Part shown: positions 1 through 64,000 of the stretch, piece by piece | Position numbering within the stretch: position 1 is the first letter of the stretch | Layout of the letters: each line of letters begins with the position of its first letter | Assembly: GCA_965208325.1 (NCBI GenBank) | Contig: OZ242326.1 | Span: 1,920,001 to 1,984,000, forward strand | Reading direction: 5' to 3' | Length of the DNA stretch: 64,000 nucleotides | Source of the DNA: Candidatus Poribacteria bacterium | Lineage (GTDB): Bacteria > Poribacteria > WGA-4E > PCPOR2b | The notes under the pieces: generated by a model | What the model saw: only the letters and a program-made list of their open reading frames with translations | The model's database searches: none | What the model was told of the DNA's origin: nothing | Program-made: the position numbers and the translations under genes

Positions 1-626
1 AAGCTTATGAAAGTTACACACTCACGGCAGTTGACGGGGGCACCGAATTAACGCTCGATGCCGAAGTTCCGTCGGCGTATAAGGCTTACTTGGAAGACGT
101 ATGGCCCAAGGCGCTGGCGGCAGTTAAGGAACTCGCTGAAAAAAAATCAGATGACAATGTGAGCAGTGAATCGCAAATGAAAAAAATGCGCCATTCAATC
201 AGTATTTCAGCGCCGCGGGCTGCCGTGTGGCGAGTACTGCTTGAGGAGGCGACCTATAAAGAGTGGACGGCAGTATTTGCTGGAGGTTCATATTTTGAAG
301 GGGACTGGAGCGAAGGCAGTACGATCCGTTTCCTCACGCCAGAAAAGGACGGCATGGTCGGGGTGATTGCGGAAAACCGGGAGCACGAATTTGTGTCAAT
401 CAAGCACCTCGGCTATGTACACAAAGGTGTTGATGACACGGAAAGTGACGCGGTAAAGGCTTGGGCGCCCGCTTATGAAAATTATAAGCTGAATGAAGTT
501 GACGGTGGCACCGAGTTAGTGGTTGAAATGGAAATTACTTCGGCGGAGGAGGGCTATTTTGAAGACGTGATGCCCCAGGCGCTGAAGATTATTAAAAAAT
601 TAGCTGAAACATCGGAGGAATCATGA
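1..626 (+). CDS. Tandem two-domain SRPBCC/START-like (Aha1-type) protein, 5' end outside window
   Basis: The frame is open from base 3 (AYESYTLTAVDGGTELTLDAEVPSAYKAYLEDVWPKAL...) into ORF 90..626. The upstream part matches the end of the second domain (AYENYKLNEVDGGTELVVEME...FEDVMPQAL). The second domain starts SISISAPRAAVWRVL. Confidence 0.7.
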   Translation, partial: AYESYTLTAVDGGTELTLDAEVPSAYKAYLEDVWPKALAAVKELAEKKSDDNVSSESQMKKMRHSISISAPRAAVWRVLLEEATYKEWTAVFAGGSYFEGDWSEGSTIRFLTPEKDGMVGVIAENREHEFVSIKHLGYVHKGVDDTESDAVKAWAPAYENYKLNEVDGGTELVVEMEITSAEEGYFEDVMPQALKIIKKLAETSEES

Positions 627-1021
627 TTCGAAATACGTACATTAATCTACCGGTTAAGGATTTGAATGAAACTAGGGAGTTCTTCTCGCAGGTGGGTTTT
701 GATTTTGATGAAGACTTTAGCGGCGAAGAATGCGTGTGTATGGTCATCGCGGACGGGAGTTTTGCGATGCTGGTGGCTGAGTCGTTTTTCCAACAGTTTA
801 CCAAGAAAGAGATTGCCGACGCATCGAAGACAACCGAGGTGGTCACTGCACTTTCCGCCGACAGCCGAGACGAGGTTGACGAGATGATGAGCAGGGCACT
901 CAACGCAGGCGGCGCGGAACCGATACCGGTCGTGAACCAAGGCTGGATGTATTGCAGGACGTTTGAAGACCCGAATGGACACATTTGGGAAGTGTTCCAC
1001 ATGAGCCAAGGTGACGAGTAA
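623..1021 (+). CDS. VOC/glyoxalase family protein
   Basis: YINLPVKDL...FF..GF start and GWMYCRTFEDPNGHIWEV end; ATGA overlap with upstream gene. Confidence 0.85.
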   Translation: MIRNTYINLPVKDLNETREFFSQVGFDFDEDFSGEECVCMVIADGSFAMLVAESFFQQFTKKEIADASKTTEVVTALSADSRDEVDEMMSRALNAGGAEPIPVVNQGWMYCRTFEDPNGHIWEVFHMSQGDE

Positions 1022-1127
1022 GTCGCGGATATAAACATACATACCGCGCGGGGCTGAGAACAACGTCCGGTTCACGGCAACGATTTAGCGCCGTAAACTC
1101 CGTCCCGCGCCGAAAGGAAAAAATAAC

Positions 1128-1505
1128 ATGACTCAACACTACAACCCCGTCGGATGGTTCGAGATTCCCGTGATAGATTTGGACAGAGCAAAACAATTCT
1201 ACGAAGCCGTGATGGATGTGGAGCTTACGCCCATGACACTGGGAGCCGCGGAGATGGCATGGTTTCCCGTTGTCGAAGACGCCATTGGCGCCGCCGGTAC
1301 GCTTATCAAAGCGGAGGGTTTGACGCCGTCGCATGCCGGCACGTTGATATACTTTACCGCGCCCGACATTGAGGGAACATTGGAGCGAGTCGGCGCCAAC
1401 GGCGGCGAGACGCTGCTGCCCAAGACTAGCATCGGCGAATACGGTTTCATCGCCCACTTCGAGGATACCGAAGGGAATCGATTGGCGTTGCATTGTAGAG
1501 CGTAA
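1128..1505 (+). CDS. VOC/glyoxalase family protein
   Basis: PVGWFEIPVIDLDRAKQFY ... GFIAHFEDTEGNRLALH; aagga RBS upstream. Confidence 0.85.
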   Translation: MTQHYNPVGWFEIPVIDLDRAKQFYEAVMDVELTPMTLGAAEMAWFPVVEDAIGAAGTLIKAEGLTPSHAGTLIYFTAPDIEGTLERVGANGGETLLPKTSIGEYGFIAHFEDTEGNRLALHCRA

Positions 1506-1640
1506 CGTGCGGTAGGGCGCGATTCGGCGAGTGGTTGACGGGGACGGTAGAGATTATCAGGTTTTTGGGTGACGGAAAGTTTTTTCCGTCCGGATTTTTG
1601 ATACCTGTGGAGACTTTGATTTGCACCACTGACGAATTTC

Positions 1641-1770
1641 AATATACCTGTCGCCCCGCTGGGGCTTTTGTATGCGGTAGTTTAGTTTTCTATACACCTT
1701 TCGCCCCTCCGGGGCTTTCCTGTCGGGCGCCACTTTGTTGCTATACACCTGTCGCCGCGCTGGGGTTTTT
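1641..1770 (+). repeat. Three direct copies of REP-like palindrome family F (ctatacacctgtcgccccgctggggc)
   Basis: Copies near 1643, 1690 and 1741. The same motif occurs at 4404-4478 (opposite strand), 32898-32968, 47385, 47925 and 52623. Confidence 0.7.
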
Positions 1771-1794
1771 GAGGAAGGGTTATTTTTAATATTG

Positions 1795-2280
1795 ATGATA
1801 GACGAGAGTTGGTACGAGCGTCCGCCCGGCGTTCCGGATCGGACTTCTGCGGGCGGTGTCGTTGCACGGATAGAAGATGGGCAGATTTATGTCGCGCTTG
1901 TCGGCGAGGTCGGGCTTACGGAGCGGGTCTTGCCGAAGGGCGGCGTGGAGTCTGGCGAAAGTCTGGAAGGTGCGGCACGCAGGGAAATCGAAGAAGAGGC
2001 GGGCTTATCCTCGCTGGAACTGATTGGAAAAGTCGGCACACGCGAACGCCTATCGTATGACAGAGTTTGGTGGATTACGGCGCACTATTTCCTGTTTGCC
2101 ACGGAGCAGGCGGCGGGTATTCCAACGGATGTCGACCACCACTACGAACTGGCATGGAGTCCGATCGATAGACTGACGGCGATTTTCTGGCCCGAACAGC
2201 GCGAATTGATAGAGACAAACCGAGACCGGATTGTTGGGCTTGTGGAGGAGCATTGGTTTACGGTGCAAAGAGAATCGTGA
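1795..2280 (+). CDS. NUDIX hydrolase
   Basis: Nudix box GGVESGESLEGAARREIEEEAGL; ATG at 1795 chosen because the upstream in-frame part is REP DNA. Confidence 0.88.
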   Translation: MIDESWYERPPGVPDRTSAGGVVARIEDGQIYVALVGEVGLTERVLPKGGVESGESLEGAARREIEEEAGLSSLELIGKVGTRERLSYDRVWWITAHYFLFATEQAAGIPTDVDHHYELAWSPIDRLTAIFWPEQRELIETNRDRIVGLVEEHWFTVQRES

Positions 2281-2335
2281 TTGATTTAAGATCCGCCTGA
2301 ATATTAAGACGTGAAGACAAACGAAGGTATATACT

Positions 2336-3766
2336 ATGAATAGCCAGCGACCTAAACCCGCGACGTTTCGATTTAAGAATATTGGTCCTGTCAAGGACGC
2401 GGAAGTGGAACTCGGGGACCTCACAATCATCGCTGGGCGCAACAATACCGGCAAGACCTACATAGTATACACGCTCTACGGCTTCCTGAAAATGTTGCAA
2501 GGCCGGAATCGCGGAGACTATTTCTTAGAAGACGCGATGAATCATAACACTGACTTTGCGGACATACGGTGGATTATTGAGGAGGTAAGCAGAGAAGGTC
2601 GAGCGAGCATTTCCTTGGATAGAGAAAAAATTCGCCAGCAGCAACAGCTAGTAATTCAGCAACTCGCCCGCGTTTACTCGAAAGATGCTCTACGCTTAAC
2701 GTTTAGCACTCGCCACAGCGATTTCAAAGATTCTTCCATTGAGGTCGAACTCAATGAAACTGAACCCAGCAATTACTTCAATGTCATTGGAGAACTCCAC
2801 GGGGGCGTTCAATTTTCAATTGATTACGACGGCAGCAATTTTAGCGTTGCTGTGGATGCAACAAAAGACCAGCGGCAGATTTTAGATTTTGAATCCGAAA
2901 TCGCGCGCTATTACTTTTCGCTTCTCCTGTACAATCTGTTTCCTGACCCGCTCATTCTGTCCGCTGAACGGTTTGGCATCTCCCTTTTCTACAAGGAATT
3001 AGACTTTACCAAGAACCAATTGGTCGATCTGTTACAGAAAATGGGCGATGCGAAGAGCAGAGATTGGATTTCTCCATTTCTATTGATAGACAAGACCACA
3101 AGCCGCTACGCACTTCCAATTAAAGATAATATTGATTACACCAGAGACATTCCCAATCTCCAAGAGAGCAAAAGCGACGTTTTCGAGAGTAAGCTGTTTG
3201 ACGATATTAAAGACATGATGGACGGCTACTACGGAAATTCGGGCGATGACATTCGTTTCATATCCAAGGCACGCGGCAAGGGACGCAGTTACAACATACC
3301 GCTGCATCTGGCTTCGTCTTCGGCGCGCGGACTATCCGATCTCTACTTCTTTTTACGTCATGCGGCGCAGAAAAACCATCTCCTAATCGTTGACGAACCG
3401 GAGAGTCATCTTGATACATCCAACCAGATTCTCTTGGCGCGATTACTGGCGCGGTGCGTGCGGGCTGGACTGAAGGTTTTGATAACCACGCACAGCGACT
3501 ACCTCATCAAAGAGATTAATAACCTCGTTATGCTAAGTAGACCATTTGCAGACAAGGAGGCTGTCGTAAAGAAACTCAAATACAACCCCGAGGACTTCAT
3601 CAACCCGGATTCTATCCGCGCTTATGTAGCACAAGACAACAGCCTAACCCGATGCGAGGTGGACAAATTCGGCATCGACATGCCGGTCTTCGACGAAACC
3701 ATCGACAGGATTAACAGGGTGGCAAACGATTTAGCATCGCGAATGTCAGATGAGTCGGAGGCGTAA
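2336..3766 (+). CDS. ABC-type (AAA_15/AAA_21-like) ATPase, defence-associated
   Basis: FKNIGPVK start, Walker A GRNNTGKT, signature-like LASSSARGL, Walker B/D-loop IVDEPESHL, H-loop ITTHSD. Confidence 0.85.
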   Translation: MNSQRPKPATFRFKNIGPVKDAEVELGDLTIIAGRNNTGKTYIVYTLYGFLKMLQGRNRGDYFLEDAMNHNTDFADIRWIIEEVSREGRASISLDREKIRQQQQLVIQQLARVYSKDALRLTFSTRHSDFKDSSIEVELNETEPSNYFNVIGELHGGVQFSIDYDGSNFSVAVDATKDQRQILDFESEIARYYFSLLLYNLFPDPLILSAERFGISLFYKELDFTKNQLVDLLQKMGDAKSRDWISPFLLIDKTTSRYALPIKDNIDYTRDIPNLQESKSDVFESKLFDDIKDMMDGYYGNSGDDIRFISKARGKGRSYNIPLHLASSSARGLSDLYFFLRHAAQKNHLLIVDEPESHLDTSNQILLARLLARCVRAGLKVLITTHSDYLIKEINNLVMLSRPFADKEAVVKKLKYNPEDFINPDSIRAYVAQDNSLTRCEVDKFGIDMPVFDETIDRINRVANDLASRMSDESEA

Positions 3767-4310
3767 AGACGTGTTGGCAACAAATCTGAAAAATATGCTG
3801 GCGGATAAAGCGCTGGTGTCGCCGAGAAAGGATGGAAGAACTGTTTTACGAGAAAAGGACGTGATGGAGTTCGAAGTCGCCGATATTCCTTCCGACATCA
3901 CCATAATAAATATGCGGCGCATTGGCAGTTTATCGGGGGTGAAAGAGGGCGAATGGAAGCAAGTTTGTGATTATCTCTTTCTTTTTGAGGAGGAAGGCAA
4001 GGATTACGCGGTATTCGTTGAATTGAAGAAGACTTTAAATGAAGAAAACGAGAAGGGTATGGAACAGCTACGGCGATCGCTCCCGTTCTTGGAATTCCTC
4101 CGTTCGCTATGTGAAATACATCATAGCGCCAAGTCTGCCAAACTGAGAATAATTGTGCGCTATTCACTTGTCGGCAATCAGATTAGTCAAAGGCTCGATA
4201 AACAACACGTCAAGGCAGGTTATGCGCTGGCTTCGAAGAATCACAGAGGCATATCGGTAGATATGTTGTTTGGAGAAAGAATTCGTTTTCGCAGTCTGAT
4301 AGGCGCTTGA
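3750..4310 (+). CDS. Small PD-(D/E)XK-like protein, putative nuclease partner of the upstream ATPase
   Basis: Overlaps the ATPase stop; motif VCDYLFL...AVFVELKK...EQL; homologous pattern in 30870..31337. Confidence 0.55.
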   Translation: MSRRRKDVLATNLKNMLADKALVSPRKDGRTVLREKDVMEFEVADIPSDITIINMRRIGSLSGVKEGEWKQVCDYLFLFEEEGKDYAVFVELKKTLNEENEKGMEQLRRSLPFLEFLRSLCEIHHSAKSAKLRIIVRYSLVGNQISQRLDKQHVKAGYALASKNHRGISVDMLFGERIRFRSLIGA

Positions 4311-4399
4311 CTTCTAGAGGCCGCCGCTTATGCGATTCACTGAGCGGTTAACCAATGCGATAGAGATTAGGAGGTGTATAGAATCGTGATGAACCACCT

Positions 4400-4537
4400 A
4401 CCTAAGCGCCAGCGGCGCGACAGGTGTATAGCAACATCAAACCTCTCTACACCCAAGCCCCAGCGGGGCGACAGGTATTTTGCCGTGGGAGAGGCTTCCT
4501 AGCCTCGATAATCGGGAGAAGGATCTCCCTCCCACAA
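4400..4537 (-). repeat. REP-like palindrome cluster (two family F copies plus gtgggagaggcttcctagcctcgat, family E)
   Basis: agcgccagcggcgcgacaggtgtatag and agccccagcggggcgacaggtatt are reverse complements of the 1641-1770 motif. 4485-4510 is the reverse complement of atcgaggctaggaagcctctcccac at about 48312. Confidence 0.7.
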
Positions 4538-4648
4538 CATTGACCCACGCGATTTTTCGGACTTACGGATTACACCTTAATCCCTCCAAAATTCCCACCC
4601 CGATAATCTTCCCGAATACTGCCTTTATAACATGTGATATAGTTCAAC

Positions 4649-4678
4649 TTGACATGCACACGATGCGCATGGTATAAT
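4649..4678 (+). promoter_or_regulatory. Consensus sigma70 promoter for the defence operon
   Basis: TTGACA (4649-4654), 18-nt spacer, TGn-TATAAT (4673-4678), 37 nt before ATG 4716. Confidence 0.7.
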
Positions 4679-4715
4679 TGGATTTTATCAATGCCATATA
4701 CTCATCGGGAAAATC

Positions 4716-7700
4716 ATGTCAGCCATTTTACCAACAGACTATCCGCAGAAAATTAAAGACCTGCGCGGCACGAAGGGTTTAACGCAGACGCATTTTGCGG
4801 AGCTCGTCGGCGTCTCCTTCGCCACCGTTAACCGTTGGGAAAATGCGCAATCTCGCCCAAACAATTTGGCGTGGAAACGCATCGTTGAGTTGGCGGCGTC
4901 GAGCGACGCGGAGCAAGCGGCACAACCCGTACCCGACGACTCGCCAAGCATGGATTTTGCCGCCGACCCGAACGCGGTCTCGGCGGTTGCAGAGGCGCAC
5001 CGCTTGGCATACGGCCACCTATTTAACCCGGCGTTCGCCACGGAAACCTCGCTAATCGACCCGCTTCCGCACCAGCGCATCGCGGTTTACGAAAAGATGC
5101 TGGGGCAGAAGCCGTTACGTTTCTTGCTGGCGGACGACGCCGGCGCCGGCAAGACCATCATGACGGGTTTGTACGTCCGCGAGATGCTGTCCCGCCGGCT
5201 CATCCGCCGCGTGCTCATCGTACCGCCTGCCGGTCTCGTGGGAAACTGGGTGCAGGAGATGCGCAAGCTGTTTCGGTTGTCGTTCCGCATCATCAGGGGC
5301 GATGACGCGCGAGACGGCAACCCTTTCAGCGGCGCCGAGAGCGATCAGGTCATCGTCAGCGTGGACACCTTGGTAACGCAGCGGGTTTTTGACCGCCTTA
5401 GAGACCCTCGAACGGAGCCCTACGACCTTGCGGTCTTCGACGAGGCGCACAAGCTGTCTGCGAATCGGCTGCCGGATTTCCGGGTGCGCAAGACGAATCG
5501 GTACAGGCTGGCGGAGGCTATCGCCGGGGTTGAAGTGGACAGCGACGACTGGAAATTTCCGCAACCCGCCCAGCACCTGCTGCTGCTGACCGCGACACCG
5601 CACATGGGCAAGGACTTTCCCTACTATTACTTGTGGCGCCTGCTGCTGCCGGAAGCGCTCTCGACCTATGACGCCTTCGATAGATTTCCCCGCGAACTTC
5701 GAGAGCGGCATTTCATCCGCCGCACCAAGGAGGAGATGCTGCATTACAACGAGAAACCGTTGTATCCGCAGCGTAACTGCGACACGTTGAGCTACAATCT
5801 CTCGCACGGTCCTGAAGGCGAGCAGGAGCTCTACGACGAGACGACAGAATACATCCGCGACTACTACAACCGCGCGAAAGTCTTGAACCGTTCAGCCGCA
5901 CAATTGGCGATGAGCGTCTTCCAACGGCGTCTCGCCAGTTCCACCTATGCACTCATGCGATCATTCGAGCGCCGGAGAGAGAAGTTGGAAGGGATGATTG
6001 ACGACATCATGAGCGGACGGCTCACTGAGGAACAGTTCGCCAGCCAGCAACAGCGTCTCAATGTCCCTAACGACGTATTCGATACATCAACCGCTGATGA
6101 GACCGAGGACGACCAGAACGAAGCACACGAAAATCAAGCGCTCGGCGGCACCACGGCTTTTAACCTAACCGAGTTAGCGGCGGAGAGGGGTGAGGTCGAG
6201 GCGTTGTTGAATAAGTCACGGAAATTGTTGGACGCGGGCGAGGAATCCAAATTTGAGAAACTGCGAGAAGTTCTGCGTCATCCGAACTACATCAACGAGA
6301 AATTCATCATCTTCACCGAACACCGCGACACGGCTGAGTTTCTGGTGCGCCGGTTGGAAGGTCTTGGATTCACAGATCAGGTTGCGCTTATCCACGGCGG
6401 ACTAGACTACCGCGAACGCGAGGGGCAGGTGGAGTTTTTCCGCCGTTCTGCGGAGAAAGGCGGGGCGAACTATCTCGTAGCGACAGACGCCGCGGGTGAG
6501 GGGATTAACCTCCAGTTCTGCTGGTTGATGGTGAACTACGATATCCCATGGAATCCAGCGCGGCTTGAGCAGCGCATGGGGCGAATCCATCGTTACGGCC
6601 AAAAGCACGACCCCGTGGTGATAGTTAATCTGGTTGCGGGCGGCACACGCGAGGGGCGTGTATTGAAAACGCTGCTCGATAAACTTCAGGTTATCCGAGA
6701 GCAGCTTCAATCCGACAAAGTGTTCGATGTGGTTGGGCGTCTATTTGAGGGTGTATCCATGACCGAATATCTTCGGCAGGCGCTTACCGACGATGTTGAG
6801 GACGTCACCGAGCGGTTGGAGGGCAACCTAACGGAAGACCAAGTTCGAGCACTAGCGCGAAAAGAGCAGGTTCTGTACGGCGGCGGCGGCGACGTGCGCC
6901 GCAGACTGCCGCAACTCAACGCGGAGACGGAGCAGGAAATCTATCGTCAACTGCTGCCGGGTTATGTGCGCCGTTTTGTGGAGCGCGCCGCGCCGCTGCT
7001 CGATTTGCGCATTGACGGCGACCCTGACACCGCCTTCAGCTTGATACCGAACCGACCGCGTGCGTCTGATCCCTTGCTCACCTCGCTTGAGCGGTATTCC
7101 GAGGGTGCGCGCCAGCTACTAACGGTGTACAAACCGACGAGCCGGGAAGATGCCGTCTGGATGCACCCCGGCGAGCCCGTGTTCGATTGCCTTTCAGATG
7201 CCATCCTAGAGCGGTTTGGACGCGCCGGACGACAGGGCGCCGTGTACACCGATCCCTATGCCGCCGAGGCGTATCTGTTCCACATTGCGCTGGTTTCTGT
7301 TGAACAGCGCGGCAGAGAAGACGAGATGACCGACCTGTTTGATGACCGTTCTGAGCGTGAAAACGCGCCTAAGCCGCTAGAATCACGATTGGTCGGGCTA
7401 CGCCAATCCAGCGACGGTAGCGTCACTGAACTTCCAGTCGAACACCTACTGCTGCTCAGGGGTGCGGGGGGCTTCGCGCCGAGTCGTGTGCCGCTCGCAA
7501 CCTTGGCACGCAGTATGGCTCCAGACGCCCTGGAGTTTGCCCGGGCGGAGATAGGCGAGCGACTGGCGCAGCGCCATCGACAGGGACGATTCGACGACCT
7601 TCCCTCACGTGCGGAGTCGGTCAACCGCGGCTTCGATTTTCAGGCAGCTGAACTTGCGGCTGCCCGATCCCGCCTCAACCAACTTGCACGCGAAGGAGAT

Positions 7701-8315
7701 CGGGACGCGGAGAAGGAACTTGGGGCGGTCAAGGATCGACAGCGCGGCTTAACCGCCTCCCGAAATCGGCGCCTGGCTGAACTGCGAGCCGAACCGGAAC
7801 TGATTCAGGCCGGGGATGCCGCGATCTTGGTGCATGCACTCGTGGTGCCCGTTCAGGACACGGAGGCGGTTGAGCGTTACGACGACGATGTCGAAGCCGT
7901 CGCCGTGGAGGTTGCAACCGCTTACGAGGAGCACCAAGGCGCGGTAGTCACGGATGTCTCGAAGCCTGAACTCGCGCGGCGTGCCGGTTTGATGGATTGG
8001 CCCGGCTTCGATCTCAAGTCCCGCCGTCCAGCAAATGCCGACGGTTCTGTTGAGGAGCGTGCCATTGAGGTTAAGGGGCGCGCCGGATCCGGGGATGTTC
8101 AGATGTCCGAAAATGAATGGGCGCGGGCTTGCAACCTGCGTGAAGATTATTGGCTTTACGTTGTCTTCGACTGCGCGACGCCGCGGCCGCGCTTGGTGCG
8201 AGTTCAGGACCCGTTCGCCAAATTGCTCGTCCGCAGCCGCGAATCTTTGGCGTTCACAATAACCGAGGGGGCACTCAATGAGGCGTCGGCGCCTGTTGAG
8301 GAAACAAGGAGATGA
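4716..8315 (+). CDS. XRE-HTH / SNF2-family (SF2) helicase / C-terminal DUF3883-type PD-(D/E)XK nuclease fusion
   Basis: N-terminal IKDLRGTKGLTQTHFAELVGVSFATVNRWE; LADDAGAGKT, DEAH, LTATPH, NYDIPWNPARLEQRMGRIHRYGQ; C-terminal GFDLKS...AIEVKGR...SENEW...YWLYVV. Confidence 0.9.
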   Translation: MSAILPTDYPQKIKDLRGTKGLTQTHFAELVGVSFATVNRWENAQSRPNNLAWKRIVELAASSDAEQAAQPVPDDSPSMDFAADPNAVSAVAEAHRLAYGHLFNPAFATETSLIDPLPHQRIAVYEKMLGQKPLRFLLADDAGAGKTIMTGLYVREMLSRRLIRRVLIVPPAGLVGNWVQEMRKLFRLSFRIIRGDDARDGNPFSGAESDQVIVSVDTLVTQRVFDRLRDPRTEPYDLAVFDEAHKLSANRLPDFRVRKTNRYRLAEAIAGVEVDSDDWKFPQPAQHLLLLTATPHMGKDFPYYYLWRLLLPEALSTYDAFDRFPRELRERHFIRRTKEEMLHYNEKPLYPQRNCDTLSYNLSHGPEGEQELYDETTEYIRDYYNRAKVLNRSAAQLAMSVFQRRLASSTYALMRSFERRREKLEGMIDDIMSGRLTEEQFASQQQRLNVPNDVFDTSTADETEDDQNEAHENQALGGTTAFNLTELAAERGEVEALLNKSRKLLDAGEESKFEKLREVLRHPNYINEKFIIFTEHRDTAEFLVRRLEGLGFTDQVALIHGGLDYREREGQVEFFRRSAEKGGANYLVATDAAGEGINLQFCWLMVNYDIPWNPARLEQRMGRIHRYGQKHDPVVIVNLVAGGTREGRVLKTLLDKLQVIREQLQSDKVFDVVGRLFEGVSMTEYLRQALTDDVEDVTERLEGNLTEDQVRALARKEQVLYGGGGDVRRRLPQLNAETEQEIYRQLLPGYVRRFVERAAPLLDLRIDGDPDTAFSLIPNRPRASDPLLTSLERYSEGARQLLTVYKPTSREDAVWMHPGEPVFDCLSDAILERFGRAGRQGAVYTDPYAAEAYLFHIALVSVEQRGREDEMTDLFDDRSERENAPKPLESRLVGLRQSSDGSVTELPVEHLLLLRGAGGFAPSRVPLATLARSMAPDALEFARAEIGERLAQRHRQGRFDDLPSRAESVNRGFDFQAAELAAARSRLNQLAREGDRDAEKELGAVKDRQRGLTASRNRRLAELRAEPELIQAGDAAILVHALVVPVQDTEAVERYDDDVEAVAVEVATAYEEHQGAVVTDVSKPELARRAGLMDWPGFDLKSRRPANADGSVEERAIEVKGRAGSGDVQMSENEWARACNLREDYWLYVVFDCATPRPRLVRVQDPFAKLLVRSRESLAFTITEGALNEASAPVEETRR

Positions 8316-8426
8316 GGGGTTTTGAAGGCTTAAAAACTTCAACCCAAACCAGATCGGTTTCGATTGACGAACGATGGTGGGGTGGGGTATAGTGAACAAA
8401 AGCAAACCACTTAGGAGGAGAACACG

Positions 8427-8966
8427 ATGGATGCACTGATTGAAGGATTTAAGGTATTCGCTCCTATTGTATTGGCAATCGTTACAGTAATCGCTTTTGT
8501 GTGGAAAGTGCCAAGCAAGAAAGACATGCAAAGGGGGGACGACGCTCTCCGAGCGATGCTGAACAATCTTTCTGATAGAATTGACGCAAATTCTCGGACA
8601 ACACATGTGGAGATTACTAAACTCAATGACAAGATGGACGCAAATTCTCGGACAACACATGTGGAAATCACGAAACTCAATGAGAAGGTTGACGCAAATT
8701 CTCGGACAACGCATGCGGAGATCGCCACACTCAATGACAAGATGGACGCCAACTTCCGCACGGTCTATGACAAGATGGACGCCAACTTTCAGACAGTCTA
8801 TGCTGATATCCGTACACTGAACGGCAAGATAGAATCTTATTCTCAGGCAACCCATGAGAGGATTGACAAGGCGACGGCGGAACTCCGCGCAGACATCAAG
8901 ACGATGAATCAGAACTACATCGATCACCTAGCTCGACACGAGGAGCAGGCACTGAAAGCACGCTAA
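8427..8966 (+). CDS. Membrane-anchored coiled-coil protein with internal tandem repeats
   Basis: aggagg RBS; N-terminal hydrophobic helix; repeats of DANSRTTHVEITKLNDKM. Confidence 0.7.
   Translation: MDALIEGFKVFAPIVLAIVTVIAFVWKVPSKKDMQRGDDALRAMLNNLSDRIDANSRTTHVEITKLNDKMDANSRTTHVEITKLNEKVDANSRTTHAEIATLNDKMDANFRTVYDKMDANFQTVYADIRTLNGKIESYSQATHERIDKATAELRADIKTMNQNYIDHLARHEEQALKAR
8583..8802 (+). repeat. In-frame tandem repeat: 3 x 54 bp plus two shorter (about 33 bp) variants
   Basis: gacgcaaattctcggacaac at 8583, 8637 and 8691; gacgccaactt at 8745 and 8778. Confidence 0.9.
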
Positions 8967-8989
8967 ACTCATGGCGATTGAGTTGTGAT

Positions 8990-9305
8990 GGAGACCGAAA
9001 ATGGGGATGGTTAACGCAAGCGCGACCGACAGCCTCGTCCCGCGACTGCACGTGGAAGCCATCAATCTCAAACCCGAAGCGAAACGGACGTACCTTTTGG
9101 CAGATGTTACGGAAAATCAGATTGATATTGCAGTTGCACGAATTGAATTTATGGGTGAAATTGTATGGGCACCGCGCTATGTGGAGAGGAAAACATCAAG
9201 CCGCTGCACGGCGTCACAGCGCTAGAGTCATTGGGTATCGAAATCGATCCGTTCAACCAACAACTGAAGAACCTGCCGGCGGTGCGGCTGAAGGACATCG
9301 GATGA
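8990..9305 (+). pseudogene. Decayed clan AA (retropepsin-like) aspartyl protease gene
   Basis: Frame 1 VNASATDSLVPRLHVEAINLKPEAKRTYLLAD...IEFMGEIV, frameshift near 9166, then GTALCGEENIKPLHGVTALESLGIEIDPFNQQLKNLPAVRLKDIG* ending 9305. Catalytic DTG is replaced by NAS. Confidence 0.7.
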
Positions 9306-9437
9306 TTCTGGCAGTAGCAACACGCTCTAATCGTGTGAAACTAACGGTTGAAAAATTCGGAGATTATTCCATTCGCGCGAGACCAAAGACTATATTTCAA
9401 ATTACCACGCCGGTGCGTGGGAAGGGACAACGGGACA

Positions 9438-10919
9438 ATGTTTGAGTATTATGACGGCTACCTTGGACGTCGCAATTCCATTCCAGTCAATCCGGACGAC
9501 CTTATACGGTTACGGCTGCAAGGACTGCGGTGGTTGCAAGTTGCCAAGCAGGTACCGCGCACTGATGGTGGAATCGGCATCTCCCATAACATCTTATCTC
9601 AGGCCAACCGCGTTCGGGAATCACACGAGTGGCGTATTGCACTTGATGACTACTGGCGACGGCACCATGGAAATGCACCACCACCGTTTGATGTGAAAAA
9701 ATTATTGAGTTATCCTTCAGCACCAAACGCAGAGACGTTTCAATTACCAGAACCTAATCCAGACTCAGAAACACAGACGAATTCTTCCAACGGAGGCTTT
9801 CAATCAGGCAAAGACGTTGAGGAAGATCTGGATAGCGGTGTAGAAGTCGAACGCGACGATCCAAAGCTAAAGATTGTGCGACCATTTAATCCAGAGAAAA
9901 TAAGAGTTCTGACTACCAATACAACCGTGGAACTGCTTGTTTCGCGGATTCGGCATGATGAGGTCGATTTGGAGCCTGAATTTCAGCGCTCATTCATATG
10001 GACAACTGAGCAACAAAGTCGATTGATAGAATCCCTGCTCCTGCGTATTCCAATCCCGGTGTTTTATGTGGCTGCGGATGATAAGGAAAACTGGTCTGTG
10101 GTTGACGGTGTCCAGCGAATGTTTACTATTTACAACTACGTTACAGACAAATTTTCCTTAGACAGACTCGAATATCTGGACCGAATTAATGGCAAAAGGT
10201 ATAGCGAACTTCCGCGACCGATGCAGCGCAGAATTGGCGAAACCGAACTTGTTGTGAACATCATTCAGCCAGGAACCCCCGAGGATGTGATGTTCAACAT
10301 TTTTCACCGGATTAACACCGGAGGCATGACGCTGAACGGACAGGAAATTCGGAACGCGTTACACCCCGGTCCGGTGCGAGACTATCTGAAACGGCTTGCT
10401 CAATCCGAGGAATTCCGCAAAGCAACGGACTATTCAATAAAAGAAATCAGAATGGCTGACCGAGAGTGCGTTTTGCGCTTTATAGCCTTCTATGTTGATT
10501 CGTGGCAGAAATATGGCGACAATGACCTCAACGGTTTTCTTAGTCGCACAATGACTAAAATCAACAATATGGATTCACGATACCATGAAATGCTCGCCGA
10601 AGAATTCAAGAAAGCAATGAACGCCGCTTATCGCATTTTTGGCAGGGAAGCGTTTCGCAAGCGATACGACCGAGAGGATACCCGCCGCCGACCGGTCAGT
10701 AAAGCGCTGTTTGATGCGTGGAGCGTCGAACTTGCGCGCCGTTCGCCTCAAGAAATTGATAAACTCGTGGACAAACGCGAGCAACTCATAGATTGCTTTA
10801 TAGAACTGATGAATTCAGACAGTGACTTTGACAGGGCAATCTCCTATTCAACCGGCACACCTCAGCGAGTGAAAAAACGATTCCACGCGATAGCACAATT
10901 GATTACGGAGGAGATTTGA
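9438..10919 (+). CDS. DUF262 (ParB-like) protein; Menshen NsnA-like
   Basis: PEFQRSFIW..QQSRLIESLLLRIPIP, VVDGVQRM, IFHRINTGG..LNGQEIRN; first of a DUF262 / DUF3696-ATPase / third-gene triad. Confidence 0.85.
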   Translation: MFEYYDGYLGRRNSIPVNPDDLIRLRLQGLRWLQVAKQVPRTDGGIGISHNILSQANRVRESHEWRIALDDYWRRHHGNAPPPFDVKKLLSYPSAPNAETFQLPEPNPDSETQTNSSNGGFQSGKDVEEDLDSGVEVERDDPKLKIVRPFNPEKIRVLTTNTTVELLVSRIRHDEVDLEPEFQRSFIWTTEQQSRLIESLLLRIPIPVFYVAADDKENWSVVDGVQRMFTIYNYVTDKFSLDRLEYLDRINGKRYSELPRPMQRRIGETELVVNIIQPGTPEDVMFNIFHRINTGGMTLNGQEIRNALHPGPVRDYLKRLAQSEEFRKATDYSIKEIRMADRECVLRFIAFYVDSWQKYGDNDLNGFLSRTMTKINNMDSRYHEMLAEEFKKAMNAAYRIFGREAFRKRYDREDTRRRPVSKALFDAWSVELARRSPQEIDKLVDKREQLIDCFIELMNSDSDFDRAISYSTGTPQRVKKRFHAIAQLITEEI

Positions 10920-12055
10920 TGATAAGGAAAATCAAACTGTCGAATTTTAAGTGCTTTCGAAATCTGGATCTGGACTGCGCTCCGCTTACACTATTATGCG
11001 GTTTGAACGGCATGGGAAAAAGTACTGTTATCCAAGCGCTGCTCGTCCTTCGACAGTCGATAGAATCAGGGGACTTACTTGACGGCAGACTAGCGCTCGG
11101 CGGCGCACGCGCCGATCTCGGCACTGGACCAGACGTACTTTTTGAGGGGGCTGACATTAATAATGTTGGATTTGAAATCGAGTCTGACGGAATCAATATT
11201 CCTTGGAAACTATCGTTTCGGTATTCAAGGACGAGCAATCAATTGGCTGTTGAAAGCAGTGATTTGAATCTCTCTTCTCCCTTCGTGCCTACGGATTGGC
11301 AGCAAATCCCCCCATTCGGACATAATCTCCTGTACATTGATGCAGAACGCGTCGGTCCGAGAAAATTCCATCCACTCTCAGAAGCTGTGGCGCGTCGAGT
11401 CGACTTTGGATCAGGATGTCAATACGCCTTAAACTACCTAAGTCTAAACCGAAATATGAAGTTGCTTGAAGGCGATCCGCGTTGCGTCAACTTGCCGGAG
11501 CATCGCGAACACAGTCTAATGGCTGTCGTCAATCACTGGTTGCAAGGAGTTACCCCTGGTGTTCGCGTTAATCTTGATACTGTCCCCACCGCGGATGCCC
11601 TTATCGCCGAATACTCTTTCGATCGTCCGGGAGACGTACCTACTAAGCGTTTTCGGGCGACAAACGTCGGATTTGGTTTGTCGTATACGCTTCCGGTAAT
11701 ACTTGCGCTGCTATCTGAACCGGGCACATTGTGTTTGATAGAAAATCCAGAAGCGCACCTTCACCCGCGCGGGCAGACGAAGTTGGCGGAACTCGCGGTG
11801 CGCGCATCGTTAGCTGACGTGCAGGTGATTGTGGAAACTCACAGTGACCACTTCATGGATGGGGTGCGTATCGCTGTGCGGGACGGGTTAATCTCTCCCG
11901 ATAAAGCGGCCATCCATTACTTTGAACGCCCCGAAGGCGAGACGGTTGTGACTTCACCGCAAATTGATGAGGACGGACGGCTGTCAACATGGCCTGCCGG
12001 CTTCTTTGACCAACACGAAGAAAACTTGGAGAAACTGCTTGCCCCCAAAAACTAA
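10916..12055 (+). CDS. ABC/OLD-type ATPase with C-terminal DUF3696; Menshen NsnB-like
   Basis: GLNGMGKS, NVGFGLSYTLP, LIENPEAHLHP, VETHSDH, C-terminal GRLSTWPAGFFDQ. Confidence 0.85.
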   Translation: MMIRKIKLSNFKCFRNLDLDCAPLTLLCGLNGMGKSTVIQALLVLRQSIESGDLLDGRLALGGARADLGTGPDVLFEGADINNVGFEIESDGINIPWKLSFRYSRTSNQLAVESSDLNLSSPFVPTDWQQIPPFGHNLLYIDAERVGPRKFHPLSEAVARRVDFGSGCQYALNYLSLNRNMKLLEGDPRCVNLPEHREHSLMAVVNHWLQGVTPGVRVNLDTVPTADALIAEYSFDRPGDVPTKRFRATNVGFGLSYTLPVILALLSEPGTLCLIENPEAHLHPRGQTKLAELAVRASLADVQVIVETHSDHFMDGVRIAVRDGLISPDKAAIHYFERPEGETVVTSPQIDEDGRLSTWPAGFFDQHEENLEKLLAPKN

Positions 12056-12056
12056 T

Positions 12057-12974
12057 ATGCGAGAGATGGTACTGAATCACGCGAGCCTTACAGCGCCCGA
12101 TTACGACACCGCGCTTTGCTGGCTGAAGGACGTCGCTATCGGGATGATTCAGCTCCGGAGCATCGCTGATCCAAGTCTGAGGATGATTCATGCTGTGCAT
12201 GAAATCGTGATACTTCCCAAGCTTTCGCTTTTCGATGCATTCAAATCATTAAGGAGTATCGGCGCACGGGAGGAGTCGGCGTTTCTCATGCGTCAAAGTT
12301 CAAAATACCCGCTTCTGAGCGACGTCGAGTCGAATGTAAGGGCTCGCTTCTTAGCGTGTGAAGGCAGACAACTTCCAGCGGAAGACTGTGAACCGCTCAT
12401 CTTATGTGCAATTGCGAATTGGATTGCCGTCGGTTTTCCGTCAGACTCTAGGTGGGATAGTGACCAACTCACAGTCAGGTTCAACGAGTTGCTTGCTGAC
12501 GAGAGAATTGAAGAAGCAGGCGAGAGGATAGATAACCTCGCTAGATCAACTCACTCCAACTCAATACGCGAGCGTCATCGTGCGGCATTCCTTGAGCATC
12601 AAACCCCTTCGGCAGTATGGGAACAAAGGGACGAGGTGTTTCCAAATCTAGTTTTTGGTCGAGATGTTAAACCACCGCCACAATTTCTCGGAAGCGCTAT
12701 GAGAAGGCTCGCCGAGCTTGACAATTCGGCGGCCGAATGGCGGGTTGTTGGAGGGACCGCACCTTGCTGGGCATGCAAAGTCACTCCCGAAAGCCAGAGC
12801 GTTAGAAACAACCCGGCGTTATTAAACGCGCGCCGATTTAGGTCAAGACACGGGACACGGGAATTGTATGAATTGCACGCCCGGATAGGTAGTGGATTCC
12901 GTATTCACCTTCGTTTCGACGCCAAAACACGAGAAGTCGAGATTGGATATATGGGGCCTCATTTGCCACTATGA
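12057..12974 (+). CDS. Putative Menshen NsnC-like effector (possible C-terminal RelE/colicin D-like RNase)
   Basis: ATG at 12057, 1 nt after the ATPase stop; C-terminal TPES...RRF...ELHARIG..FRIHLRFD...EIGYMGPHL; third-gene position. Confidence 0.6.
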   Translation: MREMVLNHASLTAPDYDTALCWLKDVAIGMIQLRSIADPSLRMIHAVHEIVILPKLSLFDAFKSLRSIGAREESAFLMRQSSKYPLLSDVESNVRARFLACEGRQLPAEDCEPLILCAIANWIAVGFPSDSRWDSDQLTVRFNELLADERIEEAGERIDNLARSTHSNSIRERHRAAFLEHQTPSAVWEQRDEVFPNLVFGRDVKPPPQFLGSAMRRLAELDNSAAEWRVVGGTAPCWACKVTPESQSVRNNPALLNARRFRSRHGTRELYELHARIGSGFRIHLRFDAKTREVEIGYMGPHLPL

Positions 12975-12981
12975 ATACCTT

Positions 12982-13035
12982 GAGGTCGATACACTCAATC
13001 AGCAACTGAAGAAGTTGCCATTCGTAAGGTTGAAG
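12982..13035 (+). pseudogene. Second remnant of the aspartyl-protease 3' end
   Basis: EVDTLNQQLKKLPFVRLK vs EIDPFNQQLKNLPAVRLK at 9240-9293 (13/18 identical). Confidence 0.6.
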
Positions 13036-13110
13036 AAACTGCGGACGAGACGGGAAAAGAAAAAGACAAATTAATGCGATATAACTAGAGTTCGATAAAA
13101 GGGAACTTTA

Positions 13111-14457
13111 TTGAAAAAAGTAATGGCTCAAGCACGCGATCACATCTTTATTAGCTATGCGACCGAACAGTGGGCGCTATGCAATTGGCTTGCTCGCCGG
13201 CTTGCTGCGAACGGGTACGCTATCTGGTGCGATCGTCAAAAATTGCTCGGGGGTGAAAACTGGCCCAACGACATTAATGTAGCGATTAATGAGCGAACAT
13301 TCCGCATGCTTGCCCTTTTATCGCGAGAATCAATTAATAAACAGAATCCGCAGGGCGAATGGCTGAAAGGATTCGCCATTGGCAAAAAACTGGGCATTGA
13401 CGACTTTGTTATTCCGTTGAACACCGATGGACTCCGGCCAGACGAAATCCCATGGAATCTTCAACCCATAAACTACATCTCCTTCTCACCAAATTGGGCG
13501 GAAGGGCTCGCCGCGCTTTTGAAAAAACTCGAAACAATTGACGCTCCACGCGTACTTACCGGCGGACCGCGAATTGCCATAGACTCCATCGTTACTACCA
13601 ATGCTGTCCAGACGGAGCCTGAAGTCTTGCTAAGTAACTGCTTTGAGATCATCCACGCACCGCGCTTCGTATTCAAATACAAACTGCTTTCTGGTCGACT
13701 CTCGATAGATGAACGACGCGCGTTGCGGAAAGACTGGGCATGTCGCGATGTATCGCCGACTCGTGTGTTCGCTTTTCATGATCCACCCGTGTCCGTGATG
13801 AAGCGCTATGGTTTTCGTCGTATTTTGCAGGAATCTTGGGTGGATAAAGATAAGATCGATGGTTTCGACACTCGGGACCTCGTAGTTAGCCTCATACATA
13901 AATGTATAAATCGTTTATTTAAGGAGAGAGGACTAAATTATTGCAATGATAGGAAGCAATGGTATCTACCGTGTGGACTTCTGGACAATGACCGTGTAAA
14001 ATACTCACTTCCGTCTGGCAAGCAGAGTTGGTGCAGTGGCGTCGGTGAACGCACTTACTTCGGAGCAAGTGGTAAAGAGATTTACCGATACCACCTGAGT
14101 CCATCATTTACGGTACTGCGCGATCAAATTAATCCATTCGTGCTATTGCTTAAAAATCGGGTTTATCTCACCGATGTGAAGGGCATCCCGCTTGATGAAC
14201 AAAAGATTGTATCACGGCGCAAACATCTTTGTAAGGGTTGGTTCAATCGTGAGTGGTGCGTGCGAACGCTCGGAATTTCCCAGCTACTCGCCGATGGGAA
14301 TGGCTTTATCCGTTTTGGCCCGGAGGGAAAACAGGAACTAATCATCAAAGCAATGCCGATTGTAATAAATGCCCCCAAAGGTATCCGCGACGACATTGTG
14401 GACGAACCCGATGAAGATTACACGACATGGTATGAGGAAGAGGACGAAAATGAGTGA
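13111..14457 (+). CDS. TIR-APAZ protein (SPARTA NADase effector); start TTG 13111 or ATG 13123
   Basis: TIR: HIFISYA...WLARRLAANGYAIWCD..LLGGENW, putative catalytic Glu in NPQGEW, FVIPL, ISFSPNWAEGL; C-terminal SRRKHLCKGWFNREW typical of APAZ; overlaps the pAgo start. Confidence 0.88.
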   Translation: MKKVMAQARDHIFISYATEQWALCNWLARRLAANGYAIWCDRQKLLGGENWPNDINVAINERTFRMLALLSRESINKQNPQGEWLKGFAIGKKLGIDDFVIPLNTDGLRPDEIPWNLQPINYISFSPNWAEGLAALLKKLETIDAPRVLTGGPRIAIDSIVTTNAVQTEPEVLLSNCFEIIHAPRFVFKYKLLSGRLSIDERRALRKDWACRDVSPTRVFAFHDPPVSVMKRYGFRRILQESWVDKDKIDGFDTRDLVVSLIHKCINRLFKERGLNYCNDRKQWYLPCGLLDNDRVKYSLPSGKQSWCSGVGERTYFGASGKEIYRYHLSPSFTVLRDQINPFVLLLKNRVYLTDVKGIPLDEQKIVSRRKHLCKGWFNREWCVRTLGISQLLADGNGFIRFGPEGKQELIIKAMPIVINAPKGIRDDIVDEPDEDYTTWYEEEDENE

Positions 14458-15970
14458 AGCATCAATGCTCGGTGAACTCAAGATTCTTGATGAACCTGCA
14501 CTAGAATTTCGGTTTGGCCAACAAGTCAGCGATCCGCGTGACGGACTATCATTGTTTGGACCATACGATGTCGATGCTATAAGCCACCCGGCTGCTGTTT
14601 CATACGGTGTTGTCGGAACAACTCGGGGCATAAATCTTTTTTCAGCTTGGTCGAAAGCTATGGTTAGCGCGTGGACGAATGCGCCGAAGGAACGCCACCG
14701 GTTGTGGCCTCCTTACCCCGGTTTTCAAGCCGCGTTCGACAGTGACTGGCGAAGCGAACCAGTTTGGGAACATGTTCTTGACCATGATACACTGGATGAT
14801 GCGGCTCATCGTTATGATCCCTACGCGCGGGTATACGCGGTCGTAGACCAGTATCTCTTGGCTTTTGAAGATTTGCGGAAGATTGATGAGAACCTAAATG
14901 TCATGATATGCGTTGTTCCGGATGAGGTATATCGAACATGTCGAGTAAAGTCGCGTGTGAAAAAATCAACTAGTGAAGTCGTTTCGATGCGAGACGTTAA
15001 ATCTCGTAAGAAAGGGCAACTTGAAATATTTTCTGAGTATGTGCAGGAAACGTACCAATTGTCGCTTGATTTTCGAAGGCAAATCAAGGCACGGACGATG
15101 GCTTACAATATGCCAATCCAGATTATCCGTGAATCTACGCTTAGGCTAAATGACGAAAACAGGTTCGGGCAACGGCAGCTGACACCCCTATCGAATCGCA
15201 TGTGGAATCTTGCGAGTGTAATTTACTACAAAGCAGGCGGCAAGCCTTGGAGGCTCGCCACCGTTAGGGACGGCGTTTGCTATGTTGGGCTTGCCTTTCG
15301 CCGAACGGACGATCAGGACGGGACCAAGACAGCAGCCTGTGCTGCTCAGATGTTCCTCGACGATGGGGACGGCATTGTATTCTTGGGCAACTATGGTCCG
15401 TGGTATTCTCCGAAAGAAAACCAGTATCATCTCACGAAGCAGGCTGCATACGAACTACTAAAGGGAGCTCTTGAGACATATGCACAACTCCACGGAAAAC
15501 ATTTGACTGAAGTTTTCCTGCACTCGCGGTCAGACATCAGCGCCGAGGAGTTCGACGGTTACCAATCCGCCGCGTCAGACGGATTGAAGGTCGTGGGAAT
15601 TCGCGTGCGTCCATGGCGTGATGGTCCGCGACTGTACCGGCTAGACAAACCATGGCCGGTGATTCGAGGCACGTTCTGGCAGCATTCCGAAACTCGGGGA
15701 TATTTGTTCGGGTCCGGGTTCAAACCACGTCTCGGAACTTACGACGGATGGGAAATCCCTACACCTCTACAGATTGATATTCAACATGGCGAAGCAGATA
15801 TCGAAGATGTAGCGCGCGACATCTTAGGTCTAACCAAACTCAATTACAATGCTTGCGGTCCCGGAGATAAGCAGCCGGTCACCGTAAAGTTTTCTGATGA
15901 AGTTGGTGAGATTCTCGTGAGTAACCCTACCATCACTGAACGGCAACCCACTTTCAAATATTACATCTAA
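14450..15970 (+). CDS. ago: Short prokaryotic Argonaute (MID-PIWI, non-catalytic), SPARTA
   Basis: EPALEFRFGQQVSDPRDGLSLFGP, QIKAR..MPIQIIRESTL, YYKAGGKPWRL, CYVGL (no catalytic Asp), ACAAQMFLDDGDG, LTKLNYNAC, FKYYI terminus; 506 aa from ATG 14450; ATGAGTGA overlap. Confidence 0.93.
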   Translation: MSEASMLGELKILDEPALEFRFGQQVSDPRDGLSLFGPYDVDAISHPAAVSYGVVGTTRGINLFSAWSKAMVSAWTNAPKERHRLWPPYPGFQAAFDSDWRSEPVWEHVLDHDTLDDAAHRYDPYARVYAVVDQYLLAFEDLRKIDENLNVMICVVPDEVYRTCRVKSRVKKSTSEVVSMRDVKSRKKGQLEIFSEYVQETYQLSLDFRRQIKARTMAYNMPIQIIRESTLRLNDENRFGQRQLTPLSNRMWNLASVIYYKAGGKPWRLATVRDGVCYVGLAFRRTDDQDGTKTAACAAQMFLDDGDGIVFLGNYGPWYSPKENQYHLTKQAAYELLKGALETYAQLHGKHLTEVFLHSRSDISAEEFDGYQSAASDGLKVVGIRVRPWRDGPRLYRLDKPWPVIRGTFWQHSETRGYLFGSGFKPRLGTYDGWEIPTPLQIDIQHGEADIEDVARDILGLTKLNYNACGPGDKQPVTVKFSDEVGEILVSNPTITERQPTFKYYI

Positions 15971-16001
15971 AAAACTTTACAATGCTTGTGTGACTAAATT
16001 C

Positions 16002-19000
16002 ATGACCAAAGACAAACGCCTCATAGAAGTTGCTTTTCCGTTGAAGGAGGTTTCGCTTGATTCGGTGCATGAGAAGAATGTGCGGCATGGGCATATCTCG
16101 ACACTGCACATTTGGCCCGCGCGGAGACCGCTGGCAGCCGCACGAGCGGCGCTCATCGCAACGCTGCTTCCCGATCCCGGCAACGCCGACGAACGAAAAG
16201 CCATCTTGAAACGCATGGCGGGTAAGGTTGTCGAGACGACGGAACGCAAACGCCTGAACGGATGCATCGTTGAGAAGACCAAAGAGGTGACGGAGGGCGG
16301 CATCCTCCATTGGGGCAGAGAGAACGGCGAGGCGCTCCAGTGGTTTCGTGACGAGATTCGCAGAGCCTACGGTGGACGGGCTCCCAAGGTATTGGACCCA
16401 TTCGCCGGCGGCGGTGCCATTCCGCTTGAGGCGATGCGGCTCGGCTGCGATGTCACTGCCATGGACATCAACCCGGTGGCGTGGTTTATCCTGAAGTGCA
16501 CGCTCGAATACCCTCAGAAACTCGCTGGTCAGACGCGACCGCTGCCCGATTTCGCTGTAGCTGACCGCGAATTCATGACATCCTACCTGAAAGCCAAGGG
16601 ATACAAGAGCAGTAGGCTACGGACAGCGCTTCAACGACTCGGCCACGGCGACGGCAATGAAACCCAGTTAGAACATCTCCCCCACGACGATTCGCTGCTT
16701 AAAGCCGACCTGGCGTGGCACGTCCGCGCTTGGGGCAGATGGGTGTTGGCAAAGGCGCGCGCGGAGTTGGCACCCTACTACCCTACCTACGCTGAATTTG
16801 AGCCGCTCGACCCAGACGCTGACTTTGAGCCACAGCCCCTAGAACTCTTAGCGGTTGATAAGAACGGCGTGCCTCAAATCGATCCGCTCAACGCTGAATT
16901 TGACGACGACTACCTCAACGACCCTCGTAACCCGCGTTGGATTGCCAAGCCGACGGTCGCCTACCTTTGGGCACGCACCGTAACCTGCAAAGGCTGCCGC
17001 GCCACACTGCCTCTGCTCAAAACGCGCTGGCTGTGCAAGAAGGAACGGAAGCGGATACTTTTGACGATGGGACCGAACGCTGACGAGACCGGCGTTGTTT
17101 TTGGGGTAAAGACCGATGTGCCCCAGAACGGCGGGAACAGCGCGCAGCGGCGGGAACACGACAAGCGAATCGGAGCGGGTACCATGTCTCGCACCGGCGC
17201 AACCTGCCCTCGTTCCCGCTGCAAGGCGATTATGACGATGGAAGATATCCGCCTTGAAGGACGCGCCGGACGGCTAGGTGCGGTGATGACGGCTGTCGTC
17301 GTGGAAGGGCAGAAGGGAAAAGAGTACCGCCTACCGACCAACCATGAGTGCACCGCGGCAGCGGTGACTGAAGAGCAACTTCGTTCTCATTACGCAGATG
17401 TCCCCTTCGGATTGCCGGATGAACCTTTACCGAGCAAAGATGCTCTCGGGTTTCGTATTCCACTATATGGCTTTGACACATGGCGGAAATTGTTCACAAA
17501 TCGGCAACTTGTCACTCAATCAACCCTCCCGAAAGCGATCGCTCAATCCAAGTCAGAAATTGAGACGATATATGACAATGGCGTTGCGGATGCGATAGTG
17601 GGTTTCTTGGCGTGCATCATGGACCGTCAAGCGGCCTACGGAAGCGCAGGTTGCATATGGGTTAACGGCAATGAACATATGGGGCAACAGTTTAGCCGTT
17701 TCGCCCTGCCAATTGTTTGGGACATCGCTGAAGTGTGTCCGCTGACTAACGCGTCCGGTGGCTTAGACAGCGCTTATGAGTGGGTGACAAAGGTTGTCGA
17801 CCATCTTCAAGCAGCTGTTAAAGATGCAGCAAAACCTCAACTGGAACTGAAGTCAGCAATTCAAGCACAGGATAAGCGCTATGATGTAATTATCACCGAT
17901 CCGCCTTACTATGACGCCATCCCTTATTCCGACCTGATGGATTTCTTTTATATCTGGCTTCGCCGCCTCGCACATAGTTGTTCAAACGAATTGCGGGAGG
18001 TTTTTCTGTCTCAACTAGGTCCGAAGTGGAATGTGGAAGACAATGATGGAGAGTTAATTGACGATGCAAGTCGATTTGAGGGTGATAAGTCACAGGCGAA
18101 ACAGAATTACGAAGACGGTATGGAGCGCGCGTTCAGAGCGTGTTCTGAGGCGCTTGTGCCGGACGGAAGACTTGTCATTGTTTTTGCGAGTAAGAGTCCA
18201 GAGGCTTGGGAGACGCTCGTCGCAGCTCTGATTCGAGCGGGTTTCGTGGTGGATGGTTCATGGCCCATTCAGACGGAGCGACAGGGACGATTGCGATCTG
18301 TAGGCTCCGCAGCTCTTGCCTCTTCTGTTTGGATTATCTGCAAAAAGCGACCGCGCGCTCGTCCGGGCTGGGATCACACCGTCCTCGACGAGATGCGGAG
18401 TAATATTACCCAGCAATTGCACGACTTTTGGGACGCGGGTATTCGGGGACCCGACTTCGTGTGGGCGGCGACAGGTCCCGCACTGGAAGCCTTCAGCAAA
18501 CACCCGATTGTTAAGAAGGCAACCACTCAGGGCGAACTGTTGTCAGTCTCGGAGTTCCTGCGCGAGGTGCGGCGGATGGTCGTGGATTTCGTTGTCGGTC
18601 GCGTCTTAACCCAAAACGGCGAGGCGGAAGCCACCACCGAGTTAGACGATGTGACGACGTATTACCTGCTGCATCGCAACGACTTCAAGATGGACGGCGC
18701 ACCCGTCGGCGCCTGCATTCTTTACGCCTTGTCATGCAATCTATCCGACGCGGCGCTGGTCAACCAGTACGACCTCCTGACTCAATCGGGCGCAAAAAAC
18801 GCGGATGAGGATCTTGAAGCGGAGGACGACGAGGACGCTGAAAGCGGGAGCGGCGCCAAGGTTAAACTCAAGGCGTGGCACCGGCGGGGACGGCGCAACC
18901 TCGGCCTTGAAGCACCGAGCGGGCAGCCGGTGCCGCTCATCGACCAGGTGCATAAGCTGATGCACCTCTGGCGCGCCGGCGATCAGGCCAAGGTGGACAA

Positions 19001-19178
19001 TTATCTTAGCGATCAGGGATTGCAACGCAACACGCTATTCAACCAGATTCTTCAGGCGCTCATTGAGTTGGCAGACGAGGGTACAGTAGAGCGGTCGATT
19101 CTTGAAGCGCTAAGCAACCACCTCGACGCGCGGGGCGACGTCCGGGAGTCGGGTCAACGGTTGTTTTTTGAGGGTTAG
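16002..19178 (+). CDS. DUF1156 family adenine-specific DNA methyltransferase with Zn-ribbon insertion (GTG 15990 alternative start)
   Basis: RLIEVAFPL, HISTLHIWPARRPLAAAR, motif I DPFAGGG, CxxC/CPxxxC pairs, motif IV TDPPYY. Confidence 0.9.
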   Translation: MTKDKRLIEVAFPLKEVSLDSVHEKNVRHGHISTLHIWPARRPLAAARAALIATLLPDPGNADERKAILKRMAGKVVETTERKRLNGCIVEKTKEVTEGGILHWGRENGEALQWFRDEIRRAYGGRAPKVLDPFAGGGAIPLEAMRLGCDVTAMDINPVAWFILKCTLEYPQKLAGQTRPLPDFAVADREFMTSYLKAKGYKSSRLRTALQRLGHGDGNETQLEHLPHDDSLLKADLAWHVRAWGRWVLAKARAELAPYYPTYAEFEPLDPDADFEPQPLELLAVDKNGVPQIDPLNAEFDDDYLNDPRNPRWIAKPTVAYLWARTVTCKGCRATLPLLKTRWLCKKERKRILLTMGPNADETGVVFGVKTDVPQNGGNSAQRREHDKRIGAGTMSRTGATCPRSRCKAIMTMEDIRLEGRAGRLGAVMTAVVVEGQKGKEYRLPTNHECTAAAVTEEQLRSHYADVPFGLPDEPLPSKDALGFRIPLYGFDTWRKLFTNRQLVTQSTLPKAIAQSKSEIETIYDNGVADAIVGFLACIMDRQAAYGSAGCIWVNGNEHMGQQFSRFALPIVWDIAEVCPLTNASGGLDSAYEWVTKVVDHLQAAVKDAAKPQLELKSAIQAQDKRYDVIITDPPYYDAIPYSDLMDFFYIWLRRLAHSCSNELREVFLSQLGPKWNVEDNDGELIDDASRFEGDKSQAKQNYEDGMERAFRACSEALVPDGRLVIVFASKSPEAWETLVAALIRAGFVVDGSWPIQTERQGRLRSVGSAALASSVWIICKKRPRARPGWDHTVLDEMRSNITQQLHDFWDAGIRGPDFVWAATGPALEAFSKHPIVKKATTQGELLSVSEFLREVRRMVVDFVVGRVLTQNGEAEATTELDDVTTYYLLHRNDFKMDGAPVGACILYALSCNLSDAALVNQYDLLTQSGAKNADEDLEAEDDEDAESGSGAKVKLKAWHRRGRRNLGLEAPSGQPVPLIDQVHKLMHLWRAGDQAKVDNYLSDQGLQRNTLFNQILQALIELADEGTVERSILEALSNHLDARGDVRESGQRLFFEG

Positions 19179-19267
19179 GCGACAAAACGAGTTTCGAACA
19201 TTTGGGGTTCCATTACCTGTCGCCCCAATGCTCCTATCGGGCTTCAAAGCAACACATGCAGATTACG

Positions 19268-19291
19268 GCACACGGAGTGTGCCTACTACTA
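19268..19291 (+). repeat. REP-like palindrome family G (ggcacacggagtgtgcctactac)
   Basis: Palindrome ggcacac-gga-gtgtgcc followed by tac; also at about 50777 and 51121. Confidence 0.65.
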
Positions 19292-19337
19292 TGGTTCAAC
19301 TGCGTAAGTGCTATCTAAATCGAATGCGGTCTTTAAC

Positions 19338-20624
19338 ATGGCGAAGATTGAAGGATTCAGAGTAAAAAATTTTATGGTGCTCAAGGATGTTACCCTCGGG
19401 CGGGTCTGGAGCAAGCGGGATCGTAAACCCCTCACCGTTATGACGGCGGTTATCGGGAAAAACGGGGTGGGCAAAAGCGCGCTGATTGATGCATTTGGGT
19501 TTCTTGCCGACGCCCTTAAATCGGGAGTTGAGGATGCTTGCCACCAACGGGGGCGCGGCGGCTTTCAGACGTTGAGGTCGCAAGGGCAAACTGGTCCCAT
19601 TGAGTTTGAGGTTTATTACAGAGAAAGCAGCAAAACTCAGCCCATAACCTACGAGATCGCCATTGGCGAAGACCATTCCGGACGCCCATACGTCTGGGAA
19701 GAACGCCTCAGACAGGGACCAAAAGGCCGTAGATCATTTCATTTTTTGTATCTCAAGTATGGCAGAGGGATGGCATTGAAGGGCACACAAACAGGCCGCC
19801 AAATTGACGAAAAAATTGAACAAATTGATCTTGCAAGTTGCGCGAATTCAATTACGGCAGATGAATCTAGTGAGACTGAAACGGTCGAATTGAGAGACGG
19901 GCGTCAACTCGGCATTACGTCGCTCGGTGCCCTGAAGCAGCATCCGAGAATTTCCGATTTTCGCCAATTTATTGAGGGATGGTATCTCAGCTACTTCAGG
20001 CCGGACGCAGCACGCAGCCTGCCACTCGCTGGGCCGCAACCACATCTCAATACGCGCGGAGACAACCTCGGCAATGTCGTGCAATTTATGGAACGCGAAC
20101 ATCCGCGGCGTTTCAAGAAACTCTTGAACGGCATCGCAGAGAAGATACCCGGCATAGACCGGATTGACACGGTAAAAACCACTGACGGAAGGCTCCTACT
20201 CCGATTCAACGACAAGGGATTTACCGATCCCTTTTACGCCCAGCAGGTGTCCGACGGTACGCTCAAGGTCTTCGCTTACCTGCTGCTGCTGGCGGATCCG
20301 AAACCGCCCCCGTTTCTGTGTATCGAAGAACCCGAAAACGGATTATACCACAAACTATTGGAGACCTTGGCGAACGAATTCCGAGACCACACCAGTCGGG
20401 GCAACAATAGGTCGCAGGTCTTTGTCACTACCCATCAACCGTACTTCGTTGATGCGCTCGATCCAGCGGAGGTCTGGATTCTAGAGAAGGGTGCGGACGG
20501 CTTTTCGACAATTCGACGGGCAAGCGACGATCCAATCGTAAGCAACATGGTCGCCGAGGGATTGCCGTTGGGGGGCCTCTGGTACAGCAACTATCTGGAC
20601 GCGAGGCAATTCGATGCACTTTGA
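19338..20624 (+). CDS. ABC-type AAA_21-like ATPase
   Basis: GKNGVGKS, VSDGTL signature, IEEPENGL, TTHQPY, GLPLGGLWY terminus. Confidence 0.87.
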   Translation: MAKIEGFRVKNFMVLKDVTLGRVWSKRDRKPLTVMTAVIGKNGVGKSALIDAFGFLADALKSGVEDACHQRGRGGFQTLRSQGQTGPIEFEVYYRESSKTQPITYEIAIGEDHSGRPYVWEERLRQGPKGRRSFHFLYLKYGRGMALKGTQTGRQIDEKIEQIDLASCANSITADESSETETVELRDGRQLGITSLGALKQHPRISDFRQFIEGWYLSYFRPDAARSLPLAGPQPHLNTRGDNLGNVVQFMEREHPRRFKKLLNGIAEKIPGIDRIDTVKTTDGRLLLRFNDKGFTDPFYAQQVSDGTLKVFAYLLLLADPKPPPFLCIEEPENGLYHKLLETLANEFRDHTSRGNNRSQVFVTTHQPYFVDALDPAEVWILEKGADGFSTIRRASDDPIVSNMVAEGLPLGGLWYSNYLDARQFDAL

Positions 20625-21261
20625 GATTCTCGTCGAAGACCTGTCCGGAAAAAGGGCGCTTGATATTTTGATGCCGAAAATTCTCGACGAGCAGCATACA
20701 TTCAATGTAAAAAATTACCGAGGAATTGGACGTATTCCAAAAAACCTCACCGGTAATACCGTTGGCAAACGATTATTACTTCATCAACTTCCAAAGCTAC
20801 TCCGGGGGTATGGAAAAACCTTTGCTGGATACCACTCCAGCTATCCCGCAGCAGTGATTCTGGTTTGCGATTTGGATGACAAGTGTTTGAAGACATTTCG
20901 TCAGGAACTAATTGAAGTTTTGAATGCGTGCCACCCGAAACCGGAGACTCGGTTCTGCATTGCTATCGAAGAGGGTGAAGCTTGGCTGCTCGGAGATATA
21001 CCTGCAATCAAGACAGCCTACCCAAAAGCGAAGGACAATGTGTTGAATGATTACGAAAACGACTCGATTTGCGGAACTTGGGAACTTCTGGCAGACGCCG
21101 TATTTATCACTGGATCGCGTGCACTCAAAAAGCAAGCAGGGCAGGCGTTGGGCATGCAGAAATCGGCTTGGGCAGAGAACATCGCACCGCACATGGATGT
21201 AGATGCCAACGCATCCGCAAGTTTCCGGTATTTTCGGGATAAGATACGAGACCTAATCTGA
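20614..21261 (+). CDS. DUF4276-like TOPRIM-fold partner protein
   Basis: EILVED start, LVCDLDD DxD motif, AIEEGEAWLLGD, N.S.SF.YF terminus; overlaps the ATPase stop. Confidence 0.72.
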   Translation: MHFEILVEDLSGKRALDILMPKILDEQHTFNVKNYRGIGRIPKNLTGNTVGKRLLLHQLPKLLRGYGKTFAGYHSSYPAAVILVCDLDDKCLKTFRQELIEVLNACHPKPETRFCIAIEEGEAWLLGDIPAIKTAYPKAKDNVLNDYENDSICGTWELLADAVFITGSRALKKQAGQALGMQKSAWAENIAPHMDVDANASASFRYFRDKIRDLI

Positions 21262-21334
21262 AACCGATCGTGATTTTGGTGAATTCGCCTTTTCTTAAAA
21301 GAAAAATCCTTCACCAAATGAGGATGACACGAAA

Positions 21335-24300
21335 ATGAAATCGACACCGAAACCGTGGCACGAAGTTGTTCAATTGCGCGATGATGTTAGGACCCGTGAA
21401 CTATCGCTGGCGGTGTTTGCCGCTGACCTTTACGACGTGGTGATGCAAAAGGGTAAACGCCCGGCTTACGAGAATCCTGACGAGTTTTTTGCCCTCACCT
21501 ATCCCACGTACAACCTGCGCGAACTGGTCAAGGACGTTGCCCTGCGGTTGGCGCGGCGGAGCGACAAGGCGTATCGGACACTCTCAGTCAACTACGGCGG
21601 CGGCAAGACGCACACGCTCATCACGCTCAAGCATCTGGTGGAAGACCCTACTGCATTGCCGGAGCTTCCCGCAATCGATGAGTTTGAAGCGCACATCGGA
21701 CAGAAGCCGCCATCGACTCGGTGCGCTGCGTTGTGTTTCGACAAGATTGATCTGGAAAAAGGCGTCCAAACGCTCGGTCCCGACGGTTCAGTCGCCCAAC
21801 TCAAACGTCCGTGGAGCGTGCTCGCTTATCAGATTGCTGGTTCGGACGGTCTACGACTGCTTCACGCCGATGGCAAAGATATTGAGCGAGATACGCCGCC
21901 CGCAGAACCCGTTTTATCGGAATTGCTGTCAAAGCCGCAGAGAGACAATCTCTCGACTTTAGTGCTCTTGGACGAGGTGCTGATGTACCTGCGCGATATG
22001 GTTGAAACCGACGGGAGTTGGCGCGGCCGACTGCTCAGTTTCTTCCAACACCTGACGAGTTCGGTGGTAAAGGTTGACCGTTGCGCCATGGTGGCTTCGC
22101 TGCGCGCTTCTGATCATAACAAGCACGATGACCTCGGAAAAGAGCTCCTCGCCGAGGTGTCAGATGTCTTTGGTAGACAGATGGAAGAGACTTCCAGTCC
22201 CATTAGCAAAGAGGACGTAGCGGAAGTGCTCCGTCGGCGTTTCTTCAAACCCGAGTCCATACAAGACAAGGACGCATTTCGACCTCAAGTGACCGCTGTC
22301 GTCCGCAGCATCTCCGCGCTTGATGAAGAGACGAAGAAGGCGCAGAAGGCAGAGGAGGAACGATATTTGAACAGTTATCCGTTCCATCCGGACCTCACCG
22401 AAACCTTCTACAGCCGCTGGACGCAGCTTGAAAGATTTCAACGTACCCGAGGTATCTTGCGCACCTTCGCTACGGCATTGCGAGACGCCGAAAAGTGGGA
22501 CACCGGACCGTTAATTGGGCCAAATGTTTTTCTGGCGGAGCCGGGAAAGACCGGTTTAACTGAAGCCGCGAGCGAACTCACCTCCTTTGCCAGCGTGGAT
22601 GCGACGTCGGGCCAACACCAAGAATGGGGGCCTATTCTTGAGGGCGAGTTAAAAAAAGCGGCTACCATCCAGTCTGAAACCACCGGTTTAACCGGAAGAG
22701 AGATAGAGCAGGCGGTCGTAACGGTGTTCTTGAGTTCCCAGCCAGCCGCCCACAAAGCGTTGACGCCGGAGCTGATGGTATTGATTGGCACTGCCAACCC
22801 GGACAAAATTGGGTTGGAAAAAGCGCTGCGCCGCTGGACTGAATTGTCTTGGTTTTTGGACGAACAGGAGATTGCCACCGGAGAATCCGATGCCGGCGGC
22901 GCCACAGCATTGCCTAAGGCTTGGCGGCTGGGCAATCGGCCCAACCTGCGACAGATGCATCACGCGGCATGTACGACTCGTGTTCCCCCAAGTCTTATTG
23001 ATTCAAAGATTATCGAGGCGATTGAGAAACAGAAAGAACTGGTTTCAGGCGCCTCCGCTGCTGGCGCCAAGGTGCACAAGCTACCTGAGCAACCCCGCCA
23101 TATCGCAGATGACGGCGATTTCCACTATGCGATTCTTCGTCCGAGTGCGGTCTCGGAATCCGGCAAACCGAGCGCCGAAGCCAAGCGGTTCATTAATGAA
23201 ACGACTGCGTCCGACCGACCGCGTGTGAATCGCAATGCGGTCGTGTTGGCGGTGCCCTCTAGGGATGGACTTGAAATGGCGCGGGAGCGCGTCCGCCAGT
23301 ACCTCGGTTGGGAGGAGGTTCGCGATCAACTCAAAGACCAACAGATTGATGCTATCCGCGACCAGATGCTCGTAACCGAGATGGACAAGGCACGCAGACG
23401 CATTCCAGATGCTATCAAGCAGGCGTACTCCATCGTGGTAACGGTCAACGAGAGCAATGAGATTCACGCTTTCAAAGTGGTTGTGACCGACCAACCGCTG
23501 TTTACGACCATCAAGGCGGACAAGCGAGCGCGAATCCAAGAGACAGCTATCAGCGCTGAAGCCATGATGCCGGGCGGGCCTTACGACCTGTGGCGCGACG
23601 ACGAGCAGTCGCGCCGCGTCAAGGACTTGGTCGGCGCTTTCGCACAATTCCCGAAACTGCCCAAGATGCTGCGGTCTAAGGGAATTATGGACACTGTTGT
23701 GGGCGGCGTTCAGCAGGGCATCTGGGCGGCGCGATACGCGCGTCCGGATAAGACGACGAAGACCTTTTGGCGCACGGCAATTGATGAACACGCGCTTGAT
23801 GAGTCGGGCCTTGAAGTGCTGCTGCCGGAATCGGCAACGTTGAGCGAACTGCCGTCCAATCTGCTCAAGCACCAAGAGCTGCCGGGGTTATGGCAGTCCG
23901 ACGAGATTACGGTTCAAAGCCTGTACGACTACTTCGCAGGGGGTTATGTCGTGAACATCCCCAAGGACGGTTATGAAGAGCCGCTCACCATCCCCAAATG
24001 CGATCCTGCGGTCGTTGATGCCGCAGTATCGGAAGCCGTCGAACTGGGGACGGTCTGGTTGACCAGCGGACCGGCTTCAATTCTTAATGAACCCGTGCCT
24101 GCAGGAGTGCTTAACGCCGAGGCGACCCTACGACCGCCGCCTGCCCCGATTCCTGTGAATGAGTTGATGGAGGAGGCAACCCCCCAGGCGTGGGAGGATG
24201 GCAAAACTACGGCGCTCGCCCTAGTTACTGCGCTCTCGCAAAAACGGAGTGCGACGCTGCCGTGGCAGACGGTGCGTTCGGCGATAGATGACGCTATTCG

Positions 24301-24637
24301 TGCGAAATGGCTGGCACTACGTAACGACAGCGCGTACTGGCCGTGCGACTTGACGGGGGCTCAACACGTGGTGCTTCAAGTCCCACAGACTCGGGATCCC
24401 GTTCCGCCGATTCCCCCAAAACCCGCGGGCCTCCTTGTAGCTACAGCGGATTTAGAAGCCCACGGCATTCAAGACTTAGCGGATCAGATTCCGGATATTA
24501 CAGACGCGGCGATCGGGGAGGATTTAAAATTTAACATCCGCGTTGAGCTTGGGGGTGAAACACCGCCAGATCCGGAGGCGGTGGAAAAAATCAACAGGCT
24601 GCTCGCCGAGGTGTCTGAGGACATGAAACTGGAGTGA
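21335..24637 (+). CDS. DUF499 family AAA+ ATPase (BrxC/PglY-related)
   Basis: KPWHEVV..R.DV...FAADL..V, FFALTYPT, Walker A NYGGGKTH, Walker B LLDE, LRRRFF, YPFHP, FQRTRGILR. Confidence 0.87.
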   Translation: MKSTPKPWHEVVQLRDDVRTRELSLAVFAADLYDVVMQKGKRPAYENPDEFFALTYPTYNLRELVKDVALRLARRSDKAYRTLSVNYGGGKTHTLITLKHLVEDPTALPELPAIDEFEAHIGQKPPSTRCAALCFDKIDLEKGVQTLGPDGSVAQLKRPWSVLAYQIAGSDGLRLLHADGKDIERDTPPAEPVLSELLSKPQRDNLSTLVLLDEVLMYLRDMVETDGSWRGRLLSFFQHLTSSVVKVDRCAMVASLRASDHNKHDDLGKELLAEVSDVFGRQMEETSSPISKEDVAEVLRRRFFKPESIQDKDAFRPQVTAVVRSISALDEETKKAQKAEEERYLNSYPFHPDLTETFYSRWTQLERFQRTRGILRTFATALRDAEKWDTGPLIGPNVFLAEPGKTGLTEAASELTSFASVDATSGQHQEWGPILEGELKKAATIQSETTGLTGREIEQAVVTVFLSSQPAAHKALTPELMVLIGTANPDKIGLEKALRRWTELSWFLDEQEIATGESDAGGATALPKAWRLGNRPNLRQMHHAACTTRVPPSLIDSKIIEAIEKQKELVSGASAAGAKVHKLPEQPRHIADDGDFHYAILRPSAVSESGKPSAEAKRFINETTASDRPRVNRNAVVLAVPSRDGLEMARERVRQYLGWEEVRDQLKDQQIDAIRDQMLVTEMDKARRRIPDAIKQAYSIVVTVNESNEIHAFKVVVTDQPLFTTIKADKRARIQETAISAEAMMPGGPYDLWRDDEQSRRVKDLVGAFAQFPKLPKMLRSKGIMDTVVGGVQQGIWAARYARPDKTTKTFWRTAIDEHALDESGLEVLLPESATLSELPSNLLKHQELPGLWQSDEITVQSLYDYFAGGYVVNIPKDGYEEPLTIPKCDPAVVDAAVSEAVELGTVWLTSGPASILNEPVPAGVLNAEATLRPPPAPIPVNELMEEATPQAWEDGKTTALALVTALSQKRSATLPWQTVRSAIDDAIRAKWLALRNDSAYWPCDLTGAQHVVLQVPQTRDPVPPIPPKPAGLLVATADLEAHGIQDLADQIPDITDAAIGEDLKFNIRVELGGETPPDPEAVEKINRLLAEVSEDMKLE

Positions 24638-24638
24638 T

Positions 24639-27600
24639 ATGCACACGTATGATGGTGGGATTCGGCTTAGTGCTTCTGATTTAGTTAATCATCTGAGTTG
24701 CCGGCATCTGACGCAGTTGAATACGGCGGTGGCGTTGGGGGAAATGGTTGCGCCGTCACGCCACGATTCACTCTTGGAGTTGCTGCAGCAGCGGGGTGCA
24801 GACCACGAGGAGAATTATATCCGGCACCTGAAGGACCGTGGGTTGGAAATCGTGCGCATTGGCGGCGAATCCGTTCAGGACATGAACGTAAAACAGACGG
24901 AGGCAGCCATGCGCCGCGGGGCCGATGTCATCGTTCAGGGTGCGCTCGCGCACGGACGGTGGTGCGGACGCGCCGATATCCTGCGGCGCGTGGATGCGCC
25001 CAGCCGGCTCGGTAGATGGTCTTACGAGGTCTACGACACCAAGCTCTCCCGCGAGACTAAAGGCGCAACCATTCTGCAGTTATCCCTGTATACCGATCTG
25101 GTTGAGCAGATTCAGGGCGAACTCCCGGCGCAGATGTACGTGGTCGTCCCATGGACGGAATTTCAGGAAGAGCCGTACCGTACCGACGACTACGCAGCCT
25201 ACTACCGGTTGGTTCGGCACAGCCTAGAGCAGGCGTTGGACCAAGAGATACCTGCCGATACCTACCCGGATCCAAAATCTCATTGCGATATCTGCCGCTG
25301 GCAGCGCCCATGCGAACAGCGCCGGCGTAATGACGATCATCTCTGTTTGGTGGCGGGAATTTCGAACTCGCAGATTCGAGAACTTCAGTCACGCGACGTT
25401 AGCAAGACCGCAACTCTGGCGGCAGAGCCGCTACCGCTGGCTTGGCAACCGAAACGCGGCGCTAAGTGGAGTTACGAACGGGTACGAGAGCAGGCGCGCG
25501 TGCAGGTAGCGGGGCGGACTCAGAATCGACTAATCTCTGAAACGCTTGAATTAGCGCCGGACCGCGGCCTTTCCATGCTACCCGATCCGTCGCCGGGAGA
25601 CATGTTCTTCGATTTCGAGGGCGACCCGTTCGTCGGTGACGGCGGACTGGATTATCTGATTGGCCATATTGTCACCGACGCCGACGAGGTTCACCGACAC
25701 TCCGCACTTTGGGCGTTCACCCGTGCGGACGAGAAAGACAGTTTTGAGCGCTTCGTCGACATCGTGGTGGCGCGCTGGGCGGAGTATTCCGACATGCACA
25801 TCTACCACTTCGGCGGCTACGCGCCGGGGGCGATGAAGCGGTTGATGGGGCGTTATGCCACCCGCGAGGACGAGGTTGACCGGATGCTGCGTGCAGATCT
25901 TTTTGTCGATCTCTACCGCGTAATGCGCGAGGGGATTCGTGCCAGCGTGGAGAGTTATTCGCTCAGAAATATGGAGGCGTTCTACGGCTTCCAGCGCAGC
26001 GTGCCGACTAGGGAAGCACACCTGTCCAACTTCAGCATCCAGTCGGCTTTGGCGTTAGGCGATGCACCTAGTATCAGCGATTTTGACAAGGCAACCGTGG
26101 CGCGCGCTAACCGGGACCGCTGCGTCTCCGCATCACGGTTGCGCGATTGGCTTGAACAGGAACGGGAAAAACTCATCGAATCGGGCGAGGAGATTGAAAG
26201 ACCTGAAGCGGGAGACGGCGAGGCGTCGGCGAAGATTAGCGAACGCCAAGAACGGGCCGCGTCGTTATCTAAAGCCATTGCGAGGGATGTCCCAGTGGAT
26301 TCGGAGGAACGGACTGCAGAAGAGCAGGCGAGGTGGGTGCTGGCTAACCTGTTGGACTGGCACCGACGGGAGGAGAAGGCGACGTGGTGGGAGTTCTTCA
26401 GGTTGGCGGAATTGTCTGCAGAAGACTTGAGCGAGGAGCGGTCGGCACTCTCCGGCCTAGCGTTCATAGAATCGGTAGGCGGCACAACCGCAGCGCCGGT
26501 GCACCGCTACCGGTTCGAACCTCAAGAGACCGAACTGGAGGGCGGCGAGTCGCTGTATAGCTATGGCGCCAAAAGGTTTGGGACTTTAGTAAGAATTAAT
26601 CCTCAGACACGCACCGCTGACATCAAGAAACGGCGAGATACTGCGCTGTTTCACCCGACTGCTGTTTACGCTCACGACCGGGTACCGACCGAAGTGCTGG
26701 CAGACGCCCTCTTGCGCATCGGCGAACACGTTGCCGAGAACGGCATTACCGTCGGCGGCGACGATAACACTGCCAAGGATCTCTTGCTGCGGCAGCCGCC
26801 TCGCCTGGAAGGAAATCCTATCCGCCGGGCAGGAGAAACCGCTTTGCAGGCGGCTACCCGTATCGCGCCCTTGCTAGACGCGGGCGTGCTGCCGATCCAA
26901 GGGCCGCCGGGCGCGGGCAAGACTTACACCGGCGCGCGGATGATTGTTGAGCTTATCAAATCCGGCAAACAGGTCGGCATCACCGCCAACAGCCACAAGG
27001 TTATACGAAATCTTTTGGACGAGGTGATGCGCGCGGCTCAAGGACAGGACATCCCGGTCGAGGCGATCCAGAAGTGTTCTGAGGAGGACTTTGAGGCAAG
27101 TGCGTACGGCATTGCGCGGGCAACGAGCAATGCCGGCTTGTTCTCTGCGCTAGCTTTTGGGACAGAGGTTGCCGGCGGCTCAGCTTGGTTATGGAGCCGT
27201 CCGGAGGCTGCGGGCGTATTAGACGTGCTATTTATCGACGAGGCGGCACAGATGTCTCTTGCTAACGTGCTAGCGGTATCGCATGCCGCGGACAGCCTAG
27301 TTCTGTTGGGCGATCCGCAGCAGTTGGACCAACCGACTAAGGGTACGCACCCCGACGGCACCGGCGTATCGGCGCTGGCACATTTGTTGGGCGGCCGACA
27401 GACGATTGCGGAGCATCAGGGGTTGTTCCTGGAGGAGACCTGGCGGTTGCATCCTGCAATTTGTGAATTCACGTCCGACGCCTTTTACCAAGGTAGGCTG
27501 CAATCACGGCAAGGTATGGAAATTCAACAGGTCAACTCTAGCAGTCCCGTATCGGGCACGGGGCTGCGCTTGATGCCGGTGCAACACGAAGGGAATCGAA

Positions 27601-28052
27601 ATTCGTCGGTTGAAGAGGCGGAGCGAGTCGCCGAGCTGTTCCGGCGGTTGACTGACGGTACGTCCGTGTGGACAAACGACAAGGGTGAAACGCTGCCGGT
27701 GGCGACGCATGACGTGCTGATAATCACGCCCTACAACGCGCAGGTGTCGGAGTTGATGAATCGGCTGCCGGATGCCAGGATTGGGACAGTTGACAAGTTC
27801 CAGGGGCAAGAAGCCCCGGTGGTGATTTACTCGATGGCGACATCGTCGCCGGAGGATGCGCCGCGGGGAATGGAATTTCTGTATAGCCTCAACCGGCTCA
27901 ACGTCGCCACTTCGCGGGCACGCTGCGTCTGCGTATTGGCGGCATCTCCGAAACTGTTCGAACCGGAGTGCCACACGCCGCGCCAAATGAAGCTCGCCAA
28001 CGCATTCTGCCGCTACCGGGAGTTGGCTACAGAGATAACGGCGTTGGATTAA
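24639..28052 (+). CDS. TM0106-family RecB/Cas4-like nuclease + RNase H-like domain + SF1 (Upf1/Dna2-like) helicase
   Basis: LSASDL..HLSCRH, GRADIL..YEVYDTK..LQL.LY, HCDICRW...C; FFDFEG; QGPPGAGKT, IDEAAQ, GDPQQL, ITPYNAQ, TVDKFQGQEA, NRLNVATSRAR. Confidence 0.88.
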   Translation: MHTYDGGIRLSASDLVNHLSCRHLTQLNTAVALGEMVAPSRHDSLLELLQQRGADHEENYIRHLKDRGLEIVRIGGESVQDMNVKQTEAAMRRGADVIVQGALAHGRWCGRADILRRVDAPSRLGRWSYEVYDTKLSRETKGATILQLSLYTDLVEQIQGELPAQMYVVVPWTEFQEEPYRTDDYAAYYRLVRHSLEQALDQEIPADTYPDPKSHCDICRWQRPCEQRRRNDDHLCLVAGISNSQIRELQSRDVSKTATLAAEPLPLAWQPKRGAKWSYERVREQARVQVAGRTQNRLISETLELAPDRGLSMLPDPSPGDMFFDFEGDPFVGDGGLDYLIGHIVTDADEVHRHSALWAFTRADEKDSFERFVDIVVARWAEYSDMHIYHFGGYAPGAMKRLMGRYATREDEVDRMLRADLFVDLYRVMREGIRASVESYSLRNMEAFYGFQRSVPTREAHLSNFSIQSALALGDAPSISDFDKATVARANRDRCVSASRLRDWLEQEREKLIESGEEIERPEAGDGEASAKISERQERAASLSKAIARDVPVDSEERTAEEQARWVLANLLDWHRREEKATWWEFFRLAELSAEDLSEERSALSGLAFIESVGGTTAAPVHRYRFEPQETELEGGESLYSYGAKRFGTLVRINPQTRTADIKKRRDTALFHPTAVYAHDRVPTEVLADALLRIGEHVAENGITVGGDDNTAKDLLLRQPPRLEGNPIRRAGETALQAATRIAPLLDAGVLPIQGPPGAGKTYTGARMIVELIKSGKQVGITANSHKVIRNLLDEVMRAAQGQDIPVEAIQKCSEEDFEASAYGIARATSNAGLFSALAFGTEVAGGSAWLWSRPEAAGVLDVLFIDEAAQMSLANVLAVSHAADSLVLLGDPQQLDQPTKGTHPDGTGVSALAHLLGGRQTIAEHQGLFLEETWRLHPAICEFTSDAFYQGRLQSRQGMEIQQVNSSSPVSGTGLRLMPVQHEGNRNSSVEEAERVAELFRRLTDGTSVWTNDKGETLPVATHDVLIITPYNAQVSELMNRLPDARIGTVDKFQGQEAPVVIYSMATSSPEDAPRGMEFLYSLNRLNVATSRARCVCVLAASPKLFEPECHTPRQMKLANAFCRYRELATEITALD

Positions 28053-28163
28053 TACACTGTACCTTCGGCGAACCCGGCGCTGCGCGTCCAATTTCTCGTG
28101 AATCCGCCGGACGAAATTCTGCGTTGAGATGATTGATATAAACAACCAACAAAGGAGCGAATC

Positions 28164-28547
28164 ATGAAGATACAACTGGCGGGTGTAGTTGTTGACGACC
28201 AAGACAAAGCGCTTAAATTCTATACCGACGTACTGGGGTTTGTTAAGAAACAGGATTTTCCGGTGGGGCAATTTAGGTGGATTACAGTTATTTCACCGGA
28301 AGGACACGATGATGTTGAATTGGTGCTTGAACCTAACGAAAACCCGGCGTCCAAGACTTTCCAAAAGTCGATCTACGAGCAGGGAATTCCGTACACGTCA
28401 TTTGCGGTTGACGATATTCAAAAAGAGTACGAACGATTGACCGCACTAGGCGTCGAATTTAAGGTGGCGCCGACGGAAACGGGAGCGGTGATTACGGCCA
28501 TATTTGATGACACCTGCGGCAATCTCATACAGATCCATCAGGTCTAA
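28164..28547 (+). CDS. VOC/glyoxalase family protein
   Basis: VDDQDKALKFYTDVLGF...FDDTCGNLIQIHQ; aaggag RBS. Confidence 0.88.
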   Translation: MKIQLAGVVVDDQDKALKFYTDVLGFVKKQDFPVGQFRWITVISPEGHDDVELVLEPNENPASKTFQKSIYEQGIPYTSFAVDDIQKEYERLTALGVEFKVAPTETGAVITAIFDDTCGNLIQIHQV

Positions 28548-28660
28548 CCGGTTATTTTTTACAATCGGTCAATTTTTGGTAATTTCAACGATTTACCTCC
28601 GGCGTCCGTGAGCGTCCGGTGAGGCGACAGCGCCGTGAGGAAGAACTGGAGCGTATTAGG

Positions 28661-29779
28661 ATGAAACCCGATAAAGCACTTGCCACCGCAGCCGCGGCGG
28701 GCGACCTCAAAGCTATGCGCGCTATGCTCGATGAAGATAGCACGCTCGCCGCTAACTGGAAGCCGATAATGGATGCGTGTTACGCCGGACAGGCAGATGC
28801 AGTCGCCCTTTTGCTTGAGCATGGGGCCGATCCGAACGTGAAATCCAAGTCCGCCCACCACTACCGCCCGCTGCACCGCACGGTGGAATACAAGAAGACG
28901 GCACCCAAGCACGACGGCCATCATCAGGTTGTTAAGTTGTTACTTGAAGCGGGCGCCGACCCATTGATGCAGGGCAGTTATACGTTTATTAGCGCGATCG
29001 CCGTTTGTGCTACGGGCGAATCGACCGAATTTTTGCCGGCACTGCTGGACAGTGCGCCACGGCGGTACGACATCTTCCACGCGGCTGTGCTCGGCGACGC
29101 CTCCCGCGTCAACGCTCTTTTGGAGGGTGACCCATCTCTGGCAAAGGCACATCATGAGGGAAGTAAAATTTGGACGAGCGACAAGGGCTGGACGCCGCTG
29201 ACTTACTGCGTCAGTTCCCGCGTGGGAAACGACAGCGAGAAGAAGCGGAAGGGGCTGGCGCAGATTGCGGGGAGTTTGATTGAACACGGCGCCGACCTGA
29301 CCGGCTGCGTCGATCAAGCCATCTACAGAGATAATTCGGAGGTTTTCGAGTTGCTGCTAAAATCCGGGGGTAGATGCGCCGACGACGACACGCTCAACCA
29401 CGCGGCTTGCGACGGGCATTTTGACGCGCTTGAACTGCTGCTGAAGCACGGGGCAGCACTCGACGGCACCCGCGGGACTGATCATCACGGCGGTTACACG
29501 CCCCTGGGATGTACGGTGTCGTGCCGCAGCATTCAGGGCGCCCGATGGTTTTTGGAGAAGGGGCAGGATCCGAACAACATCAAGAGCAAGGATGGTGAAA
29601 ACTGTTTGCATGTGGCGGTGCATTTCGGCGCCAGCGACAAGATGCTGCAGTTGTTGCTTGATTACGGCACGAAGATTGAACAGAAGGACAAACAGGGACG
29701 TACACCGCTTGCGCGCGCACATGAGAAGAAGCACAAGAAGGCGATAAGCTTCTTGGAAGCTGCCGGTGCCACGGCATAA
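28661..29779 (+). CDS. Ankyrin repeat protein
   Basis: LLLEHGADPN, GWTPL, GYTPL, GENCLHVA, GRTPL..A motifs. Confidence 0.88.
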   Translation: MKPDKALATAAAAGDLKAMRAMLDEDSTLAANWKPIMDACYAGQADAVALLLEHGADPNVKSKSAHHYRPLHRTVEYKKTAPKHDGHHQVVKLLLEAGADPLMQGSYTFISAIAVCATGESTEFLPALLDSAPRRYDIFHAAVLGDASRVNALLEGDPSLAKAHHEGSKIWTSDKGWTPLTYCVSSRVGNDSEKKRKGLAQIAGSLIEHGADLTGCVDQAIYRDNSEVFELLLKSGGRCADDDTLNHAACDGHFDALELLLKHGAALDGTRGTDHHGGYTPLGCTVSCRSIQGARWFLEKGQDPNNIKSKDGENCLHVAVHFGASDKMLQLLLDYGTKIEQKDKQGRTPLARAHEKKHKKAISFLEAAGATA

Positions 29780-29875
29780 GCAGCCAGGAATCATCGTTAA
29801 CCATCGGCATGGCGTAATACCGGGACGCGGTTGCAGGATTTTTGATGCAAATTCCCGCCGGCGGATACTTTTCGC

Positions 29876-29904
29876 TTGACAACTATGTGTGCGTGTAGTA
29901 TATT
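29876..29904 (+). promoter_or_regulatory. sigma70-like promoter, probably giving a leaderless transcript
   Basis: TTGACA-17 nt-TATATT; ATG 29912 follows 7 nt after the -10 box, with no clear SD. Confidence 0.55.
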
Positions 29905-29911
29905 TTAGGGT

Positions 29912-30697
29912 ATGCCACACGCCCATTTAAATATAGAAGAGCACGCGGCGCGTTCGGTGTTGATGCCGCAAGACGGTATCCCGGTCAAAGGATACACCCT
30001 CAATCCGTACATCGGCTGCGGGATGGGGTGCGCCTATTGCTATGTGATGAAGTACCACTATGCGCGCGAGCATCCTCTGCCATGGGGGACTTGGGTCAAG
30101 CCGAAGGTGAACGCACCGTTTCTGATTGGGAAGGCGCGCGCGAAAATTTGGGGGCGCCGGATATTCGTGGGGTCAGCTACAGATCCGTACCAATACATTG
30201 AACGGCAATACCGGCTCACGCGGCGCTGTTTGAAAATAGTGTTGGAAAGCAACCCGAAAAGCGTGGTCGTGCACACGCGTAGTCCGCTCATCTTGGACGA
30301 CCTTGAGCTACTGCAGGCGTTTGGCACCCGCTTGCGTGTGGGCTTTTCCGTACCGACCGATGACGATAGGGTGCGGCGTAAACTTGAGCCGCATGCACCG
30401 CGGATTGGGGTTCGGTTGAGAACAATGCGCCGCCTCAGAGAAGCGGGTATTTACGTCATGGCGTCCTTGACACCGCTGCTCCACTGCAGCAGCCCGACCC
30501 GCTTCGCTCAACTCCTCAAAGATGCCGCGGACGGCGTCTATACCGGGTCAATCCGCTACTTGGATAAAACAGGCATACAGCAGATGGAACGCGCCAAAGC
30601 GTACTTCGGCAGCACCGAGTACGAGGAACTGATTGAAGAGATGAACCGATGTTTGGCGTCGGTTGGGCTGCTGAAAGATTGTCACAGCGAAGAGTAG
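29912..30697 (+). CDS. Radical SAM protein, SplB/Rv2578c-like (DNA repair-associated)
   Basis: LNPYIGCGMGCAYCY (CxxxCxxC), GSATDPYQ.IE..Y.LTR..L, TRSPLIL.D, LEP.AP....RL. Confidence 0.85.
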   Translation: MPHAHLNIEEHAARSVLMPQDGIPVKGYTLNPYIGCGMGCAYCYVMKYHYAREHPLPWGTWVKPKVNAPFLIGKARAKIWGRRIFVGSATDPYQYIERQYRLTRRCLKIVLESNPKSVVVHTRSPLILDDLELLQAFGTRLRVGFSVPTDDDRVRRKLEPHAPRIGVRLRTMRRLREAGIYVMASLTPLLHCSSPTRFAQLLKDAADGVYTGSIRYLDKTGIQQMERAKAYFGSTEYEELIEEMNRCLASVGLLKDCHSEE

Positions 30698-30869
30698 GAT
30701 ACGGCGAGGCGAATACCGTTCAGCCCATTTTTTCAAGGGGCTCAAACGAGATACATCTGTGAATCAACCTCGACGTTTTTAGCCGACACGCGGGCGTGGG
30801 TGGTCGGGAAACCGGGCAAGGGTGTTGGGGCAGGTGTGGGTGATTTGGGAAGCCGTGGGCTTAATGGAG

Positions 30870-31337
30870 CTAAAGAGCCTTTTCCAAACTCACTCCACAT
30901 CTGATTAAGCGCACAAGTTCGCGTTGTTGTCGGAATTTAACTCTATGTCTTTTGTCCCTGAAAGCATCTCGTTCTGCCCGTTTGAGTTCTCCGCCGTAGG
31001 CAGCCACGGGTCGAAACGCAAGGTTTTCATTCTTAGGAATGATTCGTTCCGCGATGATTGCCCCCGCTTTGAGTTGTGGTAAAATCTCGCTTGCGTTAGC
31101 ATTGCCTTTCTTCAATTCTAATGGCACAACCCAGTTTTCGCTGTTGCACTCACCAATGAAAAGAAAGTCGCAACGTGTCCCGTCTTGCGGCGCCGGAGAT
31201 TTGGAGTGGTCCATATCAATTACGATGAACTGACGATTGCTGTTAGGAAGATGTACGCTACACCCCTTCTTTCGGCACTTCGTCGTTAGACATTCCTCCG
31301 ATACCTTCGCGCGGACAGCTTCTGAGAGATTGCTCAT
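30870..31337 (-). CDS. Small PD-(D/E)XK-like protein, partner of the ATPase at 31334..32833
   Basis: 4-nt overlap with the ATPase; RCDFLFI...VVPLELKKG...PQL; extra Cys-rich N-terminus. Confidence 0.55.
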   Translation of the reverse strand: MSNLSEAVRAKVSEECLTTKCRKKGCSVHLPNSNRQFIVIDMDHSKSPAPQDGTRCDFLFIGECNSENWVVPLELKKGNANASEILPQLKAGAIIAERIIPKNENLAFRPVAAYGGELKRAERDAFRDKRHRVKFRQQRELVRLIRCGVSLEKAL

Positions 31338-32833
31338 TTGTCCCCGCCCTTATTCGTCCGACCGGATATATCAGCCCACCGGTTATAGACATCAACAGCA
31401 ACCTTTTCATAACCAGCACTGAAGGTTCCCGATTCACAATTGAGCGGGATTTCCTGCACAACCGACCCCTTTGGGCGTTTCTTGGGTTGAAACAGCCATG
31501 CACCGACCTCGTCTGCACGAAGGGCAATGCCGCTGCCAGTGATTGTCCGTCTGTCAGATTCGGTAAGATTGGAGGCTTGTACCAGATTGGCGAGTTCTTC
31601 TAGCACCCATTCGCTATGCGTGGTCATGATGATGCGGACGCCAGCCCGGACGGCAGCCGCCAGAATGCGCGTGAGTGTGACCTGCATTTCAGGGTGTAGG
31701 TGAGCCTCTGGCTCCTCTATAATGAGCGTATCGCCGCGATCAACGGTGCTGCGGAGAAATAGTACAACGGGCGCAAGTTCTGAGACCATGGAAGAAGCGC
31801 GGGACAATGGAATGATTTCCTCAGTTTTCCGCGGCTGGTACACGAATTCCGGATATCCGCCTGGAAATGCTCTCCTAACTAGTATTTCACCGGCAAGTAC
31901 GTCCCGTTCAAGAGCATCAGCAAGATTTTTCATGATATCGCCGCGCCGTTCGTTCTCTTTGTAAAGGATGAGTCGCTGCATGAAATCTGCCATTCCTCCT
32001 GAAAACGTCGGGAGTTCCGGAAAACGCTCCAACCCGGCACGGGTGGCGCGATCTAGGAGGGAGCTGGAGATGACGGCGTGGCTTTGCATTATGCCGCTTC
32101 GGGCTGCCGGCAGGTAATACGCTTCTGTCCGTTTGCCAGCGGCGGCGTACAAGAGCGCATCATAAAACTCCACAGCCATTGATTCGTGCTCGCGTGGGGA
32201 GTAGGGGCTCCATCGTCTTGTGATTACCTCTTGTAAACGTTCATTCGCCGCAGATTCCGGCGGAAAAAGCACCATTTCCTGGATTCGTCCATCTACGGTG
32301 ATACCCGATTTTGAGATTCCCATGTTGAAATGCCAGAGATTTTGACCTTCCTCACGGACATGCAGCGAAAGTTTCATGTCATCGGTGCCCCCAGCCAAAC
32401 GAACCAGGCCGGAAACAGACTCGAGATCGAAGCAACGTTTGAGTTCGGTCTTGAGAAGTCCGCTCAAACCGTCGGGCTCCATGAGGCAAGCCTGCCACAC
32501 GTTACGGACTCCTTCCGGCAAATCCGATAACCTCAAGGCTCGTGCGTCGGTTTGTAATTTTTTGAGAACATCTTGGAAGCCGTCCCTATCGCTGTGGATT
32601 CGCCAATTTATGATAGGAAGCCTTGCGAATCCAAACACGAGCTGGCGAGACAACGCGTAAATCAGCGTGGCGAAATAGGTTTTTCCAGTGTTGCTCGGGC
32701 CGACGAATACGGTCAACGGCCGGAGATCGACGGTGCCACTTGCGATCGGCCCGAAATTACTTACCGAAATCTGGACGTTAGGGCGTGTCGAAATCTGATT
32801 ATCCGCGGCATCGGGGCCGGTCTGTTTATTCAT
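31334..32833 (-). CDS. ABC-type (AAA_15/AAA_21-like) ATPase
   Basis: SNFGPI, GPSNTGKT, YLPAARSG, ASSMVSEL, IIEEPEAHLHP, MTTHSE; ATG 32833 preferred. Confidence 0.85.
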   Translation of the reverse strand: MNKQTGPDAADNQISTRPNVQISVSNFGPIASGTVDLRPLTVFVGPSNTGKTYFATLIYALSRQLVFGFARLPIINWRIHSDRDGFQDVLKKLQTDARALRLSDLPEGVRNVWQACLMEPDGLSGLLKTELKRCFDLESVSGLVRLAGGTDDMKLSLHVREEGQNLWHFNMGISKSGITVDGRIQEMVLFPPESAANERLQEVITRRWSPYSPREHESMAVEFYDALLYAAAGKRTEAYYLPAARSGIMQSHAVISSSLLDRATRAGLERFPELPTFSGGMADFMQRLILYKENERRGDIMKNLADALERDVLAGEILVRRAFPGGYPEFVYQPRKTEEIIPLSRASSMVSELAPVVLFLRSTVDRGDTLIIEEPEAHLHPEMQVTLTRILAAAVRAGVRIIMTTHSEWVLEELANLVQASNLTESDRRTITGSGIALRADEVGAWLFQPKKRPKGSVVQEIPLNCESGTFSAGYEKVAVDVYNRWADISGRTNKGGDK

Positions 32834-32897
32834 AGCGAGTCTCCAATTTTCGGCCAAAATCTCAGTTGTAACACGTTCAATTGATGCCAGTAATATT

Positions 32898-32970
32898 CTG
32901 TCGCCCCGCTGGGGCTAAATGTTGATATGTTACTATGAATTCTATATACCTGCCGCCCCTCCGGGGCTTT
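32898..32970 (+). repeat. Two family F REP-like palindromes
   Basis: ctgtcgccccgctggggct and ctatatacctgccgcccctccggggct. Confidence 0.65.
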
Positions 32971-33208
32971 TGATGTAAAGTGAATTGAGGAGTCCATGTG
33001 CTTCCCCCGGTTTGCGGATTCAGGTGCCGGGCGGCCGTGGAAGCCTAGGTTGTAAGCCGATAGCTTGTTTTTCAGGTTCGCGACGTACAGTCATGTGGAT
33101 TGTGCCACGCAATTAACACGATTGGAAGGTCGTGATTCGGAGATCGCTCTTACAGTGCAGAGGGACGTGTGACGTAACCTGTGTCCAGAGGACAGTGGTC
33201 GTTCGATA

Positions 33209-34606
33209 TTATTTTGCGACGATTACGGTGCCGGTTTTGAAGCTTTCGCCGACCTGCATTTGGTAAACGTAAACGCCGCTTTCGACGAGATTGCCATCCT
33301 CGTCTTCGCCGTTCCATTCTAGCTCGCGCGCGCCCGCATCTCCTATCAACTCTTTGACAAGCACGCCGTTGATGTTGAAAATCAGGACCGTGAATTCTCC
33401 TTCAGCATCTTCAATTGCGCGCGCGGGAAACACAACACGGTTGTAGTCGGCATTGCTCGAAAGCGGGGTAAAAGGATTGGGAAAGGGTTCGCCGAGAATT
33501 CTAAGCGTTTGAGCGGTTTGTTCTGACCTGTTACCGGCTTCGTCAATTGCTTCGACAGCGTAGATAAAAACGCCCACGCCGAGTGCGCGCCGGTCGATAA
33601 ATTCCAACGGCTGATCGGCGGGGATTTTTCCACCACTACCGGTCTCGTCCATCATAGGGGTCAACGGTTCGCCTAACCGCCCAAAAAAGAGTCCGTATTC
33701 CGCAACATCGCGAGTGGGACTACTCTCCCACGTCACCTCAATCCTGCCGCCGACTGTATTAATTGCGACGCCCGCGGGCGGTCGCGGCGCGGCAGTATCC
33801 GGGTGAACGTCAACGAAGATTGGCTCAGAACGGGTGGATTGCAATAGCGGTGTCTTGTAGGCTGAAATTGAGTAACTGTGCGTTCCCGGAGGAACATTCA
33901 CATCTTGAAAAACGGTCGCAGACGGCGTTTCGACATTGATTGGCGGATCAGCGTCACGATAAATGAAATAGCCGTTGACATCCGAGTCAGCCGACTTGTG
34001 CCATTTAATGATTACGTCGTTTTCGCCAGTGGGCTCCGTCTCCACTGTAAACCCTTGTACGGGGGCCGGGGGTACGTTGGGAATAACCAGTAGGGAAAAG
34101 TCATTATTGTTTGATTTGCCGTCTACATTGCCCGGTTTGATAGCTTCGCCGATTGGGCGGTCTTCCTTATTTCTGAGCCGCACGTTAAAATTTACCGCGC
34201 CCGTGGTTTCCGGGGTTCGGCTGTCGAAAACAATTTCGTAATATGCGTTACTCAAATCCGCAATGGGATTGGTGAGAACAATTCGCAGGATATTCCCTGT
34301 GATTTCCGGCACAGCTGCAATTGGCTCGCCGTCTCGCGCCACGAATCGAAAATTCGTCTGCCAGAACATCTGCGCTTGTGCCAACCTGATTTCCATAGTT
34401 CTGATGTCTTCTGTGCCGGGTTCTGCGAGCGACCGATCGATGGTAAGGGCTACAATTAACGTCACCGTGGAACTTGCGGGTGCACGCCCTTGATTGTCTC
34501 CTTCAACGTTTATTTCGCCTCTGGAGTCTACGGCAGCGTTAGCGCTAAGCGCCGCACACAGAAGAAACAAGGTAATTATTCCGATGGTGAAATGGCGTTT
34601 TGTCAC
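33209..34606 (-). CDS. Secreted fibronectin type III protein with C-terminal FlgD-Ig-like (T9SS-like) domain
   Basis: Signal peptide; two FN3-like repeats (W..S.D.DV.GY..Y, Y.V.A.D.AGN.S); PNPFTP...IFNING.LV..L...WNG.DE.G..V.SGVY.Y. Confidence 0.75.
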   Translation of the reverse strand: MTKRHFTIGIITLFLLCAALSANAAVDSRGEINVEGDNQGRAPASSTVTLIVALTIDRSLAEPGTEDIRTMEIRLAQAQMFWQTNFRFVARDGEPIAAVPEITGNILRIVLTNPIADLSNAYYEIVFDSRTPETTGAVNFNVRLRNKEDRPIGEAIKPGNVDGKSNNNDFSLLVIPNVPPAPVQGFTVETEPTGENDVIIKWHKSADSDVNGYFIYRDADPPINVETPSATVFQDVNVPPGTHSYSISAYKTPLLQSTRSEPIFVDVHPDTAAPRPPAGVAINTVGGRIEVTWESSPTRDVAEYGLFFGRLGEPLTPMMDETGSGGKIPADQPLEFIDRRALGVGVFIYAVEAIDEAGNRSEQTAQTLRILGEPFPNPFTPLSSNADYNRVVFPARAIEDAEGEFTVLIFNINGVLVKELIGDAGARELEWNGEDEDGNLVESGVYVYQMQVGESFKTGTVIVAK

Positions 34607-34622
34607 GTTTTCCCCCTTTTAC

Positions 34623-35576
34623 CTAAAACATCACATTTAGTGAAATGCGCTGCGTCGTGTTGTTCTCAAGATTGCCAGTGAGAATCTGGAAAGCGTAGTC
34701 CAGTTGCAGGCTGAACTCCGAAATGGGAATTCTAGCGCTCCCGCCGACTACGACAGCGCCCGCGCTATTCACACCGCTTGACACCGCATAGCCGCCGCGA
34801 ACGCCTATGGATTGATTGAACCACACTTCCGCACCGGCGTGAATCTGACGATTTCCATCTCGAATACTAATGTCGAGGAGCCCGACGCTGGATTTTAGCG
34901 CTTCACGTAAGGATTCCTGCGCAATGGTCTCTGCAATCGCCTCAAGGCTGTACGCGAATCCGGTGCGCATATTGACAGGAATTTTATCCTCATGTGCCTC
35001 AGAGACGCTTATATCCGCCGGAAGCAGGTTTTCCACCGAAAGCCCCCAACTGAAGCCTAGCACCGGCTTTGCTAGCAAACCGACATCAAATGAAAAAGCA
35101 GAAGCATCGGTTTTCTCGGCAAAATACGGATTGGCGCGAACGGATTCATTTTCTTCATCGAAGTGAGTCCCCAGAGATTTGAAGTTTACGCCAAACGCAA
35201 ATTTCTGTAAGAACGATTTGCCGTAAGAGAGTTTTATAGTCTGTTCATCATAAACTTGAGATTCTTCGCTGAGAATACCGATGCTTAATCCTAGTGTGCC
35301 GGCGGCTGCGAGCGGCAATATGCCGCCGATGTAGTCGTAACGGACAAGTCCTTGGAACCGCTGCGCATACGTCGCACTTAACTGGTATTCATCAATATAG
35401 CCTAGTCCCGCAGCGTTATAATGTGCTGCATTGCCGTCGTCCGCCATGGCTACGAATGCGCCGCCCAACCCCAGCGGGCGTGCTCCCATGCCGATATCGT
35501 TGAATGCAGCGAACGCTAAACCGCCGGGTACAAATAAAACCGCAATTGCGGAGATGACGAGTTTCCATTTTATCAT
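34623..35576 (-). CDS. PorV/PorQ-like outer-membrane beta-barrel protein
   Basis: Signal peptide, GMGARPLGLGGAFVAMADD..A..YN.AGL, LDYA, terminal Phe. Confidence 0.7.
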   Translation of the reverse strand: MIKWKLVISAIAVLFVPGGLAFAAFNDIGMGARPLGLGGAFVAMADDGNAAHYNAAGLGYIDEYQLSATYAQRFQGLVRYDYIGGILPLAAAGTLGLSIGILSEESQVYDEQTIKLSYGKSFLQKFAFGVNFKSLGTHFDEENESVRANPYFAEKTDASAFSFDVGLLAKPVLGFSWGLSVENLLPADISVSEAHEDKIPVNMRTGFAYSLEAIAETIAQESLREALKSSVGLLDISIRDGNRQIHAGAEVWFNQSIGVRGGYAVSSGVNSAGAVVVGGSARIPISEFSLQLDYAFQILTGNLENNTTQRISLNVMF

Positions 35577-35782
35577 ATTTTTTCCCTTTTAATGTCTTTT
35601 GTGTAAAGCCGAATACCGATAAAACGCGTTGGAAACGTGAATGACGCGTTAAAGGTTAATGCGCATCTTTCCTGGTTAATTCAATGTTGATGTGTTGCCA
35701 TGATTTCTATACGCCCAAAAAATGTCTATTGCGCTCACAATTTGGGCGCTTATTCCCATAGTATACGTTAATCCGGTATTGG

Positions 35783-35845
35783 GCGCGGCAAGATGCCGCG
35801 CATACAAGATCTGACGTTTGTGCGCGGCAAGATGCCGCGCCTACA
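35783..35845 (-). repeat. Family A REPs (GTAG-GCGCGGCA-TCT-TGCCGCGC) at the 3' side of RAYT
   Basis: Two copies of gcgcggcaagatgccgcgc(c/a)tac. Confidence 0.85.
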
Positions 35846-35856
35846 GGCCACGCGGT

Positions 35857-36342
35857 CTACTCCAGCTCAAATTTACACCACCAATACGGATAATCCTTTG
35901 CCAATTTGACTAGGCCATTCCGCACCGGGTTGTCATAACAATACCGTATAGTGTCATTCAACGCACCCTCATCCCGAACGGCATGGTCATAATACCCCTT
36001 TTGCCATACGGAACCAGCTTCATCAAGCAGCGCGTTAATCTTCTTCGCTGTGAAACTCTTGAAGGTATGCATGATGCGTGCTAGCGCTTGGTTGCACCCC
36101 AGTTGAACCACCGCATGAATATGGTCAGGCATTATTATAATACATATCCGCTTGATGCGTCCCTCGTTTTCAAGCCATTGGAACGCATCGAAAACGATTT
36201 GTGCGGCGTGGGAGCTCGAGAGTAAACGTCGTCGTTTGAATGTGACGGTTGTCAAAAAGTAATATGCGCCCGATATCGTGTGTCGGCCTTTGCGCAATTG
36301 AGGGTTTTTTCGATTTGGGATTGCGGTTATGGTAGTTGCCAT
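35857..36342 (-). mobile_element. rayT: REP-associated tyrosine transposase (RAYT/TnpA-REP, HUH Y1 family)
   Basis: LRKGRH...YYFLT, IMPDHIH (HUH), FKSFTA..IN, VWQKGYYDHAVRDE, YCYDNPV, DYPY; flanked by GTAG REPs on both sides; ATG 36342. Confidence 0.88.
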
Positions 36343-36363
36343 TGAATTATGTGTCGGGTCATT

Positions 36364-36427
36364 GCGCGGCAAGATGCCGCGCCTACGGAACGTGGTGGTG
36401 TACGCGGGGCAAGATGCCACGCCTACA
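36364..36427 (-). repeat. Family A REPs at the 5' side of RAYT
   Basis: gcgcggcaagatgccgcgcctac and gcggggcaagatgccacgcctac. Confidence 0.85.
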
Positions 36428-36538
36428 AGGCTGAGGTTTGTGCTGATAAAACGCGTTGGAATCGTGAATGACGCGTTTAAAGTATATATTTTGTTGCACG
36501 ATTGGGACAGTCCTTTCGTTTCAGAAATCGAAAAAATG

Positions 36539-36568
36539 TTGACATGTACCGCAGGAGGTTTATAAAAT
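36539..36568 (+). promoter_or_regulatory. sigma70-like promoter upstream of the BNR propeller gene
   Basis: TTGACA at 36539 with TATAAAAT at 36561-36568. Confidence 0.45.
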
Positions 36569-36676
36569 AACGGCAGTTGTCGGTCTGGAATCCTCAGCCT
36601 TGAATTTTATACGCAAACCGATTGTTTATTCAAAGGGTCAGCATAGCAAGGTTGTTGGCGACAAAAAGGATTTCGC

Positions 36677-37642
36677 ATGATATTAATCAGCACACAAAAC
36701 GGTATCTACGGCTGGGATGAATCCAGCCAAACTCTTAGCCGCTATGCCCTAGAAGGCAAGGACATCCGCCAAGTTGCCGCTACGCTCGACGGAACGCTAA
36801 TTGCTTACGATGCCGAAGGGGCGATCTGGACTAGCAGCAACCGGGGAAAATCCTGGGATCGAATTGCGGACTCCCCTATAAACGAGGAGATTACCGTGCT
36901 CTTCGTTCACCCGATCGACGACGACATTTATTTTGGTACGGAACCGCCCAAGATCTACCGTTACAACTGTACCGATCAAGACTGGGAATTAGTAACAGAT
37001 TTACGGACGCTCGAAACCTCTAAATCTTGGTACACCCCTTGGGGCGGTCCACCCGCCGTGCGGAGCGCCGCGCCAGCGTACAGGGATGGACTCTACCTAA
37101 ATATTCACGTTGGCGGTGTTTTGCGAACTCTGGACCGCGGCGCAACGTGGCAACCGACAAATGACGGGCTCGAATTAGACGTTCATGAAGTTGCTACGTG
37201 CCGTGAACGTGAGCATGCACTATACACGGCGACTGCAGACGGCTTTTATCTGAGCGAGGATGGCGGTGCATCGTGGAAAGCACGCAATAATGGATTAGCG
37301 ATCCGCTATTCACGCGGCATTGCCATCCACCCAGACCAACCGGAGACCATCCTCATTAGCGGCTCGCCAACATCTCCGTGGGGTTGGCGCACCCATGGGA
37401 AACGGTTTTCCCTTTTCCGCAGCACTGATGACGGAGCACATTGGAAGCAAGTGTCCCACGGGTTTCCCGAAGAGAGCGATTCGGAAATCGACACGCACGG
37501 CATCGCATTCTCCCGAGAAAGTTCCGACCAGGTTCTGTGCGGTGTTCGCTCAGGCGAACTCTATGCTAGCAGCGACGCAGGTGAGTCTTGGTCAACTGTA
37601 GCTGCCAACCTGCCCTCCATACGGAGTTTATCCGCCCTTTAA
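36677..37642 (+). CDS. BNR/Asp-box beta-propeller protein (WD40/YVTN-like)
   Basis: Asp-boxes SSNRGKSW, TLDRGATW, SEDGGASW, STDDGAHW, SSDAGESW. Confidence 0.85.
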   Translation: MILISTQNGIYGWDESSQTLSRYALEGKDIRQVAATLDGTLIAYDAEGAIWTSSNRGKSWDRIADSPINEEITVLFVHPIDDDIYFGTEPPKIYRYNCTDQDWELVTDLRTLETSKSWYTPWGGPPAVRSAAPAYRDGLYLNIHVGGVLRTLDRGATWQPTNDGLELDVHEVATCREREHALYTATADGFYLSEDGGASWKARNNGLAIRYSRGIAIHPDQPETILISGSPTSPWGWRTHGKRFSLFRSTDDGAHWKQVSHGFPEESDSEIDTHGIAFSRESSDQVLCGVRSGELYASSDAGESWSTVAANLPSIRSLSAL

Positions 37643-38802
37643 GAAAAACCCTCATTTCCATCGCGCAATTTCAATCCTACGGCGACCATTCGCCCGGCGC
37701 GTTCGGCTGCGTCGGCAATTAGCGCGGCGGCGTTATTGATTGCATCATCCAAAGTCATTGGTTCAGGTACAATGTCAATTACCGCATCAATACCTGCGCC
37801 GTAAATCCCATGAGCGTCCGCGGAAATGCTGCCGGCAATTGCAATGACGGGAATGTTGCGCGTCTTCGCAAGGGCTGCGACGCCAACCGGTGTCTTGCCA
37901 AAAACCGTTTGAAAGTTAATCTGTCCTTCCCCGGTTATGACGAGATTAGCACCTTCGATTATTTGCTCAAGATGAGTGGCTTCCATGACTATCTCAACAC
38001 CGGATTTTAACTTACCATTAAGGAAAGCGAGCAATGCTGCGCCTAAGCCGCCGGCTGCCCCGGCGCCGGGGATGTTCCCGACGGATTTTCCAAGGCCGCG
38101 CTGCAAAATCTTATCGAAATGCGCTAGGTTTGTATCTAACAGTTCAATCATTTCATGGGTTGCACCTTTCTGGTGCCCATAAACACGAGACGCACCCTGT
38201 ACGCCCGTTAAAGGGTTGTTAACGTCACAAGCGACGATAGTTTCTGTTTCAGCGAGGCGTGGATCCAATCCAGAAATATCTATTGTTGCGAGATTGCCTA
38301 AACCGCCGCCTCCCCATTCTACTTGTTTTCCGCTAGCCGCCAGCAGTTTGGCGCCAAGTGCTTGTGCCATACCGGCACCGCCATCGTTCGTGGCGCTTCC
38401 GCCGATTCCGATAATCAACTTGCGGCATCCGCGATTCAAAGCTGCTTGGATGAGTTGTCCCGTGCCGTACGTCGTTGTAACGAGGGGATTGCGTTTATCG
38501 GGCGGTACGAGTGTTAAACCGGAGGCTGCCGCCATTTCGATGACGGCAGTTTTTCCGTCACCGAGGGCGCCGTAACCTGCGTCAATTTCTACTCCGAGCG
38601 GATTGAGCACCTGCTCAGTGATGATTTCACCTCCCGTTGCGTCAACGAGAGATTGCACCGTGCCTTCACCGCCGTCCGCCATGGGGATTTTTTCAATCTC
38701 GACGTTAGGGAAGACGCGGCGCAGTCCAATTTCCATTGCGTCCGCGGCGCGCAGCGCAGTCATGCTCCCCTTGAATGAGTCGGGCGCGATGACGATTTTC
38801 AT
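37639..38802 (-). CDS. glxK: Glycerate kinase (GlxK/GarK family)
   Basis: MKIVIAPDSFKGS, PMADGGEGT, IGGSATNDGGAG, GAGAAGGLG, LVITGEG. Confidence 0.93.
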   Translation of the reverse strand: MKIVIAPDSFKGSMTALRAADAMEIGLRRVFPNVEIEKIPMADGGEGTVQSLVDATGGEIITEQVLNPLGVEIDAGYGALGDGKTAVIEMAAASGLTLVPPDKRNPLVTTTYGTGQLIQAALNRGCRKLIIGIGGSATNDGGAGMAQALGAKLLAASGKQVEWGGGGLGNLATIDISGLDPRLAETETIVACDVNNPLTGVQGASRVYGHQKGATHEMIELLDTNLAHFDKILQRGLGKSVGNIPGAGAAGGLGAALLAFLNGKLKSGVEIVMEATHLEQIIEGANLVITGEGQINFQTVFGKTPVGVAALAKTRNIPVIAIAGSISADAHGIYGAGIDAVIDIVPEPMTLDDAINNAAALIADAAERAGRMVAVGLKLRDGNEGFS

Positions 38803-38828
38803 TGATTTTCTCCAATTGACAGTCACAC

Positions 38829-39147
38829 GCGCGGCAAGATGCCGCGCCTACGAGGTGTGGGGCGGTGCCATTCGCGCGGCAGGATGCCGCGCCTACGGGG
38901 TGTGGGGCGGTGCCATTCGCGCGGCAACATGCCGGGACTACAGCGTGTGGTGTGGTAAGCAAGGCGCGATGTCACCCCGGCAACGTGTGCTGCCACACGC
39001 ACGGCAAGATGCCGCGCCTACAGGGTGTGGCGCGGTGCCAAACGCGCGGCAAGATGCCGCGCCTACGAGGTGTGGTGTGGTAAGCAAGGCGCGATGTCAC
39101 CCCCGAAACGTGTGCTGCCAAACGCGCGGCAAGATGCCGCGCCTACA
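38829..39147 (-). repeat. Direct tandem array of six family A REPs
   Basis: gcgcggcaagatgccgcgcctac repeated with about 22-nt or about 55-nt related linkers. Confidence 0.88.
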
Positions 39148-39170
39148 GAATACGGTGGTGCAATTTTTGC

Positions 39171-41030
39171 CTATTTTAGTAAGACCATCCGCCGGGTTTG
39201 TTGGAATCCCTCTGTCTTTAATTGAACGAAATAGACACCGCCAGATACGGGTTCGCCGGCTTGATTGAAACCGTCCCAGTGAACGGCGCGATTTCGTGTA
39301 CGATAAACTCCTTTCGGTTGATTAGCTAATTCTATCCGCTTGACAACGTTTCCGAGCATGTCATAGATTGTGATTGTCATTGAGGACGCCTCGCCGAGTT
39401 GGTAGGGTATCCATGTTTCCGGATTGAATGGGTTCGGGTAATTTGGGAACAGCGCCGTATTTTCAGGGGCAACGAGCGTTAGGTGACGCTCTAAAAGCGC
39501 AATTCCACGCTGAACTCCCATAGATCCGTCGTGTGCTGCCGCCGCATCAACTAACCAGTCGGCAACTGGAATTGGCTGCCGGATATCCGGCCGGCTGGGT
39601 GCGGTTGATGCTTCTGCCTGAATACGCTTTGCCACTGCCACCAGATCGAACGCATCCACCAACCGGTCACCATTCACGTCAGCGGGAATGCCTATGCCTG
39701 CCGATCCAAGGGCGTTCCCGACGAGTACGAGGTCGGATGTGTCTACGACGCCATCTCGGTTCACATCCTCCGGTGTGCCTTTCGGTGCCTCCACAACAAA
39801 CGGAGGCGTTTCTTCGACTACATTTCTGAACAGATTAGCCGTTTTTACGCAGCGGAAACCGACGTATACATCGGTGTATGTTGGGCGGGCGGCAACGCGG
39901 AGCGAAGTGCGCATGTGGCGCGTATGACCTTCGAAACTTCCACCGCGCAGCGAGCGAGGCTTTTGAATGCGTACGAAATCGTCGTCAACGAAATTGAAAA
40001 CTTCGCCAGCTAGCGGGTTATTCATTGGGCTAATGACGTAGAACAGCGCAATGAACTCATCCATGCACCAATTCCAGACGTTTCCCGCCATGTCGTACAA
40101 TCCATAGCCGTTCGGCGGGAAACTGCCCACCGGAGACGCTCCGGTCCACCGGTCTCGACCGCCTACACCGGTAAAATTCGCTTCGTCGTGTGTGATGGCG
40201 TCCCCGTTTGGGTAACGTTTGCCGACCATGCCCCCGCGTGCAGCTTTCTCCCACTCCGCTTCGGTTGGAAGCCGTTTTTTCACCCACTGCGCATACGCGG
40301 CAGCGGCGTACCAACTGACCCATGCAGCAGGATAGTCAGCTTGCCCTATCGGGTAGTTGGTTCCGTCCCAATCCTTCAGGTAGTCTCGGTCATGAAATTT
40401 GTGCGGGATTAAATCTTTGCTCCACTCCGGATTAGCATCGACGAATTTTTTGAATTGCGCATTGGTTACATCGAAAGCATCCATGTAGAAATCGTCAAGG
40501 TAGACCGTATGAACAGGGCGCTCAGGCAGGGTGTCTTCATTGAACGGGTCGCCCATCTCAAAATCGCCCGAGGGAATTAATCTCATCACGGCGCCATCAA
40601 TATCGGAAATAGTTTCTTTGGGTAGGCGGCGGCTATCGCTTACAATTAGACGGATTTTTAGCCTTGGGTTTTTCACGCCTTGAAGGTCGACTCCCACGTC
40701 CCAGACGATTCGTTTGCGTTCGCCGGGGTGAATTCCTTCGCCAACGTCGCCGCTGAGGGTACGCGGGGTTATCGAATATGAATTGCCGCCATCCTCCGAT
40801 GCAGCAAGTTTGATAGAGAGCGGTTCTTCATCAGGGTCACGGAGATCGAACGTGATGTCGACTAGGCGAGTTCCGAAGCGCTGTTGTGCGTGGACATTGC
40901 TAATTTCAGGCGGGTGACCATTGTCTAGAGCAATCGCCTTGGACGTTCCCAAAAACAGGAGAAGCGTTAAGATGGTTAGGGCGGTAATTCTGCGAGTAGG
41001 TCCGAGGTGTACCCGATAGGTTAGCGGCAT
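39171..41030 (-). CDS. Secreted FGE-sulfatase/SUMF1-fold protein with dockerin-like EF repeats and FlgD/T9SS-like tail
   Basis: IPSGDFEMG, RLPTEAEWEKAARGG, NGYGLYDMAGNVWNW, GFRCV; DVNRDGVVD..DL and DVNGDRLVD..DL; PNYPNPFNPETWIPYQL; ATG 41030 with ggag RBS. Confidence 0.85.
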   Translation of the reverse strand: MPLTYRVHLGPTRRITALTILTLLLFLGTSKAIALDNGHPPEISNVHAQQRFGTRLVDITFDLRDPDEEPLSIKLAASEDGGNSYSITPRTLSGDVGEGIHPGERKRIVWDVGVDLQGVKNPRLKIRLIVSDSRRLPKETISDIDGAVMRLIPSGDFEMGDPFNEDTLPERPVHTVYLDDFYMDAFDVTNAQFKKFVDANPEWSKDLIPHKFHDRDYLKDWDGTNYPIGQADYPAAWVSWYAAAAYAQWVKKRLPTEAEWEKAARGGMVGKRYPNGDAITHDEANFTGVGGRDRWTGASPVGSFPPNGYGLYDMAGNVWNWCMDEFIALFYVISPMNNPLAGEVFNFVDDDFVRIQKPRSLRGGSFEGHTRHMRTSLRVAARPTYTDVYVGFRCVKTANLFRNVVEETPPFVVEAPKGTPEDVNRDGVVDTSDLVLVGNALGSAGIGIPADVNGDRLVDAFDLVAVAKRIQAEASTAPSRPDIRQPIPVADWLVDAAAAHDGSMGVQRGIALLERHLTLVAPENTALFPNYPNPFNPETWIPYQLGEASSMTITIYDMLGNVVKRIELANQPKGVYRTRNRAVHWDGFNQAGEPVSGGVYFVQLKTEGFQQTRRMVLLK

Positions 41031-41188
41031 GTGTCGCTCCCGTCTGCTAATTAGGAAACAACATCGAAGCAATGAAAGGCTCTCTAATTGAAGCGGAATA
41101 GCGGCGGAGTGAGTTGCCATACCGATTTGCTAGTGGGTTTATGTAGGTTTCTGGCAAATGATGAATATTTCGTTTAGAATTAAGCAAT

Positions 41189-41444
41189 GCGCGCGGCAAG
41201 ATGCACCGCCTACAGGGCCTGAGATTTGTGCGCGGCAAGATGCCCGCTTCCAGGACGTGGTGCCGCACGCAGCGAAAGATGCCGCGCTTACAGGGCCTGA
41301 GGTTTGTGCGCGGCAAGATGCCACGCCTACAGGACGTGGTGCCGCACGCAGCGAAAGATGCCGCGCCTACGGACGTGGTGTACACGCGGCTAGATGCACC
41401 GCCTACCAAGGTGGTGTACACGCGGCTAGATGCACCGCCTACAA
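41189..41444 (-). repeat. Direct tandem array of about seven family A REP variants
   Basis: About 36-40 bp period; stems vary (gcagcgaaagatgccgc, gcggctagatgcaccgc). Confidence 0.85.
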
Positions 41445-41526
41445 GTATTATTTCGAAAATACCTTAGCAAACGAACGTTCAGATGTCAAGACAAATGCAT
41501 GAGTATTTCACATGGCAGCCGTTAGG

Positions 41527-43452
41527 TTAAATGACCGAATACACGGCAGATCGTAGGATGAGGCTGAGCATTGGCCAGAAACACCCCATTAGCGCTTCGC
41601 CCAGTACCAAACCGACAAAGAAGGGAATTGCGCGGCGATAGGCTCGAATGCCGCCGTGCTTAAGTATGAACCACTTGACAATCATAGCGATCATTAAGGG
41701 AAGCCAGAGGGAGTCTGTTATGCCGGGGGCGATGCCTATAACATAACCTGCGGGGTGCAGCGGACACCAGACATACCGCGCGCGAAGGACCATTATCCCG
41801 AGATTCAAAATAAACGTAAAACCGAAGACAATCATTGCCACCCAGTCTGTGGGTTTGGGATTGACTAACCATGAGTTGAGGAAATTGTAGGTATCCGCAC
41901 CACCGGCGTGAATCTGCTCTGAACCGGCGGCGACGCCCTCCTTGTAAATAGTATATGGATAGAGAATGAGACTTGATTCAATCCCAACGATGCAGGCAAT
42001 GAGCAGTACAATGAGCATTGTTCGGTTTCTAATGCCGGTTTGATCGGCTAGCTTGAAGGATTCGAGCTGATCCGCCAGAGGATGCGTTCGAAATGAGGCA
42101 TAGCTTGCCCCGCTGAGCCAGTTCATCAACGATAGCATTGTCAAATTTCCCGTCCTGAGACGCCGGGTACCAAGCATTGAGACAATCAAGTATTGGGGCG
42201 TGAGATAACCGATTGCATGCAGCGGCGGACCTAATTCGGCTCGAATGCGCGCCAAGCCTATGACGATTGCCAGATATACGCCAATGAAGAGCACATAAGC
42301 CCAGATTGACATTCCACCTTTAGTGCAGAATATTAACAACAACACAAGACAGATGCACAACGCGATCACTGCCCATCGATAGGGAACGGGTTCATCTGCT
42401 TCTTCTACTTGATTTGGCCGGACAATTCGAGCCATGACACGAGCAAAGTGCTTTCTGCTGTTCCAACACACAACGGCAAGTAATGCGAGCAGCGCACCTG
42501 CGCCTTGTTCGCCAAAGAAGGGGTAGCCGGGCAAAATTGCGACACCAGCCATGCCGCCGTACAGAAGTTGCGCCTTTTGAAGGAGATAGAAAAAAGCGCA
42601 AGAGAAGGAGAGATCTAAGGGGAGGATAAATGCGAGACCGATTAGATATGGGGTGAAATGGAGCGGTGTGTTGCCGATGGCGTTCCAAGGTTTTTGGGTA
42701 AAGAAAACCGCTAGGTTGTATTTCTTGACCGGAAAACTTGGCAGGACTGGAAAAAAGTATTCTAAGCCATTTATCAAGTCAATCGTTGCGGCAACCGAGA
42801 ACCCAATCCACAGCAAGCGGTTTCTGAATATTGCACCCGAACGCCCTGTGATTTCAAGGGGAATCTGGATAATGGGATACGCCAATTTCTCATGCGCCAC
42901 CCATTGCCGCCGGATAATTATCGTCATGCAAAGGAAAACTACCATCAATAAGAATATGACGATTGACCACGATAAAATGGGCTTTATCCAATGTTGCAGG
43001 TAGCCGCCGGTAAAAAAATTGACTTCGCCCTCAAAGAAATCTGTTACGGTTTTTGGATTGGAGATTACCAGCCAGTCGGGTAAATGGTGAAACAGCAGAG
43101 CTTCCCAGTCGTTTTCAGGTGTTGCGAACCGGGCGGCATAGGGCATCAATCCCATCAAACGCGGGATAGAATCGTGTCCGGTAAATGCGCTGCCAACGGC
43201 CAGCATGGCATAGATTATGAGCAGGTCTTGTTGACTCAGCGCGGCTTTTGGGAAAGACCGACGCACAGCCAAATTCAGCCAGGTTATCAGCAGAAGGGCA
43301 AACACGACATTGACCGACAATGCAACGATGGTCAGGTGTGCGGTATGCCATATCATCTCGACGTAGGCGAGCCAGTAACTATTGGCAATAATTAATATTG
43401 CGCCGACTACCACAGCGCGCTTGCTGATAATTGGAAAGGATTCACGCTTCAT
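41527..43452 (-). CDS. Polytopic membrane protein, DUF6785/OPT-like putative transporter
   Basis: Many hydrophobic helices; RRQW..HEKL.YPI.Q.P, RIRAE.G.P, W.PLHP.GY, FFVGLVLGE. Confidence 0.6.
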   Translation of the reverse strand: MKRESFPIISKRAVVVGAILIIANSYWLAYVEMIWHTAHLTIVALSVNVVFALLLITWLNLAVRRSFPKAALSQQDLLIIYAMLAVGSAFTGHDSIPRLMGLMPYAARFATPENDWEALLFHHLPDWLVISNPKTVTDFFEGEVNFFTGGYLQHWIKPILSWSIVIFLLMVVFLCMTIIIRRQWVAHEKLAYPIIQIPLEITGRSGAIFRNRLLWIGFSVAATIDLINGLEYFFPVLPSFPVKKYNLAVFFTQKPWNAIGNTPLHFTPYLIGLAFILPLDLSFSCAFFYLLQKAQLLYGGMAGVAILPGYPFFGEQGAGALLALLAVVCWNSRKHFARVMARIVRPNQVEEADEPVPYRWAVIALCICLVLLLIFCTKGGMSIWAYVLFIGVYLAIVIGLARIRAELGPPLHAIGYLTPQYLIVSMLGTRRLRTGNLTMLSLMNWLSGASYASFRTHPLADQLESFKLADQTGIRNRTMLIVLLIACIVGIESSLILYPYTIYKEGVAAGSEQIHAGGADTYNFLNSWLVNPKPTDWVAMIVFGFTFILNLGIMVLRARYVWCPLHPAGYVIGIAPGITDSLWLPLMIAMIVKWFILKHGGIRAYRRAIPFFVGLVLGEALMGCFWPMLSLILRSAVYSVI

Positions 43453-43697
43453 CGGATTAAATTTATTTACGATTTACTCGAAGTGTAGATGTTGCCAACG
43501 CGGGAATGCGCTTTTGCCGCCAAGCAACTGGATTAAAAATTTGGAATTGAAACGGGGAGATACGGCGGGACCGAAAGCCGGTTTGAATAATGGGTGAAAA
43601 AGCCGTTCTTGGACGTTGGAGTTGCTAAAATTTAAGAGATTCTATCGTGCTCCCAATTCGGTCGTTTGATTCCACCAAGTACATTATTCCAGCATTG

Positions 43698-43906
43698 AGC
43701 GGGGCAAGATGCCCCGCCTACAAGATGTCATGGCGAACGCGCGGCAAGATGCCGCGCCTACAAGATGCCGCAGCGCACGCGGAGTAAGATGCCTCGCCTA
43801 CAAGATGTCATGGCAAACGCGCGGCAAGATGCCGCGCCTACAGGACGTGGTGCCGCACGCGCGGCAAGATGCCGCGCCTACAAGATGGCACGGCGCACGC
43901 GGGGCG
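43698..43906 (-). repeat. Direct tandem array of five family A REPs
   Basis: 40-bp period; linkers aagatgtcatggcgaac, aagatgccgcagcgcac, aggacgtggtgccgcac. Confidence 0.85.
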
Positions 43907-43953
43907 GACACGTTTAGATAACGCGACCTTCACCAAGCTTGGTGATTTAGAAT

Positions 43954-44874
43954 TCATCGATCGCCAAAGCCGAGTAGTTTGACTTCCATTTGTAAATTTA
44001 CACCTTTCTCCTTCTTGACATGGGTTTGGATGCGGTGTGCTAGAGTGAGTACATCCTGTGCCGTTGCGGCTCCAGCGTTGATGATGAAGTTTCCGTGAAT
44101 TCTGGATACCTCCGCTCCTCCAATTCGATATCCTTTCAAGCCGCATTCGTCAATTAACTTGCCTGCGGAATCGCCGGGCGGGTTTACGAACATACATCCT
44201 GCGTTATCTTCTACAAACGGCTGGCTTTCGATTTTCTGTTTGTAGAGTTCTTGCATGCGGGCAGTAATGGTTTCCGAATTGCCGGGAGTAAGGTTTAGCA
44301 CGGCGCCCGCCGCGCATAAGTAGTCTTGTAACCGGCTCTTGCGGTAACCAAATTGTGCCTCATCACGGCTGATGTCAATCAATTCTCCGTCGTATGACAT
44401 CACTTGAATCTGTTCCACAAGGTCCGCGAAGCAACTACCCCAGGCACCGGCGTTCATTATCAACGCTCCGCCGACCGAGCCGGGGATACCAAGCGCGAAT
44501 TCGGCACCGCTCAAGCCGCGGCGTGCGGTAGTTTTGGACAGTTTGGGCAATGAAACGCCCGCACCAGCGCGGACGCGGTTACCGTTAAATTCGATTTGGT
44601 CGAATTCCCCGGCCAGTCGAATGACAATCCCATCATACCCTGCATCGTTGATTAACAGATTTGAGCCGCGGCCGATGAATGCGAGGGGCATGTGACAACG
44701 TTTACTCAAGCCTGCGATGGCGGTAAGTTCTTGGACTGCGGCGACTTCAACGTAAGCAGTTGCCCGCCCGCCAATTCCAAAGTATGTGTGTTTGTTCATC
44801 GGCTCGCCGAATCGCAGTTTCGAAGCACTGGAGGGATTTTGAATTATTGAGGCGAGTTCCGATTTCCAATCCAT
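43954..44874 (-). CDS. murB: UDP-N-acetylenolpyruvoylglucosamine reductase
   Basis: HTYFGIGG, GRGSNLL, GIPGSVGGALIMNAGA, FGYRKS, NAGCMFVNP, GGAEVS..HGNFI.N. Confidence 0.95.
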   Translation of the reverse strand: MDWKSELASIIQNPSSASKLRFGEPMNKHTYFGIGGRATAYVEVAAVQELTAIAGLSKRCHMPLAFIGRGSNLLINDAGYDGIVIRLAGEFDQIEFNGNRVRAGAGVSLPKLSKTTARRGLSGAEFALGIPGSVGGALIMNAGAWGSCFADLVEQIQVMSYDGELIDISRDEAQFGYRKSRLQDYLCAAGAVLNLTPGNSETITARMQELYKQKIESQPFVEDNAGCMFVNPPGDSAGKLIDECGLKGYRIGGAEVSRIHGNFIINAGAATAQDVLTLAHRIQTHVKKEKGVNLQMEVKLLGFGDR

Positions 44875-45206
44875 TTCCGCCTTTATGGAATTGAACTATG
44901 CCGCGCATCGTGCATTAAGATGCGGCAACGAAATATAGCGTCCAGAGCCTTTTTGAAAAATATGCGGCAAGCCCATTTTTGGGCGTTTGAGCCACAATAA
45001 TCCGTGGAATTTCTATCGCACGGGATTTACTATCGCTTTCGATATTCGCACATTTGATTCTAAGCGGCCGCTTGATCCCGCCAAATGCCTTACTCCAGGA
45101 TGGGTCGGGGCAAGACGCCCCGCCTACGGATGGTGGCGGCGTAATTTATGGTATTGACCTATGCCGCGCACAGTGATGGCGGCAGCCAATTGTTGGTTTC
45201 CATTTA

Positions 45207-46058
45207 TCACGCCTCATCAATGTACTTCCGCATCATCTTGAGAGATTGTGCGGCGGTTTGAATAGGGGTGACCGAGTCGAAAGGTATTGCGCTCACAAAA
45301 CCGCCGTAACCAACTTTTTTTAGCGTGCGGAAGATACTTTCAAAGTCGACTTCGCCATCGCCGGGTACGAGGTGCATATGCGCGGTTAACCCCTTGTAGT
45401 CTGGGAGCCCTACCATACTGACGTAACCCTTGGAGGCGTCGCTGACGATGATTCGCTCTTGCTTGTAGGTGTCGGCGATGTGAACCCATTTCAAGATATC
45501 GGCGGCATATTCGATCATGTCGGCAGGGTCGTCCCCCAAGATAAATGTGTGCGGGCCGCAATACATGTATCCGATGTTGTCGTGACCAATCTCCTTGAGA
45601 ATATCGACGGCTGTATTGTTGTCCTCCACGAAGTCGCCGGGATGCGCTTCGAATGCTGCGTATACACCCGCTCGTTCGAGCACCGGCGCCAATTCTTCTG
45701 CGGATACCTTGAACGCCTGAATACACTCATCTCGTTGGCCTGACGTGCCGCCGCTCATCTCGCAGGTAATCACGCCGCAATCCAACATTTGTGCGAGGTT
45801 AATCTGTCGTTTGACATTCTCCACGGCTTGGCGGCGGGTTTCTTCATTGAGAGAGGCAATCGGTCCGCCGCCGCCTATCGCGGCAGGTTTTATGCTATTT
45901 CGCTGCATTATGCGCCCATGTTCCTCAATTTCGTCCTTCGGTGCGTGCGGGTTAATGCCGGTCTCTACGTACTCATATCCGATTCTGTGAATTTCTTCCA
46001 TGCGCGCTTCAAACGAATACTTTGAGAATAGAAATCCCTCACCAAGACAGGGTTTCAT
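45207..46058 (-). CDS. Sugar phosphate isomerase/epimerase (xylose-isomerase-like TIM barrel, IolH-like)
   Basis: FEAHPGDFVE, VHIADT, HLVPGDGEVDF; aagg RBS. Confidence 0.82.
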   Translation of the reverse strand: MKPCLGEGFLFSKYSFEARMEEIHRIGYEYVETGINPHAPKDEIEEHGRIMQRNSIKPAAIGGGGPIASLNEETRRQAVENVKRQINLAQMLDCGVITCEMSGGTSGQRDECIQAFKVSAEELAPVLERAGVYAAFEAHPGDFVEDNNTAVDILKEIGHDNIGYMYCGPHTFILGDDPADMIEYAADILKWVHIADTYKQERIIVSDASKGYVSMVGLPDYKGLTAHMHLVPGDGEVDFESIFRTLKKVGYGGFVSAIPFDSVTPIQTAAQSLKMMRKYIDEA

Positions 46059-46216
46059 ATTGCGACCTTCCTTTTCTTGTGATGTAGATGCCATCAAGTA
46101 GGCGAGCGGGGAATTAAGGACCGAGGATTTTATACAATGGCTGGCGCCCGCGGCAATTTCGGGACCAACCGCGAACGCCTTAACTTCGGCTTCAACACTA
46201 GCGCGAAGTTTCCCCG

Positions 46217-47083
46217 TTACGATTCTGAAATGTACTTTTGAATCATTTTCAGGGATTGTGTCACAGCTTCCACCGGAGTTATCGAGTCGAAAGGTATTGC
46301 ACTGACAAATCCGTCATATCCAATCTTCTTCAAGGTGCGAAAGATGGACGCGAAATCAACTTCGCCGTCTCCGGGAACGAGATGCAAATGCCCCCTTGTG
46401 TCCTTGAATTCCGGTGTTCCTCCGACAGTTGCATATCCCATGGGGGCGAAGCTAATGATGATGCGCTCCTCTCGATAGGTATCAGCGATATGGACCCAAT
46501 TCAATACATCAGCGGCATACTCAATCATGGCGGCGGGGTCCTCGCCTAAAATGAATGTGTGCGGGCCGCAATACAGGTATCCGATGCTCTTGTGCCCAAT
46601 TTCCTTGATTATATCCACACCCAGATTATTGTCTTCAACAAAATCGCCGGGATGGGCTTCAAAGGAGGCCTGTACACCTTCACCTTCGAGCACCGGAGCC
46701 ACTTCGCGCATAGACGCCTTAAACGCGTCAATACAGTCATTGAGCTGCAGCGAAGTGCCGCCGTTCATCTCGCTGGTGATATAGTCACATCCGAGAAGGC
46801 GTGCAACAACAATTTGGCGATTGAAACCCTTAACCGCCTGGCGACGGGTTTCTGAGTCGAGTGAAGCGAGAGGCCCGCCGCCCAAAACAGCCGCTGGTTT
46901 GATGCCGTAATGATCCATGACCTTCGCCTTCTCCTTAATGTGGTCGTCAGGCGCATTTGGATCTAGATGGGCGCCTCCGTTGAGAAGTTCTACATGGCCA
47001 TAACCGACTTTGCTGATGGCATCCATTGCGTCTTCAAAGGTGTATTGTCCAAATTGAAATCCTTCACCAAGACAGATTTTCAT
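46217..47083 (-). CDS. Sugar phosphate isomerase/epimerase, tandem paralog of 45207..46058
   Basis: Same motifs; long near-identical blocks shared with the neighbour. Confidence 0.82.
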   Translation of the reverse strand: MKICLGEGFQFGQYTFEDAMDAISKVGYGHVELLNGGAHLDPNAPDDHIKEKAKVMDHYGIKPAAVLGGGPLASLDSETRRQAVKGFNRQIVVARLLGCDYITSEMNGGTSLQLNDCIDAFKASMREVAPVLEGEGVQASFEAHPGDFVEDNNLGVDIIKEIGHKSIGYLYCGPHTFILGEDPAAMIEYAADVLNWVHIADTYREERIIISFAPMGYATVGGTPEFKDTRGHLHLVPGDGEVDFASIFRTLKKIGYDGFVSAIPFDSITPVEAVTQSLKMIQKYISES

Positions 47084-47341
47084 TATTGATTTCTCCGTTG
47101 TGATGAATTGAAGACTATTACAGATTCGTTAGCGATTTTGCGATTTTCGCAGCATGGTTTCAAATATTATTTCGGCAGGACCGTAGAAAAATGTATGTCA
47201 ATATATTTTTCAAAATGCCCGACAACGTTAGGAGATTACCGCACTTAATCGGCTTAATGTTCATTATATCAAATATGCATTTGAGCGTCGAGAAAAATAT
47301 TGCGGCGAAATCGTGTTGAAACGTGGCAAGAATCTGCAGGC

Positions 47342-48620
47342 GCACGCGGGGCAAGATGCCCCGCACACGGAGGGTAGCGACGTTCTATATGCCTGCCGCC
47401 CCGCGGGGGCTATAGGGCAGGTTTTTGATGTGTGAGGGCGGCTGGTTGTCGGGCTGAATGAAATATGCAATTGGAATGGAAAAAACAAGAGGATGGTTGG
47501 GGAATAGCGGCGGAGTTGGCGATTGGTAATGCATTGGGGATGGGTGAGGTTTTAAAAGCGTTGGGTTTCGCTACGTTCATTATATTTTGGACGTCGTTAG
47601 GCTTCCGAAGCGCAATGTAAGATTGTACGATATTTGGTGAAATCCGCTCTACCCAACCTACAAGAGCAACGAGTGCGGTGGTCGTGATTCGGAGATTGGT
47701 CCGACAGATACAGGCGATTGGAGGTTGAGGTGAAGACTATCGCCCTCCCTATTCGGTCGGTTGATCGTTGGGTTTCGCTACGTTCATTAGATTTTGGACG
47801 TCGTTAGGCTTCCGAAGCGCAATGTAAGATTGTACGATATTTGGTGAAATCCGCTCTACCCAACCTACAAGAGCTCCAGCAATGAGCGGGGCAAGATGCC
47901 CCGCCTACGGAGGGTGGCGACGTTCTATATGCCTGCCGCCCCGCGGGGGCTATAGGGCAGGTTTTTGATGTGTGAGGGCGGCTGGTTGTCGGGCTGAATG
48001 AATTATGCAATTTGGGATGCAAAAAACAAGAGGATTGTTGGGGAATAGCGGCGGAGTTGGCGATTGGTAATGCATTTGGGATGGGTGAGGTTTTAAAAGC
48101 GTTGGGTTTCGCTACGTTCAATTAGATTTTGGACGTCGTTAGGCTTCCGAAGCGCAATGTGAAATTGTACGTTATTTGGTGAAATCCGCTCTACCCAACC
48201 TACAAGAGCTGTGATTTTTGTGATTAAATGACAGGCTTTTGTGATTAAATGATGGGCTATGATTGATTTTAGTCATTTCGGTACATAATATACACAAAGA
48301 AGTGATTTACAATCGAGGCTAGGAAGCCTCTCCCACACACCGATGTGTCGATGCACAATGTTTGATAATCGAGCTTGATAGGGGCGCGGGAGGTTTTCAA
48401 GGCAGAAGACTGTAGGAAGACTATCGCCCTCCCTATTCGGTCGGTTGATCCCTCCTTATTCGGTCGGTTGATCGTTGGGTTTCGCTACATTCATTAGATT
48501 TTGGACGTCGTTAGGCTTCCGAAGCGCAATGTGAAATTGTACGTTATTTGGTGAAATCCGCTCTACCCAACCTACAAGAGCTCCAGCAATGGGCGGGGCA
48601 AGATGCCCCGCCTACAGGAT
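47342..48620. repeat. Mosaic REP tandem region (540-bp unit plus rearranged partial copies)
   Basis: gcggggcaagatgccccgc at about 47346, 47886 and 48592; block cgttgggtttcgctac...ccgctctacccaacctacaagagc present four times. Confidence 0.85.
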
Positions 48621-48738
48621 GTAGTGGCTCACTGGTGCTGTAAAACATGAATATACGAACAAGTTCTAGGATTTACGCTGCGAACCATCCCCGATGGTGA
48701 GCTTGGAATAAAATGTCCCGACAGGAAAGAATTTATGC

Positions 48739-48767
48739 TTGACAGAAATGTCAATTTTTTGTAAACT
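48739..48767 (+). promoter_or_regulatory. sigma70-like promoter with a perfect palindrome over the -35 box
   Basis: TTGACA-gaaa-TGTCAA (48739-48754); TAAACT after a 17-nt spacer. Confidence 0.5.
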
Positions 48768-49014
48768 AAGCAGACTGTTCAGATTTGCCGTTTTTTCAGC
48801 GCAGTGAGAAGGGCTCGGATAGCTAGGCCAGTTTGGCTAATTTACGGAACACACATCCTTGTGAACGTTGGCTCGGTCAGAATGCAAGATTCATTTTCCC
48901 ATTAGGACTTAGCGGCGAATCGGAGCTACATCTTGAATTACTTCCATTCTGTGTCACACTTGACTAAAAGTAGCAGATTATCAAAAATTTCTGAATAGGA
49001 GAGAAAAACAGAAC

Positions 49015-50235
49015 ATGAAGAGGTTATTAAAGATACTCATGATTCTTGTGTTGGTTGCCGGTGCCGGGTGTAACCAACAGGTGATTACGCAACTGGAAGT
49101 TGGTCGAGACAAGCTGCTCGACGCAGGTCTGGAAATCGAGGCTATTGAGCACCTAACATTGGCTGAAAATAAAGAAGCCAAGTCTGAAATCGAAAAAGTG
49201 GAACCGCGGGCATTATTGTTGATTGCCTATACGACAGCGCTTTCAAGCGGCGATGCTAAGACCTTGAAGGCAAATCTTGTTGATGATTATAAAGAAGAGC
49301 GGCAGAGGAGACTTGCCGCGTTGAACACGGCGGAAATGAGGAAAATCTTAGATGTGCTTAATGAACGGCACCGCGTCCAAAAAGATGCAATGCAAGTGTT
49401 AATCGATAAAGGGGCCGAGGCCGTACCTTTATTGATTGAAAGCCTTGGGCGGGCTTGGAAGTATGCGCAGATAAAGGGTGAAATTATCGATATGTTATAT
49501 GAGATTGGTTCGCAAGGCCTAGACCACGTAATCGTTGCGCTCAAATCGCCTGATACTTCGGCTGATGCGAAGTCTACGCTTGTGCAGATAGTTGGGAAGA
49601 TTAACGATACTCGCGTACTTTCAGAATTGGAATCAATTCGAGACGGGCTGAGCGCCGCGGATGCAGGGTTGATAATGGAACTTAACGTTGCGCTCTATAA
49701 GCTAGGCAAGAAATCAATTTATAAACCGAAAATTATCGCAGGCTTAAGTGATAGTGAGGTTTCCGTGCGCCGTGCCGCATCGAAGGCACTGTCGGAGTTG
49801 AACGATTCGCCCGCGGCTCAAATCGTCAGTGTTCTACAAGACTCTGACGCTGAAGTGCGTATGTATGGTGCACGAGCGCTACAAAAATTTCCGACGGAGA
49901 CTGCGGTCGTCCCGTTAATTAAAGTCCTCAAGTCGGATTCCGATGCGGACACCAAAAAAGCGGCAACGAGAGCGCTGATTGTGCACGCCAAAAAGGGGTT
50001 GGGGAAAAACATGGCGGTGCGTTTAATCAATGAATTGGATCAGTTAGATGACCCAAACGACCGTCTGCGGGTTGTCCAGATACTCAAAACCGAAGAGCTT
50101 GTAAAACAGATTAAAGCCCATCCGTCAGAGGACAATCTTGAATACAATCTCTGGAAATATTATAACGACGAAGAAAAGAATGACATGGTGAAAGAGGAGT
50201 TAAACCTTTTGTTGCTTATGTTAGAGTCGGCCTAA
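49015..50235 (+). CDS. HEAT/PBS-lyase repeat lipoprotein
   Basis: Lipobox-like LVAGAGC; L.D....VR..A..AL repeats. Confidence 0.78.
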   Translation: MKRLLKILMILVLVAGAGCNQQVITQLEVGRDKLLDAGLEIEAIEHLTLAENKEAKSEIEKVEPRALLLIAYTTALSSGDAKTLKANLVDDYKEERQRRLAALNTAEMRKILDVLNERHRVQKDAMQVLIDKGAEAVPLLIESLGRAWKYAQIKGEIIDMLYEIGSQGLDHVIVALKSPDTSADAKSTLVQIVGKINDTRVLSELESIRDGLSAADAGLIMELNVALYKLGKKSIYKPKIIAGLSDSEVSVRRAASKALSELNDSPAAQIVSVLQDSDAEVRMYGARALQKFPTETAVVPLIKVLKSDSDADTKKAATRALIVHAKKGLGKNMAVRLINELDQLDDPNDRLRVVQILKTEELVKQIKAHPSEDNLEYNLWKYYNDEEKNDMVKEELNLLLLMLESA

Positions 50236-50631
50236 CGGTCGGGAAATACCTAAATTTCCCGGTACTGCTGCACAATCTTTCAGTATAATCTGTATCGCCA
50301 CATCCCTGCCAAAATTCTAAAGTTTATTCTGCATTCATAACTAGATAGTTGGAAAATCGCCGATTTGGAAATCGGCGCCGCAAGGCAACCTTTCCGCTAG
50401 TCCGTGTAAAACCCGTCCGCACATTGTTTATCCCCTATTGGATTTGATGTCCTGCCTGAAACGCCAACCCGATGCATTATTTAAAGATGATCTTCGCGTA
50501 TGCTTCCGGACACCGGATGTCCAATGCGCAATTTCGGAATTGCGATGTCTCTGCGTCACACCCATTTTTGGTCGTTTGATTGGGATGTAAAAAACAGGAG
50601 GGATGTTGGGGATTGAGCGGGGCGGATTGCA

Positions 50632-51350
50632 ATTAAAAAACCGAGTTTTGAAGAAAAAACTCGGTTTCAAATAGGGGTCGCGATTCGGAGATTGCTCCTA
50701 CAGGGGCGATAGTTTTCTCCGGTTTTAATCTTGTCTTGATTCCCGACGCAAGCCGACCTACAAGAACTTTGCGGACGGCACACGGAGTGTGCCTGCTACT
50801 TTAGCGCGGCAAGATGCCGCGCCTACAAAGGAAATGGATGTGAGTGAAGCAAGATGCCGCGCCTACAAAGGAAATGGATGTGAGTGAAGCAAGATGCCGC
50901 GCCTACAAAGGAAATGGATGTGAGTGAAGCAAGGTGGAGCGGATACGGGGGAAGAAGACGGTTGAGATGCGGCGAATTTTGAAGAAACCGTTTGAAGAAA
51001 AAACTCGGTTTCAAATAGGGGTTGCGATTCGGAGATTGCTCCTACAGGGGCGATAGTTTTCTCCGGTTTTAATCTTGTCTTGATTCCCGACGCAAGCCGA
51101 CCTACAAGAACTTTGCGGACGGCACACGGAGTGTGCCTGCTACTTTAGCGCGGCAAGATGCCGCGCCTACAAAGGAAATGGATGTGAGTGAAGCAAGATG
51201 GAGCGGATACGGGGGAAGAAGACGGTTGAGATGCGGCGAATTTTGAAGAAACCGTTTGAAGAAAAAACTCGGTTTCAAATAGGGGTCGCGATTCGGAGAT
51301 TGCTCCTACGGCGGGTGGGTTTTGGATGAATCCGCTCTGCCCAACTTACA
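50632..51350. repeat. Mosaic REP tandem region (two units of about 345 and 265 bp plus a partial third, with an internal 3 x 40 bp repeat)
   Basis: aagaaaaaactcggtttcaaataggg..gcgattcggagattgctcctac three times; aagatgccgcgcctacaaaggaaatggatgtgagtgaagc at 50811, 50851 and 50891. Confidence 0.85.
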
Positions 51351-51639
51351 CGAGCTCGCAAGTGCAGTGATTTAGATTGACGCGTACCTGCCCATTTGAT
51401 ATGCTATAATCTTATGTGAACACGTGAAAACCGGTGCATGCCGCATCATTCGCATCGCACCGTGGAAGCGGTTCAACAGTTGCAGCCGCGTCCCGGGCGA
51501 AGATGACAAACTGGGAATTTAGAACCCAAGAAAGATATTGTCCGCCAGCGGCGGCATCTCAATTACATTTGTCAATTCAGGATGCCGCGGCTAGGTTTAG
51601 AACTGAAAGGGGAAGTTCTGATTTTCAGGGGCATTGCGC

Positions 51640-52398
51640 TTAAAACTGTTCATAGACATCTTCGCGGTTATGGCCCCTACGACCGGGACACAATCGCTGC
51701 ATCTCCGGAGGCATACGTTCATACGTCTCGGGCCAGAGCGGTTGGTGGCCGCCTTCGTTCCAGTTGTTGAACCAGCGCGGGTAGTAAGCGATGTTAAGCC
51801 CGACGCGAATTTCGTCGGTAGTTGAATTGGGGCGAGCCATGTGATATAGACCGCTGTGCCACATCATAACGGAACCCGGCCTGCCCGTGACCGCCTTGAT
51901 TAACGGGCTATCGTGAGTTATGCTCGGCGGCGGCCCCTTGAGCCGGGAGCGATGGCTCATCGGTACAATTCCCGTTGCGCCATTTTCAACGGTGAAGTCA
52001 GTGAGCATCCAGATAGAATTTACCATCCACGCCACGTCCGGCACTTCAGCGAAATGTGCAGCGGAATCGACGTGCAGTCCTTGAGGGCCTGCTCCCGGCC
52101 ACGTTGGCTTGGAACAAGCCTCGGCAACACGACAGGTTTCTCCAAGAAAATGTCTGACTACGGCTACAATGTCTGGATGGCTGGCGCAGGTCCAGACCCT
52201 ATCGTCCAAGTTTAACATGCCAAACAGTGTTTGGTAGTATTTGTCGCCGGTGTTATAGCGCTGGTATTGGGGATCTGCGTGAATTTCCAAGAATCGCTCC
52301 GCCATGCTGCGAGCCATGTCTTCTGGAATGCGATCTTCTAGGACGCAGTAACCGCAATCATTCATTGAGTCAATTGCAGCTTTGATATCATCGTTCAT
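51640..52398 (-). CDS. Phytanoyl-CoA dioxygenase (PhyH) family Fe(II)/2OG enzyme
   Basis: GYCVL, LHVDS (HxD), WMLTDFT.ENGAT..VP.SH, G.V....S.LYH...N. Confidence 0.88.
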   Translation of the reverse strand: MNDDIKAAIDSMNDCGYCVLEDRIPEDMARSMAERFLEIHADPQYQRYNTGDKYYQTLFGMLNLDDRVWTCASHPDIVAVVRHFLGETCRVAEACSKPTWPGAGPQGLHVDSAAHFAEVPDVAWMVNSIWMLTDFTVENGATGIVPMSHRSRLKGPPPSITHDSPLIKAVTGRPGSVMMWHSGLYHMARPNSTTDEIRVGLNIAYYPRWFNNWNEGGHQPLWPETYERMPPEMQRLCPGRRGHNREDVYEQF

Positions 52399-52619
52399 GG
52401 AATTTGCGTTGCGCCTCCTAATGTTGTTGAAGATGTGACGTTTTTGCTAAGGTTTTGCGGAAGAAAATACTTCAAGTGGTATCATGACTTCGAGGAAATT
52501 ATAAACAATACGACAACTTCAGCAAAAACTCTTCCGTGAAATATGTTGCAATTATAGCAATTGGGTGACAATTTTGCAACAAAAAAGGATGGACGCGCGC
52601 AGAAGCTAATCGGACGGAT

Positions 52620-53806
52620 ATTTCTATTTACCTGCCGCCGCGTTGGGGCAATAGGGCAGGTTTTTGCCGTGTGAGGGCGGCTGGTTACCGGGCGCAATTT
52701 ATTGTGCGATTGGAATGGAAAACACAAGAGTGTTTCTGGGGATGAGCTGCGGCGTTGGTGATTGGTAATTCATTTGGGATGGGTGAGGTTTTTAAGGCAG
52801 AAGACTATCGCCCTCCCTATTCGGTCGGTTGATCGTTGGGTTTCGCTTCATTCATCGGATTTTGCACGCAGTTGGGATGGTGGTGCGGTTCGTTAAAATG
52901 GGCGTTTTTTGAATGAATCCGCTCTACCCAACCTACAAGCTGGGCTATGATTAAGCTCATGTAGGTTGGGTTAAGCGGTTTAAACGATAGTCGCGTAAAA
53001 TTTCGAATGGATAGTGTTATTTGAATATTTGCGGAAGTTGTTAAGGTGTAGCGAACCCAACGCTTTTGCGTTTAAGAAACCGAGTTTTGAAGAAAAAAAC
53101 CATAAAAAACTCGGTTTCAAAAAAAGTCGCGATTCGCAGATTGGTCCTACAGGATACAGGAGCTGTCTGAACTGTGATTTATATGATTAAATGATGGGCT
53201 ATGATTAAGGGAGGACATTATCATTCGGGATGGGTAAGGTTTTTAAGGCAGAAGACTATCGCCCTCCCTATTCGGTCGGTTGATCGTTGGGTTTCGCTTC
53301 ATTCATCGGATTTTGCACGCAGATAGGATGGTAGTGCCGTTCGTTTTGATGGGCGGTTTTTGAATGAATCCGCTCTACCCAACCTACAAGCTGGGCTATG
53401 ATTAAGCTCATGTAGGTTGGGTTAAGCGGTTTAAACGATAGTCGCGTAAAATTTCGAATGGATAGTGTTATTTGAAAATTTGCGGAAGTTGTTAAGGTGT
53501 AGCGAACCCAACGCTTTTGCGTTTAAGAAACCGAGTTTTGAAGAAAAAAACCATAAAAAACTCGGTTTCAAAAAAAGTCGCGATTCGGAGATTGGTCCTA
53601 CAGGATACAGGAGCTGTCTGAACTGTGATTTATATGATTAAATGATGGGCTATGATTAAGGGAGGACATTATCATTCGGGATGGGTAAGGTTTTAAAAGC
53701 GTTGGGTTTCGCTTCATTCATCGGATTTTGCACGCAGTTGGAATGGTGGTGCGGTTCGTTAAAATGGGCGTTTTTTGAATGAATCCGCTCTACCCAACCT
53801 ACAAGA
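52620..53806. repeat. Mosaic REP tandem region (451-bp unit twice plus a partial third)
   Basis: gctctacccaacctacaag at 52921, 53372 and 53787; contains an inverted pair ccgctctacccaacctaca...tgtaggttgggttaagcgg. Confidence 0.88.
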
Positions 53807-53850
53807 GCTATCGCCCGTTCTGGGTTTTGGCTGTATGAGGGATTTGAATT

Positions 53851-54690
53851 ATGACTTATTCTATGACTGACGAGCAGCGATTTACCTTCGATTTGAAGGG
53901 TTGGCTGATGATTCCGTCCGTGTTGCAACCGGACGAAATTAGAGAGATTAAGGAATTTCTGGATGCCTTAGAGTTCAACCCGGAAACGCTTCCTGAGCGG
54001 GATAGGCATGTTTGCGGGGGCGCATGTTCCCAACTGCTAGATCACCCCGTGGTAGTGGGTGTGTTAAACGAGATTATCCTTTCACCGGGTTCGCTGCGGG
54101 ACGGAGACGTACCCGCAGACACGGGTGACGAGGCAAAACCTTACGGTTTCCGCTGCGACGGTTGGCATCTTGCCCGCCGAACCTACGATCCGAACCGCAG
54201 CGCTTCGGATGCGCCGCCATCACCGCCGCATAACGGCGGTGTGGAGATGTATCCAACGCACAGTTTCAATGTCTTTAACGGGCGCATCTCTTCGCCGGTG
54301 ACCCGGGTGGTGTGGGAGGTGAACCCTGTGAAGAAATGGATGGGGGGCACGCTGTTTATGTCGGGGAGCCACAAGAGCAACTTCACCATCCCACCGGAAC
54401 ACCGCCAGACTGACAGCCCATTGTATGAAACCTATGGGTGCCCGGCGGGTACGGTGCTGTTCTTTTCGGAATCGGTTTGCCATGGCGGTCCACATTGGCT
54501 GGATCCGGAACATGACCGTATGGCGTTGTTTTTCCACTATATGCACGCCTCGTCAAAGTGGCATTACGGGGCGCCGCCACACGAAACCGTGATGGCGATG
54601 CCGCCGAAGCGGCGGAGCCTATTTCGCGGGGTATGGATGGGCGTCGGCCAGACGAATGACGAGTATTCGAAGGAGAACCGCGCAATTTGA
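53851..54690 (+). CDS. PhyH family dioxygenase (variant, HNG in place of HxD)
   Basis: MTDEQRF.FDL.GW...P.VL, LLDHP, F.SGSHK.NF, CPAG.VLFFSE...HG. Confidence 0.78.
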   Translation: MTYSMTDEQRFTFDLKGWLMIPSVLQPDEIREIKEFLDALEFNPETLPERDRHVCGGACSQLLDHPVVVGVLNEIILSPGSLRDGDVPADTGDEAKPYGFRCDGWHLARRTYDPNRSASDAPPSPPHNGGVEMYPTHSFNVFNGRISSPVTRVVWEVNPVKKWMGGTLFMSGSHKSNFTIPPEHRQTDSPLYETYGCPAGTVLFFSESVCHGGPHWLDPEHDRMALFFHYMHASSKWHYGAPPHETVMAMPPKRRSLFRGVWMGVGQTNDEYSKENRAI

Positions 54691-54814
54691 CAACGCATGA
54701 ACGATTCAGCCGCGAGCACATCCAGCGTGCAGGTAGGTTGCTCGTACGTTCATTAGCACATTTTGGCCGGGATATTAATGTTTAGCATAATGCGCAGCAT
54801 TCCTTGAGGACGCG

Positions 54815-56158
54815 ATGAAAAAAGTTCGTATCGGCGGCGGTGCAGGTTTTTCAGGAGACAGAATTTCGCCCGCTGTTGAGTTGGTGGAATCCGGTGATAT
54901 TGATTACATTGTATTCGAGTGCCTCGCTGAACGAACCATAATGCTTGCCCAGCAACGTAAACGCCTTGACCCGTCGAAGGGATACGACCCTTTATTTGAA
55001 AGGCGTATGCGCGCCATACTCGAATCGTGCGCGAAGAAGAACATAAAGATTATTACGAATATGGGAGCGGCAAACCCAAGAGCAGCGGGCAATTTAGTGG
55101 TGCGTTTGATGCAAGAAATGGGGATTGGGGACCTCACGACAGCGGTTGTCAGCGGCGACGATATACTCGACGAGGTGAAACGCGGGCAGCTCCAACTTCA
55201 TGATTTGGACCTCAACCCACAGGAAATTGAAGAACATGTAGTGTCGGCAAATATCTATCTCGGATCAGCCCCCATTTTGGAGGCGTTGCGACAGGGGGCA
55301 GATGTAGTGATTACCGGACGTGTCGCGGATCCCTCGCTTTTTGTAGCCCCCCTACTGTATGAATTTGGCTGGGCGAATGATGATTGGAACCGGGTGGGGC
55401 GCGCGGTCATGTTAGGGCATCTGATGGAGTGCGGCTGCCAAATCAGCGGCGGCTACTATGCCGATCCGGGTTACAAGGATGTTGAAGATCTCGTACGCTT
55501 GGGCTATCCTATCCTTGAGGTTCATGAGGACGAACGCGCCTACATCACAAAGGTGCCCGGCAGCGGAGGAGAGGTCAGCGTAGGCACATGCAAAGAACAA
55601 CTGCTATATGAAGTCCGCGACCCTTCACGCCTAATCACACCGGACGCAGTTTCAGATCTGACCGATGTCCGGTTTGAACAGTCGGCGCCCAACCGCGTGC
55701 AGGTCTTCGGCGGAAGCGGGCGACTGCAACCGAACAAACTTCGGGTTCTGCTGTGTGTTCAAGAGGGCTACATCGGCGAAGGTGAAATCTCCTATGGAGG
55801 CCCCGGCGCTTACGAACGCGCCCAGCTCGCTGCGTCATGTGTGCGCGAATGGCTAGAATCTGAATGCGTAGAACTCAGTGAACTGCGGGTGGATTTAATT
55901 GGCGTTAATCATCTTTATCAGAGTGCTTCCCTACAGTTACAAAGTCCGCCGCCGGAAGTTCGATTACGCGTCAGCGGGCGCGCAGGCACACGGCGTCATG
56001 CGGAAAGCGTGGGGGAAGAGGTGGAAAGCTTATTTCTCAACGGACCCGCCGGCGGCGGCGGGGCGCGCAAATCTGTTCGGGAAGTTACTCCAATGTATAC
56101 GGCCTTTATCGATCGGGGCGCAGTTCAAACAAAGATTGAATTACTCACGCCGAATTAA
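54815..56158 (+). CDS. AtuA-like (DUF1446) acyclic terpene utilisation family protein
   Basis: RIGGGAGFSGDR, FECLAERT, GADVVITGRVADPSLF, GHLMECG.Q..GG, NGPAGGGG. Confidence 0.87.
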   Translation: MKKVRIGGGAGFSGDRISPAVELVESGDIDYIVFECLAERTIMLAQQRKRLDPSKGYDPLFERRMRAILESCAKKNIKIITNMGAANPRAAGNLVVRLMQEMGIGDLTTAVVSGDDILDEVKRGQLQLHDLDLNPQEIEEHVVSANIYLGSAPILEALRQGADVVITGRVADPSLFVAPLLYEFGWANDDWNRVGRAVMLGHLMECGCQISGGYYADPGYKDVEDLVRLGYPILEVHEDERAYITKVPGSGGEVSVGTCKEQLLYEVRDPSRLITPDAVSDLTDVRFEQSAPNRVQVFGGSGRLQPNKLRVLLCVQEGYIGEGEISYGGPGAYERAQLAASCVREWLESECVELSELRVDLIGVNHLYQSASLQLQSPPPEVRLRVSGRAGTRRHAESVGEEVESLFLNGPAGGGGARKSVREVTPMYTAFIDRGAVQTKIELLTPN

Positions 56159-56323
56159 CTTCGCGCCGACAGACGCGGACATAGGGTAAGTTGCAATCCG
56201 CCAGAATAGGACTTTCCGGTTGCATGCGTGAAATAGGCGCGAGGCTAGCGTGGGTTGATTTCAACGACCGGGTGCGGCACATGGGCCGATGCATCGCGCG
56301 ATTAAAAGGAGGAACAAAAATAG

Positions 56324-57481
56324 ATGGAGACTCTAGGCGTAGCAATGATTGGCTATAAGTTTATGGGAAAGGTGCACTCGAGGGCGTACCGTGATGCTAT
56401 CGTGCTCTTTGAACCGAAAACCAGTCCTGAACTTCGGGTAATTTGCGGGCGCGACGAATCGGGAGTCCGGGACGCCGCCGACCGCTACGGGTGGCCGGAA
56501 TACAGCACCAACTGGGAGGAGGTTGTGGGGCGGGATGACATTCAAATCGTCGACATTTCGGTGCCGGGAGACATACACCGCCCGATCGCGCTTGCGGCGG
56601 CGCAGCAGGGAAAACATATCTTGTGCGAAAAGCCGTTGGCGAATTCACTGTCAGACGCGCGAGAAATGGCTCAAGCGGTTGAAGCGGCGGGCATAGTCAA
56701 TATGGTCAGTTTTAACTACCGCCGAGTGCCCGCGGTTGTATTGGCGCGCGAGCTGATTGAAGCGGGCGAAATTGGCGAAATCTACCACTGGCGAGCGTGC
56801 TGGTTGTCAGACTGGGCGACAAGCCCTTACATTCCCATTACTTGGCGATTCCAACGCGAACGGGCAGGCAGCGGTTCGCTCGGCGATCTCGGATCTCACC
56901 TGATAGATTTGGCGCATTACCTAATTGGGCCGATCGAAAAAGCAATTGGATTAACCGAAACTTTCATTAAGGAACGGCCCCTGCTTCCTACTGAGTGTAA
57001 ACCGGGAGTCACTACAGGTTCGGTAAACGTGGATGACGGCGCGCTATTTCTTGCGCGATTTGAGAACGGTGCAATCGGCAGCTTCGAGGCGACCCGAGTG
57101 GCGGGCGGCAGCCGCGAACGGTTCATATTCGAGATTAACGGCAGCCGCGGCAGCGTGTATTTTGACTTTGAACGGCTGAATGAGCTGCGATATTTTTCCT
57201 GGCGTGAACATGCGCGCACACAAGGCTATCGAACCATCTTCGTCGGCCAGAGCGAACACCCTTACGGGAGGCGCTGGTGGCCGCCCGGACTGGGGATAGG
57301 CTACGATGCTTCATTTGTGCACACGGTTTACGACTTCCTCAACGGCGTCGCCGAGAACAAATCTCCGTCACCCGATTTCCGCGAAGCGGTTGGGGTTCAG
57401 GCTGTGCTTGAGGCGGTCGGACACTCGATTGAAGAAGAGCGTTGGGTGAGGGTCTCAGATGTTCTCAACGGGACGCAGTAA
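56324..57481 (+). CDS. Gfo/Idh/MocA family oxidoreductase
   Basis: IGYKFMGKVH, GKHILCEKPLA, FNYRR.PA, GSLGDLGSH..D; aaggagg RBS. Confidence 0.9.
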   Translation: METLGVAMIGYKFMGKVHSRAYRDAIVLFEPKTSPELRVICGRDESGVRDAADRYGWPEYSTNWEEVVGRDDIQIVDISVPGDIHRPIALAAAQQGKHILCEKPLANSLSDAREMAQAVEAAGIVNMVSFNYRRVPAVVLARELIEAGEIGEIYHWRACWLSDWATSPYIPITWRFQRERAGSGSLGDLGSHLIDLAHYLIGPIEKAIGLTETFIKERPLLPTECKPGVTTGSVNVDDGALFLARFENGAIGSFEATRVAGGSRERFIFEINGSRGSVYFDFERLNELRYFSWREHARTQGYRTIFVGQSEHPYGRRWWPPGLGIGYDASFVHTVYDFLNGVAENKSPSPDFREAVGVQAVLEAVGHSIEEERWVRVSDVLNGTQ

Positions 57482-57685
57482 ACGACAGAAGAGTATAGAA
57501 ACGGCTGCATTATTCCATTGAACGCCGCGGGTGCGCCTACCGCAATAGACAAAGGGTAAACGGTTTTTGAGTTTTGCCGTCCTAAATAGAGGGCATTCAA
57601 AGGACGATGCCTGCGCAAATGGCGTGTTCTACGCATAGCATATTTTGCAGCGCATAAACTCAAACTCTAAACGAGGTGAAAAGCA

Positions 57686-58141
57686 ATGAAGCGATTTAGT
57701 TTCCAAACATCATGTATTGGATTCGTTCTAGTATGTATGCTGGGAATAGGAATATCCGTAATTGCAATAGGCCAACAAGATGCTTCCCCTAAGTACACTA
57801 TTCTTGTACTCGGCAGATTGCACCTGACCCCGAAAGGAGACGCGGAGATTGCCGAAAAACTCATGGTAGAGAAACTGCTGCCTGCTGCCAAAAGGATTGA
57901 GGGTTTAAAAATTACGGCGCTGAAGCGGGTGCAGATGCCGGGGCCATCAAGTCAAATGCGGACCAAACAGCCCGATTTCATAATGATGGCTGAAGTTTCG
58001 GATTTGACCGTTCTTGCCAAACTGTGGGCGGCACCGACAGATGATTTGGAAGAGTATGGGAAACAGATGAAGATACAAGCTGGCGCACCGAAATTTGAAG
58101 TGTATCAAATCTTGGAAGGGTCAGCAGACGGAGTAGAGTAA
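57686..58141 (+). CDS. Hypothetical exported protein (possible dimeric alpha/beta-barrel fold)
   Basis: gaggtg RBS, signal-peptide-like N-terminus. Confidence 0.55.
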   Translation: MKRFSFQTSCIGFVLVCMLGIGISVIAIGQQDASPKYTILVLGRLHLTPKGDAEIAEKLMVEKLLPAAKRIEGLKITALKRVQMPGPSSQMRTKQPDFIMMAEVSDLTVLAKLWAAPTDDLEEYGKQMKIQAGAPKFEVYQILEGSADGVE

Positions 58142-58147
58142 AAGATT

Positions 58148-58762
58148 GTGACATCGAATGAGAATAAAATTGCCGCAGCGGCGCTTGATACGGAAAAGCA
58201 GATAACAGATCTTTTTATCGCTCAATGTGAGACACCTGTGGATTTAGAGGAGATAAATCTAAGTCGATTAACACCGTTTCAACGTGCGCTATTGGTCACG
58301 GACGGGACAGTTACGCGGTTTCTCGAAGCTTACACCCTTTCGCCGGTCAAGATTGTGCTGCTCAAGCAGGAGATGGAAACCCTACCTGCCAATCACGTGT
58401 GGCTCAAAGCAAAAAAAGGCACAGAGGTAATTCGACGTCAGGTTTCGCTGCAAACGCTGAATTGCACAGCCCAACCGCCGACTATCCATACCTATGCGAC
58501 GTCCCTCATTGTGCTGAGCCGTACTCCGACGATTATCAGAGAAGGTTTAGCACTTCAGAGCGATGGGTTAGGGACGCTGCTGCAGCGAAGCGGCCTGGAA
58601 ACGCGCAGAGATTTACTATGGTGCGGGGTGGAACGCCCGGAAGATCTACCGGCAGGTCTCGCTAATTTGGAGGAAACAGCGTTTCTTACCCGCACGTATC
58701 GCATTGTAGCTGATGGAAAACCGATAATATTGATAAACGAGCGGTTTCCGATGTGTTCCTAA
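58148..58762 (+). CDS. Chorismate pyruvate-lyase-like (DUF98/Rv2949c) protein
   Basis: L.PFQR.LL.TDGTVT.FLEA, YA.S.I, G.LL....LET.R, RTYRI...GKP...I.E.FP. Confidence 0.78.
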   Translation: MTSNENKIAAAALDTEKQITDLFIAQCETPVDLEEINLSRLTPFQRALLVTDGTVTRFLEAYTLSPVKIVLLKQEMETLPANHVWLKAKKGTEVIRRQVSLQTLNCTAQPPTIHTYATSLIVLSRTPTIIREGLALQSDGLGTLLQRSGLETRRDLLWCGVERPEDLPAGLANLEETAFLTRTYRIVADGKPIILINERFPMCS

Positions 58763-58773
58763 GGGTGGAAGGG

Positions 58774-60575
58774 TGGCGATGATGGGTTTGTGTGGTCGAG
58801 GCAATGTACAAAATTAGTCTGAAATGTGATTTGTGTGATTGAAAATCGAGGCTGGGAAGCCTCTCCCACACACCGGTGAGTCGATGCATAATTTTTTATA
58901 ATCGAGGTTGATTGGGGCGCAGGAGGTTTTTAAGGCAGAAGACTGTAGGAAAACTATCGCCCTCCCTATTCGGTCGGTTGAACGTTGGGTTTCGCTCAGT
59001 TGATCCTATTTCGCCGCGTGATTCCACCAATTACGTTACTTCAGCATTGGCGGGGCAAGATGCCCCGCCTACATGGGGTGGGGGCACACGTAGGGCAAGA
59101 TGCCCGCCTTCGGCGTGTGGTGGCGCACACGGGGCAAGGAAAATCTGTGAGTTTAAGAAACCGAGTTTTGAAGAAAAAACTCGGTTTTAAATACGGGTCG
59201 CGATTCGGAGATCGCTCCTACGGCGGGTGAAGGATTGTTGGAAGAATGGAAGGATGGAAGATTGGCGATGATGGGTTTGTGTGGTCGAGGCAATGTACAA
59301 AATTAGTCTGAAATGTGATTTGTGTGATTGAAAATCGAGGCTGGGAAGCCTCTCCCACACACCGGTGAGTTGATGCATAATTTTTGATAATTGAGCTTGA
59401 TTGGGTTGCGGAAGGTTTTTAAGGCAGAAGACTGTAGGAAAACTATCGCCCTCCCTATTCGGTCGGTTGATCGTTGGGTTTCGCTCAGTTGATCCTATTT
59501 CGCCGCGTGATTCCACCAATTACGTTACTTCAGCATTGGCGGGGCAAGATGCCCCGCCTACATGGGGTGGGGGCACACGTAGGGCAAGATGCCCGCCTTC
59601 GGCGTGTGGTGGCGCACACGGGGCAAGGAAAATCTGTGAGTTTAAGAAACCGAGTTTTGAAGAAAAAACTCGGTTTTAAATACGGGTCGCGATTCGGAGA
59701 TCGCTCCTACGGCGGGTGAAGGATTGTTGGAAGAATGGAAGGATGGAAGATTTGCGATGATGGGTTTGTGTGGTCGAGGCAACTTACAAAAATAGTCTGA
59801 ACCGTGATTTGTGTGATTGAAAATCGAGGCTGGGAAGCCTCTCCCACACACCGGTGAGTCGATGCATAATTTTTTATATTCGAGGTTGATTGGGTTGCGG
59901 GAGGTTTTCAAGGCAGAAGACCTTAGGAAAACTATCGCCCTCCCTATTCGGTCGGTTGAACGTTGGGTTTCGCTCAGTTGATCCTATTTCGCCGCGTGAT
60001 TCCACCAATTACGTTACTTCAGCATTGGCGGGGCAAGATGCCCGCCTACATGGGGTGGTGGCACACGTAGGGCAAGATGCCCGCCTTCGGCGTGTGGTGG
60101 CGCACACGGGGCAAGGAAAATCTGTGAGTTTAAGAAACCGAGTTTTGAAGAAAAAACTCGGTTTTAAATACGGGTCGCGATTCGGAGATCGCTCCTACGG
60201 CGGGTGAAGGATTGTTGGAAGAATGGAAGGATGGAAGATTGGCGATGATGGGTTTGTGTGGTCGAGGCAAGGTACAAAATAGTCTGAAATGTGATTTGTG
60301 TGATTTACAATCGAGGCTGGGAAGCCTCTCCCACACACCGGTGAGTCAATACATAATTTTTGATAATCGAGCTTGATTGGGTTGCGGGAGGTTTTTAAGG
60401 CAGAAGACTGTAGGAAAACTATCGCCCTCCCTATTCGGTCGGTTGATCCTCCGCTATTCGGTCGGTTGATCGTTGGGTTTCGCTCTGTGTATATTGACAG
60501 AAGCATCTTTAGAAATGCTGAACGTCAATCGCTGCCTGAACCGTATTGGGATTATTCGCTCTACCCAACCTACAA
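58774..60575. repeat. Near-perfect tandem repeat, 489-bp unit, about 3.5 copies, built of REP-like modules
   Basis: Equivalent positions 58912, 59401, 59890 and about 60377; each unit carries families E, A (twice), D and C plus cgttgggtttcgct. Confidence 0.92.
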
Positions 60576-60758
60576 GAGCTTTCAAACAGATTCTAAATAT
60601 TGAAACTCGTTCGTGGTTCGTTATGCCTGATTATAACACGGAGAAGTTTGTAAAATGAAACAAATCGCGGCACTATAGTGAGCTAAGGTATGAGTTTCCG
60701 CTGTGTATTACGAGAATTTTAGGGTTGACTGTGTTATTTTTGCAGCAGGAGGACATTG

Positions 60759-63700
60759 ATGAAAATAGAAATTAAGCGCGCTTGGCAATTCTTGACAATC
60801 ACTTTGCTGATGCTCGCATTTTTGATTGGCTGTCAAGAGGAGGTCACCCGTAAGGCTGATTGGGAAACTCATTTTACAGATCTCCACTTTACCAGCCCCA
60901 AACACGGCTGGATTGTGGGAGAAAAGGGGTTTATCATTCACACGGGGGACGGCGGCAAGACATGGCACCGCCAGGAGGTTGGGACCTCGGAAGATTTCAA
61001 GGCTGTCTACTTTACGAACCGGAAATATGGTTGGGCGGCAGGCGACAACGGCGTGATTGCCGCGACCGATGACGGCGGCAGACACTGGCATCTCCAGAAG
61101 AGCAACACCTCCGGTATGCTGAGAGATGTCGTCTTTGCGGATTCCAATAAGGGCTGGATTGTGGGAGAAGACAATTACGTGATTGCGACAAAGAACGGCG
61201 GAAAAACATGGGAGCGCCAACAATATGTGAGCGATTTTACGCTGAATGGCGTCTGGTTTGTCGATAATCGGCGGGGATGGACAGTCGGCGAATATGAGAG
61301 CGTGCTCCGCACAGACGACGGGGGAAACACTTGGCGTGAACAAACTACGCGCGAAGGTATCGTACGAAATCGGTTGGTCAATGACAACCGGCGTGTGTTT
61401 TTCATCAGCGACAACGTCGGATGGATGGGCGGCAGCGATGGTTCAATTTACCATACACAGAACGGGGGCGCACGATGGCAAGGACAGGACAGCCGCATTC
61501 CGAGCATTAACGGCCACGTAAGAGAGACGGTTAACGGGGTTCACTTTTTGGACAAAAAGCGCGGTCTGGCGGTCGCGGATATCGGCTTTATCACGTTCAC
61601 TGAAGACGGCGGTGACAACTGGCGCCTGCTAGCGAGCGAGACGGAAAACAACCTGATGGCGGTACAGTTCTCGAGCCGGAACGAAGCGTGGGCAGTCGGA
61701 TGGCACGGGACAATCATGCACTCAAAGGACGGCGGAAGTACGTGGACGATGAAAAGCGGAACCACATCGAACGACCTTGAAAACATTCAATTTGCGTCGG
61801 AAAACCGCGCAGTTGCCGTCGGCAAGCGGGGTACGATTGCAATCACTGAAGATGGCGGTCAAACATGGGAAGAGGTCGATACCGATATCTGGGACAATAT
61901 CCGCAACATCTTCTTCATATCCGATCAAGAGGGTTGGTTGATTGGAGAACGGAACATGATTGCCCATACGACCGATGGCGGACGGACGTGGGCGCGCCAG
62001 TACGCGGGCCAGGGTCACATGCTTAACGGCGTGTACTTTGTAACACGGCAGAAGGGATGGGTCGTCGGCGAACTCGGCACAGTTCTTTACACCGCCGACG
62101 GCGGCGCGTCCTGGGTTTCCCAAACAGCGACGGAATTTCAGTCGCTCAAAGGCGTCTTCTTTCTCAATGGAAAAGAGGGTTGGGTTGTCGGGTGGCCAGG
62201 GGTTATCCAACACACGACTAACGGCGGGATGTCATGGACGCCGCAGACTTCCGGGACCTTTAACGAACTGTACGCGGTGCACTTTGCCGACAGCCAAAAC
62301 GGTTGGGTGGTGGGACAGTTCGGGGAAATTCTGCGCACCAAGGATGGCGGGCAGACTTGGAGATTTCAGCGAAGCGGCGTCAAGGTGAATCTCAACAAAA
62401 TTTACCTCGCTGACACTATGCACGGCATCATCGTCGGCGACAATGGAATCATCCTGACTACGACGGACGGCGGCGAGAATTGGATGAAGCAGGTGAGCGG
62501 TACGGAGAACGACCTTATGGGTTTCTCAATTTCGCCAGAAGGTATGGTCGTAGTCGGCCGGGGCGGTATCGCAATGCGGTATTCGATTGATCCGGCGGAA
62601 CTCCCGGTGACGCTGCCGTCTGTAGCCAAAGTTGAAGAACCACAACCTTCCGAGGATGCCGTAACAGTCGAAGAGGTGACTTACCATTGGGACATTATCC
62701 GCCGCGCCACGTGGCAGACCGATTTTACAGACACGTTCTTCCTCAATGAGCACACCGGATGGGCTGTCGGAAAAGGCGGGGTTATTGCTCACACAACTGA
62801 CAGCGGAAAAACTTGGCTGCCACAGCATAGCGGCGTTGAGGCGGAGCTTACTCAGGTGACATTTGTTGACCCCCTGCACGGATGGATTACGGGCCGCCGC
62901 ATGTTGCTGCGGACTGATGACGGCGGCGGCACTTGGCAGGTGGTCAGAGGTGTTTTGCAGAACTTACAGGGTATCAATACGATGCAATTCATTACGCCTA
63001 CAGAGGGGTGGCTTGGGGTTGATACGGCACAAATTCTGCACACAATCGACGGCGGGTTGACGTGGCTGCGCCAACATACCGGCACCTCCGACCAGCCTAT
63101 AACAGATTTGCATTTTATCAATTCAAGTGAGGGCTGGGCGGTTTTGAGAGATCGCCAAGTGGGCGGACTGGTTCTTCATACCACCGACGGCGGCGGTTAT
63201 TGGAAGATACTCGACAAGACAAATTTAGCCGGAATTGGGGTTTATTTCGCCGATTCAAATTTGGGGTGGGTTGTGCAGGCAAACGGTTCATCAATTGTCA
63301 CGCACGACGGCGGCTCCACCTGGAAACGAGTCAATTCGGAATTAGGCTCGTCAACGGGCACGCTTGAGCGGGTAACTTTCCGAAACCAAATGGAGGCCTG
63401 GGCTCTCAATAGAGACGGTATCCTCTACCTCACACGCAGCGGCGGCCAAACGTGGGAAGCGGCGAATGTTCCACAACACGAGGGTGCAGCGGGACGCCAG
63501 AATGCCGGCGGAGACGGAATTGATTGGTTTTCGCTCTGGGCTGGCGACGAGGAAGTAACTGGCGCCGCAGACGACCCGCCAAGCAATACAGACGATTCGA
63601 GATTGGATGCGGATTTTGCTGATCAGTTCCAAGCGCAAATGAGCGATCAGCGGCAACGTACGGGGCGTTTTACGCCGGAAGGCGACCTGGAAGGAGAAAG

Positions 63701-64000
63701 CGATGCGTCCGCCGACCAATCGCAGACACAGCGGATGGATTCCCAACAGGAGCGAATGCGCCGCAGTGGCACCAGAATACGCGGCAACCCTTCACTGAAC
63801 AGGGTTTATTTCTTAAATGACCAGGTAGCGTGGGCAGTCGGCGACGCCGGACATGTCTTTCACACTGCGAACGGCGGCGAAACGTGGGAACGCCAACTCG
63901 GCGAAAGACTTGATGACGCCATGGATGTCCTCTTTCTCAACGACTTTCAGGGATGGATGGCAGGCGACAACGGGCAGTTACTAGAGACGCAAGACGGCGG
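60759..64000 (+). CDS. Large YCF48/BNR-repeat beta-propeller lipoprotein, runs off the window end
   Basis: ggagg RBS; MKIEIKRAWQFLTITLLMLAFLIGC lipobox; many GW.VG..G.I..T.DGG.TW repeats; same frame at 63993; absent from the ORF track, consistent with no stop in the window. Confidence 0.85.
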   Translation, partial: MKIEIKRAWQFLTITLLMLAFLIGCQEEVTRKADWETHFTDLHFTSPKHGWIVGEKGFIIHTGDGGKTWHRQEVGTSEDFKAVYFTNRKYGWAAGDNGVIAATDDGGRHWHLQKSNTSGMLRDVVFADSNKGWIVGEDNYVIATKNGGKTWERQQYVSDFTLNGVWFVDNRRGWTVGEYESVLRTDDGGNTWREQTTREGIVRNRLVNDNRRVFFISDNVGWMGGSDGSIYHTQNGGARWQGQDSRIPSINGHVRETVNGVHFLDKKRGLAVADIGFITFTEDGGDNWRLLASETENNLMAVQFSSRNEAWAVGWHGTIMHSKDGGSTWTMKSGTTSNDLENIQFASENRAVAVGKRGTIAITEDGGQTWEEVDTDIWDNIRNIFFISDQEGWLIGERNMIAHTTDGGRTWARQYAGQGHMLNGVYFVTRQKGWVVGELGTVLYTADGGASWVSQTATEFQSLKGVFFLNGKEGWVVGWPGVIQHTTNGGMSWTPQTSGTFNELYAVHFADSQNGWVVGQFGEILRTKDGGQTWRFQRSGVKVNLNKIYLADTMHGIIVGDNGIILTTTDGGENWMKQVSGTENDLMGFSISPEGMVVVGRGGIAMRYSIDPAELPVTLPSVAKVEEPQPSEDAVTVEEVTYHWDIIRRATWQTDFTDTFFLNEHTGWAVGKGGVIAHTTDSGKTWLPQHSGVEAELTQVTFVDPLHGWITGRRMLLRTDDGGGTWQVVRGVLQNLQGINTMQFITPTEGWLGVDTAQILHTIDGGLTWLRQHTGTSDQPITDLHFINSSEGWAVLRDRQVGGLVLHTTDGGGYWKILDKTNLAGIGVYFADSNLGWVVQANGSSIVTHDGGSTWKRVNSELGSSTGTLERVTFRNQMEAWALNRDGILYLTRSGGQTWEAANVPQHEGAAGRQNAGGDGIDWFSLWAGDEEVTGAADDPPSNTDDSRLDADFADQFQAQMSDQRQRTGRFTPEGDLEGESDASADQSQTQRMDSQQERMRRSGTRIRGNPSLNRVYFLNDQVAWAVGDAGHVFHTANGGETWERQLGERLDDAMDVLFLNDFQGWMAGDNGQLLETQDG

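Follow-up and report, generated by a model that had tools for sequence, protein, structure and literature searches.

The window analysed here (64,000 nucleotides of a Candidatus Poribacteria bacterium; contig OZ242326.1, positions 1,920,001 to 1,984,000 of the forward strand) carries at 4716-24637 an intact three-gene anti-phage system, Hma (hmaA, hmaB, hmaC), alias the Type-1 BREX-related (BR) system. Very probably this is an intact restriction-like system whose two inter-gene gaps have both been colonised by autonomous defence cassettes, exchanged by recombination. The analysis itself shows what the genes are, that their motifs are intact, that selection on them is purifying, and that cargo has turned over and left scars. 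The architecture and its reading have already been published (Payne 2024; Liu 2024; NAR 2026), and the locus is no new kind of system.

Every gene of the Hma locus lies on the + strand in the list of open reading frames. Matches to PADLOC profiles are given throughout as HMM matches, which are not equivalent to PADLOC system calls. HmaA (4716-8315; PADLOC HmaA, E 4e-166, residues 78-1152) comprises an XRE-type HTH, an SNF2 helicase and a C-terminal PD-(D/E)XK nuclease (Pfam HTH_3, SNF2, Helicase_C and NOV_C, the last at residues 1059-1156), with the motifs GAGKT, DEAH and D..EVK all present. HmaB (15990-19178; PADLOC HmaB, E 4e-116) is a DUF1156 N6-adenine methylase (DUF1156 at residues 15-72) with motifs I (FAGGG, residue 138) and IV (DPPY, residue 637); nested within it is a hypervariable target-recognition region (about 17513-18173), and the middle of hmaB cannot be aligned with the congener G002 or with G057a. 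HmaC (21335-24637; PADLOC HmaC, E 1e-74) is an AAA+ ATPase, assigned to DUF499 by Pfam, with GGGKT at residue 88. The Hma system (HmaA/HmaB/HmaC) is reportedly the one of PADLOC and of Payne et al. in 2021.

All genes that a sequence-only reading had placed on this strand were found at their positions, and its family assignments stand against Pfam, PADLOC, TIGR03491/TIGR03698-type profiles and solved structures. It had also recognised helicase, DUF1156 and DUF499 as a BREX-related, RM-like module, correctly: the module corresponds to Hma, the families of which are those of the Type-1, DUF499-centred BR system (PMC12839542). The locus agrees with Hma/Type-1 BR in the three families, their order and their domain content (SNF2 with C-terminal PD-(D/E)XK; DUF1156 N6-methylase with nested target-recognition domain; DUF499 ATPase without HEPN), but its HmaA begins with an XRE-type HTH, whereas an N-terminal TUDOR domain is given in the NAR 2026 text. 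Scores against the Type-2 BR (PLD-helicase DUF1156-DUF499) models NF042962-NF042964 of NCBIfam fell below the equivalog cut-offs (160.8 bits vs 1000, 81.3 vs 1200 and 147.3 vs 1100), and the PLD (HKD) nuclease domain of that type was not found among the Pfam hits at the locus. BREX proper is resembled at the level of the BrxH helicase only; neither PglZ nor BrxC was matched by any of the 18 proteins encoded on the + strand of 2336-30697. Backbone and cargo are under purifying selection (dN/dS 0.10-0.20 over dS up to 1.4; hmaA 0.12-0.15, hmaC 0.12-0.14). GC content is 0.56-0.59 in the backbone, 0.47-0.52 in the cargo and 0.52 in the whole window.

The hmaA-hmaB gap contains Menshen and SPARTA, together with a gene for a small coiled-coil protein and an inactivated protease gene (6 genes and 1 pseudogene). 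Menshen (9438-12974) consists of three adjacent, overlapping or abutting reading frames that match NsnA, NsnB and NsnC (nsnA 9438-10919, nsnB 10916-12055, nsnC 12057-12974; PADLOC E 8e-145, 3e-104 and 5e-51); NsnA has a GmrSD_N domain and an N-terminal extension of about 125 aa, NsnB is an ABC ATPase, and the cassette also occurs in G002 and G057a. SPARTA (13111-15970) consists of TIR-APAZ (13111-14457, 448 aa) and a short pAgo (14474-15970, 498 aa; pAgo_I), with PADLOC E values of 2e-72 and 1e-171. Compared with the solved SPARTA structures (8fex, 8j7s, 8ifk, 8qlo), the two adjacent genes fit both chains end to end (8fex_A/B, 8j7s_A/B), although the similarity of TIR-APAZ is modest (E 1.5e-20). 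The TIR glutamate is aligned, Glu83 with Glu77 of 8j7s_B, which we take to be the catalytic TIR residue. The copy described here sits inside Hma, whereas the known form is free-standing.

The two remaining members of this gap had been put forward as candidate new defence systems, which the analysis does not support. One is a small membrane-anchored coiled-coil protein (8427-8966, 179 aa) whose gene carries 54-nt tandem repeats; database matches were weak and to coiled coil only, and a ZorA-like match (E 1e-5), confined to the coiled-coil tail, was treated as compositional. Orthologues lie 3' of hmaA in G033 and G042, and each g11 genome has 2-6 matches, mostly dispersed. Among 10 sampled paralogues elsewhere, none was adjoined by an island gene of the window used as a query, which leaves the protein without a defence signal in that sample. 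A protease lay beside none of the 10 sampled dispersed loci, and coiled-coil and protease genes were therefore rejected as a mobile two-gene module. The other candidate, ORF 8978-9445, is an artefact overlying the remnant of a frameshifted, retropepsin-like aspartic protease of clan AA (8989-9305; TIGR03698, E 5e-5), the halves of which lie in two frames; tblastn against intact copies in relatives delimits the pieces as 8989-9165 and 9168-9302. A further fragment at 12979-13041 (tblastn E 1e-4) aligns with the 3' ends of the protease genes and is a junction scar following Menshen.

The hmaB-hmaC gap is occupied by HEC-01 (19308-21261), as it is in G057a, G036 and G048: an ABC ATPase (19308-20624; AAA_21; PADLOC HEC-01A, E 3e-184) and a TOPRIM-like partner (20614-21261; DUF4276; HEC-01B, E 2e-92). 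At the left edge of the cassette lies a REP-like palindrome, GGCACACGGAGTGTGCC (19267-19283, + strand), with 39 genomic copies at no more than one mismatch and 0 for the reversed control; in G057a the same hairpin borders HEC-01 on the right. Four runs with metagenome contigs gave a single clear signal, a spike in depth across 18673-19339, the source of which is this dispersed palindrome; no cassette-free form of the locus was counted in these runs, in which contigs were short, none spanned the locus and the sides of the joints were under 31 letters. HEC-01 gave no protection in a published assay (Payne 2024, bioRxiv 10.1101/2024.01.29.577857).

The claim that the inter-gene positions are cargo hotspots was upheld by tabulation of the genes between the backbone genes in relatives: the A-B-C order is retained at 10 of the 11 places with an HmaB orthologue, and the contents differ; the identical gene content that would have spoken against hotspots was not found. 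Gap sizes at these places range from 2.9 to 9.0 kb (A-B) and from 0.5 to 4.2 kb (B-C). The cargo differs between loci and belongs mostly to known defence families, including CBASS, Avs2, long pAgo, PDC-M71, TIR-PDC-S60, PARIS/Gabija-like genes, toxin-antitoxin pairs and IS200; the identifications cover 52 and 36 reading frames, chosen by the analyst from the 189 listed, and the ten related loci are kin and hence not ten independent events. Four relatives have transposases (IS200-type, DDE, rve) in their B-C gap. Similarity to the congener G002 breaks sharply at 8398/8399, 13017/13018, 15907/15908, 19222/19223 and 21304/21305 of the window. In the same comparison hmaA and hmaC have dS values of 0.21 and 0.29, and hmaB and nsnB of 0.82 and 0.76; the higher values of the latter two indicate a separate history for the central segment. 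Scars persist in relatives: in G002 a 23-aa C-terminal remnant of pAgo precedes hmaB in a gap now filled by PDC-M71, and in G048 a fragment of NsnA remains. The related loci thus provide direct sequence evidence of the way in which embedded defence systems are exchanged.

The locus had been described as standing behind a single consensus promoter. A sigma-70-type promoter (4649-4678, + strand; TTGACA-18-TATAAT, TG before the -10) does match at 12/12 positions, as no other of the 14 promoter-like sites in 2000-21900 does, and its -35, spacer core and -10 are kept in 6 of 11 orthologous loci (the window, G002, G033, G036, G048 and G057a); the singularity did not hold, since a second promoter-like site (8364-8393, + strand; 10/12), within a block common to the window and G033, precedes the coiled-coil gene, the first cargo gene. 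An imperfect palindrome (inverted repeat I1, 4623-4642, + strand) lies just 5' of the -35 element, and the motif TATAACAT..GATATA recurs across the loci that retain the hmaA promoter; the palindrome might be the operator to which the HmaA HTH binds. The tight junctions were likewise confirmed: the pAgo stop (15970) lies 19 nt before the GTG at 15990 and 31 nt before the ATG at 16002, and the hmaC stop (24637) is separated by 1 nt from the ATG at 24639. No terminator-like site was found in the + strand intergenic gaps of the locus, and spacers of 111-136 nt lie ahead of four cargo units.

Two further elements flank Hma. Just upstream of hmaA, and part of the same island, is a PD-T4-4-like pair (2336-4310, + strand) of a 476-aa ABC ATPase (PADLOC PD-T4-4_A, E 1e-106) and a 186-aa partner, for which PDC-M47B was the sole match (E 1e-7); such a pair lies upstream of Hma in G002 and downstream in G057a and G039:C41. 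Downstream is a TM0106-family protein (24639-28052, + strand), in which a PD-(D/E)XK and RNase-H-like nuclease is fused to an SF1 helicase of the IGHMBP2/Upf1-like kind (TIGR03491, 239.8 bits vs a cut-off of 97.45).

The sequence-only reading included this nuclease-helicase in the super-operon, and it might be a fourth component of Hma, an additional effector whose translation is coupled to that of hmaC. The 1-nt junction fits such a role, as do the 7 of 10 matches to TIGR03491 across 61 related genomes that abut an Hma locus, the stand-alone TM0106 nuclease directly upstream of hmaA in 5 g11 loci, where the hmaA promoter is missing, and the Hma-like neighbours of loci L059 and L098. Yet the seven Hma-adjacent cases amount to about two events, 3 of the 10 orthologous Hma loci have neither TM0106 form, and at the same chromosomal site, with no Hma there, G001 and G039:C41 carry orthologues (79% and 63% identity) and G003 a stand-alone form. 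Elsewhere, where the full fusion is present in 79 of the 80 best TM0106 loci, clear Hma-like pairs accompany 2 of the 79 best loci of other phyla (L026 excluded), with 2 more weak or partial, and no PADLOC family was matched by more than 4 of 112 immediate neighbours (58 loci, after removal of 17 near-duplicate or anomalous ones). No mention of TM0106 or TIGR03491 was found in the top-ranked literature of the search. A fourth Hma gene is thus very unlikely and was rejected on the Hma-free orthologues at the same site and the scarcity of Hma-like neighbours elsewhere; the nuclease-helicase appears to be a resident of the chromosomal site and no part of Hma.

A more integrated arrangement has to be weighed, in which some 15 genes form one transcript from the hmaA promoter and SPARTA, Menshen and HEC-01 are wired as guards that fire upon inhibition of Hma, like PrrC with EcoprrI. 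Co-directional genes, short junctions, gaps free of terminator-like sites and the conserved promoter all fit it, the stretch just upstream of hmaB survives cassette replacement, and the idea was put forward in the Discussion of Payne 2024; we nevertheless consider it unlikely, given the promoter-like site before the first cargo gene, the 111-136 nt gaps before four cargo units and the free replacement of the same cassettes in relatives. HEC-01, moreover, is among the candidates chosen for presence in more than 100 genomes, on the expectation that independent systems are met outside hma loci too, as Septu is (Payne 2024). Somewhat more doubtful is a combined version, in which Hma in this clade would serve both as a restriction-like system and as a platform for cassettes: the hmaA promoter, conserved and possibly autoregulated, would drive the whole row, SPARTA, Menshen and HEC-01 would be co-expressed, perhaps held in check by Hma proteins, and would fire when a phage disables Hma, while exchange would proceed by homologous recombination in the backbone genes, with protease remnants, the REP-like hairpin and IS200 marking the swap points. 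In a further reading the backbone would be a decaying relic and genomic sink, its operon broken by insertions and the cargo alone functional. Its three genes are indeed held apart by large insertions, transposases have entered the B-C gap of four relatives, and hmaB and hmaC are absent from some HmaA loci (Liu 2024, PMC11232893); with three full-length reading frames that retain their catalytic motifs, dN/dS of 0.10-0.20 over dS up to 1.4 and the A-B-C order at 10 of 11 places, this is extremely improbable.

Under the preferred reading, an intact Hma system with exchangeable autonomous cassettes, HmaB would methylate host DNA, HmaC would scan or recognise DNA, and the HmaA helicase-nuclease would nick or cut invader DNA that lacks the modification. 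Each cassette would act alone, as its characterised relatives do, SPARTA presumably by guide-RNA-directed sensing of DNA followed by NAD+ depletion via its TIR domain; as the cassettes are co-oriented behind the hmaA promoter, read-through from it may give them at least partial expression. Cassettes would be gained and lost through recombination, with the conserved backbone genes as homology arms and 3'-end scars left by those replaced, and the Hma unit, the PD-T4-4-like pair and the TM0106 nuclease-helicase would share a chromosomal defence hotspot. A putative methylation-based first line with abortive back-ups is plausible at this locus, and the same idea is found in the Discussion of Payne 2024. 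In Halomonas, the hma locus is an insertion hotspot and the HmaA nickase is required against T4 (Liu 2024, PMC11232893). Over-expression of HmaB left T4 infectivity unchanged there (Liu 2024, PMC11232893), so that an RM-like logic has yet to be proven for Hma itself.

Defence cassettes between hma genes and in the same orientation are known from published Hma-embedded systems ('guilt-by-embedding', Payne 2024; Liu 2024): embedded genes were found in 931 of 1,485 Hma systems, HEC-01 owes its name to embedding (Payne 2024), and in Halomonas an AAA_21 ATPase pair occupies the gap that HEC-01 occupies here, between hmaB and hmaC (Liu 2024). The survey of Payne 2024 allowed at most 3 embedded genes per gap, which the present locus exceeds: a single gap holds two complete multi-gene systems among a total of 6 genes plus a pseudogene. 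The main text of that paper does not mention SPARTA or pAgo and names Menshen only as an ABC-ATPase relative; no report of SPARTA or Menshen inside Hma was found in the literature search. PrrC in EcoprrI and BrxU in BREX (discussed by Payne 2024) are likewise back-up effectors nested in modification-based systems, but functional coupling has been shown there and is conjecture at the Hma locus. The locus is a well-resolved natural example of the embedding rule already published for Hma: a single hotspot that holds different cargo sets at eleven related loci. Its three cassette positions would lend themselves to the question whether the surrounding methylation-based system regulates the abortive systems nested in it or is guarded by them.

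The window holds a continuous row of genes, all on the + strand (2336–30697) and nearly all identified by profile searches, whose backbone is the Hma system, named the Type-1 DUF499-centred BREX-related system in a 2026 survey (PMC12839542). The activity motifs are present in HmaA (4716–8315; XRE-type HTH, SNF2 helicase, C-terminal NOV_C nuclease; PADLOC E 4e-166; GAGKT, DEAH, C-terminal D..EVK), in the DUF1156 methylase HmaB (15990–19178; a large insert separates FAGGG, residue 138, from DPPY, residue 637), and in the DUF499 ATPase HmaC (21335–24637; GGGKT at residue 88). Profile searches of the locus proteins gave no match to PglZ or BrxC, so the system is not BREX proper; nor is it the PLD-helicase subtype, since NCBIfam equivalog scores were far under the cut-offs. 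A PD-T4-4-like ATPase and its partner (2336–4310) precede hmaA. The hmaA–hmaB gap contains a gene for a membrane-anchored coiled-coil protein of 179 aa (8427–8966), Menshen (NsnA/B/C, 9438–12974), and SPARTA (13111–15970), whose TIR-APAZ protein (E 1.5e-20) and short pAgo (E 1e-99) match solved SPARTA chains over their whole length. HEC-01A/B (19308–21261) lies between hmaB and hmaC; hmaC is followed by a fusion of a TM0106-family nuclease with an SF1 helicase (24639–28052), and glyoxalase, ankyrin, and radical-SAM genes lie downstream of 28052. The junction lengths of the sequence-only reading were reproduced on re-measurement. Neither backbone nor cargo has the look of decay, as pairwise dN/dS against three orthologues is 0.10–0.20 for hmaA, hmaB, and hmaC, and likewise for NsnB and HEC-01A. 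For NsnA the likeliest start codon is ATG 9438; the Menshen copies of G002, the congener, and of the related locus G057a conserve the protein's N-terminal extension of ~125 residues.

A search with HmaB among 61 related genomes returned close orthologues (72–84% identity) at 11 places, and 40 kb was fetched around each. Order and strand of hmaA-hmaB-hmaC are kept at 10 of these; the eleventh is an orphan hmaB (G057:C5:703223-706366, L017/L018; 73–74% identity) that has neither hmaA nor hmaC within 40 kb. The hmaA–hmaB gap measures 2.9–9.0 kb and the hmaB–hmaC gap 0.5–4.2 kb; for their contents, 52 ORFs were compared with PADLOC and 36 with Pfam, picked from 189 listed. Between hmaA and hmaB were found Menshen and PDC-M71 (G002); Menshen and two unknown genes (G057a); CBASS with cyclase and 2TM effector, and a zeta-toxin-like gene (G055); Avs2 (G036); a long class II pAgo and two unknown genes (G051); a TIR-PDC-S60 fusion (G045 and G048, the latter additionally retaining an NsnA fragment); a PDC-S60-like endonuclease and a GHKL ATPase (G039); and UvrD/GajB-like, OLD/GajA-like, and AriAB-like genes (G033, G042). 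Between hmaB and hmaC, HEC-01 is present in four of 11 loci with the window included (window, G057a, G036, G048), ParE-type pairs in three (G039, G055, G051), IS200-type transposases in three (G039, G002, G036), and DDE and rve transposases in G055; the gap is nearly empty in G033, G042, and G045. The proposal that these inter-gene positions are cargo hotspots is thus upheld, with backbone order kept and gap contents differing. Identical gene content in relatives, which would speak against it, was looked for: among the scanned ORFs of the 11 loci no two share a full cargo set, so content is not identical. At 84%, window HmaB is nearer to the HmaB of G033, a member of another family, than to that of the congener (77–78%). 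The 4.0-Mb relative G056 has 21 separate DUF1156-methylase matches around its chromosome, most at 33–35% identity.

Alignment of the window with the congener locus (G002, L007) places the breakpoints. DNA identity is ~90% over the flanks, the PD-T4-4 pair, and hmaA, as far as 8398; 8399–9319 (coiled-coil gene and protease remnant) is absent from G002; Menshen (9320–13017) is only 80% identical; SPARTA (13018–15907) is replaced in G002 by PDC-M71; hmaB is 82–85% identical save its middle; an IS200-type gene and small ORFs stand in place of HEC-01 (19223–21304); and from 21305 onward identity is back at 92%. The middle of hmaB (17513–18173, HmaB residues about 508–728), presumed to be the target-recognition region, is unalignable as DNA with G002 or G057a, both ends aligning at 74–85%. 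Because dS against G002 is higher for hmaB (0.82) and nsnB (0.76) than for hmaA (0.21) and hmaC (0.29), the central segment has a different, older history than both ends; recombination inside the conserved backbone genes would produce this outcome.

Scars of replacement remain. In G002, ~70 nt ahead of hmaB and past PDC-M71B, a stop codon is followed by a 23-residue C-terminal remnant of a short pAgo, the scar of an earlier SPARTA-like occupant of the gap now occupied by PDC-M71. In the window, a protease 3'-end fragment (12979–13041) directly follows Menshen. Four sister-genus loci have in common a conserved stretch directly upstream of hmaB, which lies inside a 383-aa ORF in G051 and G057a, no such ORF being called in G042 and G048; across the compared loci the region directly upstream of hmaB is retained and sequence farther upstream is swapped. 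GC content (backbone 0.56–0.59, cargo 0.47–0.52, window 0.52) agrees with exchange.

Repeats and mobile genes were also recorded. HEC-01 of G036 is flanked by two IS200-type genes. A REP-like palindrome, GGCACACGGAGTGTGCC(TAC), lies at the left edge of HEC-01 in the window (19267–19283) and, in opposite orientation, at the right edge in G057a (locus position 25186); it has 39 dispersed genome copies with <=1 mismatch (32 forward, 7 reverse), among them those at 50777 and 51121 of the window, and gives a >2000-fold depth spike in metagenome runs. In the region 35750–60600, short GC-rich palindromic repeats (GCGCGGCAAGATGCCGCGCCTACAAG) form dense arrays, often at a spacing of 40 nt, and there are several longer tandem or dispersed repeat families, including four 489-nt units at 58761–60525.

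The 1-nt junction with hmaC suggested that the TM0106 fusion might be a fourth Hma component. Of 10 matches to TIGR03491 among the 61 genomes, seven do abut an Hma locus; the remaining three occupy the identical chromosomal site, flanked by small upstream genes on one side and the glyoxalase-ankyrin-radical-SAM genes on the other, and Hma is absent there: the fused gene alone in G001 (79% identity), a stand-alone TM0106 nuclease in G003, and the fused gene beside a PD-T4-4-like pair in G039:C41. These Hma-free occupants make the site itself a hotspot, and compared with G001 the window has ~23 kb (PD-T4-4 and Hma block) inserted upstream of the resident TM0106 gene. In a wider scan over many phyla, 79 of the best 80 TM0106 loci have the complete ~1,130-aa fusion; among these 80, the congener aside, clear Hma-like pairs are nearby only in L059 and L098, and partial or weak ones in L063 and L077. 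No PADLOC family was matched by more than four of 112 immediate neighbours of 58 TM0106 loci. The fourth-component reading was rejected on the Hma-free orthologous sites and the few Hma-like neighbours elsewhere, and we conclude that the nuclease-helicase is an independent gene, for which a defence role is possible but unsupported. The interval from a small conserved gene (1128–1505) to the glyoxalase-ankyrin-radical-SAM genes (28164–30697) is a chromosomal hotspot in two families, with contents (window, G001, G003, G039:C41, G057a) from one gene of TM0106 form to ~26 kb of defence genes.

The unnamed cargo had been put forward as candidate new defence systems, a suggestion that found no support. 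The ORF at 8978–9445 was ruled out as a gene; beneath it lies the remnant of a frameshifted clan-AA aspartic protease (8989–9305), with halves in two different reading frames. A clan-AA protease gene, intact or broken, directly follows hmaA in G033, G036, G042, G045, G051, and G057a, and the coiled-coil gene with a second protease copy comes next in G033, G042, the window (protease frameshifted), and G057a (fused). The coiled-coil family has 2–6 matches per sister-genus genome, mostly at dispersed places, and no further match in the window's own genus; at ten dispersed paralogue loci, neither a protease nor a match to any of the window's island proteins that served as queries was seen. No evidence was seen of the coiled-coil and protease genes making up a defence system, and a recurrent junction block of this Hma clade is the better description of them.

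The hmaA promoter (4649–4678) matches TTGACA-18-TATAAT perfectly and has an upstream TG; its -35 element, GCACACGATG spacer core, and -10 element are kept in six of 11 loci, in two families. It is absent in exactly the five sister-genus loci (G039, G042, G045, G051, G055) with a stand-alone TM0106 nuclease (491–511 aa, TIGR03491 above cut-off) ~200 nt upstream of hmaA, where the two genes may share one transcript. Putative autoregulation of hmaA is suggested by an imperfect palindrome directly upstream of the conserved promoter and by the N-terminal HTH of HmaA. No terminator-like site was found on the + strand within the intergenic gaps of the locus; a promoter-like site (10/12) precedes the coiled-coil gene, and four cargo units have gaps of 111–136 nt ahead of them.

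Both the layout and this reading of it have already been published. Payne et al. 2024 (bioRxiv 10.1101/2024.01.29.577857) found genes embedded in 931 of the 1,485 Hma systems, discussed the embedding of back-up systems, and coined HEC for Hma-embedded candidate; the pair at 19308–21261 is their very HEC-01 (ABC ATPase and DUF4276 partner), which gave no protection in their test. Liu et al. 2024 (PMC11232893) found the HmaA nickase required against T4 and HmaB over-expression without effect on T4, and describe Halomonas hma as an insertion hotspot; auxiliary and back-up nucleases inside such loci appear in the 2026 NAR survey (PMC12839542). The window differs in stacking two complete multi-gene systems in one gap, whereas the limit given in the survey of Payne et al. 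is three genes, and in its passengers, SPARTA and Menshen, neither of which was found named as an Hma passenger in the running text of the literature searched. Particular to this comparative series are its visible replacement scars. The finding of the sequence-only reading is real, its main inference correctly read, and it is ordinary in kind; the chief value of the locus is as clean evidence of cassette exchange.
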